Origin: a virus
Lineage: Duplodnaviria > Caudoviricetes
Length of the DNA stretch: 34,412 nt
Direction: 5' to 3' (one strand)
Virus record (IMG/VR): IMGVR_UViG_3300020449_000326
Coordinates: 1-34,412 of that record
Shown here: one piece after another, positions 1 to 34,412 of the stretch
Layout of the letters: each line of letters starts with the position of its first letter
Numbering within the stretch: the stretch's first letter is position 1
Notes under the pieces: generated by a model
What the model was told of the DNA's origin: nothing
The model's database searches: none
What the model saw: the letters and a program-made list of their open reading frames with translations, nothing else
Made by a program: the position numbers and the translations under genes

Positions 1-756
1 TCTGATTATTGGACCCAAAAAGTTGTATCGTGGTTTCCTAAACATGAAATCCAACAAATGGCCATGATGTTTGGCTCGCAAGAAACAATTCACGCAGTAG
101 CATATTCTTATTTAAATGAAACACTCGGACTCGAAAATTTCGAAGCATTCTTACACGAACCCGCCACGGCCCAGCGCTTCGATAATCTTGTTAGTTACTC
201 TGGTAACAACCCTGTTGGGATTGGCAGGTCTCTCGCTGTATTTTCTGCATTTGCAGAAGGCGTTAGTCTCTATTCCGCTTTTGCTGTGCTATATAGCTTT
301 CAGTTGCGTAATTTGCTCAAAGGCATTGGCCAACAGATGAAATGGAGCGTAAGAGATGAATCACTACATTCTAAAATGGGATGTCAGTTGTTTAGACATA
401 TGTGTAAAGAAACTAAAGGATTACAAGATGATTGTTATGAACACGTTATTAAAGCAGCAAAAACAATGCTTAAAGCAGAAGAAAGATACATTGATAAAAT
501 GTTTGAACAAGGAGATATTGAAAACCTCAAATCTTATAACCTTAAACAATTTATCAGGAAACGCCTTAACGAAAAAATTGTTGAGCTCGGTTACTCAAAC
601 AGTGGGAAATACTTTGAATATGACGAAGTTGGAGCGAGCAGTTTGGACTGGTTCTACCATCTTACCGGGGGGCACACTCATACTGATTTCTTTTCTATTA
701 GGCCGACTGATTACTCAAAAGCTAATGAAGGTGAAGACTTTGAAGATATTTGGTAA
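1..756 (+). CDS. nrdB: Class I ribonucleotide reductase beta subunit (5'-truncated by window edge)
   Basis: Frame open from base 1 (SDYWTQKVVSWFPKHEIQQMAMMF...). Di-metal ligands QETIH, FAEGVSLY and RDESLH; Tyr after the first His (IHAVAY) fits class Ia; acidic C-terminal tail TDYSK...FEDIW. Confidence 0.95.
   Translation, partial: SDYWTQKVVSWFPKHEIQQMAMMFGSQETIHAVAYSYLNETLGLENFEAFLHEPATAQRFDNLVSYSGNNPVGIGRSLAVFSAFAEGVSLYSAFAVLYSFQLRNLLKGIGQQMKWSVRDESLHSKMGCQLFRHMCKETKGLQDDCYEHVIKAAKTMLKAEERYIDKMFEQGDIENLKSYNLKQFIRKRLNEKIVELGYSNSGKYFEYDEVGASSLDWFYHLTGGHTHTDFFSIRPTDYSKANEGEDFEDIW
116..340 (+). CDS. Candidate overprinted membrane protein (74 aa) in +1 frame of nrdB
   Basis: ATG-to-TGA ORF spanning a GC-elevated patch (about 46% at 121-360 vs about 29% at 361-540). 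nrdB uses codons rare in this genome here (CTC, CCC, GCC, ACG, CGC). Two hydrophobic segments. Confidence 0.45.
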   Translation: MKHSDSKISKHSYTNPPRPSASIILLVTLVTTLLGLAGLSLYFLHLQKALVSIPLLLCYIAFSCVICSKALANR

Positions 757-760
757 ATGA
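620..760 (+). CDS. Candidate overprinted small membrane protein (46 aa; frame open from 356) in +1 frame of nrdB
   Basis: MTKLERAVWTGSTILPGGTLILISFLLGRLITQKLMKVKTLKIFGK. GC about 41% at 541-720. Stop overlaps the next gene's start (ATGA 757-760). Confidence 0.4.
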   Translation: MTKLERAVWTGSTILPGGTLILISFLLGRLITQKLMKVKTLKIFGK

Positions 761-1113
761 GAGTTTGTAATGTTTGTAAGAAAAAGAAAAAAGATCATAA
801 GTTTAAACATTTAGGTAAAAAAACTTGCATAAGATGTGAGTTTAGATGGAAAAGATCTTTTATACGGTTATTAGTTCAAGATAGAAGACTTACAGCAAAA
901 GAAAGAATTGCAAACAGATTAGGTTATATGGGTACAGCTTTTATTATGATGTCACCATATTTATTAGCATACGAAGGTATAGGTGTTATAACTTATATTA
1001 TAGGAGGCATACTATCTATACCTCAAGTGTGGGTTGCAAAACAATGGAACTTAGTATTAGTTAATTTAAATGTATCAATAGGATACTTAATATATTATTT
1101 AAATGTGGAATAA
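757..1113 (+). CDS. Zn-finger plus 3-TM membrane protein (PQ-loop/SemiSWEET/PnuC-like topology)
   Basis: N-terminal CNVC...CIRC, then three hydrophobic helices with an IPQV motif. Abuts the nrdB stop and overlaps the nrdA start. Confidence 0.75.
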   Translation: MRVCNVCKKKKKDHKFKHLGKKTCIRCEFRWKRSFIRLLVQDRRLTAKERIANRLGYMGTAFIMMSPYLLAYEGIGVITYIIGGILSIPQVWVAKQWNLVLVNLNVSIGYLIYYLNVE

Positions 1114-2845
1114 CAATTGGGTTAAAGGTAAAGATTATCCTTCATGGGGTGATAATGATGTTTATAAAAAAACTATATCAGGTGGTTATCTTATAAATGG
1201 TGAATCGCCTCGTGATGCATATATGCGTGTTGCTAAAACTGTAGCAAAACGTTTATATAAACCAGAACTTGCAGATAAATTTTTTGATTATATATGGAAA
1301 GGCTGGTTGTGTTTAGCTTCGCCTGTGCTTTCTAATACAGGCGCAGACAGGGGTTTACCTATATCTTGTTTTGGTATTGATGTTGCTGATAGCATACAGG
1401 ATATTGGTAATAAAAATTTAGAAATGATGTTACTTGCAAAACACGGTGGGGGTGTAGGTATCGGGGTTAATATGATTCGTCCTGCCGGAGCTAAAATTAC
1501 AGGTAATGGAACTTCAGACGGCGTTGTCCCTTTTTGCAAAATATATGACTCAACTATACTCGCAACCAACCAGGGTTCCGTTAGAAGAGGAGCTGCAAGC
1601 GTTAACATCAATATTGAACACGACGATTTTGAGGAGTGGCTTGAGATTAGAGAACCTAAAGGAGATATCAATAGACAATCACTTAACCTGCACCAGTGTG
1701 CTGTCGTTGGCGATAAGTTTATGCGAAAGCTTGAGCTTGGAGATCCCGAAGCAAGAAAAAAATGGTCAAAGCTTATACAAAAACGTAAAGCAACTGGAGA
1801 ACCTTATATCTTATTTAAAGGAAATACAAACAAAGCTAATCCAGAAGCATATAAGAAAAATAGTTTAAAAGTTCATATGACTAATATATGCAGTGAAATA
1901 GTATTGCATACCGATGAGTCACATAGTTTTGTTTGTTGTTTATCTTCTGTTAATTTAGATAAATATGATGAATGGAAAAATACTAATCTTATATATGATG
2001 CTACATGGTTTTTAGATGGAGTGCTTGAAGAATTTATTCAAAAAGCTAAAAACATGAAAGGTTTTGAAAATGCTGTAAGATCTGCTGAAAAAGGTAGAGC
2101 TATAGGATTAGGTGTATTAGGTTGGCATAGCTTATTACAAAAAAGAGGTATTGCTTATGAAAGTTTATTAGCACAATTTAAAACACGTGAAATATTTTCA
2201 AAAATAAAAATTGAAACTGAACGTGCTTCAAGAGCATTAGCTGAAATATATGGAGAACCATTATGGTGTGTAGGTACAGGATTTAGAAATACTCATTTGC
2301 GTGCAATAGCTCCAACTGTAAGTAATTCTAAATTAGCAGGTAATGTATCACCAGGTATTGAGCCTTGGGCTGCAAATGTATTTACAGAACAATCTGCTAA
2401 GGGTACATTTATTAGAAAAAATAACGAACTTAAAAAAGTATTAAGAAAAATTGGGATTGATAACAAAGATACATGGGATAAGATTCTTACCGATGGTGGA
2501 TCTGTCCAAGCAATTGATGCACTCAACGGATGGTATTATGATGAAAGAGGAAGACTTAACCAAGAAGATGGAGAGCCAGTCAAAAACGTGTTTAAAACAT
2601 TTAAAGAAATAAATCAACTGGAGTTAGTTAGACAAGCAGGTATAAGACAAGATTACGTTGACCAATCGGTATCACTTAATCTTGCTTTCCCTTCTGAAGC
2701 AACTCCGCGTTGGATAAATCAAGTACATATGGATGCATGGAAACATGGAATAAAAACTTTGTATTATATGCGTACTGAGTCTGTACTGAGAGGAGATATA
2801 GCAGCAGCAGCTATGGATCCTAATTGTTTAAGCTGCGATGGTTAA
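1103..2845 (+). CDS. nrdA: Class I ribonucleotide reductase alpha subunit (short form, no evident ATP cone)
   Basis: SPVLSN, PISCF, GGGVG, RRGA, TNICSEI (catalytic N-C-E), AIAPT, KTLYY and C-terminal CLSC motifs. Confidence 0.96.
   Translation: MWNNNWVKGKDYPSWGDNDVYKKTISGGYLINGESPRDAYMRVAKTVAKRLYKPELADKFFDYIWKGWLCLASPVLSNTGADRGLPISCFGIDVADSIQDIGNKNLEMMLLAKHGGGVGIGVNMIRPAGAKITGNGTSDGVVPFCKIYDSTILATNQGSVRRGAASVNINIEHDDFEEWLEIREPKGDINRQSLNLHQCAVVGDKFMRKLELGDPEARKKWSKLIQKRKATGEPYILFKGNTNKANPEAYKKNSLKVHMTNICSEIVLHTDESHSFVCCLSSVNLDKYDEWKNTNLIYDATWFLDGVLEEFIQKAKNMKGFENAVRSAEKGRAIGLGVLGWHSLLQKRGIAYESLLAQFKTREIFSKIKIETERASRALAEIYGEPLWCVGTGFRNTHLRAIAPTVSNSKLAGNVSPGIEPWAANVFTEQSAKGTFIRKNNELKKVLRKIGIDNKDTWDKILTDGGSVQAIDALNGWYYDERGRLNQEDGEPVKNVFKTFKEINQLELVRQAGIRQDYVDQSVSLNLAFPSEATPRWINQVHMDAWKHGIKTLYYMRTESVLRGDIAAAAMDPNCLSCDG
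1506..1868 (+). CDS. Candidate overprinted protein (120 aa) in +1 frame of nrdA
   Basis: 120 stop-free codons from ATG. GC about 43% at 1501-1740 vs about 29% at 1921-2160. Confidence 0.4.
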   Translation: MELQTALSLFAKYMTQLYSQPTRVPLEEELQALTSILNTTILRSGLRLENLKEISIDNHLTCTSVLSLAISLCESLSLEIPKQEKNGQSLYKNVKQLENLISYLKEIQTKLIQKHIRKIV

Positions 2846-2859
2846 TATAAATTAATAAT

Positions 2860-3069
2860 ATGGGAAAGCGATTTACATTTGCGGATGCAAAAAAAAGAAT
2901 TTTGGATTTAGAAGATGAATTAGCAAAAGTTCAACAAAAAGCTGGAAACGTTATTTTAGATACCAAAGATAATGTTTTTACTAATAAAGAACTTAAGAAA
3001 ATTAGATTCTTAGAACTATGGTCTATATTAGGCCCTATAGTTGGTTTGCTAATTGGTTTGATATTTTAA
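2860..3069 (+). CDS. Small hypothetical protein with coiled-coil N-terminus and C-terminal TM anchor
   Basis: 69-aa ORF with AT-rich leader and terminal hydrophobic helix LWSILGPIVGLLIGLIF. Confidence 0.75.
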   Translation: MGKRFTFADAKKRILDLEDELAKVQQKAGNVILDTKDNVFTNKELKKIRFLELWSILGPIVGLLIGLIF

Positions 3070-3074
3070 ATAAT

Positions 3075-3113
3075 AAAAGGGGATGCTACAATTAAGTAAC
3101 ATCCCTTTTTTTT
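3075..3113. terminator. Bidirectional intrinsic terminator between convergent genome arms
   Basis: AAAAGGGGATGCTAC-AATTAA-GTAACATCCCTTTTTTTT hairpin with A-tract on the left and T-tract on the right. Confidence 0.88.
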
Positions 3114-3339
3114 ATGCCATACCTTTTCTGTCATCAGAAAAAGGCGGAAACAAATATTTATTTAATTGACTGTTGTCATTTTGAGGAGCAACACGTTCAT
3201 ATATATTTTTAGTATTAGCAATTAATGCATCCTCTCTTGTTTTACTTTGTTCTTCTATAGCTTCGTTAATACCTGTAGAACCTAAAGGTTTTGCCCTTTC
3301 TGATTTTTCGGTATTTTTAAAATAACTTTCTTTACTCAT
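3112..3339 (-). CDS. Small hypothetical protein (75 aa, MSKESYF...)
   Basis: ATG at 3339 lies 10 nt after the stop of the giant gene, with an AT-rich leader. The ORF-track extension to 3480 overlaps the giant gene and is unlikely. Confidence 0.7.
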   Translation of the reverse strand: MSKESYFKNTEKSERAKPLGSTGINEAIEEQSKTREDALIANTKNIYERVAPQNDNSQLNKYLFPPFSDDRKGMA

Positions 3340-3349
3340 ATTATTTATT

Positions 3350-6300
3350 TTAATCGTTTTTATGTGCAAATACTTCCCAAGGTAAAGAATGGTCACCTTC
3401 AACCTTCCATTTATTACCATCTTTAATTTTTCCGTTTTTTCTAGCATATTTTTTCTTGCCATAAAAAACAAAATTATCATTATAATCTAGCTTACCACCA
3501 CTTGTAAAAGAGTTACTTCCATTTTGCATTTCTTTTTGATGCAATTTTTCATGTCTTATAACTTCAGCTTTCTTTTTAGGGGATAATCCTTTTGCAACTT
3601 CAATACTTCCGTCTTTATTTGCTCTTCCTAATACTCTGCCACCTGTGTCTTTAACAGGGCTTTTCTTTTCTTTGTTAACTTCTTTTTGTAATTTTTTTAT
3701 ATCTTTTTTTAATTCTTTTTTCTTTGCTTTTTCTTTTTTAGCTTTAGCCCTAGCTTCATCTGTTTTTCTTGCTTGTATGCCAAGTTCCCACTCTCCAAAT
3801 CCCCATACTAAAGCTATTGATTGCCATGCTTTAGTTTCTTCTTCTGTTGCAGTTTTTAAGTTATTTAATTTTTTAACAACTCTATCTGCAGGAATATTAA
3901 CAAAAGCAGAAGCAAGTTCGCCTGCTGCTAATAATGCAGGATTATCTATAGCAACCCCTCGATCATACATTTTTTGAAGCTCTTGCTTATATGTAAACTT
4001 TCTAGCAGCTGATAAAGCTTTTCTAAATTTAGTATCGGTTACAGGTGAAAATGAAAATATTTTATTGGCAGCATATGTAAAATCTGGTCTAGATTTTTTT
4101 CTTTGTCTATCAATTTCTAAAAGAACATTTTTTAACATTGCTACAAAAGCACCACCAACACCACTACCCCTAAGTAATGTATCAGCTATACCGTTTATTA
4201 TTCTTAAAGGTGCACCTTCTTTTCTTTCTTGTTTAAATTGAGCTTCTTTTTCACCAACTTCCTCATCTTCTTCGTCAAACATAATACCAAATAAAGCACT
4301 CTGTAATGCTGTAAATATAATATTTTGTATAGCACCATAATAAAGTATCTTAGAAACGTTTGTTTTAGCGTCCCCACGTCCATTTTTAAGATCACTGGCG
4401 GCTTTTTTTATTAATCTTGCATATTGTACTGGCGTGTTTGCATAAGACAATATAATACGTCCTAATTGACTAGCCTGTTGCATACTAATTCTTGACGGAT
4501 CAGATGATTGTTGTGACTCAATTGCAATATTTCTAAAATCAAAAAATGCTTTTTCTTGAGCTTCTTTTTCACTAAGCCCTTCTTTTTTATATTTATTAAG
4601 CCTGTTTCTATAAAATGAAGCTCCTCCTATAGCTATTGCAAAACTATCCGCAATTTGTGTACTTATAAAACCAACTTTAAGTAATTCATTTAAGGCAGCT
4701 CTAACTTTATTTTTAGATGTCGCGGCAGTACTTGCAATTTCATCTGCACTAATATCTATTTGTAATCCAGATCTTCTTTGTTTTAAAAAATCTGAATTAA
4801 ATAAATCTGCAAAATCTTTCCAAAACTGCGGTTGATCAGCAAAAGCTTTAGCAGCCATTATTGGATTATTATCTGACCAATTAAGAAAATTAATTGCAGA
4901 TATAGTTTGTAATAATGAAGATCTTTGATTGAAAAACATTGTTGTACCAACAGAATTATTAAGCCAGTTAAGCCACATATTAGTAACTCTATTTGCACCT
5001 GTTGGTCTGTTCCTGCCTGTATCCATTCTATAAAGAACATCATCTAAAGCTTCAACATACCTATCACCAAATGTTGCTCTTAATTTATTTACATTATCTT
5101 TAGTATATATTAAATCAATTGATTGTCTCCAAGGTTTTAAAAATTCTCTACGAGTTACTGTGTTAACTTCATTAATTAAATCAGTTGTAATATTACCAGA
5201 TAACCAATTATTAGTTGGTTCGGGGTATCCATTAGAGCCTATATTTTGTAATTCATGTGCGAAAGCTTTTAGCTCAGGATTTTTATTAACATGTTTTCTT
5301 AACTCTGTTATATCTTTTTTAGCTAAATTATCTGGAATCATTCCTTGCTTATCCCATAAATATATCCTTACAGCTTCTTCATTTGTAAACCCTCTAACAG
5401 CTTTTCTTTTTAAATTTGCAGGTGTATTTTTAATTTTACCTTTTAGCTGTTTCCATTCTTGCATTGCCGCCTGTTTAGCAGTTTCATAATCTTGTATTCC
5501 TTGATTATAAGGATCCATCACATTATCCGTCCACCATTTTAAATCAGCATCACCTTGTTTGCCTTTACCAAGTGTTGGATATACTAAGCCCATATAGTCT
5601 TCATTAGAATATGGAACAAATGCTTGCCAACCTTTTGTAGCACCTAATTTAATTGCTCTTGCTTCAGAATATACAGCTTCAGCTTTAATACCTTTAGTTC
5701 TTTCAAGCATTTCGTTAAACTCTCTGCTTAATGTACTTTCACTTGATGAAGATAAACCAATATTAATTTTTTCTCTTTCTTTTAATTGATTTTGTAATTC
5801 TTCTCTTCTAGCTTTAGTGCTAGGCGTAATATTAAAGTTAGATTCATATTCTTCAATTAATTGAAGTTCTTGATATATTGGATCTAATTTACTTTGTGAA
5901 TAAAGACCTCCACTTTCAATATTTTTATCTTCTAAATTTTTCTTACTATTCTCATTTTTTAAATAGGTTTGTTGACCGTTACCATTAACAAAATCATCCC
6001 AAGTATATTCTATGCCTGTAGAAATTTGTGTTAAAGGTAAATTTTTAAATATTGGTAACTCTGGATTAAAATAGCCGCCTAAAGCATTATTACTATAAGG
6101 TGCACGGAAATTTTGATAATTTACATTTACCGCATCATCATATAATTTAGGAATCTGCGCTGACTTATAAGAATCTAATCTTTTATAATATTCTTTTTTA
6201 GAAGCTTTTGGATTAAGTAAATAATCAAATGTTGCGGCAGTCATTATATTAGCCGGATCCATATGTTCTAATCTCCATTCACCTTTTACTTTAGATAGAT

Positions 6301-9300
6301 CTATACTTATATTTCCTTGACTATCTTTTTTAATTACAAAACTAGGTATAAAATCAGGAATAGCTGCCATTCTTATTAATCCTGAAGGATTTGCTTTCAT
6401 AGCTTGCACAAGAATTGCTTTTGTATCAACACCTATGTTTGAGTTTTTAATAGATTCTACAAAATCTTTTAAATATTGTTGATATTGTAAACCAGCTTGT
6501 ACCCCTAAAACTGGATCTTTATATGCAATAAAAGGCAAAGCTCGTTCTCCGTTTTTATTATTTAAAGGTTTTTCTAACAAACTATAAATACCTCCTTGTG
6601 GTCTAGTATATTGTTTTGTAGATCTTTTAACTTCCTTTCCTTTTGAATCAAATATGGGAGCATCCCAATCTAAATTATTTATAAGATTTTTAAAATCTGC
6701 AACCGCTCCAACTTCACCGCCAAATATACCTTGTCTATTTGTTCCTGCTTTTTTTCCTGTTTCAACAATATCTCCATCTATATTAACTCCAATAGCACCA
6801 CCTCCTATTTTAGAAGGAGCGGTAAACGTAGGAAGTAAAATATTTAATGCAAAACTTTTATTAATTTTAGGGTCGCTTAAAAGCGCTTCCCCAAATTCTT
6901 TTCTATATCGTTCAACAGACTCTTTATCATTATAATTAAGTTCTAAATTATATCCATAACCTGCAGCTATGTCTTTCAAATTTTGTATGTCAGCCGTTTG
7001 AGATATTTTAGCTCGTAAAAAATTAGCAAAAGTATAAGGTATTTTTTTTCCTGTGTTCCTATCTACTAAGTTAAAGTCTTTTCCTTTTATATATTCCTCT
7101 CTATTTTTTGCAGGAATATTTTTTTGTATTTCATTTAGTTCATTTACTAAATTATTAAAATATCTTTCTGCCTTTTTTTCTGTATATGTATTATTTAGTA
7201 TTTCATCAATACCTAAACTTGTTAATAAAGGTTTAAACCGAATTAATTTGCCTTTAGGGGTAACATAATTATTTATATAAGCATCGTCCATTTTTAAAAG
7301 TGCCGCAGCTATATCATTATAAATATTTGCATTTTCTTTTTTAATACCTTTAAGTGTATTACTTGTTGATAAAAGGCCAACTCCGTGTTTTTTTATAAAA
7401 TCACTTTGAGCAATTTTGTTATCTGCTATATTTTCATTTACTAATTGTGTTGCAATTGATTCTAAAAATTTTCTTTTTCTAGCACCAATAGCATCAGTTT
7501 TTCCTTTTTTAGTTAATGGATCTCCTTTTTTATTAATTGTTCCTACAACTAAATCATTACCTGTAAGATAATCAACAGTTTCTTGTTGAGTTGGTTTACT
7601 TTCTATGTTAAACCCAGTAGAAATTCCCATGCCCTTAGACCAATTAACATTATTCATCCAAGCATCTATTACTGCAGGGTAATATTTATTTACATTATCA
7701 ATAAATTGTTGTTTTTTACCAAATAAGTTAGCAACATCAGTATATAAATATTTAGAACTATATTGTTTTTTAGCTGTATCAACTGCTTCGGCTTTTCTTT
7801 TAGTTGGTAATTTTGTTAAATCTTTACCTTTTTTTTCTATAGTTTGTTCAATACCTTTTGGCGCTGATTCAGCTACCTTACCTAATTTTTTATTTAATGC
7901 CTCTCCTAAAGTTGTATTTTTAAAAGCTTCTCTTAATGACTGTTTGCTTTGTACACTTTGCCCAGCGGTATCTTCCAGCTGCCTTGATTCGGCAGTATCA
8001 GTAGATGTTGCACCTTCTGTTACTTGTCCACCAACTCTTTCTTGTAATACTCTTATTGCTCTATTAGCTAATTGACTCTTAGCATATCCACCAAAAGATC
8101 CTACAGCAGGATTAAAAGTTTTTGCTAATCCAACTAATGAGCTTGCAGGATTTCTTTCTGTACCATAAACTAAATCATCTATAAGTTGTTGTTTTAATGT
8201 ACTATCTTCTAATGCATCAGTAATAAAATTATTTTGTTGCTCTGTACCTGCTTTACCAATACCAACTTTACTTATTCTATCTATAACAGCAGCAGCTAAA
8301 GGTTCATAAGTAATAGCGGCTTCCGTTTGAAATTCTTGTGGTGCGTTGTTATTTTTACCATCATGAGAAAATTCTTGGAATCTTTCATTAATTGAACCTT
8401 CTTCAAAATTTATATCTTCAATTACATCCGATTTAGAAGACAACGAAGGGAACTCACCTGTTATAAAAGCTTCGCTAACTCCACCATCAGTAACATTATC
8501 AGAATCAATTTTTCTTAAAGCATCTTTATATTTACCCTTTTTTATATTTTTATTAAATTCTTGAATCCAATTAAATACATCTTCTCCAGTATTTAATTTT
8601 ATTTTTTTAAAGCCTTTTGATTTTAACCAATTATTAATACCGCTTGCTAATTCACCAAATGCACTTTCCGGCACTTTAGGTATTCCTAATTTTTCTTTTC
8701 CAGCAATATCAGTAAAAATAGCCACAAACTCTAAATTAGCCCGAACGTCTTCTGCATTTTTATAATTTTTTTTCATTCGGGATTCTATTCTTTCATTAAC
8801 ACCCGGCAAATTTTCTTTTATAAAACTTCTAAAATTTTCTATTAAAGGAATAGCATTTTTATCATTATTTACTAAGTCTCTTACAAAAACTAAATGGTTT
8901 AATTCATGGTTAATAGTAGTAGCTCCATCTTTAACCCTTATCATAGCATCCTCATTCAATGCAATTTTAAACCGGCCATCTTTTGTTTTAACAATTTTAC
9001 CAGATTCATTTTCTTGCATGCCATATTTTTCTCTCTGGGAATCGTTTATAACTATAACATCGGCATCGTCTTTTATTTGATCAAAACTTTTTTTAGCATC
9101 TTTAGACAATTTTCTTTTTAACATTTGGCTAATTGTTTTATCCGCATCAGGACTATACGTTACTATGCCTTTTTCATCGACGCTGACATCTGAAGGAATG
9201 GGCTTAAATGCTTCTTTTTGCTCCTCTCTTAATTCTTTGATTTCATTTATAGCTGCATCTTGTTCATCTCGTGTAAATTTAGGATTATCAATTTTACTTT

Positions 9301-11587
9301 CTAAATCATTTATTCTATCCATTGTTTGACCCCAGCTTTTAAGTTCTTCAGGAGTCATTTGGTTTTCAAATTTATCAGTTATATAATCTTCTTTTGCTTT
9401 TCTTTGGTTTTTTAGTTTATTTATTTCAGCTTGTACATTTTTTTTATTTATAAATCTACCTTTTTTATCTTGTCCTTTTTTTAAAATATCTTCAAGCTCA
9501 AATATTTGTTGATCTAAAAGATCAAACTCAAGCTGCATTCCAGGTCCGCCTAAATATTTATATGCATTTAATCTAGCTTTCTTTAAACTTGCTTTACTTT
9601 GAAAAACATTTAGACTTACTGCTCCAGCAGTTGTGCCACCACCGGCAACTGAACCAATAATTGCTTGATTAACAGTATTTTTCCATAAATTTTTAAATGC
9701 TTTTTCGTCGTCTAATATTACAGCATCAGTTAAACCTTGACCAAACCCAGTTACACCTTCAGTTCCACCTTCAACGACCATTCCTTCTAAGGTTTTTCTA
9801 CCTCCTCCAAGAAGTCTATATTTAAAACCTGTTATACCTTCTTGTAAAGTTTTATTAATATCACTTGCTATTTTTTCTCTACTTACACCATTAGCTCTAG
9901 CTGCTTTACCATAATTTTTTAATGTTCTAAAAAATTTACCTGCTGCAAATTCAGAACCCCATTCAATACCACCTTTTAATAAACTAGCTCCTGCTAATGT
10001 AAGTACATTTTTGTCTACTAATTCTGGATTTTTTAATCCTCTTGCAAATTCTTGACCAGTTGTACTAGCACCTAATAAAATAGGGGCTAGCCAAGGTGCA
10101 TAAATTGTTGCTGCAATTGAAGGTGCTGTACCTACTGCTTCATTAATTGCTAAATTTGCTGCACCTGAATAATTACCTTCTTTTATTAAATCGGTAATTT
10201 GCATTTGTTCACCTTTATTATTAAAGTATCTTACTTTAGCTTGACCTAAAAAATCAGCAGCATCATATATACTACTTACATCAATATTGTTTTGTTTTGA
10301 AAGTTTACTAAAAGCAGTAGAAAAATCTTCTTCTTCACCTATAGTAGCTAAAAACGCAGCATCAACCGCATTAATTCCCATTTCAGCAAAGTCTATTAGT
10401 CCTCCAGTTGTATTTAAAAGCATGTTACCAATTGCTGCCACTTGAGGCACAACATAATCTTCACTAAATTCAGGAGCAAGGCTAGCTATCATTCCAGGAA
10501 TACCCCCTACACCAGGCACAATAGCTGAATATTTCATTGAAGAATTTATTGCTTTTCTAGTTAATTCAGTTTCTCGATCATATGCATTTTTTAATTGAGG
10601 CCCAATGTTTTTATTATAAGCATCATTATATTGCTTAACTATATCTTGGTACCTTTTATTATTTTGTAAGTTTTCTTGAAATCTATCATTAGTAAATTTT
10701 TGCATTTCATCATTATAAGCTTTAAGCTCTTCAGGATGCTTTGCTTGAATTTCTGCGTTTATAAAATTATTTATATATTTTTGATATTTATTATAAGCAG
10801 CTTTAAAACGTTCTTGTAAACCAGGAGAACCATCATCTACTGGGCCATATTGCCCTTGTTCATTAGTACCATAAGGAATACCAGCTTGTTTTAAAAACTC
10901 TTCTAGTTTTCTTGCAAAATGATTTTGATTTTGATTTAATATTGTTTGCTTAGCAGATGTTAACCCAGTACGATCCATTGTATCTATACTATGCTGCTTT
11001 AAATAAGGTTCATTTTGTGTTTGAACATCTTTTGCTATCTTTTTTATTCTTGGATCAGAATATAAATTTTTAAAAAAATTTTGTTGTTGCTTATTTACAT
11101 CAGTCTCTGAAGTGCCATCAAGTTTATTTTCTTCAAACCAATCTTCTGTAATATAAGCTTCTTGTTCTGGAGTTAATTTTTCTACCTCTGGTTTTTCACC
11201 TGTTACAACAACTTCTTCTAACGGAACCTCTTCTAAAACTTCTTTACCTGTTATAGGATCATATTTAATACCTACCTTAAGTCCTGCATAAGGTTTTGAT
11301 ATATCCTCTCTCATTTTTTTACCTACTATTCTGGCGTTGCCATCGTCGTCAGTTACAAAAGTAGATGTAATTCTTTCTTTTTTTATTGGAACACATTTTT
11401 CTTGTACAGGATCATATGTTAAATTAGGATCACCACAATCAACTTCTTCTGTTTCAACAGTATCTTCTACTTGCTCAATATTTTTTAAAGGAGAAAGACT
11501 AGATTTGTAGTGCTTAATAACTTTAGCAATATTAGACTCTGGCTCATTGGCCGCTAACATATTTTTTACAATGGTTTCTAAACTCAT
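3350..11587 (-). CDS. Giant (2745 aa) multidomain internal virion/ejection protein
   Basis: Lies at the end of the structural module after the pilot-like genes. Has a Gly/Ala hydrophobic helical region, HELNH and HEKLH zincin-type motifs, a sigma-region-2-like segment and a long helical C-terminal part. Confidence 0.8.
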   Translation of the reverse strand: MSLETIVKNMLAANEPESNIAKVIKHYKSSLSPLKNIEQVEDTVETEEVDCGDPNLTYDPVQEKCVPIKKERITSTFVTDDDGNARIVGKKMREDISKPYAGLKVGIKYDPITGKEVLEEVPLEEVVVTGEKPEVEKLTPEQEAYITEDWFEENKLDGTSETDVNKQQQNFFKNLYSDPRIKKIAKDVQTQNEPYLKQHSIDTMDRTGLTSAKQTILNQNQNHFARKLEEFLKQAGIPYGTNEQGQYGPVDDGSPGLQERFKAAYNKYQKYINNFINAEIQAKHPEELKAYNDEMQKFTNDRFQENLQNNKRYQDIVKQYNDAYNKNIGPQLKNAYDRETELTRKAINSSMKYSAIVPGVGGIPGMIASLAPEFSEDYVVPQVAAIGNMLLNTTGGLIDFAEMGINAVDAAFLATIGEEEDFSTAFSKLSKQNNIDVSSIYDAADFLGQAKVRYFNNKGEQMQITDLIKEGNYSGAANLAINEAVGTAPSIAATIYAPWLAPILLGASTTGQEFARGLKNPELVDKNVLTLAGASLLKGGIEWGSEFAAGKFFRTLKNYGKAARANGVSREKIASDINKTLQEGITGFKYRLLGGGRKTLEGMVVEGGTEGVTGFGQGLTDAVILDDEKAFKNLWKNTVNQAIIGSVAGGGTTAGAVSLNVFQSKASLKKARLNAYKYLGGPGMQLEFDLLDQQIFELEDILKKGQDKKGRFINKKNVQAEINKLKNQRKAKEDYITDKFENQMTPEELKSWGQTMDRINDLESKIDNPKFTRDEQDAAINEIKELREEQKEAFKPIPSDVSVDEKGIVTYSPDADKTISQMLKRKLSKDAKKSFDQIKDDADVIVINDSQREKYGMQENESGKIVKTKDGRFKIALNEDAMIRVKDGATTINHELNHLVFVRDLVNNDKNAIPLIENFRSFIKENLPGVNERIESRMKKNYKNAEDVRANLEFVAIFTDIAGKEKLGIPKVPESAFGELASGINNWLKSKGFKKIKLNTGEDVFNWIQEFNKNIKKGKYKDALRKIDSDNVTDGGVSEAFITGEFPSLSSKSDVIEDINFEEGSINERFQEFSHDGKNNNAPQEFQTEAAITYEPLAAAVIDRISKVGIGKAGTEQQNNFITDALEDSTLKQQLIDDLVYGTERNPASSLVGLAKTFNPAVGSFGGYAKSQLANRAIRVLQERVGGQVTEGATSTDTAESRQLEDTAGQSVQSKQSLREAFKNTTLGEALNKKLGKVAESAPKGIEQTIEKKGKDLTKLPTKRKAEAVDTAKKQYSSKYLYTDVANLFGKKQQFIDNVNKYYPAVIDAWMNNVNWSKGMGISTGFNIESKPTQQETVDYLTGNDLVVGTINKKGDPLTKKGKTDAIGARKRKFLESIATQLVNENIADNKIAQSDFIKKHGVGLLSTSNTLKGIKKENANIYNDIAAALLKMDDAYINNYVTPKGKLIRFKPLLTSLGIDEILNNTYTEKKAERYFNNLVNELNEIQKNIPAKNREEYIKGKDFNLVDRNTGKKIPYTFANFLRAKISQTADIQNLKDIAAGYGYNLELNYNDKESVERYRKEFGEALLSDPKINKSFALNILLPTFTAPSKIGGGAIGVNIDGDIVETGKKAGTNRQGIFGGEVGAVADFKNLINNLDWDAPIFDSKGKEVKRSTKQYTRPQGGIYSLLEKPLNNKNGERALPFIAYKDPVLGVQAGLQYQQYLKDFVESIKNSNIGVDTKAILVQAMKANPSGLIRMAAIPDFIPSFVIKKDSQGNISIDLSKVKGEWRLEHMDPANIMTAATFDYLLNPKASKKEYYKRLDSYKSAQIPKLYDDAVNVNYQNFRAPYSNNALGGYFNPELPIFKNLPLTQISTGIEYTWDDFVNGNGQQTYLKNENSKKNLEDKNIESGGLYSQSKLDPIYQELQLIEEYESNFNITPSTKARREELQNQLKEREKINIGLSSSSESTLSREFNEMLERTKGIKAEAVYSEARAIKLGATKGWQAFVPYSNEDYMGLVYPTLGKGKQGDADLKWWTDNVMDPYNQGIQDYETAKQAAMQEWKQLKGKIKNTPANLKRKAVRGFTNEEAVRIYLWDKQGMIPDNLAKKDITELRKHVNKNPELKAFAHELQNIGSNGYPEPTNNWLSGNITTDLINEVNTVTRREFLKPWRQSIDLIYTKDNVNKLRATFGDRYVEALDDVLYRMDTGRNRPTGANRVTNMWLNWLNNSVGTTMFFNQRSSLLQTISAINFLNWSDNNPIMAAKAFADQPQFWKDFADLFNSDFLKQRRSGLQIDISADEIASTAATSKNKVRAALNELLKVGFISTQIADSFAIAIGGASFYRNRLNKYKKEGLSEKEAQEKAFFDFRNIAIESQQSSDPSRISMQQASQLGRIILSYANTPVQYARLIKKAASDLKNGRGDAKTNVSKILYYGAIQNIIFTALQSALFGIMFDEEDEEVGEKEAQFKQERKEGAPLRIINGIADTLLRGSGVGGAFVAMLKNVLLEIDRQRKKSRPDFTYAANKIFSFSPVTDTKFRKALSAARKFTYKQELQKMYDRGVAIDNPALLAAGELASAFVNIPADRVVKKLNNLKTATEEETKAWQSIALVWGFGEWELGIQARKTDEARAKAKKEKAKKKELKKDIKKLQKEVNKEKKSPVKDTGGRVLGRANKDGSIEVAKGLSPKKKAEVIRHEKLHQKEMQNGSNSFTSGGKLDYNDNFVFYGKKKYARKNGKIKDGNKWKVEGDHSLPWEVFAHKND

Positions 11588-12711
11588 TAAGAATATTTTT
11601 GAATTAAGCTTTGTACATCAACATCACCCTGAGGGGTTTGTTCTGTCATTTGCATGTCTACAGATTCAACAGGCATAGGTGCCGGCAACATAGGTGCTTG
11701 CTCTTGTATACCTATTGCTTCATTAAAAGAAACTTCATTAGGTGATATACCTTTTTTTGCTGCAATTTTATTAGCATTTTCTTTTGCTAATTTTGCAATA
11801 GTATCAGGATGAGGTTTTTGTTGTCTATTATATTTACTTCCAATATATTCTCTCATACTAGCAAAAGCTTCGGCTGTACCTCTATTATCCCATTCTGTAC
11901 CATCACCATCTGTATAAGCTTGATCTTCCATAAGCATTTTAACTTGGGATTGAGGCATTTGCATATGATCTGCTAAATAAGAACGTACTCCATTTGGGCC
12001 TAATGCTTCTAAGGCTTCCATAGAAAAATCTAACACTTCTTTATGATGATCTTTATAATCTCCAGAGTCATACATCTTATTACCAAATTGATCTACTTTT
12101 ATTAAAGGTTGACCATTTTCATCTAAACCAAGTTGTTTAGCTACAGGATCTAAAGATAAATTAATAGGTTTAATTTTAGGTACAGGTGTAGGTATATTGT
12201 TAACATCATATATATTTACATCAAAGTTTCCTTCTAAAGGATTACTAGCCTTACCCTTTAAAACTGCTCTACCTTCTTTATCTAATTCTAAAGCAACAGT
12301 ACCTTTATTTAAACCTTGTAATACACCTTCATCATATTGATCCATACCATATGATAAAGTGCCGTTTTTAAGATTCTCATTATAAGAAGCCATAGCTTTT
12401 TCTGCACCTTGAGAAAACGCAGCAAGCTCATCTACAGTTCTTTCTATTGTGGCCATGTCTGCTGCATATTTATAATTATCAATCTCACCTTTTTTCTTTT
12501 TATTAGTAAGATCACTTGCTCTTTCAACTACTTGTCTAGCAAGACTTTGCACTTGTGTTTTAAATAGGGCTTGAGGATTAGGTGTATCTTGATTAACTCT
12601 ATCTTCTGATTTTATACCATATTTACGTTGAAATTCTATATTTCTAAAATCTTTAATAGCTTGTTGCTCAGGATTTAATTTAAGTGTATTTTTAGGATTG
12701 TATTCTTTCAT
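11587..12711 (-). CDS. Putative internal virion/ejection protein (374 aa)
   Basis: Helical ORF in the ejection-gene position, TAATG-coupled to the giant gene. Confidence 0.65.
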   Translation of the reverse strand: MKEYNPKNTLKLNPEQQAIKDFRNIEFQRKYGIKSEDRVNQDTPNPQALFKTQVQSLARQVVERASDLTNKKKKGEIDNYKYAADMATIERTVDELAAFSQGAEKAMASYNENLKNGTLSYGMDQYDEGVLQGLNKGTVALELDKEGRAVLKGKASNPLEGNFDVNIYDVNNIPTPVPKIKPINLSLDPVAKQLGLDENGQPLIKVDQFGNKMYDSGDYKDHHKEVLDFSMEALEALGPNGVRSYLADHMQMPQSQVKMLMEDQAYTDGDGTEWDNRGTAEAFASMREYIGSKYNRQQKPHPDTIAKLAKENANKIAAKKGISPNEVSFNEAIGIQEQAPMLPAPMPVESVDMQMTEQTPQGDVDVQSLIQKYS

Positions 12712-12721
12712 ATGTTAAATA

Positions 12722-13876
12722 TTAGCCTCCGTATATATCTCCAGCAGTACCACTCATAGCAGCTTTACCACCGCCAAATAATGTTCCACCACCTTTATTT
12801 CTAAAAGCTTCCCTTTTAAAATCTTTAGTATTTCCAAATAGTCCACCAGACATAGCTGCTTGCTGTATTACAGCTGTATTAGTTCCAAGCTCTCTATCTG
12901 CTTCATTTAGTTGATTAGTTGCAATTTCAAATATACCCATCAAAGCATCATATTGATTAGATTGAGCTTGCGATTGCCCAGCAGCTTTATTCATATCAAA
13001 TTGAGCTTGTAAATCTGCATTTCTGGCTATAGCATTGTTTACCGCATTAGCTTGCTGTGCAAAAGCATTATTAGCAGCATTAGCATTAAATTGATTCATT
13101 TGATTTTCAGCACCAAATTTTTGTAAAGCAAAATTGTTAGCTTGTCCTATATTAAATTGAGCAGCTTGATTTTGTGCAGCAGCTCCAAACTGAGAAGCTT
13201 GATTTCTTTGTTGAGCAGTAAATTGTCTAGCTTGATTAACAGCACCGGCATTAAATTGTTGCTGGCCTAAATCAAACTGGGAAGCTAAATTTCCTTGTGC
13301 AAGTAAATCTCTTTGCAAAGCTTGCTCTCCGGTTGCTCTTGCCATTTCATTAGCTTTTACTTGTCTATCTATATCAGCTCTAATACCAGCTTTTGATCTT
13401 GCAGCTTGTTGTGCTAACGCTGTAGCACCGCCACCCCCACCCATTTGCATCAGTATATCTTGAGATGCAGCTAAAGCTTGGTCTGCTTCTTGGGCTTCAA
13501 GTTCAGCGCCGGCTGTAGAAACCTGTAAATTATTAAATACATTACTTAAACCAGTATCAGCACCTCTAGCAAGACCAGCTACGTTAGTAGTCATAGCATC
13601 ATATCCTTCTGCATCATAACCTTGTGCTTGATAAGAGCCAGCTGGTCCCAAATTACCTATTTGAGCCTGTTGAGTTTGAGCTAGTTGCATTTGTAAAGGA
13701 TCAATTTGAGCAGCTTGTAAATCAGCATAAAAATCTGTAACATCAGAAGCGTCTCTTAGTCTACCTAAATCTGCATCATATTGTGCTTGTGCTGTAGCTT
13801 GAGCGTCTAAAAGCTCTTGACGTTGGCCCATAGCCATTCTACCAGCTTGTCTATTCTTTTTTTTCTTACTTCCCAT
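12722..13876 (-). CDS. Putative DNA pilot/ejection protein, Gln/Ala-rich with 11-residue repeats
   Basis: Very A/Q/N-rich, QFxxxxxNQxx periodicity, follows the GNAT-like gene as in podovirus ejection clusters. Confidence 0.7.
   Translation of the reverse strand: MGSKKKKNRQAGRMAMGQRQELLDAQATAQAQYDADLGRLRDASDVTDFYADLQAAQIDPLQMQLAQTQQAQIGNLGPAGSYQAQGYDAEGYDAMTTNVAGLARGADTGLSNVFNNLQVSTAGAELEAQEADQALAASQDILMQMGGGGGATALAQQAARSKAGIRADIDRQVKANEMARATGEQALQRDLLAQGNLASQFDLGQQQFNAGAVNQARQFTAQQRNQASQFGAAAQNQAAQFNIGQANNFALQKFGAENQMNQFNANAANNAFAQQANAVNNAIARNADLQAQFDMNKAAGQSQAQSNQYDALMGIFEIATNQLNEADRELGTNTAVIQQAAMSGGLFGNTKDFKREAFRNKGGGTLFGGGKAAMSGTAGDIYGG
13028..13258 (-). repeat. About seven imperfect 11-aa (33-nt) repeats
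   Basis: QFNAGAVNQAR/QFTAQQRNQAS/QFGAAAQNQAA/QFNIGQANNFA/LQKFGAENQMN/QFNANAANNAF/AQQANAVNNAI. Confidence 0.8.
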
Positions 13877-14326
13877 TTATAATTTTTTTATAAGTTCATA
13901 AGAGGGTTTATCCCATTTTTCATATCCTGCGTTTAAATAATAATCAAGCATGTATCCTTCTTGGGCCCATCCAAATGAATATTTAAATCCTAAATCTTTT
14001 GCAAAATCTGTAACAAAATTTACTAATAATTGTATAGCTTCTTTTCTATCTGTATCCCTATAGTCAGGGTCTGATATTGCAGCTGTTGGTAGCGCGCAAT
14101 GTGAATTTGTTAATCCAAGCCACATTGCTGCAATTGGATGTTCATCTTTACATACCATAAAGCCACCTAATCCAGCTCTTTTAGTATCATATTGACCTAT
14201 TAAAAAAGATCCAGGCATAATATCCCTAAATGTTTCCGTATGAATCCACGGTTCTTGATCATATTTATCCCACCAGGTTGGTAAAAAATCCCAATCTGAT
14301 TCTAATAATTTTCGTACTCTTAACAT
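13877..14326 (-). CDS. GNAT-fold protein of the virion module (positional equivalent of T7 gp13/P22 gp14)
   Basis: MLRVRKL start, ISDPDYR, AKDLGFK and YYLNAGYE patterns typical of GNAT folds. Located between tail and ejection genes. Confidence 0.65.
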   Translation of the reverse strand: MLRVRKLLESDWDFLPTWWDKYDQEPWIHTETFRDIMPGSFLIGQYDTKRAGLGGFMVCKDEHPIAAMWLGLTNSHCALPTAAISDPDYRDTDRKEAIQLLVNFVTDFAKDLGFKYSFGWAQEGYMLDYYLNAGYEKWDKPSYELIKKL

Positions 14327-14350
14327 AAAATAAAATTTAATTGATTGTAT

Positions 14351-14590
14351 TTAACTTGAAGAATTTACTGCTAAAGTATTTAAAGCAAAAAGTTCTTTTT
14401 TTGTAGAAGCATTAGCTACCGGTAAAGTTAATTTAACAGTAGCATATGCTCCTTTTACTCCACTTGTTATTTTGTCTCCATTAGCTTGTATAGTTCCATT
14501 TACAACTATGTAATCTGGTTCCGAACAACTAATAGGTGCAAAATATTTTCCTTCTTTATTTTGAAAAGGAAATGTTACTAAGTTTGCCAT
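14351..14590 (-). CDS. 79-aa protein resembling the detached C-terminus of the tail stabilisation protein
   Basis: KEGKYFA, SGVKGAYATVKL and KKELFAL...SSS motifs, recalled as the C-terminus of related tail proteins. TAATG overlap with the upstream gene. Confidence 0.65.
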   Translation of the reverse strand: MANLVTFPFQNKEGKYFAPISCSEPDYIVVNGTIQANGDKITSGVKGAYATVKLTLPVANASTKKELFALNTLAVNSSS

Positions 14591-17500
14591 TATCCTGCTT
14601 GTGTTACGTTTATTGTATGAGGACTTATTCCTGTTACTCTTGTATTGGTAGTTGCTATAACTATATTTGCTGTTCTAGAACTTCCTGTTGTATTAGGATC
14701 AGCACTTATAGTAAATGTTTGTGTTGGATCAGCTACCCCAACTCCAAATACACCATTTATTTTTAACCAGGAAATACTAGGTGTAATACTAATATCTACA
14801 GTCCATGTATTACTTATAGTTACAGATGTTCCGCCTGTATTTAATGATTGAGTAGCAGGTATAGCACCTAAAGTTGCGGCTACTTCTCCAGCTCCTGTAA
14901 TTGTAGCGGTTGCTGTAGTATCTGAGGTAATAACTGGTAATTGAACATTTAAAACTAAAACACCATCTTGATTAGATTGAGTTTTTGTTATTACAGTACC
15001 AGCAACATTATAAGTAGCACTAAAAGCATCTAATAATAATACTTTTGTTGTAGCACTTGCTGTATAAGTAATAGTTGCAAATCTTCTAGTAGCTGCTTCA
15101 AAGGGTGAAATATAATATGCTGTACCAGCAAGAGTTCCAGATGGTGTTGCTAATACTCCAGGTACAGGTACTGTAGCCCAAGTTAACAGTGGCTTTAATG
15201 TAGCTGTTCCACCAACTGTAACAATACCAGCAGTAGCTGATGTAGGTACTGTTACGGGAATAGTATAAGTTAAATTATCACCATTTCTAACATTTGTAGG
15301 GGTGCCTACGTTTGTTGAGGCAGGCATATTAGTTGTATTTATAGTTATATTAGAATTGTCTATGTAATAATTACTAAACGCTGCTGTAGAAAATACTATA
15401 TTATTTGGGCCAGCATTATTAAATACTTGTGATGCTGGTGTTAATGCAGAAAATGCAATTGTATCAATTGTATTTACAGTTAATAAAGCAACAGTAAATG
15501 CAAGAGATGCACCATTACCTGTTATATTTAAAGTTTGAACAGTATCAGAATTACCTGTAGTATGCTGTATTAAAAATACTAATTTACCACCTGCATCAAG
15601 ATCTGTTATAGCTGTTGGATTATTAACAGTTAAATTACTTCCAGCTGCAGGTGTTAATACAACGTCATTAACATTATTAAATTTAAATTGTGAACTAAGA
15701 GGTGATACAAATATAGCCCAAGTAACATTTACTGTTGGCTTAGCTGTTACTGTATTAGCACCATCAAAAATAGAATTAGGTGCCGCACCAGATAACTGTA
15801 AAGTTGTATTAAATGTATTAGCTGTTACCGGTAATGCCCCACAACTATCAATATCTGTTTCAATATAATCTAACTGCCACCCGCTATCACCTTCATAGCT
15901 TAATGTATTAAATTGTTTTACATTAGAAGGGGCATCGTTAAATATAGGTATTACATATGATTCAGCAGTTCCAGCATTATAAAAATTATTTCTAGTTACT
16001 GTATCATTATGATGTTGCCACATCTGACCACCATTAAAAGTATAATAATTATTATTTAAAGATAATCCACCCTCTTGTTTAAACGATCTAAAACTTGTCC
16101 AACCTGAAGATCTATCATCAAAAGCTACAGTTAAATAACCGTCGGAAGCAGTTGCAACATTCGTATCTTCATTACTGTCAAATCCAGAACCGACTAATGT
16201 TAATTCATATATTTTACTATATTCATCATAAGAACCAATAACAGATGTAGATTGTTTTAAAGCATCTCTAAAAAAGTCAGCCATTCCAACTTGTGAAATT
16301 TCTTGTATTTGATTTTGTCTTAATCTTAAAACTGATCCTCTATTTTTATCTGTAAAATATTGTGAAAACCCATAGGATGTAAAAGATTGAGGATCTTTTG
16401 AAATACCGTATAAACCTGGATAAGCAGCCACTGTACCTAAAAATTGTGTATTACTAGTTACAGGCATAGCCCCACCCTCTGCTGAATAAATAAAATCTTT
16501 ATCAATAGGAGAAAAAGAAACTTTATCTTCTTGAAATATATTTATTTTTGTATCGTCTGCAAAAAGTTTTTGTATAGATCCATTTAATGGATCAAGAGAT
16601 ATAGTTAATCCGCCAGCTGAATCATTAAATTGATTAATAAAATTTATACCAGTTCTTGAATTAAGCAACCCGCTTGAATGAATTAAGCTATTAAATCTTC
16701 TCTCCTGTGTGAAGTTTTCTTTTACTGCGAATGCTTTTACACCTACATCAAAAAAAGGTTCATTAAAACCAGCCCTAATGCGGTTCACTTCAATGTGTGC
16801 ATTAGGCACCACATCAAAAGATAACAATATACAATTAAAAAAGTCTATATCAATTGCTTGATTAGGTATTTCATTAACTAAACCGCCAGTTGCGGTTTCA
16901 TAAAATATATCTAATTCAGTTGTAACAGGTTCAGTCTCAAAAACACATAATCCGGATGTAACGGCATTACCTGCATTATCTAAAGTAGTAACTAAAGCAT
17001 CACCTGAAGGGTTGCCAATTGATTGTACTTTTGTTAAATTTGCTTGTGGTGTTGTAAATACATTACCATTATTTAAAAATTTAGGAAATACAGAAACATC
17101 ACAAGGTGAAATAGTTGCTGATGTACTAGGCGGTATAACCGCATCTTGATCTCTTGGTATTTTATTTATACTGTCACCTAATCTTTTTACTGTATTTGCA
17201 CCTGAAACAACTGAAATCCAATTATAATATTCTTGTTCTCTCTGTTTTACAACAACTCTATATGAATATGCCCAACTAGGTATTTGAGTTGTATCAGTGA
17301 AAGTAATTCTTAAAGCATTAAATGCTGTAGTACTACTGGAATCACCAGTGTTTGGATCTACAAAAACTGTATCTGTTCCAGAACTTGATAATATAACCGG
17401 TGATTGTCTACCAAATTTATCGGCTAATACAATACCTACTTGATAAGTTCTTCTTGATTTAACAGATTGATTTGTTAAAACAGTATTTCTTGCAGATGTT

Positions 17501-18567
17501 TCACCTGTTCTTTCTACAGAAAAAGCTATGTTTGGTATATCAAAGTTTTGTAAAAAATTACCATAAACTAATCTACCACCAGCAACTTCTTGTGCTTGAG
17601 CTTTTAGTGGAACAGCATCATATACTCTTGTTAATTGATCAGAGGGTAATGTTCTAAATGGATCAGTTGATGAATATGTAAAGTTAACAAATGGTTCTGT
17701 TGTAACTTCTTGATCTTGAACAACATATAAGGAAGGACTTCCTGATTCTTTATATATTAACTCTACATTTTTTATACCATAGCCTACAGGCGTAGGAATT
17801 TGTAATTGTACTTGATTAATTGCATTAACAAAAGTTTCTATTTCACCAAAATCACTTAAACTTGTGTTTATAGTATCTGTTTCATTTAATCTTGAAAAAC
17901 AAATAGGTGTAAAAGGAGCTAGAATGCTATATTCATTGTCTTCAAATTGCCATCTATAAGAAAATCTTATTAACTTATTTTGCATAAAGTTAGAAGAAAT
18001 ACTTGATTCTTTTGTTGCTGTAACAAGAGTTGGAGATTCATAAGGTGCAAACTTACATACTGAAATTAAATTATCAATATCTCCAACTGAACCATAATAA
18101 CTTGTATTATTTCTTGCTGTAACAACATTAATTTTTCTTGGAGCATTTCTATTATCAGTAAAGAATAAAAGATCATCAACAATATTGACTCCAGTAATGG
18201 GATATGATGTATGAAAGTTTAATTGTGGAGAAACTAATAAGCCTGTAGTTTGATTTGTTTTTTGATCATATTCAAATATACCATGATTACCCGTGTTAGT
18301 TTCATTATATATAGAGTTATTAGTTACAAAGAAATATATTTTTTCAGAATTAGAATCACTTACATATCCAATACAAGTTCCCCCTGTTAATCCAGTAACA
18401 GTAACAAGCTTATTACCTAATAAATTTTCTATAGCTCCTACGTCAGAGCTTTCTGATTGGCCTATATTTATATTTAAACCTTCTCGATATTCTCCTGCCG
18501 GTACTATTCTTTCATCTAAATCTCGGCTCATTTTACCGACATTAAACGCTCTTTTTATTTCTGGCAT
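14590..18567 (-). CDS. Tail stabilisation/tail tubular (nozzle) protein with C-terminal Ig-like and BACON-like domains
   Basis: GKMSRDLDER, LFFTDNRNAPRKIN, FSYRWQFEDNEYS, RLVYGNF, SVKSRRTYQVGIV, FTDKNRG and GWTSF motifs, then a Thr/Val-rich beta region ending SWLKI...NTTGSSRTANIV...INVTQAG. Confidence 0.8.
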   Translation of the reverse strand: MPEIKRAFNVGKMSRDLDERIVPAGEYREGLNINIGQSESSDVGAIENLLGNKLVTVTGLTGGTCIGYVSDSNSEKIYFFVTNNSIYNETNTGNHGIFEYDQKTNQTTGLLVSPQLNFHTSYPITGVNIVDDLLFFTDNRNAPRKINVVTARNNTSYYGSVGDIDNLISVCKFAPYESPTLVTATKESSISSNFMQNKLIRFSYRWQFEDNEYSILAPFTPICFSRLNETDTINTSLSDFGEIETFVNAINQVQLQIPTPVGYGIKNVELIYKESGSPSLYVVQDQEVTTEPFVNFTYSSTDPFRTLPSDQLTRVYDAVPLKAQAQEVAGGRLVYGNFLQNFDIPNIAFSVERTGETSARNTVLTNQSVKSRRTYQVGIVLADKFGRQSPVILSSSGTDTVFVDPNTGDSSSTTAFNALRITFTDTTQIPSWAYSYRVVVKQREQEYYNWISVVSGANTVKRLGDSINKIPRDQDAVIPPSTSATISPCDVSVFPKFLNNGNVFTTPQANLTKVQSIGNPSGDALVTTLDNAGNAVTSGLCVFETEPVTTELDIFYETATGGLVNEIPNQAIDIDFFNCILLSFDVVPNAHIEVNRIRAGFNEPFFDVGVKAFAVKENFTQERRFNSLIHSSGLLNSRTGINFINQFNDSAGGLTISLDPLNGSIQKLFADDTKINIFQEDKVSFSPIDKDFIYSAEGGAMPVTSNTQFLGTVAAYPGLYGISKDPQSFTSYGFSQYFTDKNRGSVLRLRQNQIQEISQVGMADFFRDALKQSTSVIGSYDEYSKIYELTLVGSGFDSNEDTNVATASDGYLTVAFDDRSSGWTSFRSFKQEGGLSLNNNYYTFNGGQMWQHHNDTVTRNNFYNAGTAESYVIPIFNDAPSNVKQFNTLSYEGDSGWQLDYIETDIDSCGALPVTANTFNTTLQLSGAAPNSIFDGANTVTAKPTVNVTWAIFVSPLSSQFKFNNVNDVVLTPAAGSNLTVNNPTAITDLDAGGKLVFLIQHTTGNSDTVQTLNITGNGASLAFTVALLTVNTIDTIAFSALTPASQVFNNAGPNNIVFSTAAFSNYYIDNSNITINTTNMPASTNVGTPTNVRNGDNLTYTIPVTVPTSATAGIVTVGGTATLKPLLTWATVPVPGVLATPSGTLAGTAYYISPFEAATRRFATITYTASATTKVLLLDAFSATYNVAGTVITKTQSNQDGVLVLNVQLPVITSDTTATATITGAGEVAATLGAIPATQSLNTGGTSVTISNTWTVDISITPSISWLKINGVFGVGVADPTQTFTISADPNTTGSSRTANIVIATTNTRVTGISPHTINVTQAG

Positions 18568-18576
18568 AAAATTATA

Positions 18577-19500
18577 TTAATGTTTAATCCACTTAGCTTT
18601 ATTACGGAAAATATTAGTCATTTCTTGTACCTTCATATTAGATAATCTAATCTTTGCATTTCGCATTTTAGCAGCCGCTTCTTGTTTATATAAACCAGAT
18701 GCAGCACTTGCTCTTGTTCTTATTTTAGATAAATTATATAATATATTAGACATAACAGCATCTTCGGCCATTTTAGGTACAAACACATTGTCAAAATCAC
18801 CATTATTACCTAATCCATCAGATATATATCTTAATGTTACATAAGTGTTTTGAGGAATTACTGAATCAAAATAAATTTGTCCTGCATCTAAATCTAGCAC
18901 AAAACTACCATTTGCATTTTGAAATTGTGGTGTTGATCCATATCTACGGCCATAATATCCAAAATCATCAAAATCATAATATCCACTATAATAATTTAAA
19001 GCTTCTTCAGTATCTACGTGGCTATCTGCATTTTGCCACCTCTGTATAGTTTCAGATTCTTGTGCATAAATTACATTACCATCTTGATCATAAAGATAAT
19101 GATAGTTTTCATCTTGTGCAACACCCTGGTTTGCATGAGTTGTACCACTTGGTAAAATTGTTCTTTCAACACCTGATTTATCTGTATAAGATAATCTTAC
19201 ATAATTTACATAATCAGAAGGTAAAGACATTTGGCGTAAAGAACTTAATTGTATTTCAATTGCTTTTTCAGAATGAAATACATCATAACTAAATTCTTGA
19301 ACTGCTTTTTGTGCCCAAAATGCAACTTCATATCTAGGCACTTTATTAAGAATTTTATCATCACCTACATAAGCTACCATAAAATTATTAATTATATCAT
19401 TTAAATTGGTTCTTCTGTAGTAACCTGGTACAGCGGTGCCATTACCGCCGTCTAATGCAGAATAATTATCTACGTCTAAAGGTTTTCTTGATATTGCCAT
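18577..19500 (-). CDS. Putative head-tail connector/ring protein
   Basis: LPSDYVNY, YISDGL and VPKMAEDA motifs. Position between capsid and tail genes. Confidence 0.65.
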   Translation of the reverse strand: MAISRKPLDVDNYSALDGGNGTAVPGYYRRTNLNDIINNFMVAYVGDDKILNKVPRYEVAFWAQKAVQEFSYDVFHSEKAIEIQLSSLRQMSLPSDYVNYVRLSYTDKSGVERTILPSGTTHANQGVAQDENYHYLYDQDGNVIYAQESETIQRWQNADSHVDTEEALNYYSGYYDFDDFGYYGRRYGSTPQFQNANGSFVLDLDAGQIYFDSVIPQNTYVTLRYISDGLGNNGDFDNVFVPKMAEDAVMSNILYNLSKIRTRASAASGLYKQEAAAKMRNAKIRLSNMKVQEMTNIFRNKAKWIKH

Positions 19501-20216
19501 TATTGTTCAGTTTGTTGAAATTGTACTTCTCTACCTTGTGCAAATCCTGTTACATCACCTTGTTTAATTGTTAATCCAGCATAACCTAATATTGTTACAA
19601 CTAATTCTGGAAACTCAGATGAATCTAATTCAAAATCATAAGATTTTGCTGGAGTATCATAACTATCTGTTGAAGGATCAAATTGAGTATTATCATAAAA
19701 AGGTATAGTACCCTGTAATACATATCCCCACTTTGGTCTTGTAGGATTTTTTAGGTATTCCATTTTAACTCCCGTTGTAACAGTTGTAGGGTATACTGTT
19801 ATGCCTGTTGCATTTACAGTATATACAGGTTGTGTTTTAACAGGATGAGTCAAAGGTGAAAGATTAATATATTTAACATGTTCGTGAGTAGCTTTATCTG
19901 CAACTCTTTCATCCACACTAACTACACCCAACTGTCTTAAATCATTTGGATATGGAAAAATACCATTTGTAATAGTTGGCGTAGCACTTTTATAAAACAA
20001 ATTTACTCTTTCAGCAATATTAGATACAGGATTTGAAAAATCACTTTGAATTCCACCCGCTGTTTGATAAGATGCATCTCTTGCAAAATATGCTTCGAAT
20101 ATTTCGTTTTGTGCTTGATCAGCCATTCTATTAAACTCATCAGGTGTAATATATCCTCTGTTATCTTTATTTGCTAAAATAAGAACTGTTTGATATACGT
20201 TATTAATATTAATCAT
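19500..20216 (-). CDS. Putative head-tail adaptor/ring protein
   Basis: VYQTVL..ANK.NRGYITP.EFN and Y.K.P..PKWGY motifs. Synteny. Confidence 0.65.
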   Translation of the reverse strand: MININNVYQTVLILANKDNRGYITPDEFNRMADQAQNEIFEAYFARDASYQTAGGIQSDFSNPVSNIAERVNLFYKSATPTITNGIFPYPNDLRQLGVVSVDERVADKATHEHVKYINLSPLTHPVKTQPVYTVNATGITVYPTTVTTGVKMEYLKNPTRPKWGYVLQGTIPFYDNTQFDPSTDSYDTPAKSYDFELDSSEFPELVVTILGYAGLTIKQGDVTGFAQGREVQFQQTEQ

Positions 20217-20239
20217 TTATATGTTATTATAATTAGTGA

Positions 20240-20269
20240 ATATAGGGCTGATTTCTCGCCCTATATCCT
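20240..20269 (-). terminator. Stem-loop after the 259-aa gene (weak terminator or processing stem)
   Basis: Minus strand AGGATATAGGGCGA-GAAA-TCAGCCCTATAT, GNRA loop, poor U-tract. Confidence 0.55.
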
Positions 20270-20275
20270 GTAAGC

Positions 20276-21055
20276 TTAATGAAGCTTTTTAACTAATGAT
20301 TTCATTAAATCTACACCATCGTCAGTTTTAAAGTACTGAGCTAATGCCGCATAAGGATGTTGATCAAACGGTACAGTAATTATTTTTTTGCCATTTGCAA
20401 ATTTAAATACTGTATTATCTTCAGTTAAATTAATTATGCCTTGTTCAACTGCTCTATTAGCTAAATTTCTTAATTTTATATCTTCATCTTCTGATAATTC
20501 TATAAATAAAGCAGGTTCACGTCTTGCAAATTTATAAGCATCACGCTTTAATTCTTTAGATGACATAGAAGAAACTGCACTTCCTAATTCAGTTCTCATA
20601 ATAGCTTCTAAATGTTCTATATCTAACTCTTTTACTAATGTTAATGCATCTAATTCAAATTCTAAAATATCAATTTCATCTGCAGCTTTTTTAGCAGTAT
20701 CAACTTCAGTCCATTTTTTATCTTTTAAAGGATGATAAATAGATAAAAGTTTTTGCATAGCTACTTCTGAACGAGGCACCATTAGTGTTCCGTCTTGAAA
20801 CATCACATGAGTTAATGTAACAAATCCTTCTTGTTCATCTACAAATAAAGACTTTTGATTATTTGCTAATCTTATTTCTCTATTCATTTTTAATCCTTCA
20901 TCAAACCACATTAAGGGTTTACGAGGAGTATGTTTTGTTTGTATTGTATAAGAAACAGGCGCATATTGTCCTGTTAATACATAAGTTCTGTCTTTATATA
21001 CCCAATTTTTTTCTATTTCAGTTACAGAACTTCTTGGTTTTGTTTGTGTTGTCAT
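20276..21055 (-). CDS. Conserved capsid-adjacent hypothetical (probably structural) protein
   Basis: 259-aa ORF directly after the MCP. W.YKDR.Y.L, NQKS.FVDEQ and SKELKRD motifs. Confidence 0.7.
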   Translation of the reverse strand: MTTQTKPRSSVTEIEKNWVYKDRTYVLTGQYAPVSYTIQTKHTPRKPLMWFDEGLKMNREIRLANNQKSLFVDEQEGFVTLTHVMFQDGTLMVPRSEVAMQKLLSIYHPLKDKKWTEVDTAKKAADEIDILEFELDALTLVKELDIEHLEAIMRTELGSAVSSMSSKELKRDAYKFARREPALFIELSEDEDIKLRNLANRAVEQGIINLTEDNTVFKFANGKKIITVPFDQHPYAALAQYFKTDDGVDLMKSLVKKLH

Positions 21056-21065
21056 AATAAAATAA

Positions 21066-21106
21066 TATAAAATAAGGATATAGGGCTCCGAAGAGCCCGT
21101 ATCCTA
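21066..21106 (-). terminator. Intrinsic terminator/attenuator after the major capsid gene
   Basis: Minus strand AGGATACGGGCTC-TTCG-GAGCCCTATATCCT then TATTTTAT. C(UUCG)G tetraloop. Confidence 0.8.
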
Positions 21107-21115
21107 TAGTTAAAA

Positions 21116-22711
21116 TTAAGCTTTAAATAATACGAAATTATTAGCAGCTTGAGTAATTAAACATCTTTCACTTAAGTAATTTACTTTCATGATATCGATA
21201 TCAGAACTTGGTGAATCAGTTCCAACAGATCCTGTAATCCAAGATTTGTTTTTTCTGTTCTCAGTTTCTGATGCTCTATATCTAATGTGTAAGAATGGTC
21301 TTTTGATATTTTGGCCTAACTGTTGATCGTAAACAGTAGAAGTTCCAGCAGGAACTAATACACCTTCAACATCACCAAAACCTCCACGAGTTGACCAGTC
21401 ATTTAAGTATTTCCAGTCAGTTTTGTAAAAGTCATAAGAACCTCTTCTATATCCAGTAAACCCTAAATTAAGAGCCATATCTGCACTGTTATTAAATACT
21501 CCATAAGAAGTACCTTTTGTAACACCCGCAGCACCGGCATAATTACCGTTTTGCATTGCAAGAATGTCATCAATTTCTAAAGATAGCTCTCTATTTAAAA
21601 ACAGCATATTTTCTTCAATTGATCCCTGCTTGTCTAATTGCTTAAGTACAGCATCAAAATCTGTAAGTCCACCATTACCTGCACCAGCAGCAGCTTGGCC
21701 ACCAAATCCAGTATAAACGTTTCCTCTTGATTCTAATGCAGCGAAGAACCCTTCAGTACCTCTTGCATTTTGAGCAGCTAATGGTCCGCCAAAAGTACCT
21801 AATGTAATTGCAGCACCTCCAGAGGCGTATTTAACGCCTTCAACCATTGACATTTCTAGCCAGTCTTCCCATCTAAGTCTTACTTCATGCTCAGACTTTA
21901 TATACCATAAATATCCACTAGCTCCATTTTCAGAAGTAACTTCAATCCAACCAATCTGAGCTGTGTCAGATCCGCTGATTTGATAGTTTTCTTTTAATAT
22001 AATAGGAGCATTAGTAAATGTAGCATATCCTGGATCTAAGCTCTCAGTAAAGTTTCCTGTACCTTTAGCAAATTCAGATCCATAGCAAATTGCAGTTACT
22101 CTTTCAGCAGCTAATACTCCACCGTGAGCTTCATAAGCTTGGATTTGGAACATTTGACCACCAGTAGTACCACCACCGCCAACTCCAACATTAGTACAAA
22201 CTCCTTTAATAACAGCACCCGTTCCACCAACTGCTGAAGTAGCATTTGTTTGAACTTGAACCATTACAGTTTGTCCTATTTTAAAGTTAACTTGTTGTGT
22301 TTGAGTAGCTGGGCTAACTCCTAAACTTGCAGGTTGCGTAGTTGGTACTTCAAAGTTAAGTACACCACCTGATGCTCCAGCAGCAGCGATAACCGCTTGT
22401 CCACCACCAGCAACAGGCATAGCGCCTGCAGTTCCTCTTGGGATTACATTTACATATCTAGTGTGTAATCTGCCTTGCTCAGTCCATATAATTTGGTCTG
22501 AAGTAGAAGGCATCTCCGCAGATACCATACGTAAAAAAGAACCGATTGATCTGTTTCCATATCTTTCAACTTCTTTTTCGTATACATCTGGTAAATATTG
22601 TTGTGTCCATTGATCAAAATTTGTATTTGTGAAATCAATGTAGTTTCCGGAGTACAACGTCTTTGTTTGAGTCGGTTGTAATGCAGCCGGAATTCCGCTT
22701 GTAAAAGCCAT
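21116..22711 (-). CDS. Major capsid protein
   Basis: QQYLPDVYEKEVERYGNR, WTEQGRLH, GSDTAQIGW, GYRRGSYDFYKTDWKYLND and LSERCL...ANNF motifs. Portal-scaffold-MCP synteny, followed by a strong terminator. Confidence 0.9.
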   Translation of the reverse strand: MAFTSGIPAALQPTQTKTLYSGNYIDFTNTNFDQWTQQYLPDVYEKEVERYGNRSIGSFLRMVSAEMPSTSDQIIWTEQGRLHTRYVNVIPRGTAGAMPVAGGGQAVIAAAGASGGVLNFEVPTTQPASLGVSPATQTQQVNFKIGQTVMVQVQTNATSAVGGTGAVIKGVCTNVGVGGGGTTGGQMFQIQAYEAHGGVLAAERVTAICYGSEFAKGTGNFTESLDPGYATFTNAPIILKENYQISGSDTAQIGWIEVTSENGASGYLWYIKSEHEVRLRWEDWLEMSMVEGVKYASGGAAITLGTFGGPLAAQNARGTEGFFAALESRGNVYTGFGGQAAAGAGNGGLTDFDAVLKQLDKQGSIEENMLFLNRELSLEIDDILAMQNGNYAGAAGVTKGTSYGVFNNSADMALNLGFTGYRRGSYDFYKTDWKYLNDWSTRGGFGDVEGVLVPAGTSTVYDQQLGQNIKRPFLHIRYRASETENRKNKSWITGSVGTDSPSSDIDIMKVNYLSERCLITQAANNFVLFKA

Positions 22712-22733
22712 AATGTTTTGATTTTAAGTTAAA

Positions 22734-24047
22734 CTATTTCCATTTAATTCGCAACTTATCAGAGGAATCTCCTGAAACAACTCTAATTCTATCACCACTA
22801 TTAGTTGTTATTGTAGCACCTTCCTGTCTAGGATCCATATTTATATTTTTAGCTTTTTTAGCTGACTCTTTTATTGCATCGGCACGGCCTTGCTCATAAA
22901 AATGATTAGCTATTTTATCAGCATTTCTTGCTGTAAATATTGCTTTATGATATTCATTAAGATTGGTGTAATTAGTATCTTTAATATATGGTTGTAAAAA
23001 ATTTGATATATCAGATTGAAACTCTTTAACTTTGCCCGGGTCGTCTACTTTAAACCTGTATTTGTTTTCGCCTACCTTAAAATCAAAACCTTTGAATTCT
23101 TCGTTAAAAACTTTATTAGTTTCATTTAGAAAACTTTTTTTAGCTAAGTTAGTTTGCTCTGCTTGTTGCTTAGATGTATTATAAAAATCAACTGCTTCTT
23201 TATACTCAGAAGGAATATTTTTTTGTTTTGAACTTAACTTAAGATCATTATAATATTTTTCTTTTGTATCATGAAGTAATTGTTGAGCTTTATATACCTC
23301 TTCTTTAAAAGCTAATTGCTTAGCTTTTACGTCAGACGGATCGTCCGCCTCCACATCATATGAAAAGTTTTTATCCATTAAAAATTGAATATCTTCTTTA
23401 TCAAGATGTGGTTTAGTGTATTCGTAATATTCTTTTAAAAGACTTACGTTATCTATTTTAGAATAATCCCTATTTAGTTTTGCATAATCTTCTACTGTTC
23501 CACCAGTTTCTTGCATAAACTGTATAAGCTTATCTACTCCTTCAGGAAGTTCTTGTGTTTTTTCTTCCTGTAATATTTCTTTTTGTTCCGATATGGGCTT
23601 GGTAGCTTGAGGCTTTCTATCCATTCCCTCCTCGTTAGTGTTATTTTCTCCATCTTTAATTAATTCTAACGGTGAATCAGAAGAATCTTCTTTTATTTCC
23701 TCTTTCGACTCTTGAACAGGCCGTACTTCTTCTTCCACTTTTTGTATATCTCCGGTTGGTTTATCCTCAGGTACATCTCTTGTTTCTTGCTCTGGAACGG
23801 CATTTGTTTCTTCTTTTTTTGTTTCTTCTTTTATTTCTTCTTTAGGTGTTGGAGGTTTATCTAAATTAACTTTATAAACTCCATCATCTTGTAATCCATA
23901 TTCAGGTGCAACTTTACCTTCATCAACTGCTTTTTGTAAAACAGCAGCTTCTTTTTTAGCGGGGGTTACAGTTTCAGGATTAATTTCACCTATGTCTTTA
24001 ACATCTATAGATGGTTCTTGTTTGTTATCTTTAACTTCTTCTTTCAT
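22734..24047 (-). CDS. Putative capsid scaffolding protein
   Basis: Long acidic disordered N-terminus, FMQETGG.VEDY..LNRDY and ANHFYEQG.ADA motifs. Lies between portal and MCP. Confidence 0.75.
   Translation of the reverse strand: MKEEVKDNKQEPSIDVKDIGEINPETVTPAKKEAAVLQKAVDEGKVAPEYGLQDDGVYKVNLDKPPTPKEEIKEETKKEETNAVPEQETRDVPEDKPTGDIQKVEEEVRPVQESKEEIKEDSSDSPLELIKDGENNTNEEGMDRKPQATKPISEQKEILQEEKTQELPEGVDKLIQFMQETGGTVEDYAKLNRDYSKIDNVSLLKEYYEYTKPHLDKEDIQFLMDKNFSYDVEADDPSDVKAKQLAFKEEVYKAQQLLHDTKEKYYNDLKLSSKQKNIPSEYKEAVDFYNTSKQQAEQTNLAKKSFLNETNKVFNEEFKGFDFKVGENKYRFKVDDPGKVKEFQSDISNFLQPYIKDTNYTNLNEYHKAIFTARNADKIANHFYEQGRADAIKESAKKAKNINMDPRQEGATITTNSGDRIRVVSGDSSDKLRIKWK
23534..23653 (-). CDS. Overprinted 39-aa basic protein with ArfA-like C-terminal motif (+1 frame of scaffold)
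   Basis: MEKITLTRREWIESLKLPSPYRNKKKYYRKKKHKNFLKE*, ATG after AATTAATTAAAG, TAG stop. Not in the ORF track. Confidence 0.7.
   Translation of the reverse strand: MEKITLTRREWIESLKLPSPYRNKKKYYRKKKHKNFLKE
23693..23803 (-). CDS. Overprinted 36-aa basic protein MPFQSKKQ... (+1 frame of scaffold)
   Basis: MPFQSKKQEMYLRINQPEIYKKWKKKYGLFKSRKRK*, A-rich leader. Resembles a recalled family of standalone small phage proteins (MPFKS.KQ..Y...N.PEI...W...YG). Confidence 0.7.
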   Translation of the reverse strand: MPFQSKKQEMYLRINQPEIYKKWKKKYGLFKSRKRK

Positions 24048-24078
24048 AATTGTATATAATAAAATAATTGTTTAATAT

Positions 24079-26526
24079 TTAAGATGCTTCAAATCGGCCC
24101 ATATCAAAACCGCCTAAAGTATCATTACCTTTTGATTCAAAATCTTTAACTGGTTCATCAGTATTTGGTGCACCACTTAGTTTTCCAGATGTTTTAAGTT
24201 TAACATCTTCTCTTATAAGTTCACGCTGCAGCATTGATTTATTGCTTCTTTCCGCTAACTCCATTTGAGATTTTAATTCAAGTTCTTTAAGTTGAACATT
24301 TAAATTAAATTCATATTGCATCAATTCTTTTTTAGCCCTTGTTTCTATTTCCATTTTTCTAATGTCCATTTCATTTTCAGCTGTTGATAATTGAATTTTA
24401 GATTCTGTTTTTATTTGTTCTGATTGTGCTTTGGCCTCTTCAATTTGTATTTGTGCTTGTCCTTGAGCTTCTGCTTGAGCTCTTGATGCAGCTTGTGCTT
24501 GTGCTTGGTCTGAAGCTTGTTTTGCAGCTCTTCTAAATTTTAGCAATTGATTAGCTAATTTTAAGTTTTTAACTTCTCTAACATCAATTGCATCTTCTAA
24601 ATGTATACTATCTTTTGATAAAGCTACTTGTATATTGTTTTCTAAAATTTGTTTTTCATTTTCATCAGGTTCCAATTCTAAAAATATACCAAAGTCATGT
24701 AAATTTAAATTAGTTAATTCTTCTAATGAACCCACAGAAAATTGCCCTAAAGAATCTATAAACATTTCTTTAGTAGGGTGATATTCTAATACGTCTTTAA
24801 ATCTTAAAGAAATAGCTTCAGCTAAACAAGTGGTTATAAACATACTAGCTTGCAATATGTGTCTTGTTGCTACATTACTATTTGCAGCAGCTAATTTTTG
24901 TACACCTACAAGAGAATATTGATCTGGATCTGCCGCATCCCTTGCTTCATTTAAACCAGTAACGTCTCTTATCATTTGTATATATTGATTATAAGCACCA
25001 ATTAATACTTGTATTTGATTACCACCACCTCCTGGTAATTCTTGAATAGGTATAGCACCATTATTTCTTTCACCTTCCATAGTCAAAGATCTACCAATTA
25101 TAGATCCTGTTTGGAAATACATATTTAATGCTTCTTGAGGATTATAATTTGTACCGTTACCTAAATCAATCTCAGCAAGACCATCAGCGTCAACATATAC
25201 ACCTGATGGTGTCATTCTTTGTATAGCTTGCTGAAGTTTCAAATGAGTTAACTGAATTAAATCAGCATATGCTGTCATTTTTGAAACTAAAGATGTAATG
25301 TTGCCTTTATACATTCTAGGTGCACTAACAACATAATTCATCATTACTTTATTTATATTATTAGTAGGTCTTATCATATTTGTAGCTTTTTGCCATTTTA
25401 AAATATAATCAGTACCTAATATTAATACACCTTCATAAACAACCTCTCTTGTTTGTTTTACTTTTTCAAATCTAGTTCTTTTATCTTTAGGAGGATTAAA
25501 AGAATCATCTTTTGCAATAGCTTTTTTACCACCGGTTGGAACTTCTTTTATTTTGTATACATCATGTTCCCATGTTTTCCAATTAAAATATAAAACATTT
25601 AATGTATTTTTTGCAGCTAGCTCACTTTGATTATAAAAATTATGATTAGGATCATTATAATCATTCCAGCGTGAACTTTTATTTACAAGTTCTTCTATTT
25701 CTTCATTAGGTAATCCTGGAAATTCTTTTTTAAGTTCATTAACTTTTATACATTTTACTTCACCAAAATAATAACAATCTTGAAAATTAGGATCGTCAGT
25801 ATAAGAATAAACTAAATTAGCTGGATCAACATAATCAACAACAACACCGTCGGTATTATTAAAAGAATGTTTAGTTGCACCTATTCCTAAAACGGTTAAA
25901 TCATAATCAACACGTTTTTTAATTTCTTCATATTTATTAGCTTTAAAAATATTATCTAAAGCTTCTTCTTCTGCCATTTCAATACCTTGCTTATAGTTAA
26001 GCTGCATATATAGTTCAAGCTCTTCTGTATTAGCGGGTAATTCATTTACAGCAAAATTTCTAGCAGATACTCCTAATTTTGTTTCTATATCTAATAATAA
26101 ACTAGCTGTATTTAAATCTTGTTGTACATCATTAACAAATTTAGTTCGTTTACCAGTAGAAATATTATCTTGACCAACCGCTTTAATAGAAAATAATCTA
26201 TCTTGCATTCCATTTACAACTAAATCAACAAACTTAGGTATTATTGGAACTGGTTTCCAATCTAAGTTAAGATAAGATAAATCACCATTAATTGCAAATT
26301 CATCTTTATATTTTCTAATTGATTGTTCTCCACGAGCATATAATCTTAGCCTATGAGCCTCTTGTCTAGAATTGTAAAATTTCCCTATGCCATTGTTATC
26401 TTTATTGAACCATTCTTGCTCAATAGCTCTTCCCACAGATAACCCATACTTTTCGGTTTGCTTTTCTGCATCGGAAACTGCTTGACTTGGAAATTGTGTT
26501 AAAACTTTTCCTTTTAATTTTGCCAT
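24079..26526 (-). CDS. Portal protein
   Basis: RLYARGEQS, LDWKPVPIIPKFVD, YVDPAN and RDVTGLNEARD motifs, Gln-rich C-terminal coiled coil, directly downstream of terL. Confidence 0.9.
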   Translation of the reverse strand: MAKLKGKVLTQFPSQAVSDAEKQTEKYGLSVGRAIEQEWFNKDNNGIGKFYNSRQEAHRLRLYARGEQSIRKYKDEFAINGDLSYLNLDWKPVPIIPKFVDLVVNGMQDRLFSIKAVGQDNISTGKRTKFVNDVQQDLNTASLLLDIETKLGVSARNFAVNELPANTEELELYMQLNYKQGIEMAEEEALDNIFKANKYEEIKKRVDYDLTVLGIGATKHSFNNTDGVVVDYVDPANLVYSYTDDPNFQDCYYFGEVKCIKVNELKKEFPGLPNEEIEELVNKSSRWNDYNDPNHNFYNQSELAAKNTLNVLYFNWKTWEHDVYKIKEVPTGGKKAIAKDDSFNPPKDKRTRFEKVKQTREVVYEGVLILGTDYILKWQKATNMIRPTNNINKVMMNYVVSAPRMYKGNITSLVSKMTAYADLIQLTHLKLQQAIQRMTPSGVYVDADGLAEIDLGNGTNYNPQEALNMYFQTGSIIGRSLTMEGERNNGAIPIQELPGGGGNQIQVLIGAYNQYIQMIRDVTGLNEARDAADPDQYSLVGVQKLAAANSNVATRHILQASMFITTCLAEAISLRFKDVLEYHPTKEMFIDSLGQFSVGSLEELTNLNLHDFGIFLELEPDENEKQILENNIQVALSKDSIHLEDAIDVREVKNLKLANQLLKFRRAAKQASDQAQAQAASRAQAEAQGQAQIQIEEAKAQSEQIKTESKIQLSTAENEMDIRKMEIETRAKKELMQYEFNLNVQLKELELKSQMELAERSNKSMLQRELIREDVKLKTSGKLSGAPNTDEPVKDFESKGNDTLGGFDMGRFEAS

Positions 26527-26528
26527 AT

Positions 26529-28763
26529 TTATTTTATTAACTCGCTTTGATACCCTTCATTTTTGTATCGTGAAAATTCAAAATCTAATTTTTTAACTGT
26601 TCTATCTGTACTAGGTTTATATAAATGTTTTCTACAAGCCATTATAGCTAAACCACTACTTATAGATGCATCAAAAGATGTTCTACGTGAAATATCAAAC
26701 CTTGCCCAGTCTTCTAAAGTTCTTTGAAAATACATATTACCATAAGAATCATCATTTCTTCCAACATATTCTTCAATATAAGATTCAATAGCAGCTGCAT
26801 GAGCTTGCTTAATGTCTTCAGAACTATTAGGTATACCTCCTAATTCTAGTTCAGTTTTAGATAAAGCACCTTTTAATTTATCAGGTCTATTCATAGAAAA
26901 ACCTCTATACCCTCTTCTTTTAATATGATATAGTAATCTTGGTTTATTATTTTCAACTAATATAGGCATACTATAAAATATGCATGCCATTAATACATCT
27001 TCAAAAAATATTTCTGCCGTTTGTGGTCTTGCTATATATTCTAAAAAAAATTTAGTATTAGGTACATCGCTAGTCATAGTAAATGTAGTTAACCCATGTA
27101 AAGACCCATTCGAACCACCACCCCCAACTGTTCCTGATATATCATAAGGATCACACCCAAAAGCACCTAATCCATCATTACCAGGATATTTTATACCATT
27201 TTTTTCAATAATATTATTTTGTAATTGATCTGGAGGTAACCAAGATATTTTAAATCTACCGTTTTGTGTTGGTGTCCATATTACTTTACTATCTTTTATT
27301 CCATTTTGCCAAGAAAAAGCTCCTCGTACAATATGGCCATTAAATTCCATTTCTTCATTATAATCTATTTGTTCATAAATTTTAGTTAAATTAAATAAAG
27401 AATTTAATGTTTCATCTCTAAATGCATGCTTTTCTGATCTTGGAAATTGTCTATAATATTCATTTAAAGCATCACTATCATTTTTTAAACCTTCAACCTC
27501 ATTCTCCCAGTGTTCAAGGACTCCCGTATAGATGAGTTCACCATCAATTCCTTCAACCGGATCTGATGGAGTGGTGAAGACAGGATATCCATACTTATCA
27601 ATAAATCCTTCGAAACCCCATTCCATAGGTATGAACAAAGAGTATAGTCCACTTGTAGTCTGGCCATTGCGATTTCTGTTTGTAACATCTGAATTATAAT
27701 ATAATTTTTTAAATTTATCACCGCCCTTATCTAATGCATTAGAAGTGGAGCCCATCATACATTTACCAACTACTTTCGACCCGAGGCGGAGACACGTTTT
27801 TGTAACCCTCCAGTTATTGAGGATGTTGTCCGGCCTCTCCCATTTACCCGATTCGTCGTGGATGAGGAGTTGTAATTTCTCCCCGTCGTATGAATTGTCC
27901 CCCGTGTTCTTCCAGTCAATTGTGGTGTCCAATCCGTCCTGTATCTCAGAGGGGGCGGGGCTGGTGGCTCGTATCGTATTCCTCGTGAGCCTCCTTGATG
28001 GTACTTTGTACGAGAGTTCCGTTTTTGGACGTTCCATACCATCCTGTATTGGTTTAAAAAAGAACGGGTAATTAGTCGAGATTGGGACCACCTTATCCGT
28101 GAACATCTTCTTAGCGTCTGCTCCACTCTTAGATAAGATCCCAAATCTAGAGTCTTTTGAAGTTGTAGCCTGATGAACACATTCTGATGACGCCATAAAG
28201 GAGAAACCAGACCGTCTATTCTTAAGGTAGCACATCCCATAGCATCTGCTATCAGCCTTGCATGCTTCCCAAAAGTAGAAAAATATCCTGTTTGCATGTC
28301 GAAAGTCTGGGGAGCCCACATCGATCTTAGTCCAGTTGAGATAAATATAGTGCGATCCTGTAAGGTAGCACGGGGTACCGTTGCACATGAACCAATAACC
28401 ATCATTACGATAATTAAACTCATTATCGATGTAACTATAATATTGGTCTTTAATATCTTCAGTATAGCTTTGAAAATCATATAATGTTTTTATTCTTGTT
28501 AATGATTGTGGTCTTTCCCTTTTTATAAATACTTGATTTTCTTTTTTTAAATTTTTACCGTGTATTTTTTTAGGGGTTTGAGGTATACCTACCTTAAGAC
28601 CTTGTATTTCATATATATCACCTAATGTACCGTCCTTACTAATAATAACACAATCTAAATCACTATTATATCCATATTTAAATTTTTTATTTTTATTTAA
28701 ATTTTTGGTATATTTTTTATCTAAATGATCTGTATGTATTTTATATAAAGTTTGTTTATACAT
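26529..28763 (-). CDS. terL: Terminase large subunit
   Basis: Walker A-like KNRRSGFS, Walker B LLIHDESGKW, coupling motif GSTSN, nuclease motif GCDPYD, and LVENNK. Confidence 0.93.
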   Translation of the reverse strand: MYKQTLYKIHTDHLDKKYTKNLNKNKKFKYGYNSDLDCVIISKDGTLGDIYEIQGLKVGIPQTPKKIHGKNLKKENQVFIKRERPQSLTRIKTLYDFQSYTEDIKDQYYSYIDNEFNYRNDGYWFMCNGTPCYLTGSHYIYLNWTKIDVGSPDFRHANRIFFYFWEACKADSRCYGMCYLKNRRSGFSFMASSECVHQATTSKDSRFGILSKSGADAKKMFTDKVVPISTNYPFFFKPIQDGMERPKTELSYKVPSRRLTRNTIRATSPAPSEIQDGLDTTIDWKNTGDNSYDGEKLQLLIHDESGKWERPDNILNNWRVTKTCLRLGSKVVGKCMMGSTSNALDKGGDKFKKLYYNSDVTNRNRNGQTTSGLYSLFIPMEWGFEGFIDKYGYPVFTTPSDPVEGIDGELIYTGVLEHWENEVEGLKNDSDALNEYYRQFPRSEKHAFRDETLNSLFNLTKIYEQIDYNEEMEFNGHIVRGAFSWQNGIKDSKVIWTPTQNGRFKISWLPPDQLQNNIIEKNGIKYPGNDGLGAFGCDPYDISGTVGGGGSNGSLHGLTTFTMTSDVPNTKFFLEYIARPQTAEIFFEDVLMACIFYSMPILVENNKPRLLYHIKRRGYRGFSMNRPDKLKGALSKTELELGGIPNSSEDIKQAHAAAIESYIEEYVGRNDDSYGNMYFQRTLEDWARFDISRRTSFDASISSGLAIMACRKHLYKPSTDRTVKKLDFEFSRYKNEGYQSELIK
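27485..27688 (-). CDS. Candidate overprinted 67-aa protein (+1 frame of terL)
   Basis: ATG at 27688 after a very AT-rich stretch. GC about 41% at 27481-27660, falling to about 26% at 27301-27480 just past its stop. Confidence 0.45.
   Translation of the reverse strand: MLQTEIAMARLQVDYTLCSYLWNGVSKDLLISMDILSSPLHQIRLKELMVNSSIRESLNTGRMRLKV
27770..28480 (-). CDS. Overprinted 236-aa putative lipoprotein (+1 frame of terL)
   Basis: Basic plus hydrophobic signal ending IGS-C32, and a Pro/Arg/Ser/Thr-rich tail. GC about 53% at 27781-28020 vs about 23% at 28501-28740 within the same terL gene. Confidence 0.7.
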   Translation of the reverse strand: MIFKAILKILKTNIIVTSIMSLIIVMMVIGSCATVPRATLQDRTIFISTGLRSMWAPQTFDMQTGYFSTFGKHARLIADAMGCATLRIDGLVSPLWRHQNVFIRLQLQKTLDLGSYLRVEQTLRRCSRIRWSQSRLITRSFLNQYRMVWNVQKRNSRTKYHQGGSRGIRYEPPAPPPLRYRTDWTPQLTGRTRGTIHTTGRNYNSSSTTNRVNGRGRTTSSITGGLQKRVSASGRK

Positions 28764-29011
28764 TATTTAATTCTATTTTCAACACCCAAGAAAGCTTTTG
28801 ACTTTTTGTTATCTTTTTTCTTATCAGATATTTCTTCAATTTTATCTATAATTTTTAAAGAATCTTCAATTGCAACCCATTTAGCTTGTGCTGCAGTTTT
28901 AGCTTTTTCAGGATCAAGTTCATTAAGATCTATATTTTGCCTAATTACTTTTTCAAGTTCTACTAAAGCTTTTTCAGCAGCTAATATAACCTTGTCTCTC
29001 TTTTGTTCCAT
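28763..29011 (-). CDS. Putative terminase small subunit
   Basis: 82-aa helical ORF, TAATG-coupled to terL. ELDPEKAK.AA.AK..AI.DS..I motif. Confidence 0.6.
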   Translation of the reverse strand: MEQKRDKVILAAEKALVELEKVIRQNIDLNELDPEKAKTAAQAKWVAIEDSLKIIDKIEEISDKKKDNKKSKAFLGVENRIK

Positions 29012-29564
29012 ATTTTATTGTTATGTGATGTGAAAAAATACGATATAATTTTTCTCCTTCAATATTAAACTCATATTCTGAATCAGGTGTAAAGCCCACC
29101 ACGTCTCCAACGGACACTCCTAATTGATTTAATTTATGATTACTATATGTAAGTATACCTAAAAGATTTTCGTCTGTTTTAAGAGCCCATTTATCTTTTT
29201 TATATAAAGGCTTTACAAAACAAAAATTAGGTAAACTTCTCCATTTATTATTTCTTTTATAAGCAAATATTTGATCATCAGAAACTAAATATTCATTTTC
29301 ATTTAAAAAACTTGAAGAATTTTTTTGAATTCCTTCTACATCAATCCATCTTCTAAAAACATTATGATGCACAATAACCTCATCGTTTTCTTTTAATTCT
29401 GAATTATTATATAATGGTAACTTTACTATTTTACCTATACGATTAACAAACATATAATCTCTTTCAGTAACTTCTGTATTAACGACTAATTCCTTACCTT
29501 CAACATCAATGGTGTTGTTGTAGCGATTTTCAGTAGATATAATATATTCAAATAAAGATTGCAT
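28974..29564 (-). CDS. GroES-like co-chaperonin (tandem SH3-like barrels)
   Basis: DEVIVHHNVFR, FCFVKP and GDVVGF.P.SEYEF.IEGEKLYR motifs typical of phage GroES-like proteins upstream of terminase. Confidence 0.65.
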   Translation of the reverse strand: MQSLFEYIISTENRYNNTIDVEGKELVVNTEVTERDYMFVNRIGKIVKLPLYNNSELKENDEVIVHHNVFRRWIDVEGIQKNSSSFLNENEYLVSDDQIFAYKRNNKWRSLPNFCFVKPLYKKDKWALKTDENLLGILTYSNHKLNQLGVSVGDVVGFTPDSEYEFNIEGEKLYRIFSHHITIKYGTKERQGYISC

Positions 29565-29785
29565 TAATAATCTAAATTATATTCAACAGATACAGCCATG
29601 TTAGCATTAAAATGTTTCCATGGTAATACTTCTTTATTTTTTGTAATATAAATTTTATAAGCACCTTCCTCTTCTAAAATGTCACAAATTGTATGTCCTC
29701 CATAAACCTCTTGACCTACAGAATAATGCATTGCTTCATTTTTATAATCGGTGCCAATACTAATTTTTCTAATTAATTTTGCCAT
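29564..29785 (-). CDS. Conserved small hypothetical protein
   Basis: IRKISIG.DYK..AMHYSVGQ.VYGGH motif. TAATG-coupled to the next gene. Confidence 0.8.
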   Translation of the reverse strand: MAKLIRKISIGTDYKNEAMHYSVGQEVYGGHTICDILEEEGAYKIYITKNKEVLPWKHFNANMAVSVEYNLDY

Positions 29786-29795
29786 TTAATTTTAT

Positions 29796-30146
29796 TTAAT
29801 ATGTCCAAAGAGTTATAGGTGGAGCATCAGGATATCCAATACCTACGTGAACAAAATTATTTTTTCTGCTAACTCCTATTCTTGTAAAGCCAACGTCCAT
29901 GGCAGCTTTAACTAATTTAAATGTTGCCTCGCCTCCAATGCTTGCAATATCAACGGCGGCACCATAAGCATGTTCTCCCGGTGCTTTTTTCTTTGCTTCT
30001 ATTGGATGATCCGGACTTCTATAACTAGATGTAATTTTTATAGGTGATCCATAAGCTTCTCGTAAATCATCTAGCATTTTAAGAAGCTTTTTATCCATCA
30101 TTTTATATTGATTAAATTCAGATTCATTAAAATATTTTAAAGGCAT
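29796..30146 (-). CDS. Peptidase M15 family endolysin
   Basis: YF..SEF, LDDLRE.YG.PI.ITS.YR, H..G.A.DI and FVH zinc-ligand pattern. Confidence 0.85.
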   Translation of the reverse strand: MPLKYFNESEFNQYKMMDKKLLKMLDDLREAYGSPIKITSSYRSPDHPIEAKKKAPGEHAYGAAVDIASIGGEATFKLVKAAMDVGFTRIGVSRKNNFVHVGIGYPDAPPITLWTY

Positions 30147-30147
30147 T

Positions 30148-30297
30148 TTATTTACTATTTAATTTATTTTTTATACCTATTACGGTATATACTATTGTTA
30201 ATAATAATACTACTGTTTGTAGCAGCGGATTTATATCTGGCATTATAGAGAAGGTTATACCACCTAAACTTATGCCATAAATTCTTAAGTCTTGCAT
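30148..30297 (-). CDS. Small holin-like membrane protein (49 aa)
   Basis: MQDLRIYG... with hydrophobic segments and a basic C-terminus, adjacent to the endolysin. Start chosen at the ATG just after the upstream stop. Confidence 0.6.
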   Translation of the reverse strand: MQDLRIYGISLGGITFSIMPDINPLLQTVVLLLTIVYTVIGIKNKLNSK

Positions 30298-30298
30298 T

Positions 30299-30709
30299 TT
30301 ATTTGTGCATTTTATTTCCAAAGACTTTCTCCACACCTCGCGATCCGAAATAGCCTCCGATTACTATTGTTAATAAACCGGTTATTGAATCAAGTGGATA
30401 ACCTAAGTACCACCCAATTACATAGCTTACTGTTAAAAATATTAATGTTAAAGGACGAACATTAGCCGCAAGCCATGCTCCTGAGCCAGCATCCGCCACC
30501 CATCTTTCTGTTGTCCCATCTATTTCAGCTCTTTCTAGTTTTAGTTTTTCTAATGCAATTTCTTTATCACCATCAGACATTTCACTGCTACCTATTATAG
30601 CCTCTATAATACCACCGGCTGGTGTGCCACTAGCAATTGATCCAACTACAGTTGGTATTTTTTTTAATAAAAATTTTCCAACTGCAGTATCTTTAAATTT
30701 CTTTTTCAT
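30299..30709 (-). CDS. Holin, 3TM/GTA-holin-like family
   Basis: RW.AD..S..WL..NVRP.TL, TM helices and GYFGSRG.EK signature. Confidence 0.75.
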   Translation of the reverse strand: MKKKFKDTAVGKFLLKKIPTVVGSIASGTPAGGIIEAIIGSSEMSDGDKEIALEKLKLERAEIDGTTERWVADAGSGAWLAANVRPLTLIFLTVSYVIGWYLGYPLDSITGLLTIVIGGYFGSRGVEKVFGNKMHK

Positions 30710-30712
30710 ATA

Positions 30713-31093
30713 TTATGGTGTTGGATCAGAAGTAGATTTAGCAACAGCATATGCAAAAACAGCATTTGCTCCATCTGCTAAACATTCAATTTGTAAAATA
30801 TTTGTTTCACCCCCATCATAATCGGTTGTTCCAACTTTTAAAAATGATTCACTTGTTGCTGCGTCGCTATCAAGTGTTATTGTTTGTGAGCCAGTTATAT
30901 TATATATACTTAATACTTGACCTGCTACATAATTTGTAAAATCAAACTCTATAGCACCGGTTAAAGAGCCATTCATTTTATATACTGTTGCAGCAGCCCA
31001 ATCAACAGATGTAGCACCTGATTGATTTGTTATTGTTCCGACTGATGTATATCTAGCCTCTAAAACATTATGTGTTACTTTTGTTAATGCCAT
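30713..31093 (-). CDS. Tail-fibre-associated structural protein
   Basis: MALTKVT start, beta-rich, YDG..TN.LQIEC motif, in the fibre cluster. Confidence 0.55.
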   Translation of the reverse strand: MALTKVTHNVLEARYTSVGTITNQSGATSVDWAAATVYKMNGSLTGAIEFDFTNYVAGQVLSIYNITGSQTITLDSDAATSESFLKVGTTDYDGGETNILQIECLADGANAVFAYAVAKSTSDPTP

Positions 31094-31103
31094 TTTTTAT
31101 TTT

Positions 31104-31622
31104 TTATGTTACTACCGATGGTGTTATATTTATTATAAATGTGTATGTGCCTCTAGTATTACCACTAGCAGTTACTTTATAATATGAATATGCCACGGCT
31201 GTATACGATGTTGTTAACGTTGTACAAGTAGCACTTAGTGCACTACCTGTATGATGTTGTGTAACTAATAAAGTCCAATTTGATCCATCATTTGAGCCAT
31301 ACCATCTTACATAACCTGTATAATTATAATAACTTTGTTGCAAACCTATAGAAGTAAATCCGTTAGTTGTCGTAGGTCCTAACATAGTCATAGTAACAGT
31401 ATTAGAGGCTTCAGAATTACCATTATCACCAAAAGAATATCCATTAGCGGTATTACATGAGGTTCCCACCAATAAATTATTATTAGTTTTATTATTATTT
31501 AAATATGCGGTATTATAGGAAGCACTTGACGATGTTGAGTTGTATGAGGCTATATTATTTTGAAAAGGACTAACCGTTTGATAACCCCCAGCTCCTGGAA
31601 AAAGTCTTTTATTTAATCCCAT
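31104..31622 (-). CDS. Putative tail accessory protein with discoidin (F5/8 type C)-like domain
   Basis: YGSNDGSNWTLL...AYSYYKV motif, Ser/Thr/Asn-rich. Confidence 0.6.
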   Translation of the reverse strand: MGLNKRLFPGAGGYQTVSPFQNNIASYNSTSSSASYNTAYLNNNKTNNNLLVGTSCNTANGYSFGDNGNSEASNTVTMTMLGPTTTNGFTSIGLQQSYYNYTGYVRWYGSNDGSNWTLLVTQHHTGSALSATCTTLTTSYTAVAYSYYKVTASGNTRGTYTFIINITPSVVT

Positions 31623-31623
31623 T

Positions 31624-32088
31624 TTAATATACTATATTATAATTCATTACAGCTGCTTTAGTAGTTAAATTATTTATAGCAGTTTCATGATTATCACAAG
31701 TAGTTCTAATACTATCTCTTTGTGTTTCTATATCATCAGGTATTGCAGTACCTTTTTCTGCTTTTCTCACTACATACCAATCTGTATTATATAAAAGCGT
31801 TTTTGCAAAAATTTTAGCTTCTTCTATTTGTTTTTCTTTTAATTGTGCTAATGTTTCTGACCAAGTTTTATTATTTACAGCATAAGTAAATACATTATTT
31901 TCAGAATCAAAACTTATAGGGCCTAGCTCTTGTATTTTTGAATTATATTCTGGAGTTACAACGTTATAAAATCCATAATTTTGTAATTCTGTATCTGATA
32001 ATAAATCAAAACCACCTATTATATTACCATATGATTTAGGTAAAGAAATGAATGTTTTTATTAAGCCATTATAATCTTTTGCTTTCAT
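31624..32088 (-). CDS. Putative tail fibre assembly chaperone
   Basis: LL..TDWYVVRKAE.GTAIP..I...R..IR motif. Confidence 0.7.
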   Translation of the reverse strand: MKAKDYNGLIKTFISLPKSYGNIIGGFDLLSDTELQNYGFYNVVTPEYNSKIQELGPISFDSENNVFTYAVNNKTWSETLAQLKEKQIEEAKIFAKTLLYNTDWYVVRKAEKGTAIPDDIETQRDSIRTTCDNHETAINNLTTKAAVMNYNIVY

Positions 32089-32091
32089 GTA

Positions 32092-32469
32092 TTAATTATT
32101 AAGAGATTGTTCTACCCATTGTTGATTATTTTCGTCCCATATATATACTTTACCATCATTAGGCATTTCTACAGGAGGTTCCCACGAACAGGTTGTTTCA
32201 TTTAATGTCCAACTAGTAAACGGCTTTGGAGGTATAAATGCATCTTTATTATAATCATATGTATATCCTATACCGGCATAATTTTTTCTAAAAGGTGTTC
32301 CTCCTTTTAAATGTACTCCTTTTGAAGTATTATATGATGTTCTTTTACAAACTTGCTCACGCATATTGCCATAATGCATTTCCCAATTTGTAGGACCTTC
32401 CGTTTCATCTTTACCTACTATTACTTCAGTAACTATATTTTGCATATTTAAAAAAGCGTAATGTGCCAT
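32092..32469 (-). CDS. Conserved fibre-associated hypothetical protein
   Basis: MAHYA.L...NIV..VIV, TSYN, FRKNYAGIGY.YD...DAFIPPKP..SW.LNE motifs, which usually follow Gly-rich fibres. Confidence 0.75.
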   Translation of the reverse strand: MAHYAFLNMQNIVTEVIVGKDETEGPTNWEMHYGNMREQVCKRTSYNTSKGVHLKGGTPFRKNYAGIGYTYDYNKDAFIPPKPFTSWTLNETTCSWEPPVEMPNDGKVYIWDENNQQWVEQSLNN

Positions 32470-32474
32470 AATTA

Positions 32475-34412
32475 TTAAGTTGTATATGTTCCTGATGCTT
32501 TAAAAACTAATATAGTGTTTGTTCCTTCTGTAACAACACCCGGTGATCCTGTTATTGTTCCTGAATAATCCGCTGTAGGCATTTTAAGTATTATAACACC
32601 TGAACCTCCTGGTCCACCACTTCCTTGACTACCATATTGAGTTCCAGAACCGCCACCTCCTGTATTTGCAGTACCAGCATTACCAGGATTAGAACCAGTA
32701 ACACCATCGGCACCGCCTCCTAAACCGCCATCTCCACAATCTGAAGCACTATAAGCTGCACCACCACCGCCACCGGCAAAATATACAGATCCTCCACTTA
32801 CTTCTCCTACACTTTGACTAGATGCATTTGTTGTTGAAATTATAGTTGAAGTTAATCCAACACCGCCATCACCAGCTTGTATGTTAGGATATGATCCTGA
32901 AGGAACTCCTCCAGCTGCACCAGCACCACCACCTCCTGCACCTATATAATCGTTATATCCAGTACCGTTACCACCAGCATTACCGTGTCCGGTTAAAGGT
33001 GAAGAGTTTCCTTGATTACTAGCTCCTCCATTTGTGTTTGTACCATTTATAGTAGCACCACCGCCACCGCCGCCAGAACCACCAGCATTTGCGGTTGGTG
33101 TGGCAGGTGTGTCAGCGCCACCTCGACCACCACCATTTGAAGTATGAGTTGCTCCGCCTGCTATAGCAATTGAAGAATTATTACCATCATTACCTGCTGT
33201 ATTATAACCACTATTTGCAATAGCACCTCCAGCACCAACAGTTATAGTGTATTGGACACCAGAAATTTGATTAGCAATTGTACCTGTTAATAAACCACCA
33301 GCACCTCCGCCACCATTACCTGCACCTTGTGCAGCACCACCGCCACCTGCAACAATTAAAGCATCTATACTATAAGGAGCGGAACCTAAATCGTCATCAG
33401 ATGCAGCAGAAGATATAACCCAACCTTCAGTTGAATCTGTAAATACTAATGTTAATGCTTTATTATTTGCATTTAATATTTTATTAACAGTTCCTCCTCT
33501 TATTTTATTACCATTAGGGTTAATGGTTAAGTTATTAGTAGCAAATGTTCCTGTATAATCTACAATTGAAACTTCATCTCCTAATGATGGAGATGCGGGT
33601 AAAGTTACCGTTATAGCTCCTCCTGCTGTATTTACAAAATAACCTTCACCAGCTGTAGCTGTAAAATTAGAGGTTTGAATACTTGAGTCCCAGCTAACTC
33701 CAGATCCTGATCCTGACGATGAAGCTTTTATATGAACAACTTCTATTTTAGCACCATTACCTGGCGCTGGAGAAAATGTTAAAGTAGCACCACTAATTGT
33801 ATATGTAGATTTATCTTGATATACTCCATCTATATATACTTGAGTATTGTTTTTATTAGAAACAGATAAAGTAAGATTAAAGGCTGTAGTTGAACCATTG
33901 CCTGTAAAATTATCAACCGCTACTACATTTCCGCTTATAGATACAAATTGAATAAGCTCTACAGATGTACCATTACCAGGGGCAGTTGCCATTGTAACTG
34001 TACTACCGCTTGTTGTATAATTATCTTTAGATTGATATACACCATCTATATAAATTTGTACATTATTTTCATTAGCAATAGCTGAACTAGTATTAAATGT
34101 AGTAGTTGAACCATTACCAGTATATACATTTTTTTCTATAGTTACAGTTCCACTACCACCACCAGTAACATCAATTGTTTTTGTTGCTCCTGTACCTGAA
34201 GCAGTTACTCCTGATCCTGTAAAATTTAAAGTTGTGGCTAGTGTAGATAAAGGAGTTCCTTCGTCTTGTATTGTTATACCTTGTGAACCACCCGATGCAG
34301 CTATAGTAACTTCCTGTGCCCCATTTCTAGTAAGCGTTACATTTGATCCAGCAGTTAATTGAACAGTAGAATTATCACTACCAGAACCAGACGTTAAATT
34401 TATATCAACATT
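32475..34412 (-). CDS. Tail fibre with Gly-rich C-terminal domain (5'-truncated; at least 645 aa in window)
   Basis: Frame stays open from 33992 to the window end (NVDINLTSGSG...). Two GNGSTT..VYIDGVYQ modules, a GYFVNT.GGAITVTLPASP module and a GGGGAGG-rich domain. Confidence 0.85.
   Translation of the reverse strand, partial: NVDINLTSGSGSDNSTVQLTAGSNVTLTRNGAQEVTIAASGGSQGITIQDEGTPLSTLATTLNFTGSGVTASGTGATKTIDVTGGGSGTVTIEKNVYTGNGSTTTFNTSSAIANENNVQIYIDGVYQSKDNYTTSGSTVTMATAPGNGTSVELIQFVSISGNVVAVDNFTGNGSTTAFNLTLSVSNKNNTQVYIDGVYQDKSTYTISGATLTFSPAPGNGAKIEVVHIKASSSGSGSGVSWDSSIQTSNFTATAGEGYFVNTAGGAITVTLPASPSLGDEVSIVDYTGTFATNNLTINPNGNKIRGGTVNKILNANNKALTLVFTDSTEGWVISSAASDDDLGSAPYSIDALIVAGGGGAAQGAGNGGGGAGGLLTGTIANQISGVQYTITVGAGGAIANSGYNTAGNDGNNSSIAIAGGATHTSNGGGRGGADTPATPTANAGGSGGGGGGATINGTNTNGGASNQGNSSPLTGHGNAGGNGTGYNDYIGAGGGGAGAAGGVPSGSYPNIQAGDGGVGLTSTIISTTNASSQSVGEVSGGSVYFAGGGGGAAYSASDCGDGGLGGGADGVTGSNPGNAGTANTGGGGSGTQYGSQGSGGPGGSGVIILKMPTADYSGTITGSPGVVTEGTNTILVFKASGTYTT
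33729..34128 (-). repeat. Tandem duplication of an approximately 60-aa fibre module
   Basis: TGNGSTTTF...NNVQIYIDGVYQSKDNYT.SG.TVT..TAPGNG.SVELI vs TGNGSTTAF...NNTQVYIDGVYQDKSTYT.SG.TLT..PAPGNG.KIEVV. Confidence 0.8.

Follow-up and report, generated by a model that had tools for sequence, protein, structure and literature searches.

Most nested genes described in tailed phages are spanin pairs, and same-strand nested ORFs are discarded by gene callers. In T7, genes 19.2 and 19.3 lie inside the terminase gene 19, and gene 18.7 lies inside 18.5. The phage described here, likely also a podophage, likewise has ORFs nested out of frame in its large-terminase gene, with no homology expected; we know of no T7 counterpart to the selection evidence or the captured-peptide route set out below. 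In phiX174, protein D is a scaffolding protein. In lambda, the Rz1 lipoprotein gene lies within Rz, in its +1 frame, the pair forming a two-component spanin (PMC6139136), and phiX174 has the overlapping genes E, within D, and K (PMC8227390).

Set against Rz1, terL-A, an ORF in the +1 frame of the terminase large-subunit gene (terL) of our phage, is similar in being a same-strand, +1, lipoprotein-like ORF in a tailed-phage late gene. It differs in its host, a terminase rather than an i-spanin, in belonging to a set of up to eight overlaps spread over four genes, and in containing 9 Pro in 236 aa compared with 10 Pro in the 40 aa of mature Rz1. As in phiX174, apparently de novo genes are overprinted on essential genes and leave a third-position composition footprint; phiX174, however, is a small ssDNA phage, whereas these overlaps lie in the terminase and ribonucleotide reductase genes of a tailed dsDNA phage and, in contrast to phiX174, are gained, lost and altered in length from one relative to another. 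From sequence comparison we conclude with high confidence that a +1 layer in terL, nrdA, nrdB and a scaffold gene is kept open, is very likely translated by internal initiation and probably has two routes of origin.

Stop-free +1 frames in four genes

The window, meaning the whole stretch of DNA analysed, takes up an entire record of 34,412 nt that is rated 54% complete; it likely derives from a podophage of Flavobacteria whose full genome is probably ~60 kb. The contig is present in a metatranscriptome (run X5), an observation of contig presence only. The phage group is large, abundant and marine, and ~11,000 stored IMG/VR stretches match its terL patterns. Five relatives, namely the cultured Flavobacterium elemo phages, Maribacter phage Panino and Cellulophaga phi13:2 and phi38:1 and the uncultured MW202828.1, have homologous terminases (37-62% identity) and similar head-gene order but, unlike the window phage, all carry stops across terL region A. 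PMC5332604 places phi38:1 in marine Flavobacteriaceae phage group 2. Among the cultured phages of the collection searched, none belongs to the clade that carries the overlaps, and no paper on these terL, nrd or scaffold overlaps was found in the mainly open-access literature searched. Bases with a second reading frame make up 2,288 of the 34,412 (6.6%). The features are listed below, where P0 is the likelihood of a stop-free interval under synonymous resampling, a value biased low for runs bounded by stops.

1..756, plus strand: nrdB, host gene, cut by the left contig end (frame already open at base 1; PF00268 match begins at profile position 88)
116..340, plus strand: nrdB-N, +1 ORF, 74 aa (P0 3e-5; open in 56/73 sequences)
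356..760, plus strand: nrdB-C, +1 ORF, up to 134 aa (P0 5.8e-8; open in 74/74 sequences)
1103..2845, plus strand: nrdA, host gene, 580 aa (PF02867, PF00317)
1506..1868, plus strand: nrdA-1, +1 ORF, 120 aa (P0 3.2e-8; open in 79/80 sequences)
2493..2612, plus strand: nrdA-2, weaker candidate, 39 aa counted from its first ATG (frame clear of stops from 2445 onward; window P0 4e-4)
22734..24047, minus strand: putative head scaffold, host gene, 437 aa (label inferred from its place between portal and capsid genes)
23534..23653, minus strand: passenger 2, +1 ORF, 39 aa, EW..NKKKY-type basic peptide (HMM from 5 other phages, E 3e-19)
23693..23803, minus strand: passenger 1, +1 ORF, 36 aa, MPFKS-type basic peptide (MP[FYI]-type ORF in 32/45 scaffolds)
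26529..28763, minus strand: terminase large subunit, host gene, 744 aa (phrog_6681, E 1e-173)
27485..27730, minus strand: terL-B, +1 stop-free frame, 81 codons (open in 78/81 sequences)
27770..28480, minus strand: terL-A, +1 ORF, 236 aa, pI 11.7 (P0 3.4e-9; open in 56/80 sequences)
30448..30519, minus strand: holin +1 ORF, 23 codons, rejected (P0 0.09; GC3 z 1.6)

The +1 and +2 frames of 28 genes contain 2,540 stop-free intervals, of which terL-A, nrdA-1 and the two nrdB ORFs are the four least likely; three pass Bonferroni correction and nrdB-N is borderline. GC3 is raised in the terL (27770-28489, 0.51 versus ~0.10, z 16.6; 27485-27730, 0.31), nrdB (116-340, 0.42; 353-757, 0.29) and nrdA (1476-1868, 0.28) patches of the window, with GC1 and GC2 hardly shifted. 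Other GC-rich stretches, in the capsid gene and at 32475-33992, have low GC3 and owe their composition to Gly/Ala content. The original prediction paired eight GC-rich patches with coincident +1 ORFs and proposed hidden dual coding in each; seven patches are supported (two each in terL, nrdB and the scaffold gene, one in nrdA), and the holin patch is not. The holin frame is open in only 3/8 of the closest holins, window included, and its +1 stop observed/expected ratio of 0.95 in 18 sequences marks it as a chance ORF. Likewise rejected was a capsid-gene +1 stretch (22710-22450, 86 codons, P0 0.018), which contains stops in relatives. Two +1 ORFs previously dismissed as chance events without a GC shift indeed look so: 4858-5043 has P0 9e-4 and GC3 z -0.7, and 4204-4395 has GC3 0.15 against 0.12 for its gene.

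Relatives carry few +1 stops in the supported regions, as had been anticipated. Compared with a calibrated expectation model, and on pooled counts that are not independent because the sequences are related, we counted 6 stops versus 645 expected in nrdA codons 141-240, 26 versus 181 in nrdB codons 41-80, 0 versus 275 in nrdB codons 171-230 and 7 versus 123.7 in terL codons 345-403; the control terL codons 431-744 gave 1825 versus 1824. Control genes gave observed/expected ratios of 1.05 (portal), 0.97 (GroES-like) and 1.00 (endolysin), and in outgroups too +1 stops are as numerous as expected. Codon avoidance is confined to contexts where the codon would create a +1 stop: NTA codons for Leu/Ile/Val occur at 0/1102 such sites versus 310/569 elsewhere in the 79 open nrdA sequences, and NTA codons occur at 0/481 versus 49/134 in all 74 nrdB-C sequences and at 2/163 versus 255/450 in all 81 terL-B sequences. 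The predicted synonymous constraint is also present, four-fold-site divergence over supported ORFs being 0.4-0.75 of control: 0.39 for terL-B, the strongest constraint, 0.48 for both nrdA-1 and the terL-A core, 0.61 for nrdB-N and a weak 0.75 with overlapping intervals for nrdB-C, compared with 1.02 and 1.34 in portal controls. No +1 layer was found in the portal, GroES-like, endolysin or holin genes and no sustained stop depletion in the +2 frames; the hidden layer is restricted to four genes. These sequence patterns indicate that selection maintains the +1 frames of both terL regions, nrdA-1, both nrdB regions and both scaffold ORFs, and more weakly that of nrdA-2. The frames are kept stop-free in dozens of diverged relatives and are therefore very likely protein-coding, encoding, very likely, up to eight unannotated proteins.

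Starts are conserved in nrdA-1 (80/80), the terL-A lipoprotein clade (17/18) and nrdB-C (69/74, the window excepted) and variable in terL-B and nrdB-N. Sequence upstream of conserved starts is A-rich (0.50-0.63 versus 0.34-0.37), a bias partly dictated by host amino acids, and the favoured A at -3 is mostly absent (0.00-0.16). Since Bacteroidetes ribosomes can do without a Shine-Dalgarno sequence, internal initiation would be easier. The earlier description of ATG-to-stop ORFs is loose for terL-B, which has no single conserved ATG, and for nrdB-C of the window, where the usual ATG is absent.

Hidden frames of the terminase and reductase genes

terL-A is laid out as a hydrophobic leader, an Ile-Gly-Ser-Cys32 lipobox-like motif and a predicted disordered basic tail (AlphaFold mean pLDDT 44). 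Its conserved core corresponds to host codons ~95-230, and its end varies among relatives between host codons 225 and 331, giving Arg/Thr-rich products of 123-237 aa. The lipobox is encoded against the AT bias by TTC in 19/19, TGC in 18/18 and AAC in 18/19 sequences, the background frequencies being 35/304, 8/40 and 72/338, and the hidden Cys is kept in one relative whose host Cys became Arg. The hidden Gly-Ser-Cys is fixed, with Gly at -2 departing from the lipobox consensus given in PMC6139136, and leader hydrophobicity is 2.72 (KD) versus 0.50 in closed relatives. GC3 stays at ~0.5 up to codon 330 in long-ORF terL genes (n=11) and falls after codon 230 in short-ORF genes (n=4). The 24 relatives without terL-A use Leu/Ile/Val NTA codons in the +1-stop-making context at 84/143 sites. 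The uncorrected synonymous profile shows no dip over most of terL-A, the dip emerging only after composition correction, and the four-fold ratio of TM-type terL-A (0.77) is near that of relatives that lost it (0.84). On a FastTree tree, outgroups are closed and six changes of state occur, probably a single gain followed by about five losses.

An i-spanin partner for terL-A was not found upstream of terL; in this and in its host gene terL-A departs from an embedded o-spanin of the Rz1 type, and it departs from a unimolecular spanin of the T1 gp11 type in its C-terminal part, which is basic and polar, not transmembrane. Where lipoprotein-clade loci extend 3.3 kb or more upstream, a separate lipoprotein gene is present in 0/6; among terL-A-closed relatives, whose flanks are short, one clear case was seen. 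In relative L067 an open TM-type terL-A coexists with a lipoprotein gene of its own. Tentatively, terL-A may be a late exported lipoprotein, its most likely role being that of a lysis accessory for a cassette without a visible spanin; a receptor-blocking lipoprotein is a rather doubtful alternative. In terL-B, candidate starts in the window are GTG 27721, ATG 27688 and ATG 27667; 13/81 sequences have no ATG within codons 345-369, where every sequence has ATG, GTG or TTG.

nrdB-N has two hydrophobic segments and a start position that varies in relatives, and its hydrophobicity is almost equally high in relatives carrying stops. nrdB-C has one hydrophobic segment and a conserved part from ~557; its stop overlaps the ATG of the next gene in the window (ATGA at 757), and in many relatives it runs beyond the nrdB stop into a similar, protein-like tail. 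Both may be small membrane proteins. nrdA-1 starts at host codons AAT GGA (hidden Met-Glu), where structure is no lower than at other +1 ATGs, and is modelled as a four-helix bundle (pLDDT 67, pTM 0.58) without a Foldseek match in PDB or BFVD at E 0.001. Its profile has 63 matches, apparently the same overlap, with several fused to RNR domains; the nrdA search of genome contigs returned only misbinned-looking phage contigs, 27/28 open, and no bacterial nrdA. A soluble helical host-interaction protein is a possible but doubtful reading of nrdA-1. In nrdA-2, codons 452-484 are open in 29/41 covering sequences versus 1.2 expected. Pfam and PHROG scans of the enzyme-gene hidden ORFs gave nothing significant.

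Passenger peptides in the scaffold gene

The scaffold host protein has no family match of its own in Pfam/PHROG scans, and its N-terminus is ~85 aa longer than in outgroup homologues. On the window sequence by itself, the openness of its two hidden ORFs is not significant (P0 0.34 and 0.40; GC3 0.25 and 0.28); it is protein homology that shows them to be real (HMM E 4e-14 and 3e-19). The two unrelated peptide families share one scaffold region, alone or together. The MPFKS type, with 515 matching database proteins, is free-standing in other phages, and the NKKKY type is free-standing in 9/80 loci. Free-standing genes average 3 stops per 29 codons in the -1 frame, and nested copies use TTC at 30/30 sites. 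The same segment, with the same host-frame linker, is found inside a virion gene of 3,860 codons in MW202828.1 as well as in 10/80 further loci, and one database protein (P0033, a single contig) joins the scaffold N-terminus to the MPFKS peptide.

Against cultured phages, tblastn found no match for the two peptides of the window and 12 records for the MPFKS peptide of a relative. Known free-standing families match weakly: phrog_1375 for the MPFKS type (best E 4e-4, in 9/26 members), and for the NKKKY type phrog_6310 (E 0.002-0.004) and DUF7230/PF23876 (best E 2e-4, 22.2 bits in relatives, below the curated 27 bits); the DUF7230 profile does not match the peptide of the window. Unlike those free-standing genes, the copies here are nested out of frame. 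In ArfA, a Gly-Lys-Gly-Ser motif precedes the basic tail. ArfA (PF03889) is no more than a distant lead: its profile matched none of 8 family members at E up to 2, and the motif is absent among the 46 peptides listed; one Atlas cluster contained 23% ArfA at 0.90, with a recognition score below threshold. There is close to an even chance that the peptides, made with the capsid, are nucleic-acid-binding or head-targeting.

Origins and alternative explanations

On conserved enzymes, terL-A included, the hidden genes would have arisen by de novo overprinting: host amino acids would stay fixed while host third positions, the hidden second positions, were recoded away from A/T, hence the GC patches. 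These overlaps are narrower in spread than their host frames, outgroups being closed by stops in nrdA (4/4), nrdB (3/3), terL region A (5/5) and region B (4/5). Overprinting, as first proposed, fits only the enzyme genes; the scaffold ORFs, whose families exist free-standing, look captured. There, an existing small Lys-rich gene was probably taken whole into a disordered region, its sequence read one base earlier giving a tolerated acidic Glu/Gln/Thr linker. Because that neighbouring frame would be harmless, the segment would be insertable into disordered virion-gene regions and could occupy different host genes. We lean slightly towards a portable dual-coding cassette that inserts into, or moves among, disordered stretches of virion genes unrelated to one another (scaffold, giant virion protein) and, with the terL and RNR slots that clades gain, extend and lose, forms a second, evolving accessory genome inside the core genome.

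Raised GC3 by itself reduces +1 stop frequency and phage mosaicism is common, so that the patches could be segments recombined from a higher-GC donor, with open frames a by-product of fewer A/T-ending codons. Yet NTA codons remain common in patches unless stop-forming, GC1 and GC2 lie close to control values, the patches show no drop in host protein identity to relatives, and they recur at matching codon positions in relatives of 65-95% identity. The GC3 rise stops at each relative's ORF end, and this tracking of ORF length argues against such a donor, patch limits following ORF limits as originally expected. The donor reading is largely refuted and hardly credible. Birth of the scaffold ORFs de novo inside the scaffold gene with later escape as free genes would suit the numerous nested copies in the lineage (68/80 and 78/80 best loci); it is unlikely given free copies or matches in phages that infect unrelated hosts (Streptomyces, cyanobacteria), shorter outgroup scaffolds without the segment, and the presence of two unrelated families in one region.

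Entry into some frames by programmed +1 frameshifting, producing fusions, is suggested above all by terL-B, strongly constrained without a fixed ATG, and by P0033. It is quite unlikely, however, with an invariant nrdA-1 start, a leader peptide opening terL-A, own Met starts in both free scaffold families, start codons in the relevant part of every terL-B and no invariant shift motif evident in terL codons 340-404. Frames held open for regulatory translation, translational coupling or RNA structure, with irrelevant peptides, would accord with the nrdB-C stop overlapping the next ATG and the variable, disordered terL-A tail. For the layer as a whole this is highly improbable in view of the residue-by-residue lipobox conservation, the recognisable peptide families, the protein-like nrdB-C tail and the helical nrdA-1 model, although a non-protein reason is possible for terL-B and nrdA-2. 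We infer that the hidden ORFs are functional accessory genes.

The second frames lie in terminase and ribonucleotide reductase, marker genes assumed to be under one constraint. Because the group contains open, closed, short and long versions, the birth, growth and loss of overprinted genes can be compared directly, and capture of a finished gene into the linker of another would be a second way for overlaps to arise, one that has seldom been described. Among the hidden proteins there may be new candidates for lysis factors, head factors and host-interaction factors.

Improbable open frames in the window and in its relatives

The hidden ORFs considered here all lie in the +1 frame of core genes.

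terL-A, 27770-28480, minus strand: in the terminase gene terL; stop-free interval 28489-27770, 239 codons, P0 3.4e-9, GC3 0.51
terL-B, 27485-27730, minus strand: in terL; P0 0.0019
nrdA-1, 1506-1868, plus strand: in nrdA; interval from 1476, P0 3.2e-8
nrdA-2, 2493-2612, plus strand: in nrdA; P0 4e-4
nrdB-N, 116-340, plus strand: in nrdB; interval from 116, P0 3e-5
nrdB-C, 356-760, plus strand: in nrdB; interval from 353, P0 5.8e-8
MPFKS-type peptide, 23693-23803, minus strand: in the putative head scaffold gene
EW..NKKKY-type peptide, 23534-23653, minus strand: in the same gene

P0, the chance of a stop-free run, was obtained by resampling synonymous codons across 28 genes of the window, for all 2,540 stop-free intervals that their frames +1 and +2 contain. 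The four intervals with the lowest P0 are every one in the +1 frame and correspond to terL-A, nrdA-1 and both nrdB ORFs, in line with the original prediction that GC-rich patches in core genes hide +1 genes. Most structural genes have a background GC3 of about 0.10-0.15, the capsid gene 0.20. By resampling alone, terL-B and nrdA-2 are not separable from the ORF at 4858-5043 (P0 9e-4), correctly named beforehand as a chance ORF with unshifted GC3; in terL-B, GC3 is shifted (z 4.2). On this measure the prediction stands for terL, nrdA and nrdB; the scaffold ORFs (P0 0.34 and 0.40) and the holin ORF at 30519 (0.09) do not reach significance in the window alone.

From 599 terL and 598 nrdA loci the best 80 each were fetched, leaving after filters, with the window counted, 81 terL, 80 nrdA, 74 nrdB, 63 portal, 45 scaffold, 35 capsid, 59 GroES-like, 18 holin and 11 endolysin sequences. 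An open +1 frame spans nrdA codons 140-250 in 79/80, nrdB codons 171-228 in 74/74 and 30-80 in 56/73, and terL codons 128-222 in 56/80 and 348-400 in 78/81. Expected stop counts were derived from each locus's own codon usage, and the model is calibrated: control terL codons 431-744 hold 1825 +1 stops against 1824 expected, and observed/expected ratios are 1.05 for portal, 0.97 for GroES-like, 1.00 for endolysin, 0.95 for holin and 0.76 for capsid genes. By the same count we find 6 stops versus 645 expected in nrdA 141-240, 0 versus 275 in nrdB 171-230, 26 versus 181 in nrdB 41-80 and 7 versus 123.7 in terL 345-403; the relatives share ancestry, and these pooled counts describe the pattern and carry no P values. 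Capsid codons 221-260 also hold few +1 stops (51 observed, 140 expected, 35 sequences); the cause may be biased codon use, or a further overlap that certain clades carry.

A +1 stop requires a host NTA codon before A or G, or NTG before A. Leu, Ile and Val are written as NTA in 0/1102 cases before A/G versus 310/569 before C/T within nrdA-1, whereas elsewhere in nrdA the NTA shares are 0.53 and 0.60. The corresponding counts, in sequences not preselected for openness, are 0/481 versus 49/134 for nrdB-C and 2/163 versus 255/450 for terL-B, and 24 relatives lacking terL-A use NTA at 84/143 stop-forming sites of that region. The open frames reflect stop avoidance rather than composition. Stops are about as frequent as expected in outgroup nrdA (four phages, 41-61% identity), nrdB (three) and terL (five), except for one outgroup terL open over region B, where 0.5 stops are expected. 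An ingroup nrdA of 87% identity (L115) has six stops in the +1 frame, and the host protein therefore does not force an open frame. Frequent +1 stops in close relatives, which would speak against hidden genes, are seen in the holin (0.95 of expectation in 18 sequences), and +1 stops are depleted in the nrdA, nrdB and terL patches.

With a P0 of 0.09 and no stop depletion, the holin ORF drops out of the set and is very unlikely to code for a protein. Behind the holin, at 30148-30336, lies a small gene with one TM segment. Its frame reaches back over roughly the last 20 codons of the holin; GC3 there is 0.43, and relatives lack stop depletion.

Constraint, limits and history of the enzyme-gene overlaps

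Four-fold-site distances were composition-corrected, taken from non-overlapping neighbour pairs and expressed as a ratio to control. The ratio is 0.39 for terL-B, 0.61 for nrdB-N and 0.48 both for nrdA-1 and for the core of terL-A within the window's clade, each with a non-overlapping bootstrap interval. The portal controls stand at 1.02 and 1.34. Intervals overlap for nrdB-C (0.75), terL-A of the transmembrane (TM) type (0.77), the terL-A tail (0.67) and closed relatives (0.84), and an uncorrected synonymous profile lacks a dip across most of terL-A. The predicted synonymous constraint is borne out for the first four and would at most be weak for nrdB-C and TM-type terL-A. On the rival reading a patch would be a segment from a higher-GC donor, with limits at recombination breakpoints. 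In terL, GC3 rises at codons 101-121, stays at about 0.5 as far as codon 330 in 11 genes with long ORFs and falls after 230 in four genes with an ORF end at 225-230. GC3 would not track each relative's ORF length if a donor segment had caused the patch; the patch limits follow the hidden frame instead.

The nrdA-1 start falls on host codons AAT GGA in 80/80 sequences, with neighbouring Gly codons variable, and the frame ends at codon 255 or 259. Its AlphaFold model has four helices (pLDDT 67, pTM 0.58), though covariation in the host frame may make a model of this kind look better than it is, and Foldseek found no match for it. A profile search returned 63 proteins, apparently instances of this same overlap. 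We consider nrdA-1 very probably protein-coding; for nrdA-2 the balance tips only slightly that way. Further +1 stretches of nrdA are open in other clades (290-415 in 38/80, 360-440 in 32/80, 10-90 in 29/79, 452-484 in 29/41), the window holding 452-484 only. Clade-specific frames of up to about 160 codons, absent from the window, occur at host codons 1-101, 286-443 and 357-493 in the nrdA of L082-L160.

nrdB-C extends 2-65 codons beyond the nrdB stop in 74/74 sequences, often with a similar acidic tail, which argues for a gene, and like terL-B it probably encodes a protein. In four loci (L150, L134, L133, L107) it runs on in frame for 43-65 codons into an apparent next small gene. Its start is ATG in 69/74; since the window has ACG there and is open from 353, the start in the window would be 356 or 620. 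Of the five enzyme-gene ORFs originally named, nrdB-N has the weakest case, with a variable start and a closed frame in 17/73, though it is still likely to code for a protein.

A FastTree phylogeny of 75 ingroup terL rows and three outgroups (five short rows and one duplicate excluded; outgroup-rooted) requires six changes of the open terL-A state against a shuffled mean of 20.8, a pattern consistent with a single gain and some five losses. In the window's clade (18 rows, support 100) the hydrophobic leader terminates in Gly-Ser-Cys. Behind these residues stand host TTC in 19/19, TGC in 18/18 and AAC in 18/19, with backgrounds of 12%, 20% and 21%. In L007 the host Cys has become Arg and the hidden Cys is retained; outgroup MW202828.1 has identical host residues, and its +1 frame reads Gly-Leu-Cys-Val with stops close by. 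The remaining 36 open terL-A carry another hydrophobic segment, located some 15 codons further on (KD 2.93 versus 1.21 in closed relatives). The leader is the only part that AlphaFold models confidently. terL-A is highly likely to code for a protein. A search upstream of terL, in the window and in five members of its clade with 3.3 kb or more, found neither a separate lipoprotein gene nor an i-spanin gene, which leaves room for a role of terL-A in lysis. The ORF fits neither the o-spanin nor the u-spanin architecture described in PMC6139136.

Elsewhere, free-standing lipoprotein-like genes of 163 and 88 aa lie about 7.9 kb (L040) and 2.5 kb (L067) upstream of terL and are possible spanin candidates. 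Other clades (L022-L080) have a conserved 80-98 aa gene and then a 73-aa gene about 1.1-1.4 kb upstream, where the window's clade has an endolysin-holin cassette instead.

Scaffold passengers as a proposed mobile dual-coding segment

A pattern search finds the MPFKS-type peptide in the +1 frame of the acidic N-terminal scaffold region in 32/45 scaffolds. By HMM, 29 of the 45 carry this type alone, five the EW..NKKKY type alone, two both (the window and L037) and nine neither; the window's second peptide (23653-23534) was detected by an HMM made from five other phages. Both families also occur un-nested, and each scaffold ORF very likely codes for a peptide. The MPFKS type matches 515 database proteins. 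Its best 80 loci comprise 32 scaffold-nested copies and 48 that are not, and 45 distinct non-nested copies divide into 27 small genes and 18 at the start of longer proteins. It is annotated as a separate gene in phages 023Pt_psg01 and FlowerPower and matches unannotated stretches in cultured cyanophages P-RSP2 (L241 2501-2575) and S-CBS2 (L243 2501-2572). At about position 2501 of L177, L178, L180, L186, L224, L236 and other loci proteins as long as 861 aa begin with the motif, suggesting that it may be a tag for targeting or for binding DNA. The NKKKY type is nested in 78/80 loci of one scan, the other two being cut by contig ends, and free-standing in 9/80 of a second.

Non-nested MPFKS copies average three stops per 29 codons in the -1 frame, which is open in 4/45, and use TTC for Phe in 17/45 versus 30/30 nested copies. 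At 437 aa the window's scaffold is longer than its outgroup counterparts (357 and 339 aa), the offset being 84 codons. The MW202828.1 scaffold holds no peptide; this genome carries one elsewhere.

L284 (MW202828.1), minus strand, about 9594-9724: MPFKS-type gene, absent from the annotation, nested +1 within virion gene UOF82488.1 (3,860 codons)

The host frame at this segment reads almost like scaffolds L027 and L049. A scan for this subtype over 80 loci gives 68 in scaffolds, 10 in long genes and two cut, and outside the cassette four of those 10 have a match to the giant virion protein. The simplest reading would be that a dual-coding segment was captured and moved between genes. Among 1,025 intervals of MW202828.1, long +1 stop-free stretches also occur in the portal gene (26840-29275, host codons 582-657, P0 2e-4) and at 47708-48925 (host codons 241-355, P0 0.013).

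Host, expression and relation to known overprinting

The window spans an entire IMG/VR virus record, estimated to be 54% complete.

nrdB: cut by the left end of the window

Besides nrdB and nrdA, the window encodes a 2,745-aa protein, virion proteins, capsid, putative scaffold, portal, terminase, a GroES-like protein, an M15 peptidase and a holin. The window probably derives from a flavobacterial podophage, as the nearest cultured terminases belong to Flavobacterium elemo phages (44.5% identity), with Maribacter phage Panino and Cellulophaga phi13:2 and phi38:1 at 37-40%. The terL-scaffold stretch was found in marine metagenomes and, at 0.98 of its words, in one metatranscriptome, whose contigs carry no strand or translation information.

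Bacteroidetes initiate without Shine-Dalgarno sequences, through mRNA structure and upstream bases, A at -3 among them, according to PMC6847099. The A fraction in leaders is 0.50-0.63 at conserved hidden starts, 0.34-0.37 at other +1 ATGs and 0.52 at annotated starts. These A-rich leaders and the unstructured start regions of terL-A and nrdB-C make internal initiation plausible, with A at -3 mostly missing at conserved hidden starts and structure at the nrdA-1 start equal to controls.

T7 genes 19.2 and 19.3 sit inside the terminase gene. Overprinting is well known in small viruses (PMC8227390) and, in the form of embedded spanins, in tailed phages (PMC6139136). By contrast, many overlaps occur here within one tailed-phage genome, seated in terminase and ribonucleotide reductase, with turnover between clades and a probably captured, mobile peptide cassette as well. 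No paper on the present overlaps came up in our literature searches. Dual coding in core genes is supported for terL, nrdA and nrdB through stop depletion and for the scaffold through its peptide families, the holin excepted. The hidden frames are real; the kind of overlap is already known, and this form of it is new.

Follow-up and report, generated by a model that had tools for sequence, protein, structure and literature searches.

In phage lambda, Rz1 is nested inside Rz, and the D protein of phiX174 is an external scaffold. Gene E of phiX174, lying inside D, is an overprinted, fully nested phage gene, and nested +1 genes in disordered regions are a known kind, in which the nested frame is normally new and has no remote homologs (PMC8227390). 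The marine phage locus described here resembles both pairs in that a small gene (A) lies wholly within a larger one, on the same strand and in the +1 frame, and resembles E and D further in that the host gene is scaffold-like and its double constraint is eased by disorder. It is unlike both in that A's nested frame appears old, widespread and constrained while the host reading is near-neutral filler, and in that A also occurs free and in a second, unrelated host gene, with its alleles exchanged. The reversed order of gene age and the change of host gene are what is new relative to known nested +1 genes; such a route to overlapping genes, with an old small gene and a new host reading, is opposite to that of the textbooks. 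Overall, we propose (probability about 0.6) that A is a conserved small gene captured in the +1 frame of a predicted disordered, acidic stretch of a likely scaffold gene, with its own start on the late mRNA, and that its product is a basic helix-turn-helix binding DNA in head assembly or in the virion.

The window, meaning the whole 34,412-nt stretch of DNA analyzed, is a linear virus record from marine samples, 54% complete, whose minus strand carries, in succession, the genes for terminase and portal, a 437-aa ORF and a capsid-like gene (Table 1). The Calle_1 gene in the same position as the capsid-like gene is annotated as major capsid. The 437-aa ORF shows the hallmarks used for scaffolding proteins, as it lies between the portal and major capsid genes and encodes an acidic, helical protein with a disordered N-terminus; in the AlphaFold model a helical core begins at about residue 166, and pLDDT is < 50 at residues 1-27, 65-123 and 134-163. 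The segments under A and under B, a second nested ORF, are thus predicted to be disordered, in agreement with the disordered linker proposed by the first-pass annotation. Comparison with characterized scaffolds gave no profile or structure match, and the Atlas leads, at 0.80, were to PF09306 and PF05396. The scaffold name is therefore taken from position and build, by which the ORF is likely a capsid scaffold gene. Its nearest cultured relatives are in Flavobacterium Elemovirus phages (35% identity), with weaker matches in Cellulophaga, Maribacter and Tenacibaculum phages.

Table 1. Positions in the window of the nested ORFs, their host gene and the genes beside it
Feature	Coordinates	Strand	Basis or remark
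Portal gene, upstream neighbor	24079..26526	-	phrog_6547, E 9e-136
Host gene, 437 aa, scaffold-like	22734..24047	-	Location and architecture (helical core, N-terminus acidic and disordered); putative scaffold
Host residues 65-123, predicted disordered (pLDDT < 50), ORF A inside	23679..23855	-	AlphaFold model
Host residues 134-163, predicted disordered, most of ORF B inside	23559..23648	-	AlphaFold model
A-rich, weakly structured stretch before the ATG of A	23804..23823	-	Would fit Bacteroidota-type initiation without Shine-Dalgarno
ORF A, nested gene for a 36-aa basic peptide of net charge +11; helices predicted at 6-15 and 17-27 with a turn between them	23693..23803	-	+1 frame of scaffold-like gene
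ORF B, also nested, gene for a 39-aa basic peptide, patchy among relatives	23534..23653	-	Frame of A, 39 nt further on
Virion structural protein, likely major capsid, downstream neighbor	21116..22711	-	phrog_13704

ORF A runs from ATG to TAA and overlies codons 82-118 of the ORF at 24047..22734; the first-pass annotation had its position right, as well as its completeness (36 aa), its +1 frame and its distance of 39 nt upstream of B. The same annotation had read A's Lys codons as Glu in the scaffold frame, which holds roughly: among the scaffold codons sharing their first two bases with the 10 Lys codons of A (7 AAG, 3 AAA), 5 encode Glu, 3 Gln and 2 Lys. A and B together cover 77 (47%) of the scaffold's first 165 codons. 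ORFs this long readily arise by chance in the window, whose long genes contain 20 alternative-frame ATG ORFs of at least 30 aa (A and B counted), so the reality of A had to be tested comparatively.

A conservation set was built from 77 loci found with the scaffold alone, giving 64 distinct complete scaffold genes. A is present in 61 and B in 12; as a control, a +1 ATG followed by 28 open codons occurs at any single core column in at most 15% of 61 genes. With peptide-found loci added, 159 scaffold genes comprise 76 with both ORFs, 79 with A only, 1 with B only and 3 with neither, one of the last (L091) being a start-trimming artefact at a locus where A is present. Selection was assessed by counting isolated substitutions in 97 of 154 spanning-tree pairs, those with core identity of at least 85%, with pairs aligned in the scaffold frame and a fixed transition bias assumed in the opportunities. 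Over the first 28 codons of A, changes that are silent in the scaffold and alter the peptide number 27/2170, against 146/1830 for those that alter the scaffold and are silent in the peptide. The scaffold core shows the reverse (1973/18732 scaffold-silent; 189/19645 scaffold-altering and +1-silent), and B behaves as A does (12/1388 peptide-altering; 160/1328 peptide-silent and scaffold-altering). These counts indicate that A and B are both under purifying selection and that the scaffold reading of these stretches evolves nearly neutrally, the opposite of the better-conserved scaffold frame that the first-pass annotation had named as fatal to its proposal. Its companion prediction, of standalone matches to the +1 frame beside an unalignable scaffold frame, was borne out in its first half; the scaffold frame can in fact be aligned, with a majority share over the A region of 0.54 vs 0.63 in the +1 frame (94 distinct stretches).

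One could suppose that A is a shadow ORF kept open by constraint on the scaffold frame, given that chance +1 ORFs of its size are common in the window and that a 236-aa ORF inside the terminase gene behaves like one. Selection in the opposite direction in both of A's host genes, however, together with an average of 2.8 stops in the host-type frame of free copies, makes this extremely improbable, and A is almost certainly a real nested gene as judged from its pattern of substitution. An RNA-library contig is identical to the window over 22700-23870, so the nested arrangement is not an assembly error, although such contigs carry no strand or translation information. Initiation in Flavobacterium is favored by adenine at -3 and little structure (PMC6847099). 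Adenine stands at -3 in 90% of 93 distinct A start contexts, and folding energy at the start is -1.5 vs -5.6 for control ATGs; the B context is weaker, with adenine at -3 in 43% of 44. To judge from these sequence contexts, translation of A likely begins at a start codon of its own on the late head mRNA, although the A-rich context may be a by-product of the host's Lys and Glu codons.

The 236-aa ORF (window 27770-28480, minus strand) lies in the +1 frame of the terminase gene and starts with a hydrophobic stretch and a lipobox-like Cys. It is open at full length in 7/7 relatives compared, which were themselves found by that frame, and in the two most distant of them the terminase frame is better conserved (0.89 vs 0.74). 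This ORF is likely a shadow.

The first-pass annotation had related A to standalone small phage proteins, and free-standing homologs were indeed found. A profile of 22 A copies matched 3,061 clusters at E <= 0.001; among the best 150 of these, the motif begins at residue 1 in 129, and 36 exceed 100 aa. Among 316 confirmed viral loci, the best 80 place A in the scaffold (47), in a giant gene (5), free (11) or as an N-terminal fusion (17). Free copies occur in phages of unrelated hosts, often within runs of small basic genes adjoining portal, scaffold or capsid genes, and in 34/47 of them a stop codon overlaps or abuts the ATG. The gene order in L267 and L270 is portal, A, scaffold-like, capsid. 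Other free copies lie beside lysis-type genes rather than head genes, and in Streptomyces phage FlowerPower A is the annotated gp48, between a peptidase and a holin. A search of 185,579 prokaryotic genomes gave 26 A loci, 25 of them in metagenome bins; such loci are rare and many have phage neighbors, which indicates that A is not a cellular gene.

Some relatives of A have thus been annotated, while the nested copies checked were not called as genes. Phrog_1375, a family without assigned function, is matched by 7/22 aligned A homologs (best E 1.6e-5) and is not matched by the window peptide at E 0.1. Direct tblastn of the window's A and B against 50,697 phage records gave nothing, although typical family members did match. 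Neither window peptide is present in a collection of 15 billion proteins. Gene callers thus overlook, throughout a phage group, a gene family that is very common in marine phages, and family counts and presence tables are wrong for that group. The literature searched, mainly open-access papers and their main texts, contained nothing on the A family or the overlap, and catalogues of small phage genes in supplements could list it. A candidate identity as DUF3008 (PF11450), from an Atlas lead at 0.81 only, was rejected, with no match at E <= 1 in the window nor in 32 family proteins.

Several minor features accompany these copies. In L103, L124, L130, L141, L144 and L149, long proteins with an N-terminal A module have recurring Gly-Gly-x-Ile motifs after basic stretches, which are possibly processing sites. 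Runs of small, very basic genes, one of them DUF6321, lie beside A in unrelated phages (L113, L134, L097, L124, L150). The database protein P0093 joins a scaffold N-terminus to peptide A and is likely a frameshifted assembly.

The observation is wider than first read, as A is also nested in an unrelated giant virion gene of sister phages. In the cultured Elemovirus NC_055853.1 the scaffold has no A, and an unannotated A lies in the +1 frame of the gene for gp18, a giant virion protein, at its codon 1220 (L240:7001, corresponding to position 52379 on the + strand), as a Cys-pair allele; this gp18-borne allele has equal-score matches in 68 Elemovirus records. In MW202828.1, A is likewise nested in a long ORF. 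A giant-host set was obtained by searching with host-frame sequence upstream of four giant-borne copies, and 41 of its 44 loci carry A. In the A region of the giant gene, peptide-altering changes number 1/451 vs 19/343 host-altering ones (19/35 pairs), and the upstream control is reversed (89/922 vs 17/980). The three other loci comprise a truncated one, one whose record is 53% complete, and G022, in which A is free, directly after the giant gene. Phages of the giant type have scaffolds without A, three of which have a B-like frame. In L260, A lies inside a giant gene without similarity to the others. Measured from a conserved block, A stands at host codon 364 (L297, L298, L314) or 417 (L302) vs about 200 in other giant genes, differences that would reflect insertions in the host or relocation of A inside the gene. 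A cultured system for probing the function of this 3,000-cluster family is available in Elemovirus on Flavobacterium sp. BAL314.

Where a record matches A at all, it has exactly one copy (33/33, many of them fragments). These include 13/13 records at least 90% complete from one set of 24; as most of the 33, and 19 of those 24, were chosen for holding A, the data inform "never two" rather than "always present," and Calle_1 and Gundel_1 have no A. Free and fused copies differ from nested ones in a way that bears on how A entered its hosts. The host-type frame is open over 29 codons in 0/47 free or fused copies (mean 2.8 stops), and T before AA, AG or GA occurs 121/457 times in free copies vs 0/1356 in nested ones. 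Since the host-type frame was open in no free or fused copy, capture needs silent recoding and should be rare.

In a tree of 50 scaffold cores, those bearing A form one clade (SH-aLRT 99, by a quick method), within which A was lost separately three times (L059, L070, L072, on records 7-13% complete). In the sister groups of the clade, A is either free or in the giant gene. Scaffold length is 378-449 aa where A is present vs 339-379 without it, and the clade and the length difference together would fit a single in-frame insertion of A. The order free, then giant, then scaffold is not firmly rooted, as the root of the tree rests on two long-branch outgroups, both without A. The loss at L059:3122 took place by deletion and loss of the ATG in a scaffold nearly identical to that of L049, which keeps A. 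The single clade, and the 0/47 copies open in the host-type frame, speak against the first-pass picture of a linker acting as a general dock that tolerates whole genes. The related suggestion that such linkers hold different cargo stands only in part, as different A alleles occur with or without B, and A and B are the only cargo seen.

A alleles are less than 50% identical in 144/609 pairs whose scaffold cores are at least 75% identical. In L009 and L011 the cores are 96% identical and the flanks near-identical, with divergence limited to some 140 nt that begin directly after the ATG of A. The pattern indicates that A alleles are swapped as cassettes between near-identical scaffolds. Subtypes were tabulated by placement, since 28-33 residues are too few for a tree of A, and were defined by our own regular expressions; the window's subtype occurs in 28 scaffold, 12 giant, 6 free and 4 fused copies. 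Such sharing points to exchange between placements, with convergence possible in so short a peptide.

An origin of A de novo, by overprinting in the scaffold linker followed by escape elsewhere, would take the usual form of overprinting, a +1 internal overlap in a disordered region (PMC8227390). It is nevertheless very unlikely: such frames usually have no remote homologs (PMC8227390), whereas A has 3,061 clusters and free copies in phages of unrelated hosts; its placement in the scaffold is limited to one clade, and the sister groups have no scaffold-borne A. A's frame is neither young nor short of remote homologs. Very probably A was instead captured as an older gene. Under capture, a free copy would first lose by silent changes about three stops in the host-type frame, and the recoded A would be a block without stops that reads, in its other frame, as an acidic and flexible segment. 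Such a block could sit in frame within the disordered part of a virion protein. The giant virion gene would have acquired A first or in a separate event, and the scaffold would have acquired it once, at the base of the clade that includes the window; A would now turn over by recombination.

Taking these steps together, we lean, at odds slightly better than even, toward a single-copy gene that acts as a frame-hidden cassette, moving as an in-frame block between unrelated virion genes with its alleles swapped, so that the linker would be partly its shadow and overprinting would be reversed. If so, some of what appears to be disordered linker in virion proteins would be a captured gene read in its other frame. 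In disordered linkers, a motif that looks conserved can be the shadow of another frame.

A is modeled as two short helices (pLDDT 81). Fold searches with this model gave no PDB match at E <= 0.001, a best VIA Z of 2.5 and viral matches only to uncharacterized proteins, and sequence and fold searches against proteins of known function gave no match. Prediction of a complex between A and the scaffold core gave no verdict (score 0.00). Designed beta-propellers were discarded as relatives of A, their profile matches being sums of weak repeats. Met1, Pro2, Phe3, Ser5, Gln8, Pro17 and Trp23 are invariant or near-invariant, and Lys or Arg stands at several other positions; the invariant residues, mostly aromatic, Pro and Gln, can be read on the model as forming a small folded core whose surface is basic. 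In some alleles two core positions are replaced by a Cys pair.

Lysines of T4 internal proteins contact packaged DNA (PMC3012670). The likeness to A lies in their being small, basic, late proteins and in a conserved N-terminal module (the capsid-targeting sequence) on varied proteins. A differs from them in that no sequence or fold link was found, in that each record has one copy and not several tagged proteins, and in that packaging of A is putative. Most free copies of A have portal, scaffold, capsid and other virion genes around them, and by analogy with T4 A may be a late, head-associated, DNA-binding helix-turn-helix, an assignment we make tentatively, at somewhat less than even odds.

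The T4 precedent would also suit an A module that serves as an N-terminal capsid-targeting tag carrying cargo into the prohead, like the T4 internal-protein signal (PMC3012670). The motif at residue 1 in 129 of the best 150 clusters agrees with this, as does the fusion to long, unrelated proteins in 17 of the best 80 loci, often right after portal or other virion genes. A tag, however, would be expected on several proteins per genome, and one match was found in each of 33 records; most A copies, moreover, have no cargo at all, leaving this role rather improbable. Phage phiKT gp28 is a cationic, membrane-disrupting lysis helper. A similar role for A, suggested by its net charge of +11 with aromatic residues and by its neighbors in FlowerPower and in L097, where it follows an endolysin, appears marginally less probable still, since most placements are in head or virion genes, long fusions and invariant Pro, Gln and Trp better suit a folded mini-domain, and A occurs in a phage of a Gram-positive host. 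The high identity of A in phages whose hosts are distant could mean that it acts on a conserved target in the host and does not simply bind DNA.

By the substitution counts, B is evidently also a real nested gene. The first-pass annotation called it ArfA-like, and B and ArfA are both short basic peptides; B's Tyr-x-Arg-Lys-x-Lys-His tail resembles the ArfA motif. The name did not survive profile searches: neither B nor its homologs matched ArfA (PF03889), nor was there a match to a solved structure. Homologs of B resemble DUF7230 (PF23876) weakly, the best at 20.1 bits (E 7e-4), below the cut-off of 27, and membership was rejected. It is in connection with B that a role on the host ribosome or in translation, exerted by the product of A together with B, deserves weighing. 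A and a B-like gene adjoin when nested and when free (L157) and are fused in P0036; each is a short, basic peptide conserved among phages with distant hosts, as would suit a target that the hosts have in common, and the basic tail of B is close to the ArfA motif. This role is unlikely, if less so than a tag or a lysis helper, given that the nearest family of B is DUF7230 and not ArfA, that no match to ribosome-bound chains rose beyond noise, and that B occurs in only 12/64 scaffold-found genes, so that A works without B. DNA binding in the head stays our favored, still tentative, role for A.

A protein search with one B homolog gave 3 unnamed matches only. Of 80 loci found with a B profile, 79 are nested in the scaffold and one is a free-standing B (L225:3001-3195). 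At L157:3001-3217 a basic DUF7230-like ORF comes directly after a free A, and protein P0036 is a fusion of A with a DUF7230-like ORF.

Follow-up and report, generated by a model that had tools for sequence, protein, structure and literature searches.

What is a long second reading frame doing inside the packaging ATPase gene of a tailed phage, and is it likely to encode a protein? The question arises in a virus record of 34.4 kb, which was analyzed as a whole and is referred to here as the window, and whose minus strand carries tail, holin, endolysin, terL, portal and capsid genes. The terL gene (26529..28763; this and all further features are on the minus strand unless indicated) encodes a 744-aa large terminase (PHROG 6681, E 1e-173) and hosts two hidden +1 frames. 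Upstream of terL lie an 82-aa gene (28763..29011), which is likely to encode the small terminase subunit (terS) judging by its position and had no match in family scans (PHROG, Pfam); a gene for a GroES-like co-chaperonin (28974..29564, PHROG 13932); a peptidase M15 endolysin gene (29796..30146; PF08291, PHROG 894); a gene for a 49-aa protein with a hydrophobic stretch and no family match, probably a holin-like membrane protein (30148..30297); and a holin gene (30299..30709, PHROG 3427). The portal gene (24079..26526, PHROG 6547) follows downstream. TerL shared 62% identity with its closest annotated relative, from an uncultured spring phage, 44% with Elemovirus, 38% with Cellulophaga phi13:2 and 30–40% with phages of Cellulophaga, Maribacter and Tenacibaculum, and a PDB sequence search with TerL gave no match. 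Because Elemovirus and the phages of these three genera are among the closest annotated TerL relatives, the host is probably a member of the Flavobacteriaceae. Among marine phages of Flavobacteriaceae, PMC5332604 describes a “group 2” related to Cellulophaga phi38:1; Pachyviridae, Pervagoviridae and Elemovirus have a homologous TerL (37–44%) and share the gene order GroES-terL-portal with the window, whose phage probably belongs to this group. Nearly all of the 20 sequencing runs containing the window stretch carry a marine label.

An initial annotation had pointed to a 236-codon +1 ORF within terL. It is present at 27770..28480, in the +1 frame of terL codons 95–331, and is referred to here as ORF1; the part of terL beneath it presumably contains both the Walker A- and the Walker B-like motif. 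ORF1 contains no +1 stop, as compared with a mean of 11.3 and a minimum of 4 in 5000 synonymous shuffles of terL, and the longest open +1 run was 239 codons in terL versus 167 in any shuffle. The GC content of terL is 54.5% in the best 200 nt and 44.4% over the whole of ORF1, versus 21.6% upstream and 31.0% downstream, and third-position GC climbs from about 0.1 to 0.4–0.68 from codon 126 onward. The initial annotation had called this the strongest GC anomaly in the window (about 53% versus about 23%). Those values roughly agree with the best 200 nt and the 5′ part of terL, respectively, but the anomaly is the strongest only at third codon positions (0.70 in the ORF1 region versus ≤0.47 in the other 22 genes examined), since a Gly-rich tail gene (about 32860–33160) equals the ORF1 region in raw GC. 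TerL had also been said to read oddly under the hidden frame. Both quoted pairings of the two frames are there, but the TerL word WFMCNG also occurs in MW202828, a relative without the hidden frame, and is therefore not in itself evidence for a hidden gene.

Conservation of Cys32 and of the open frame in related terL genes was among the checks that the initial annotation had proposed. We compared 80 terL loci at 66–85% identity, which with the window made 81 sequences; 79 of these cover terL codons 126–200 (two partial sequences were left out), and those with no +1 stop over these codons were classed as carriers. The frame was open in 55 of the 79 genes, the remaining 24 having 2–6 stops, and, as described below, all 19 genes of the clade close to the window keep a lipoprotein pattern. 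Because codons 126–200 define the classes, codons 201–264 were used as an independent check: carriers had 15 stops there versus 151 expected, these sequences being related and not independent, and non-carriers had 46 versus 69 expected. A further 44 loci comprised 24 carriers, 18 non-carriers and two partial sequences, and 24 long records (two counted before) comprised 17 carriers and seven non-carriers, two of the seven with a single stop; the three sample sets may overlap. The frame was absent from all seven annotated phage records examined. Among the 55 carriers, the end of ORF1 varied between terL codons 225 and 331.

Recent import of the segment from a high-GC phage had been named in the initial annotation as the finding that would speak against a nested gene, and it was rejected. 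In carriers, GC1 and GC2 of the ORF1 region equal those of relatives without ORF1 and only GC3 is raised, and L001 was the nearest neighbor of the window in the trees of both the overlapped (ATPase) segment and the nuclease segment. Moreover, GC3 fell past the end of ORF1 in 29 of the 30 genomes in which ORF1 ends by codon 300 (0.40 inside, 0.24 beyond). The GC excess thus sits at the third position of terL and ends where ORF1 ends, which argues that the region was not imported.

Two protein searches with ORF1 returned 242 matches, of which 241 were +1 shadows of terL, as defined by a match to a profile of +1 translations from non-carriers; the other was a repetitive protein (E 7e-4). No stand-alone homolog was found among these matches, and the host frame is both older and wider in range than ORF1. 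The lack of a stand-alone homolog and the preponderance of terL shadows indicate that ORF1 arose by overprinting. Family scans gave no PHROG or Pfam match, and the best score in the ESM Atlas (0.79, to unnamed and “lipoprotein” clusters) was under a useful level. Presence of ORF1 required eight changes on the nuclease-domain tree (67 rows) and four on the ATPase-segment tree (75 rows). There may have been a single origin on the latter, and the patchy presence on both trees is consistent with losses and recombination. Two genomes, G067 and G069, show apparent decay of ORF1, in which the hydrophobic leader is kept, the Cys motif is changed and the frame is closed near codon 196–198; in both, a stand-alone lipoprotein gene adjoins the endolysin gene.

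The N-terminus points to what the product may be. Residues 1–31 (28388..28480) form a predicted signal peptide with a Lys-bearing n-region, an uncharged h-region and a V-I-G-S lipobox, directly followed, as the initial annotation had read it (IGS-C), by Cys32 (28385..28387), the predicted lipid acceptor on the lipoprotein pattern. The Cys32 codon is set by TerL Met126. Because the Cys codons of both ORF1 clades follow from a TerL Met, the Cys alone is not evidence for a lipobox; the evidence for the predicted lipobox is in the codons flanking it. In the close clade, the ATG start lies at terL codon 95 in 18 of 19 genes and wobble T reaches 0.68 over the h-region (terL codons 110–124). In all 16 dereplicated genes of this clade, the Cys codon is preceded by TTC for a TerL Phe (background 0.11), giving Ser at −1, and the rare forms TGC and AAC, each in 15 of the 16, give Ala-Thr after the Cys. 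A PROSITE-type lipoprotein pattern, with a basic n-region, an h-region and a lipobox Cys at position 15–35, was matched by the window and by 19/19 close-clade genes, but by only 2 of 36 far-clade carriers. In the far clade, the h-region lies at terL codons 128–139, followed by a Cys at codon 140, with mostly Thr at −1; its hydropathy is 2.5 versus 1.0 expected, as compared with 0.77 versus 0.76 in non-carriers. This sister clade has relocated the hydrophobic core and Cys of ORF1 14 codons downstream. RNA structure or a hairpin was rejected as the cause of the fixed codons (z about 0; double change in 1 of 18 pairs, control rows made invalid by gaps being left out).

These data also bear on the reading that GC-rich import, codon bias or RNA structure left the frame open as a by-product, with no useful protein made from it. 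In AT-rich genes, +1 translations are by default hydrophobic (40–50% expected) and the Cys is forced by TerL, as that reading would have it; however, only GC3 is raised while GC1 and GC2 match non-carriers, no RNA folding signal was detected, and the two clades put the h-region at different sites, each just ahead of a Cys. We therefore regard a by-product as extremely improbable. ORF1 is almost certainly a real translated gene, and the comparison strongly supports an overprinted, selected gene with a predicted lipoprotein-type N-terminus.

The start context of ORF1 scored 0.4, at the low end of the range for the genes of the window (−1.7 to 6.9), and its ATG ranked third among the 48 out-of-frame ATGs in terL. 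The protein is very probably exported via its N-terminus, and lipidation is likely, if less assured. S-C-A past the h-region could serve as an alternative signal peptidase I site. The leader in relative G051 has 18 residues, just 11 of them uncharged, and is too short for a membrane anchor. This matters for the reading of ORF1 as an exported lysis-timing regulator (antiholin-like or endolysin-binding), whether lipidated, cleaved by signal peptidase I or anchored in the inner membrane. The far clade without the canonical −1 residue (2/36 fitting the pattern), the 31-residue leader of the window with its one confident helix (residues 2–33) and the holin and endolysin genes just upstream in the close clade would suit such a regulator, but a rare codon fixes Ser at −1 in 16/16 genes, and in G051 and the far clade the h-region is short, which is more in line with a lipoprotein leader than with a membrane anchor, so that we consider this reading unlikely. 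Bacteroidetes surface-lipoprotein export signals have an acidic consensus, and a K-x-D-like signal was not seen by eye in the C-A-T-V-P-R that begins at the ORF1 Cys. In PMC6143338, MKWD is an example of such a signal, and the Bacteroides lipoprotein BtuG2 has the lipobox VFGS with Cys32, a close parallel to V-I-G-S and Cys32 of ORF1.

Downstream of the Cys, the mature part comprises a core (28090..28384) that is kept in all carriers, the shortest ORF1 ending at terL codon 225, and a tail of variable length (27773..28089) that is basic, R/S/T/G/P-rich and, by composition and AlphaFold pLDDT, disordered. In the window, hydrophobic residues made up 30% of the core versus 49.5% expected and 14% of the tail versus 41% expected, both expectations being conditioned on the TerL residues and the absence of stops. 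Arg made up 16% of the tail versus 3.4% expected, and Arg, Ser/Thr, Pro and Gly are enriched in the mature part, which has 35 K+R versus 8 D+E. In non-carriers, hydrophobic residues in the same region matched expectation. The mature part thus appears to be selected to be polar, basic and disordered. The AlphaFold model of ORF1 had a mean pLDDT of 46.7, mostly <50 in the mature part and confident only for the leader helix at residues 2–33. Mean hydropathy of the tail was −1.2, the sole hydrophobic segment in the window's protein is N-terminal, and no C-terminal transmembrane helix was found in ORF1. A PPAPPP hinge noted initially could not be upheld: this motif lies at residues 172–177, far from the Cys, and a similar proline run occurs only in L001.

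ORF1 lies downstream of the holin and endolysin genes on the same strand. These two genes are just upstream of terL in the close clade, and in far-clade genomes the lysis genes are often many kb from terL. The initial annotation had found no spanin evident near the holins and endolysin, and neither the window nor G066, a close relative with a complete genome, showed a second lipoprotein gene or, by a hydropathy scan, an i-spanin-like gene. In G004, a complete non-carrier (L088–L091), two spanin-like gene pairs flank the endolysin gene. Among the 24 long records, 22 of which were picked through nrdB, a stand-alone lipoprotein gene adjoined the endolysin gene in 4 of 7 non-carriers versus 2 of 17 carriers (Fisher p 0.04, the genomes not being independent and one of the two counted by eye), and a lipoprotein gene was present anywhere in the record in 5 of 7 versus 5 of 17 (p 0.085). 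The non-carriers G009, G077 and G078 have no lipoprotein gene beside the endolysin gene, and G077 has no detected endolysin gene. One endolysin-linked lipoprotein family is built like ORF1, with a lipobox and an N/S/R/P-rich tail. One stand-alone family occurred in 29 records, 20 with terL, of which 16 cover the codons of the carrier test. ORF1 was also present in 11 of these 16 (two of the 16 being weak lipoprotein matches, one per class). Strict complementarity was thus rejected: because 11/16 records have both, ORF1 is not a strict replacement of the stand-alone lipoprotein. Stand-alone lipoproteins of a family with N/S/R/P-rich tails (L107:6779–7165, L128–L174) are encoded directly after the endolysin gene in 4 of the 16 long loci examined and in G008.

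Co-occurrence with lysis-linked lipoproteins in 11/16 records would also fit a lipoprotein that excludes superinfecting phage or shields progeny, either by blocking a receptor or by using its basic tail to retain incoming DNA in the periplasm. T5 Llp is a precedent for an exclusion lipoprotein, and both the patchy presence of ORF1 (8 and 4 tree changes), with its variable ends (codons 225–331), as expected of an accessory arms-race gene, and its net positive charge are in keeping with such a role. However, ORF1 belongs to a late packaging operon and is not predicted to contain a folded domain for receptor binding, which leaves exclusion a possible but doubtful explanation.

As a whole, this information leads us to propose, tentatively, that ORF1 is a lysis-accessory lipoprotein that weakens the host outer membrane. 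Translation of ORF1 would begin on the late transcript at ATG 28480, and the product would be exported, lipidated at Cys32 and, having Ala at +2 and no acidic export signal, sorted to the side of the outer membrane that faces the periplasm. Its flexible cationic tail (35 K+R versus 8 D+E) would bind anionic membrane or wall material and, after the endolysin has removed the wall, disrupt or bridge the membranes, so that ORF1 would take the place of a spanin late in infection. Absence of the gene from 24 of the 79 relatives and from 7/7 annotated records counts against a role in lysis.

The initial annotation had drawn an analogy with lambda Rz1, which holds for the nesting and the lipobox but not for an i-spanin host gene, an i-spanin partner or a conserved proline run. 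ORF1 resembles Rz1 and the other embedded o-spanins described by Kongari et al. 2018 (PMC6139136): like the predicted ORF1 product, these are lipoproteins whose genes are nested out of frame in a late gene and missed by annotation, and they have an unstructured periplasmic part and extra cysteines. ORF1 differs from them in that its host gene encodes a packaging ATPase, no i-spanin partner was found, the mature part has about 200 residues and there is no conserved proline run. The predicted outer-membrane lipoprotein signal of an o-spanin is present in ORF1; the i-spanin gene in which an o-spanin gene is embedded, or which it overlaps or adjoins, was found neither in the window nor in G066. 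Could ORF1 nevertheless be a true o-spanin, with an i-spanin partner that is unrecognized or encoded in the unseen half of the genome? A nested +1 lipoprotein gene, extra cysteines and a disordered chain are features of embedded o-spanins (PMC6139136), and by comparison with complete relatives the window is about half of a 60–65-kb genome. On the other hand, the complete relative G066 has no i-spanin-like gene by hydropathy scan, the host gene is terL and not an i-spanin gene, the proline run is not conserved and the second hidden frame encodes no membrane helix; a true o-spanin is thus improbable.

The lysis-accessory lipoprotein that we propose would share with the u-spanins such as T1 gp11 that a single lipoprotein could handle the outer membrane alone; but ORF1 has no C-terminal membrane helix and has mature cysteines, which are absent from all 58 u-spanins in PMC6139136. 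According to PMC8776804, u-spanins are annotated in flavobacterial phages. By its predicted features, with no i-spanin partner and no C-terminal membrane helix, ORF1 is not a classical spanin as PMC6139136 defines o-spanins and u-spanins. According to bioRxiv 10.1101/515445, the phiKT gp28 disruptin is cationic, has 56 aa and is predicted to form an amphipathic helix; it comes from a phage which, like that of the window, has no recognizable spanin. ORF1 is likewise cationic, but it has an export leader and is long (236 aa), polar and disordered in its mature part; a short cationic amphipathic helix was thus not found in it. No description of a gene nested in terL was found among titles and abstract openings in a literature collection with few subscription journals, or in PMC10136315, PMC8776804 and PMC4276943. 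Nested lipoprotein genes and nested lysis genes are already known, and what is new is that a packaging ATPase gene contains a putative lipoprotein gene, whose lipobox has moved in one clade, together with another hidden frame. In phiX174, too, a gene acting on the envelope (E) is read in the +1 frame of an assembly gene to which it is unrelated (D); ORF1 differs in that it belongs to a tailed dsDNA phage with its own holin and endolysin, and in that its product is predicted to be exported.

The second frame, ORF2 (27485..27730), occupies the +1 frame of terL codons 345–426, with candidate starts at GTG 27721, ATG 27688 and ATG 27667, and is preceded by forced +1 stops at terL codons 331–344. 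The +1 frame over codons 345–402 was open in 78/81 and 42/44 relatives, whether ORF1 carriers or not; ORF2 is therefore more widespread than ORF1. Sites capable of a stop are few in ORF2, and stops occurred at Val360 in 1 of 76 sequences (base rate 46%) and at Ile388 in 1 of 68 (base rate 66%), although the same Val and Ile codons were used freely where no +1 stop results. Rare codons are also fixed: TTG at Leu376, in 67 of 74 sequences, yields a conserved Cys (27635–27637). The start is not common to all, an ATG being present by codon 360 in 57 of 75 and a GTG at 347 in most of the others. The ORF2 product was predicted to be helical (pLDDT 76.7), without export signal or membrane helix, and the model had no match among viral structures. 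Of 34 matches from a protein search, 14 were inspected, most of them being terL fragments with a frameshift. Several other causes of the conservation were rejected: no TAnnTTTG promoter occurs on either strand in 27485–27730, a scan for sigma-70 promoters gave fewer sites than shuffles, RNA structure gave no signal, and the motif for a frameshift at the T/A run ahead of ORF2 is not invariant. ORF2 is probably translated. In L086, the terL of the cultured phage Cellulophaga phi38:1, an 87-codon Met-initiated +1 ORF at the position of ORF2 may be due to chance.

Other genes of the window were found to have open +1 frames. In nrdA, a 120-codon +1 ORF (1506–1868, plus strand) had ≤2 stops over codons 135–255 in 54 of 70 relatives, mostly the terminal stop, and 7–11 in the other 16; it is likely to be another overprinted gene, with a predicted soluble product. 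Two +1 ORFs with raised GC3 lie in nrdB (356–760 and 116–340, plus strand); the former had ≤2 stops in 36 of 81 relatives and 4–9 in most others, and the latter was rejected as a hidden gene because it is not conserved. The capsid gene (21116–22711, minus strand) is open in the +1 frame over its first 86 codons, with a GC3 of 0.33, above most late genes. A 69-aa protein encoded at the end of the replication module (2860–3069, plus strand) has a helical N-terminal part and a C-terminal membrane helix, and similar genes occur in G051 and G061. In RNA run X8, an identical contig covering 28375–28600 had a depth of 274 versus 8–20 for identical contigs farther into terL, the step lying just past the Cys32 codon. 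This is at most a weak hint, as the data are contigs without strand or frame, and the depth is not evidence because contigs cannot rank the parts of a gene. A more speculative and rather improbable extension is that ORF1 and ORF2 form a +1 two-gene cassette in terL, a lipid-anchored polycationic tether with a small helical cysteine peptide, for breaching the outer membrane of Bacteroidota without a spanin, in genomes where nrdA is overprinted as well and the +1 frames of core enzymes would routinely supply new genes.

TerL is a standard marker that is assumed to be single-coding. In a widespread group of marine phages, many members appear to be dual-coding over about a third of it; the terL patterns matched an estimated 11,000 or so stored stretches in the viral collection. 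Dual coding biases codon and tree analyses of terL. Since natural variants show ORF1 kept, lengthened or lost, and its lipobox moved, gene birth by overprinting becomes testable in this family. If ORF1 acts in lysis, it would also bear on how phages without spanins break the outer membrane.
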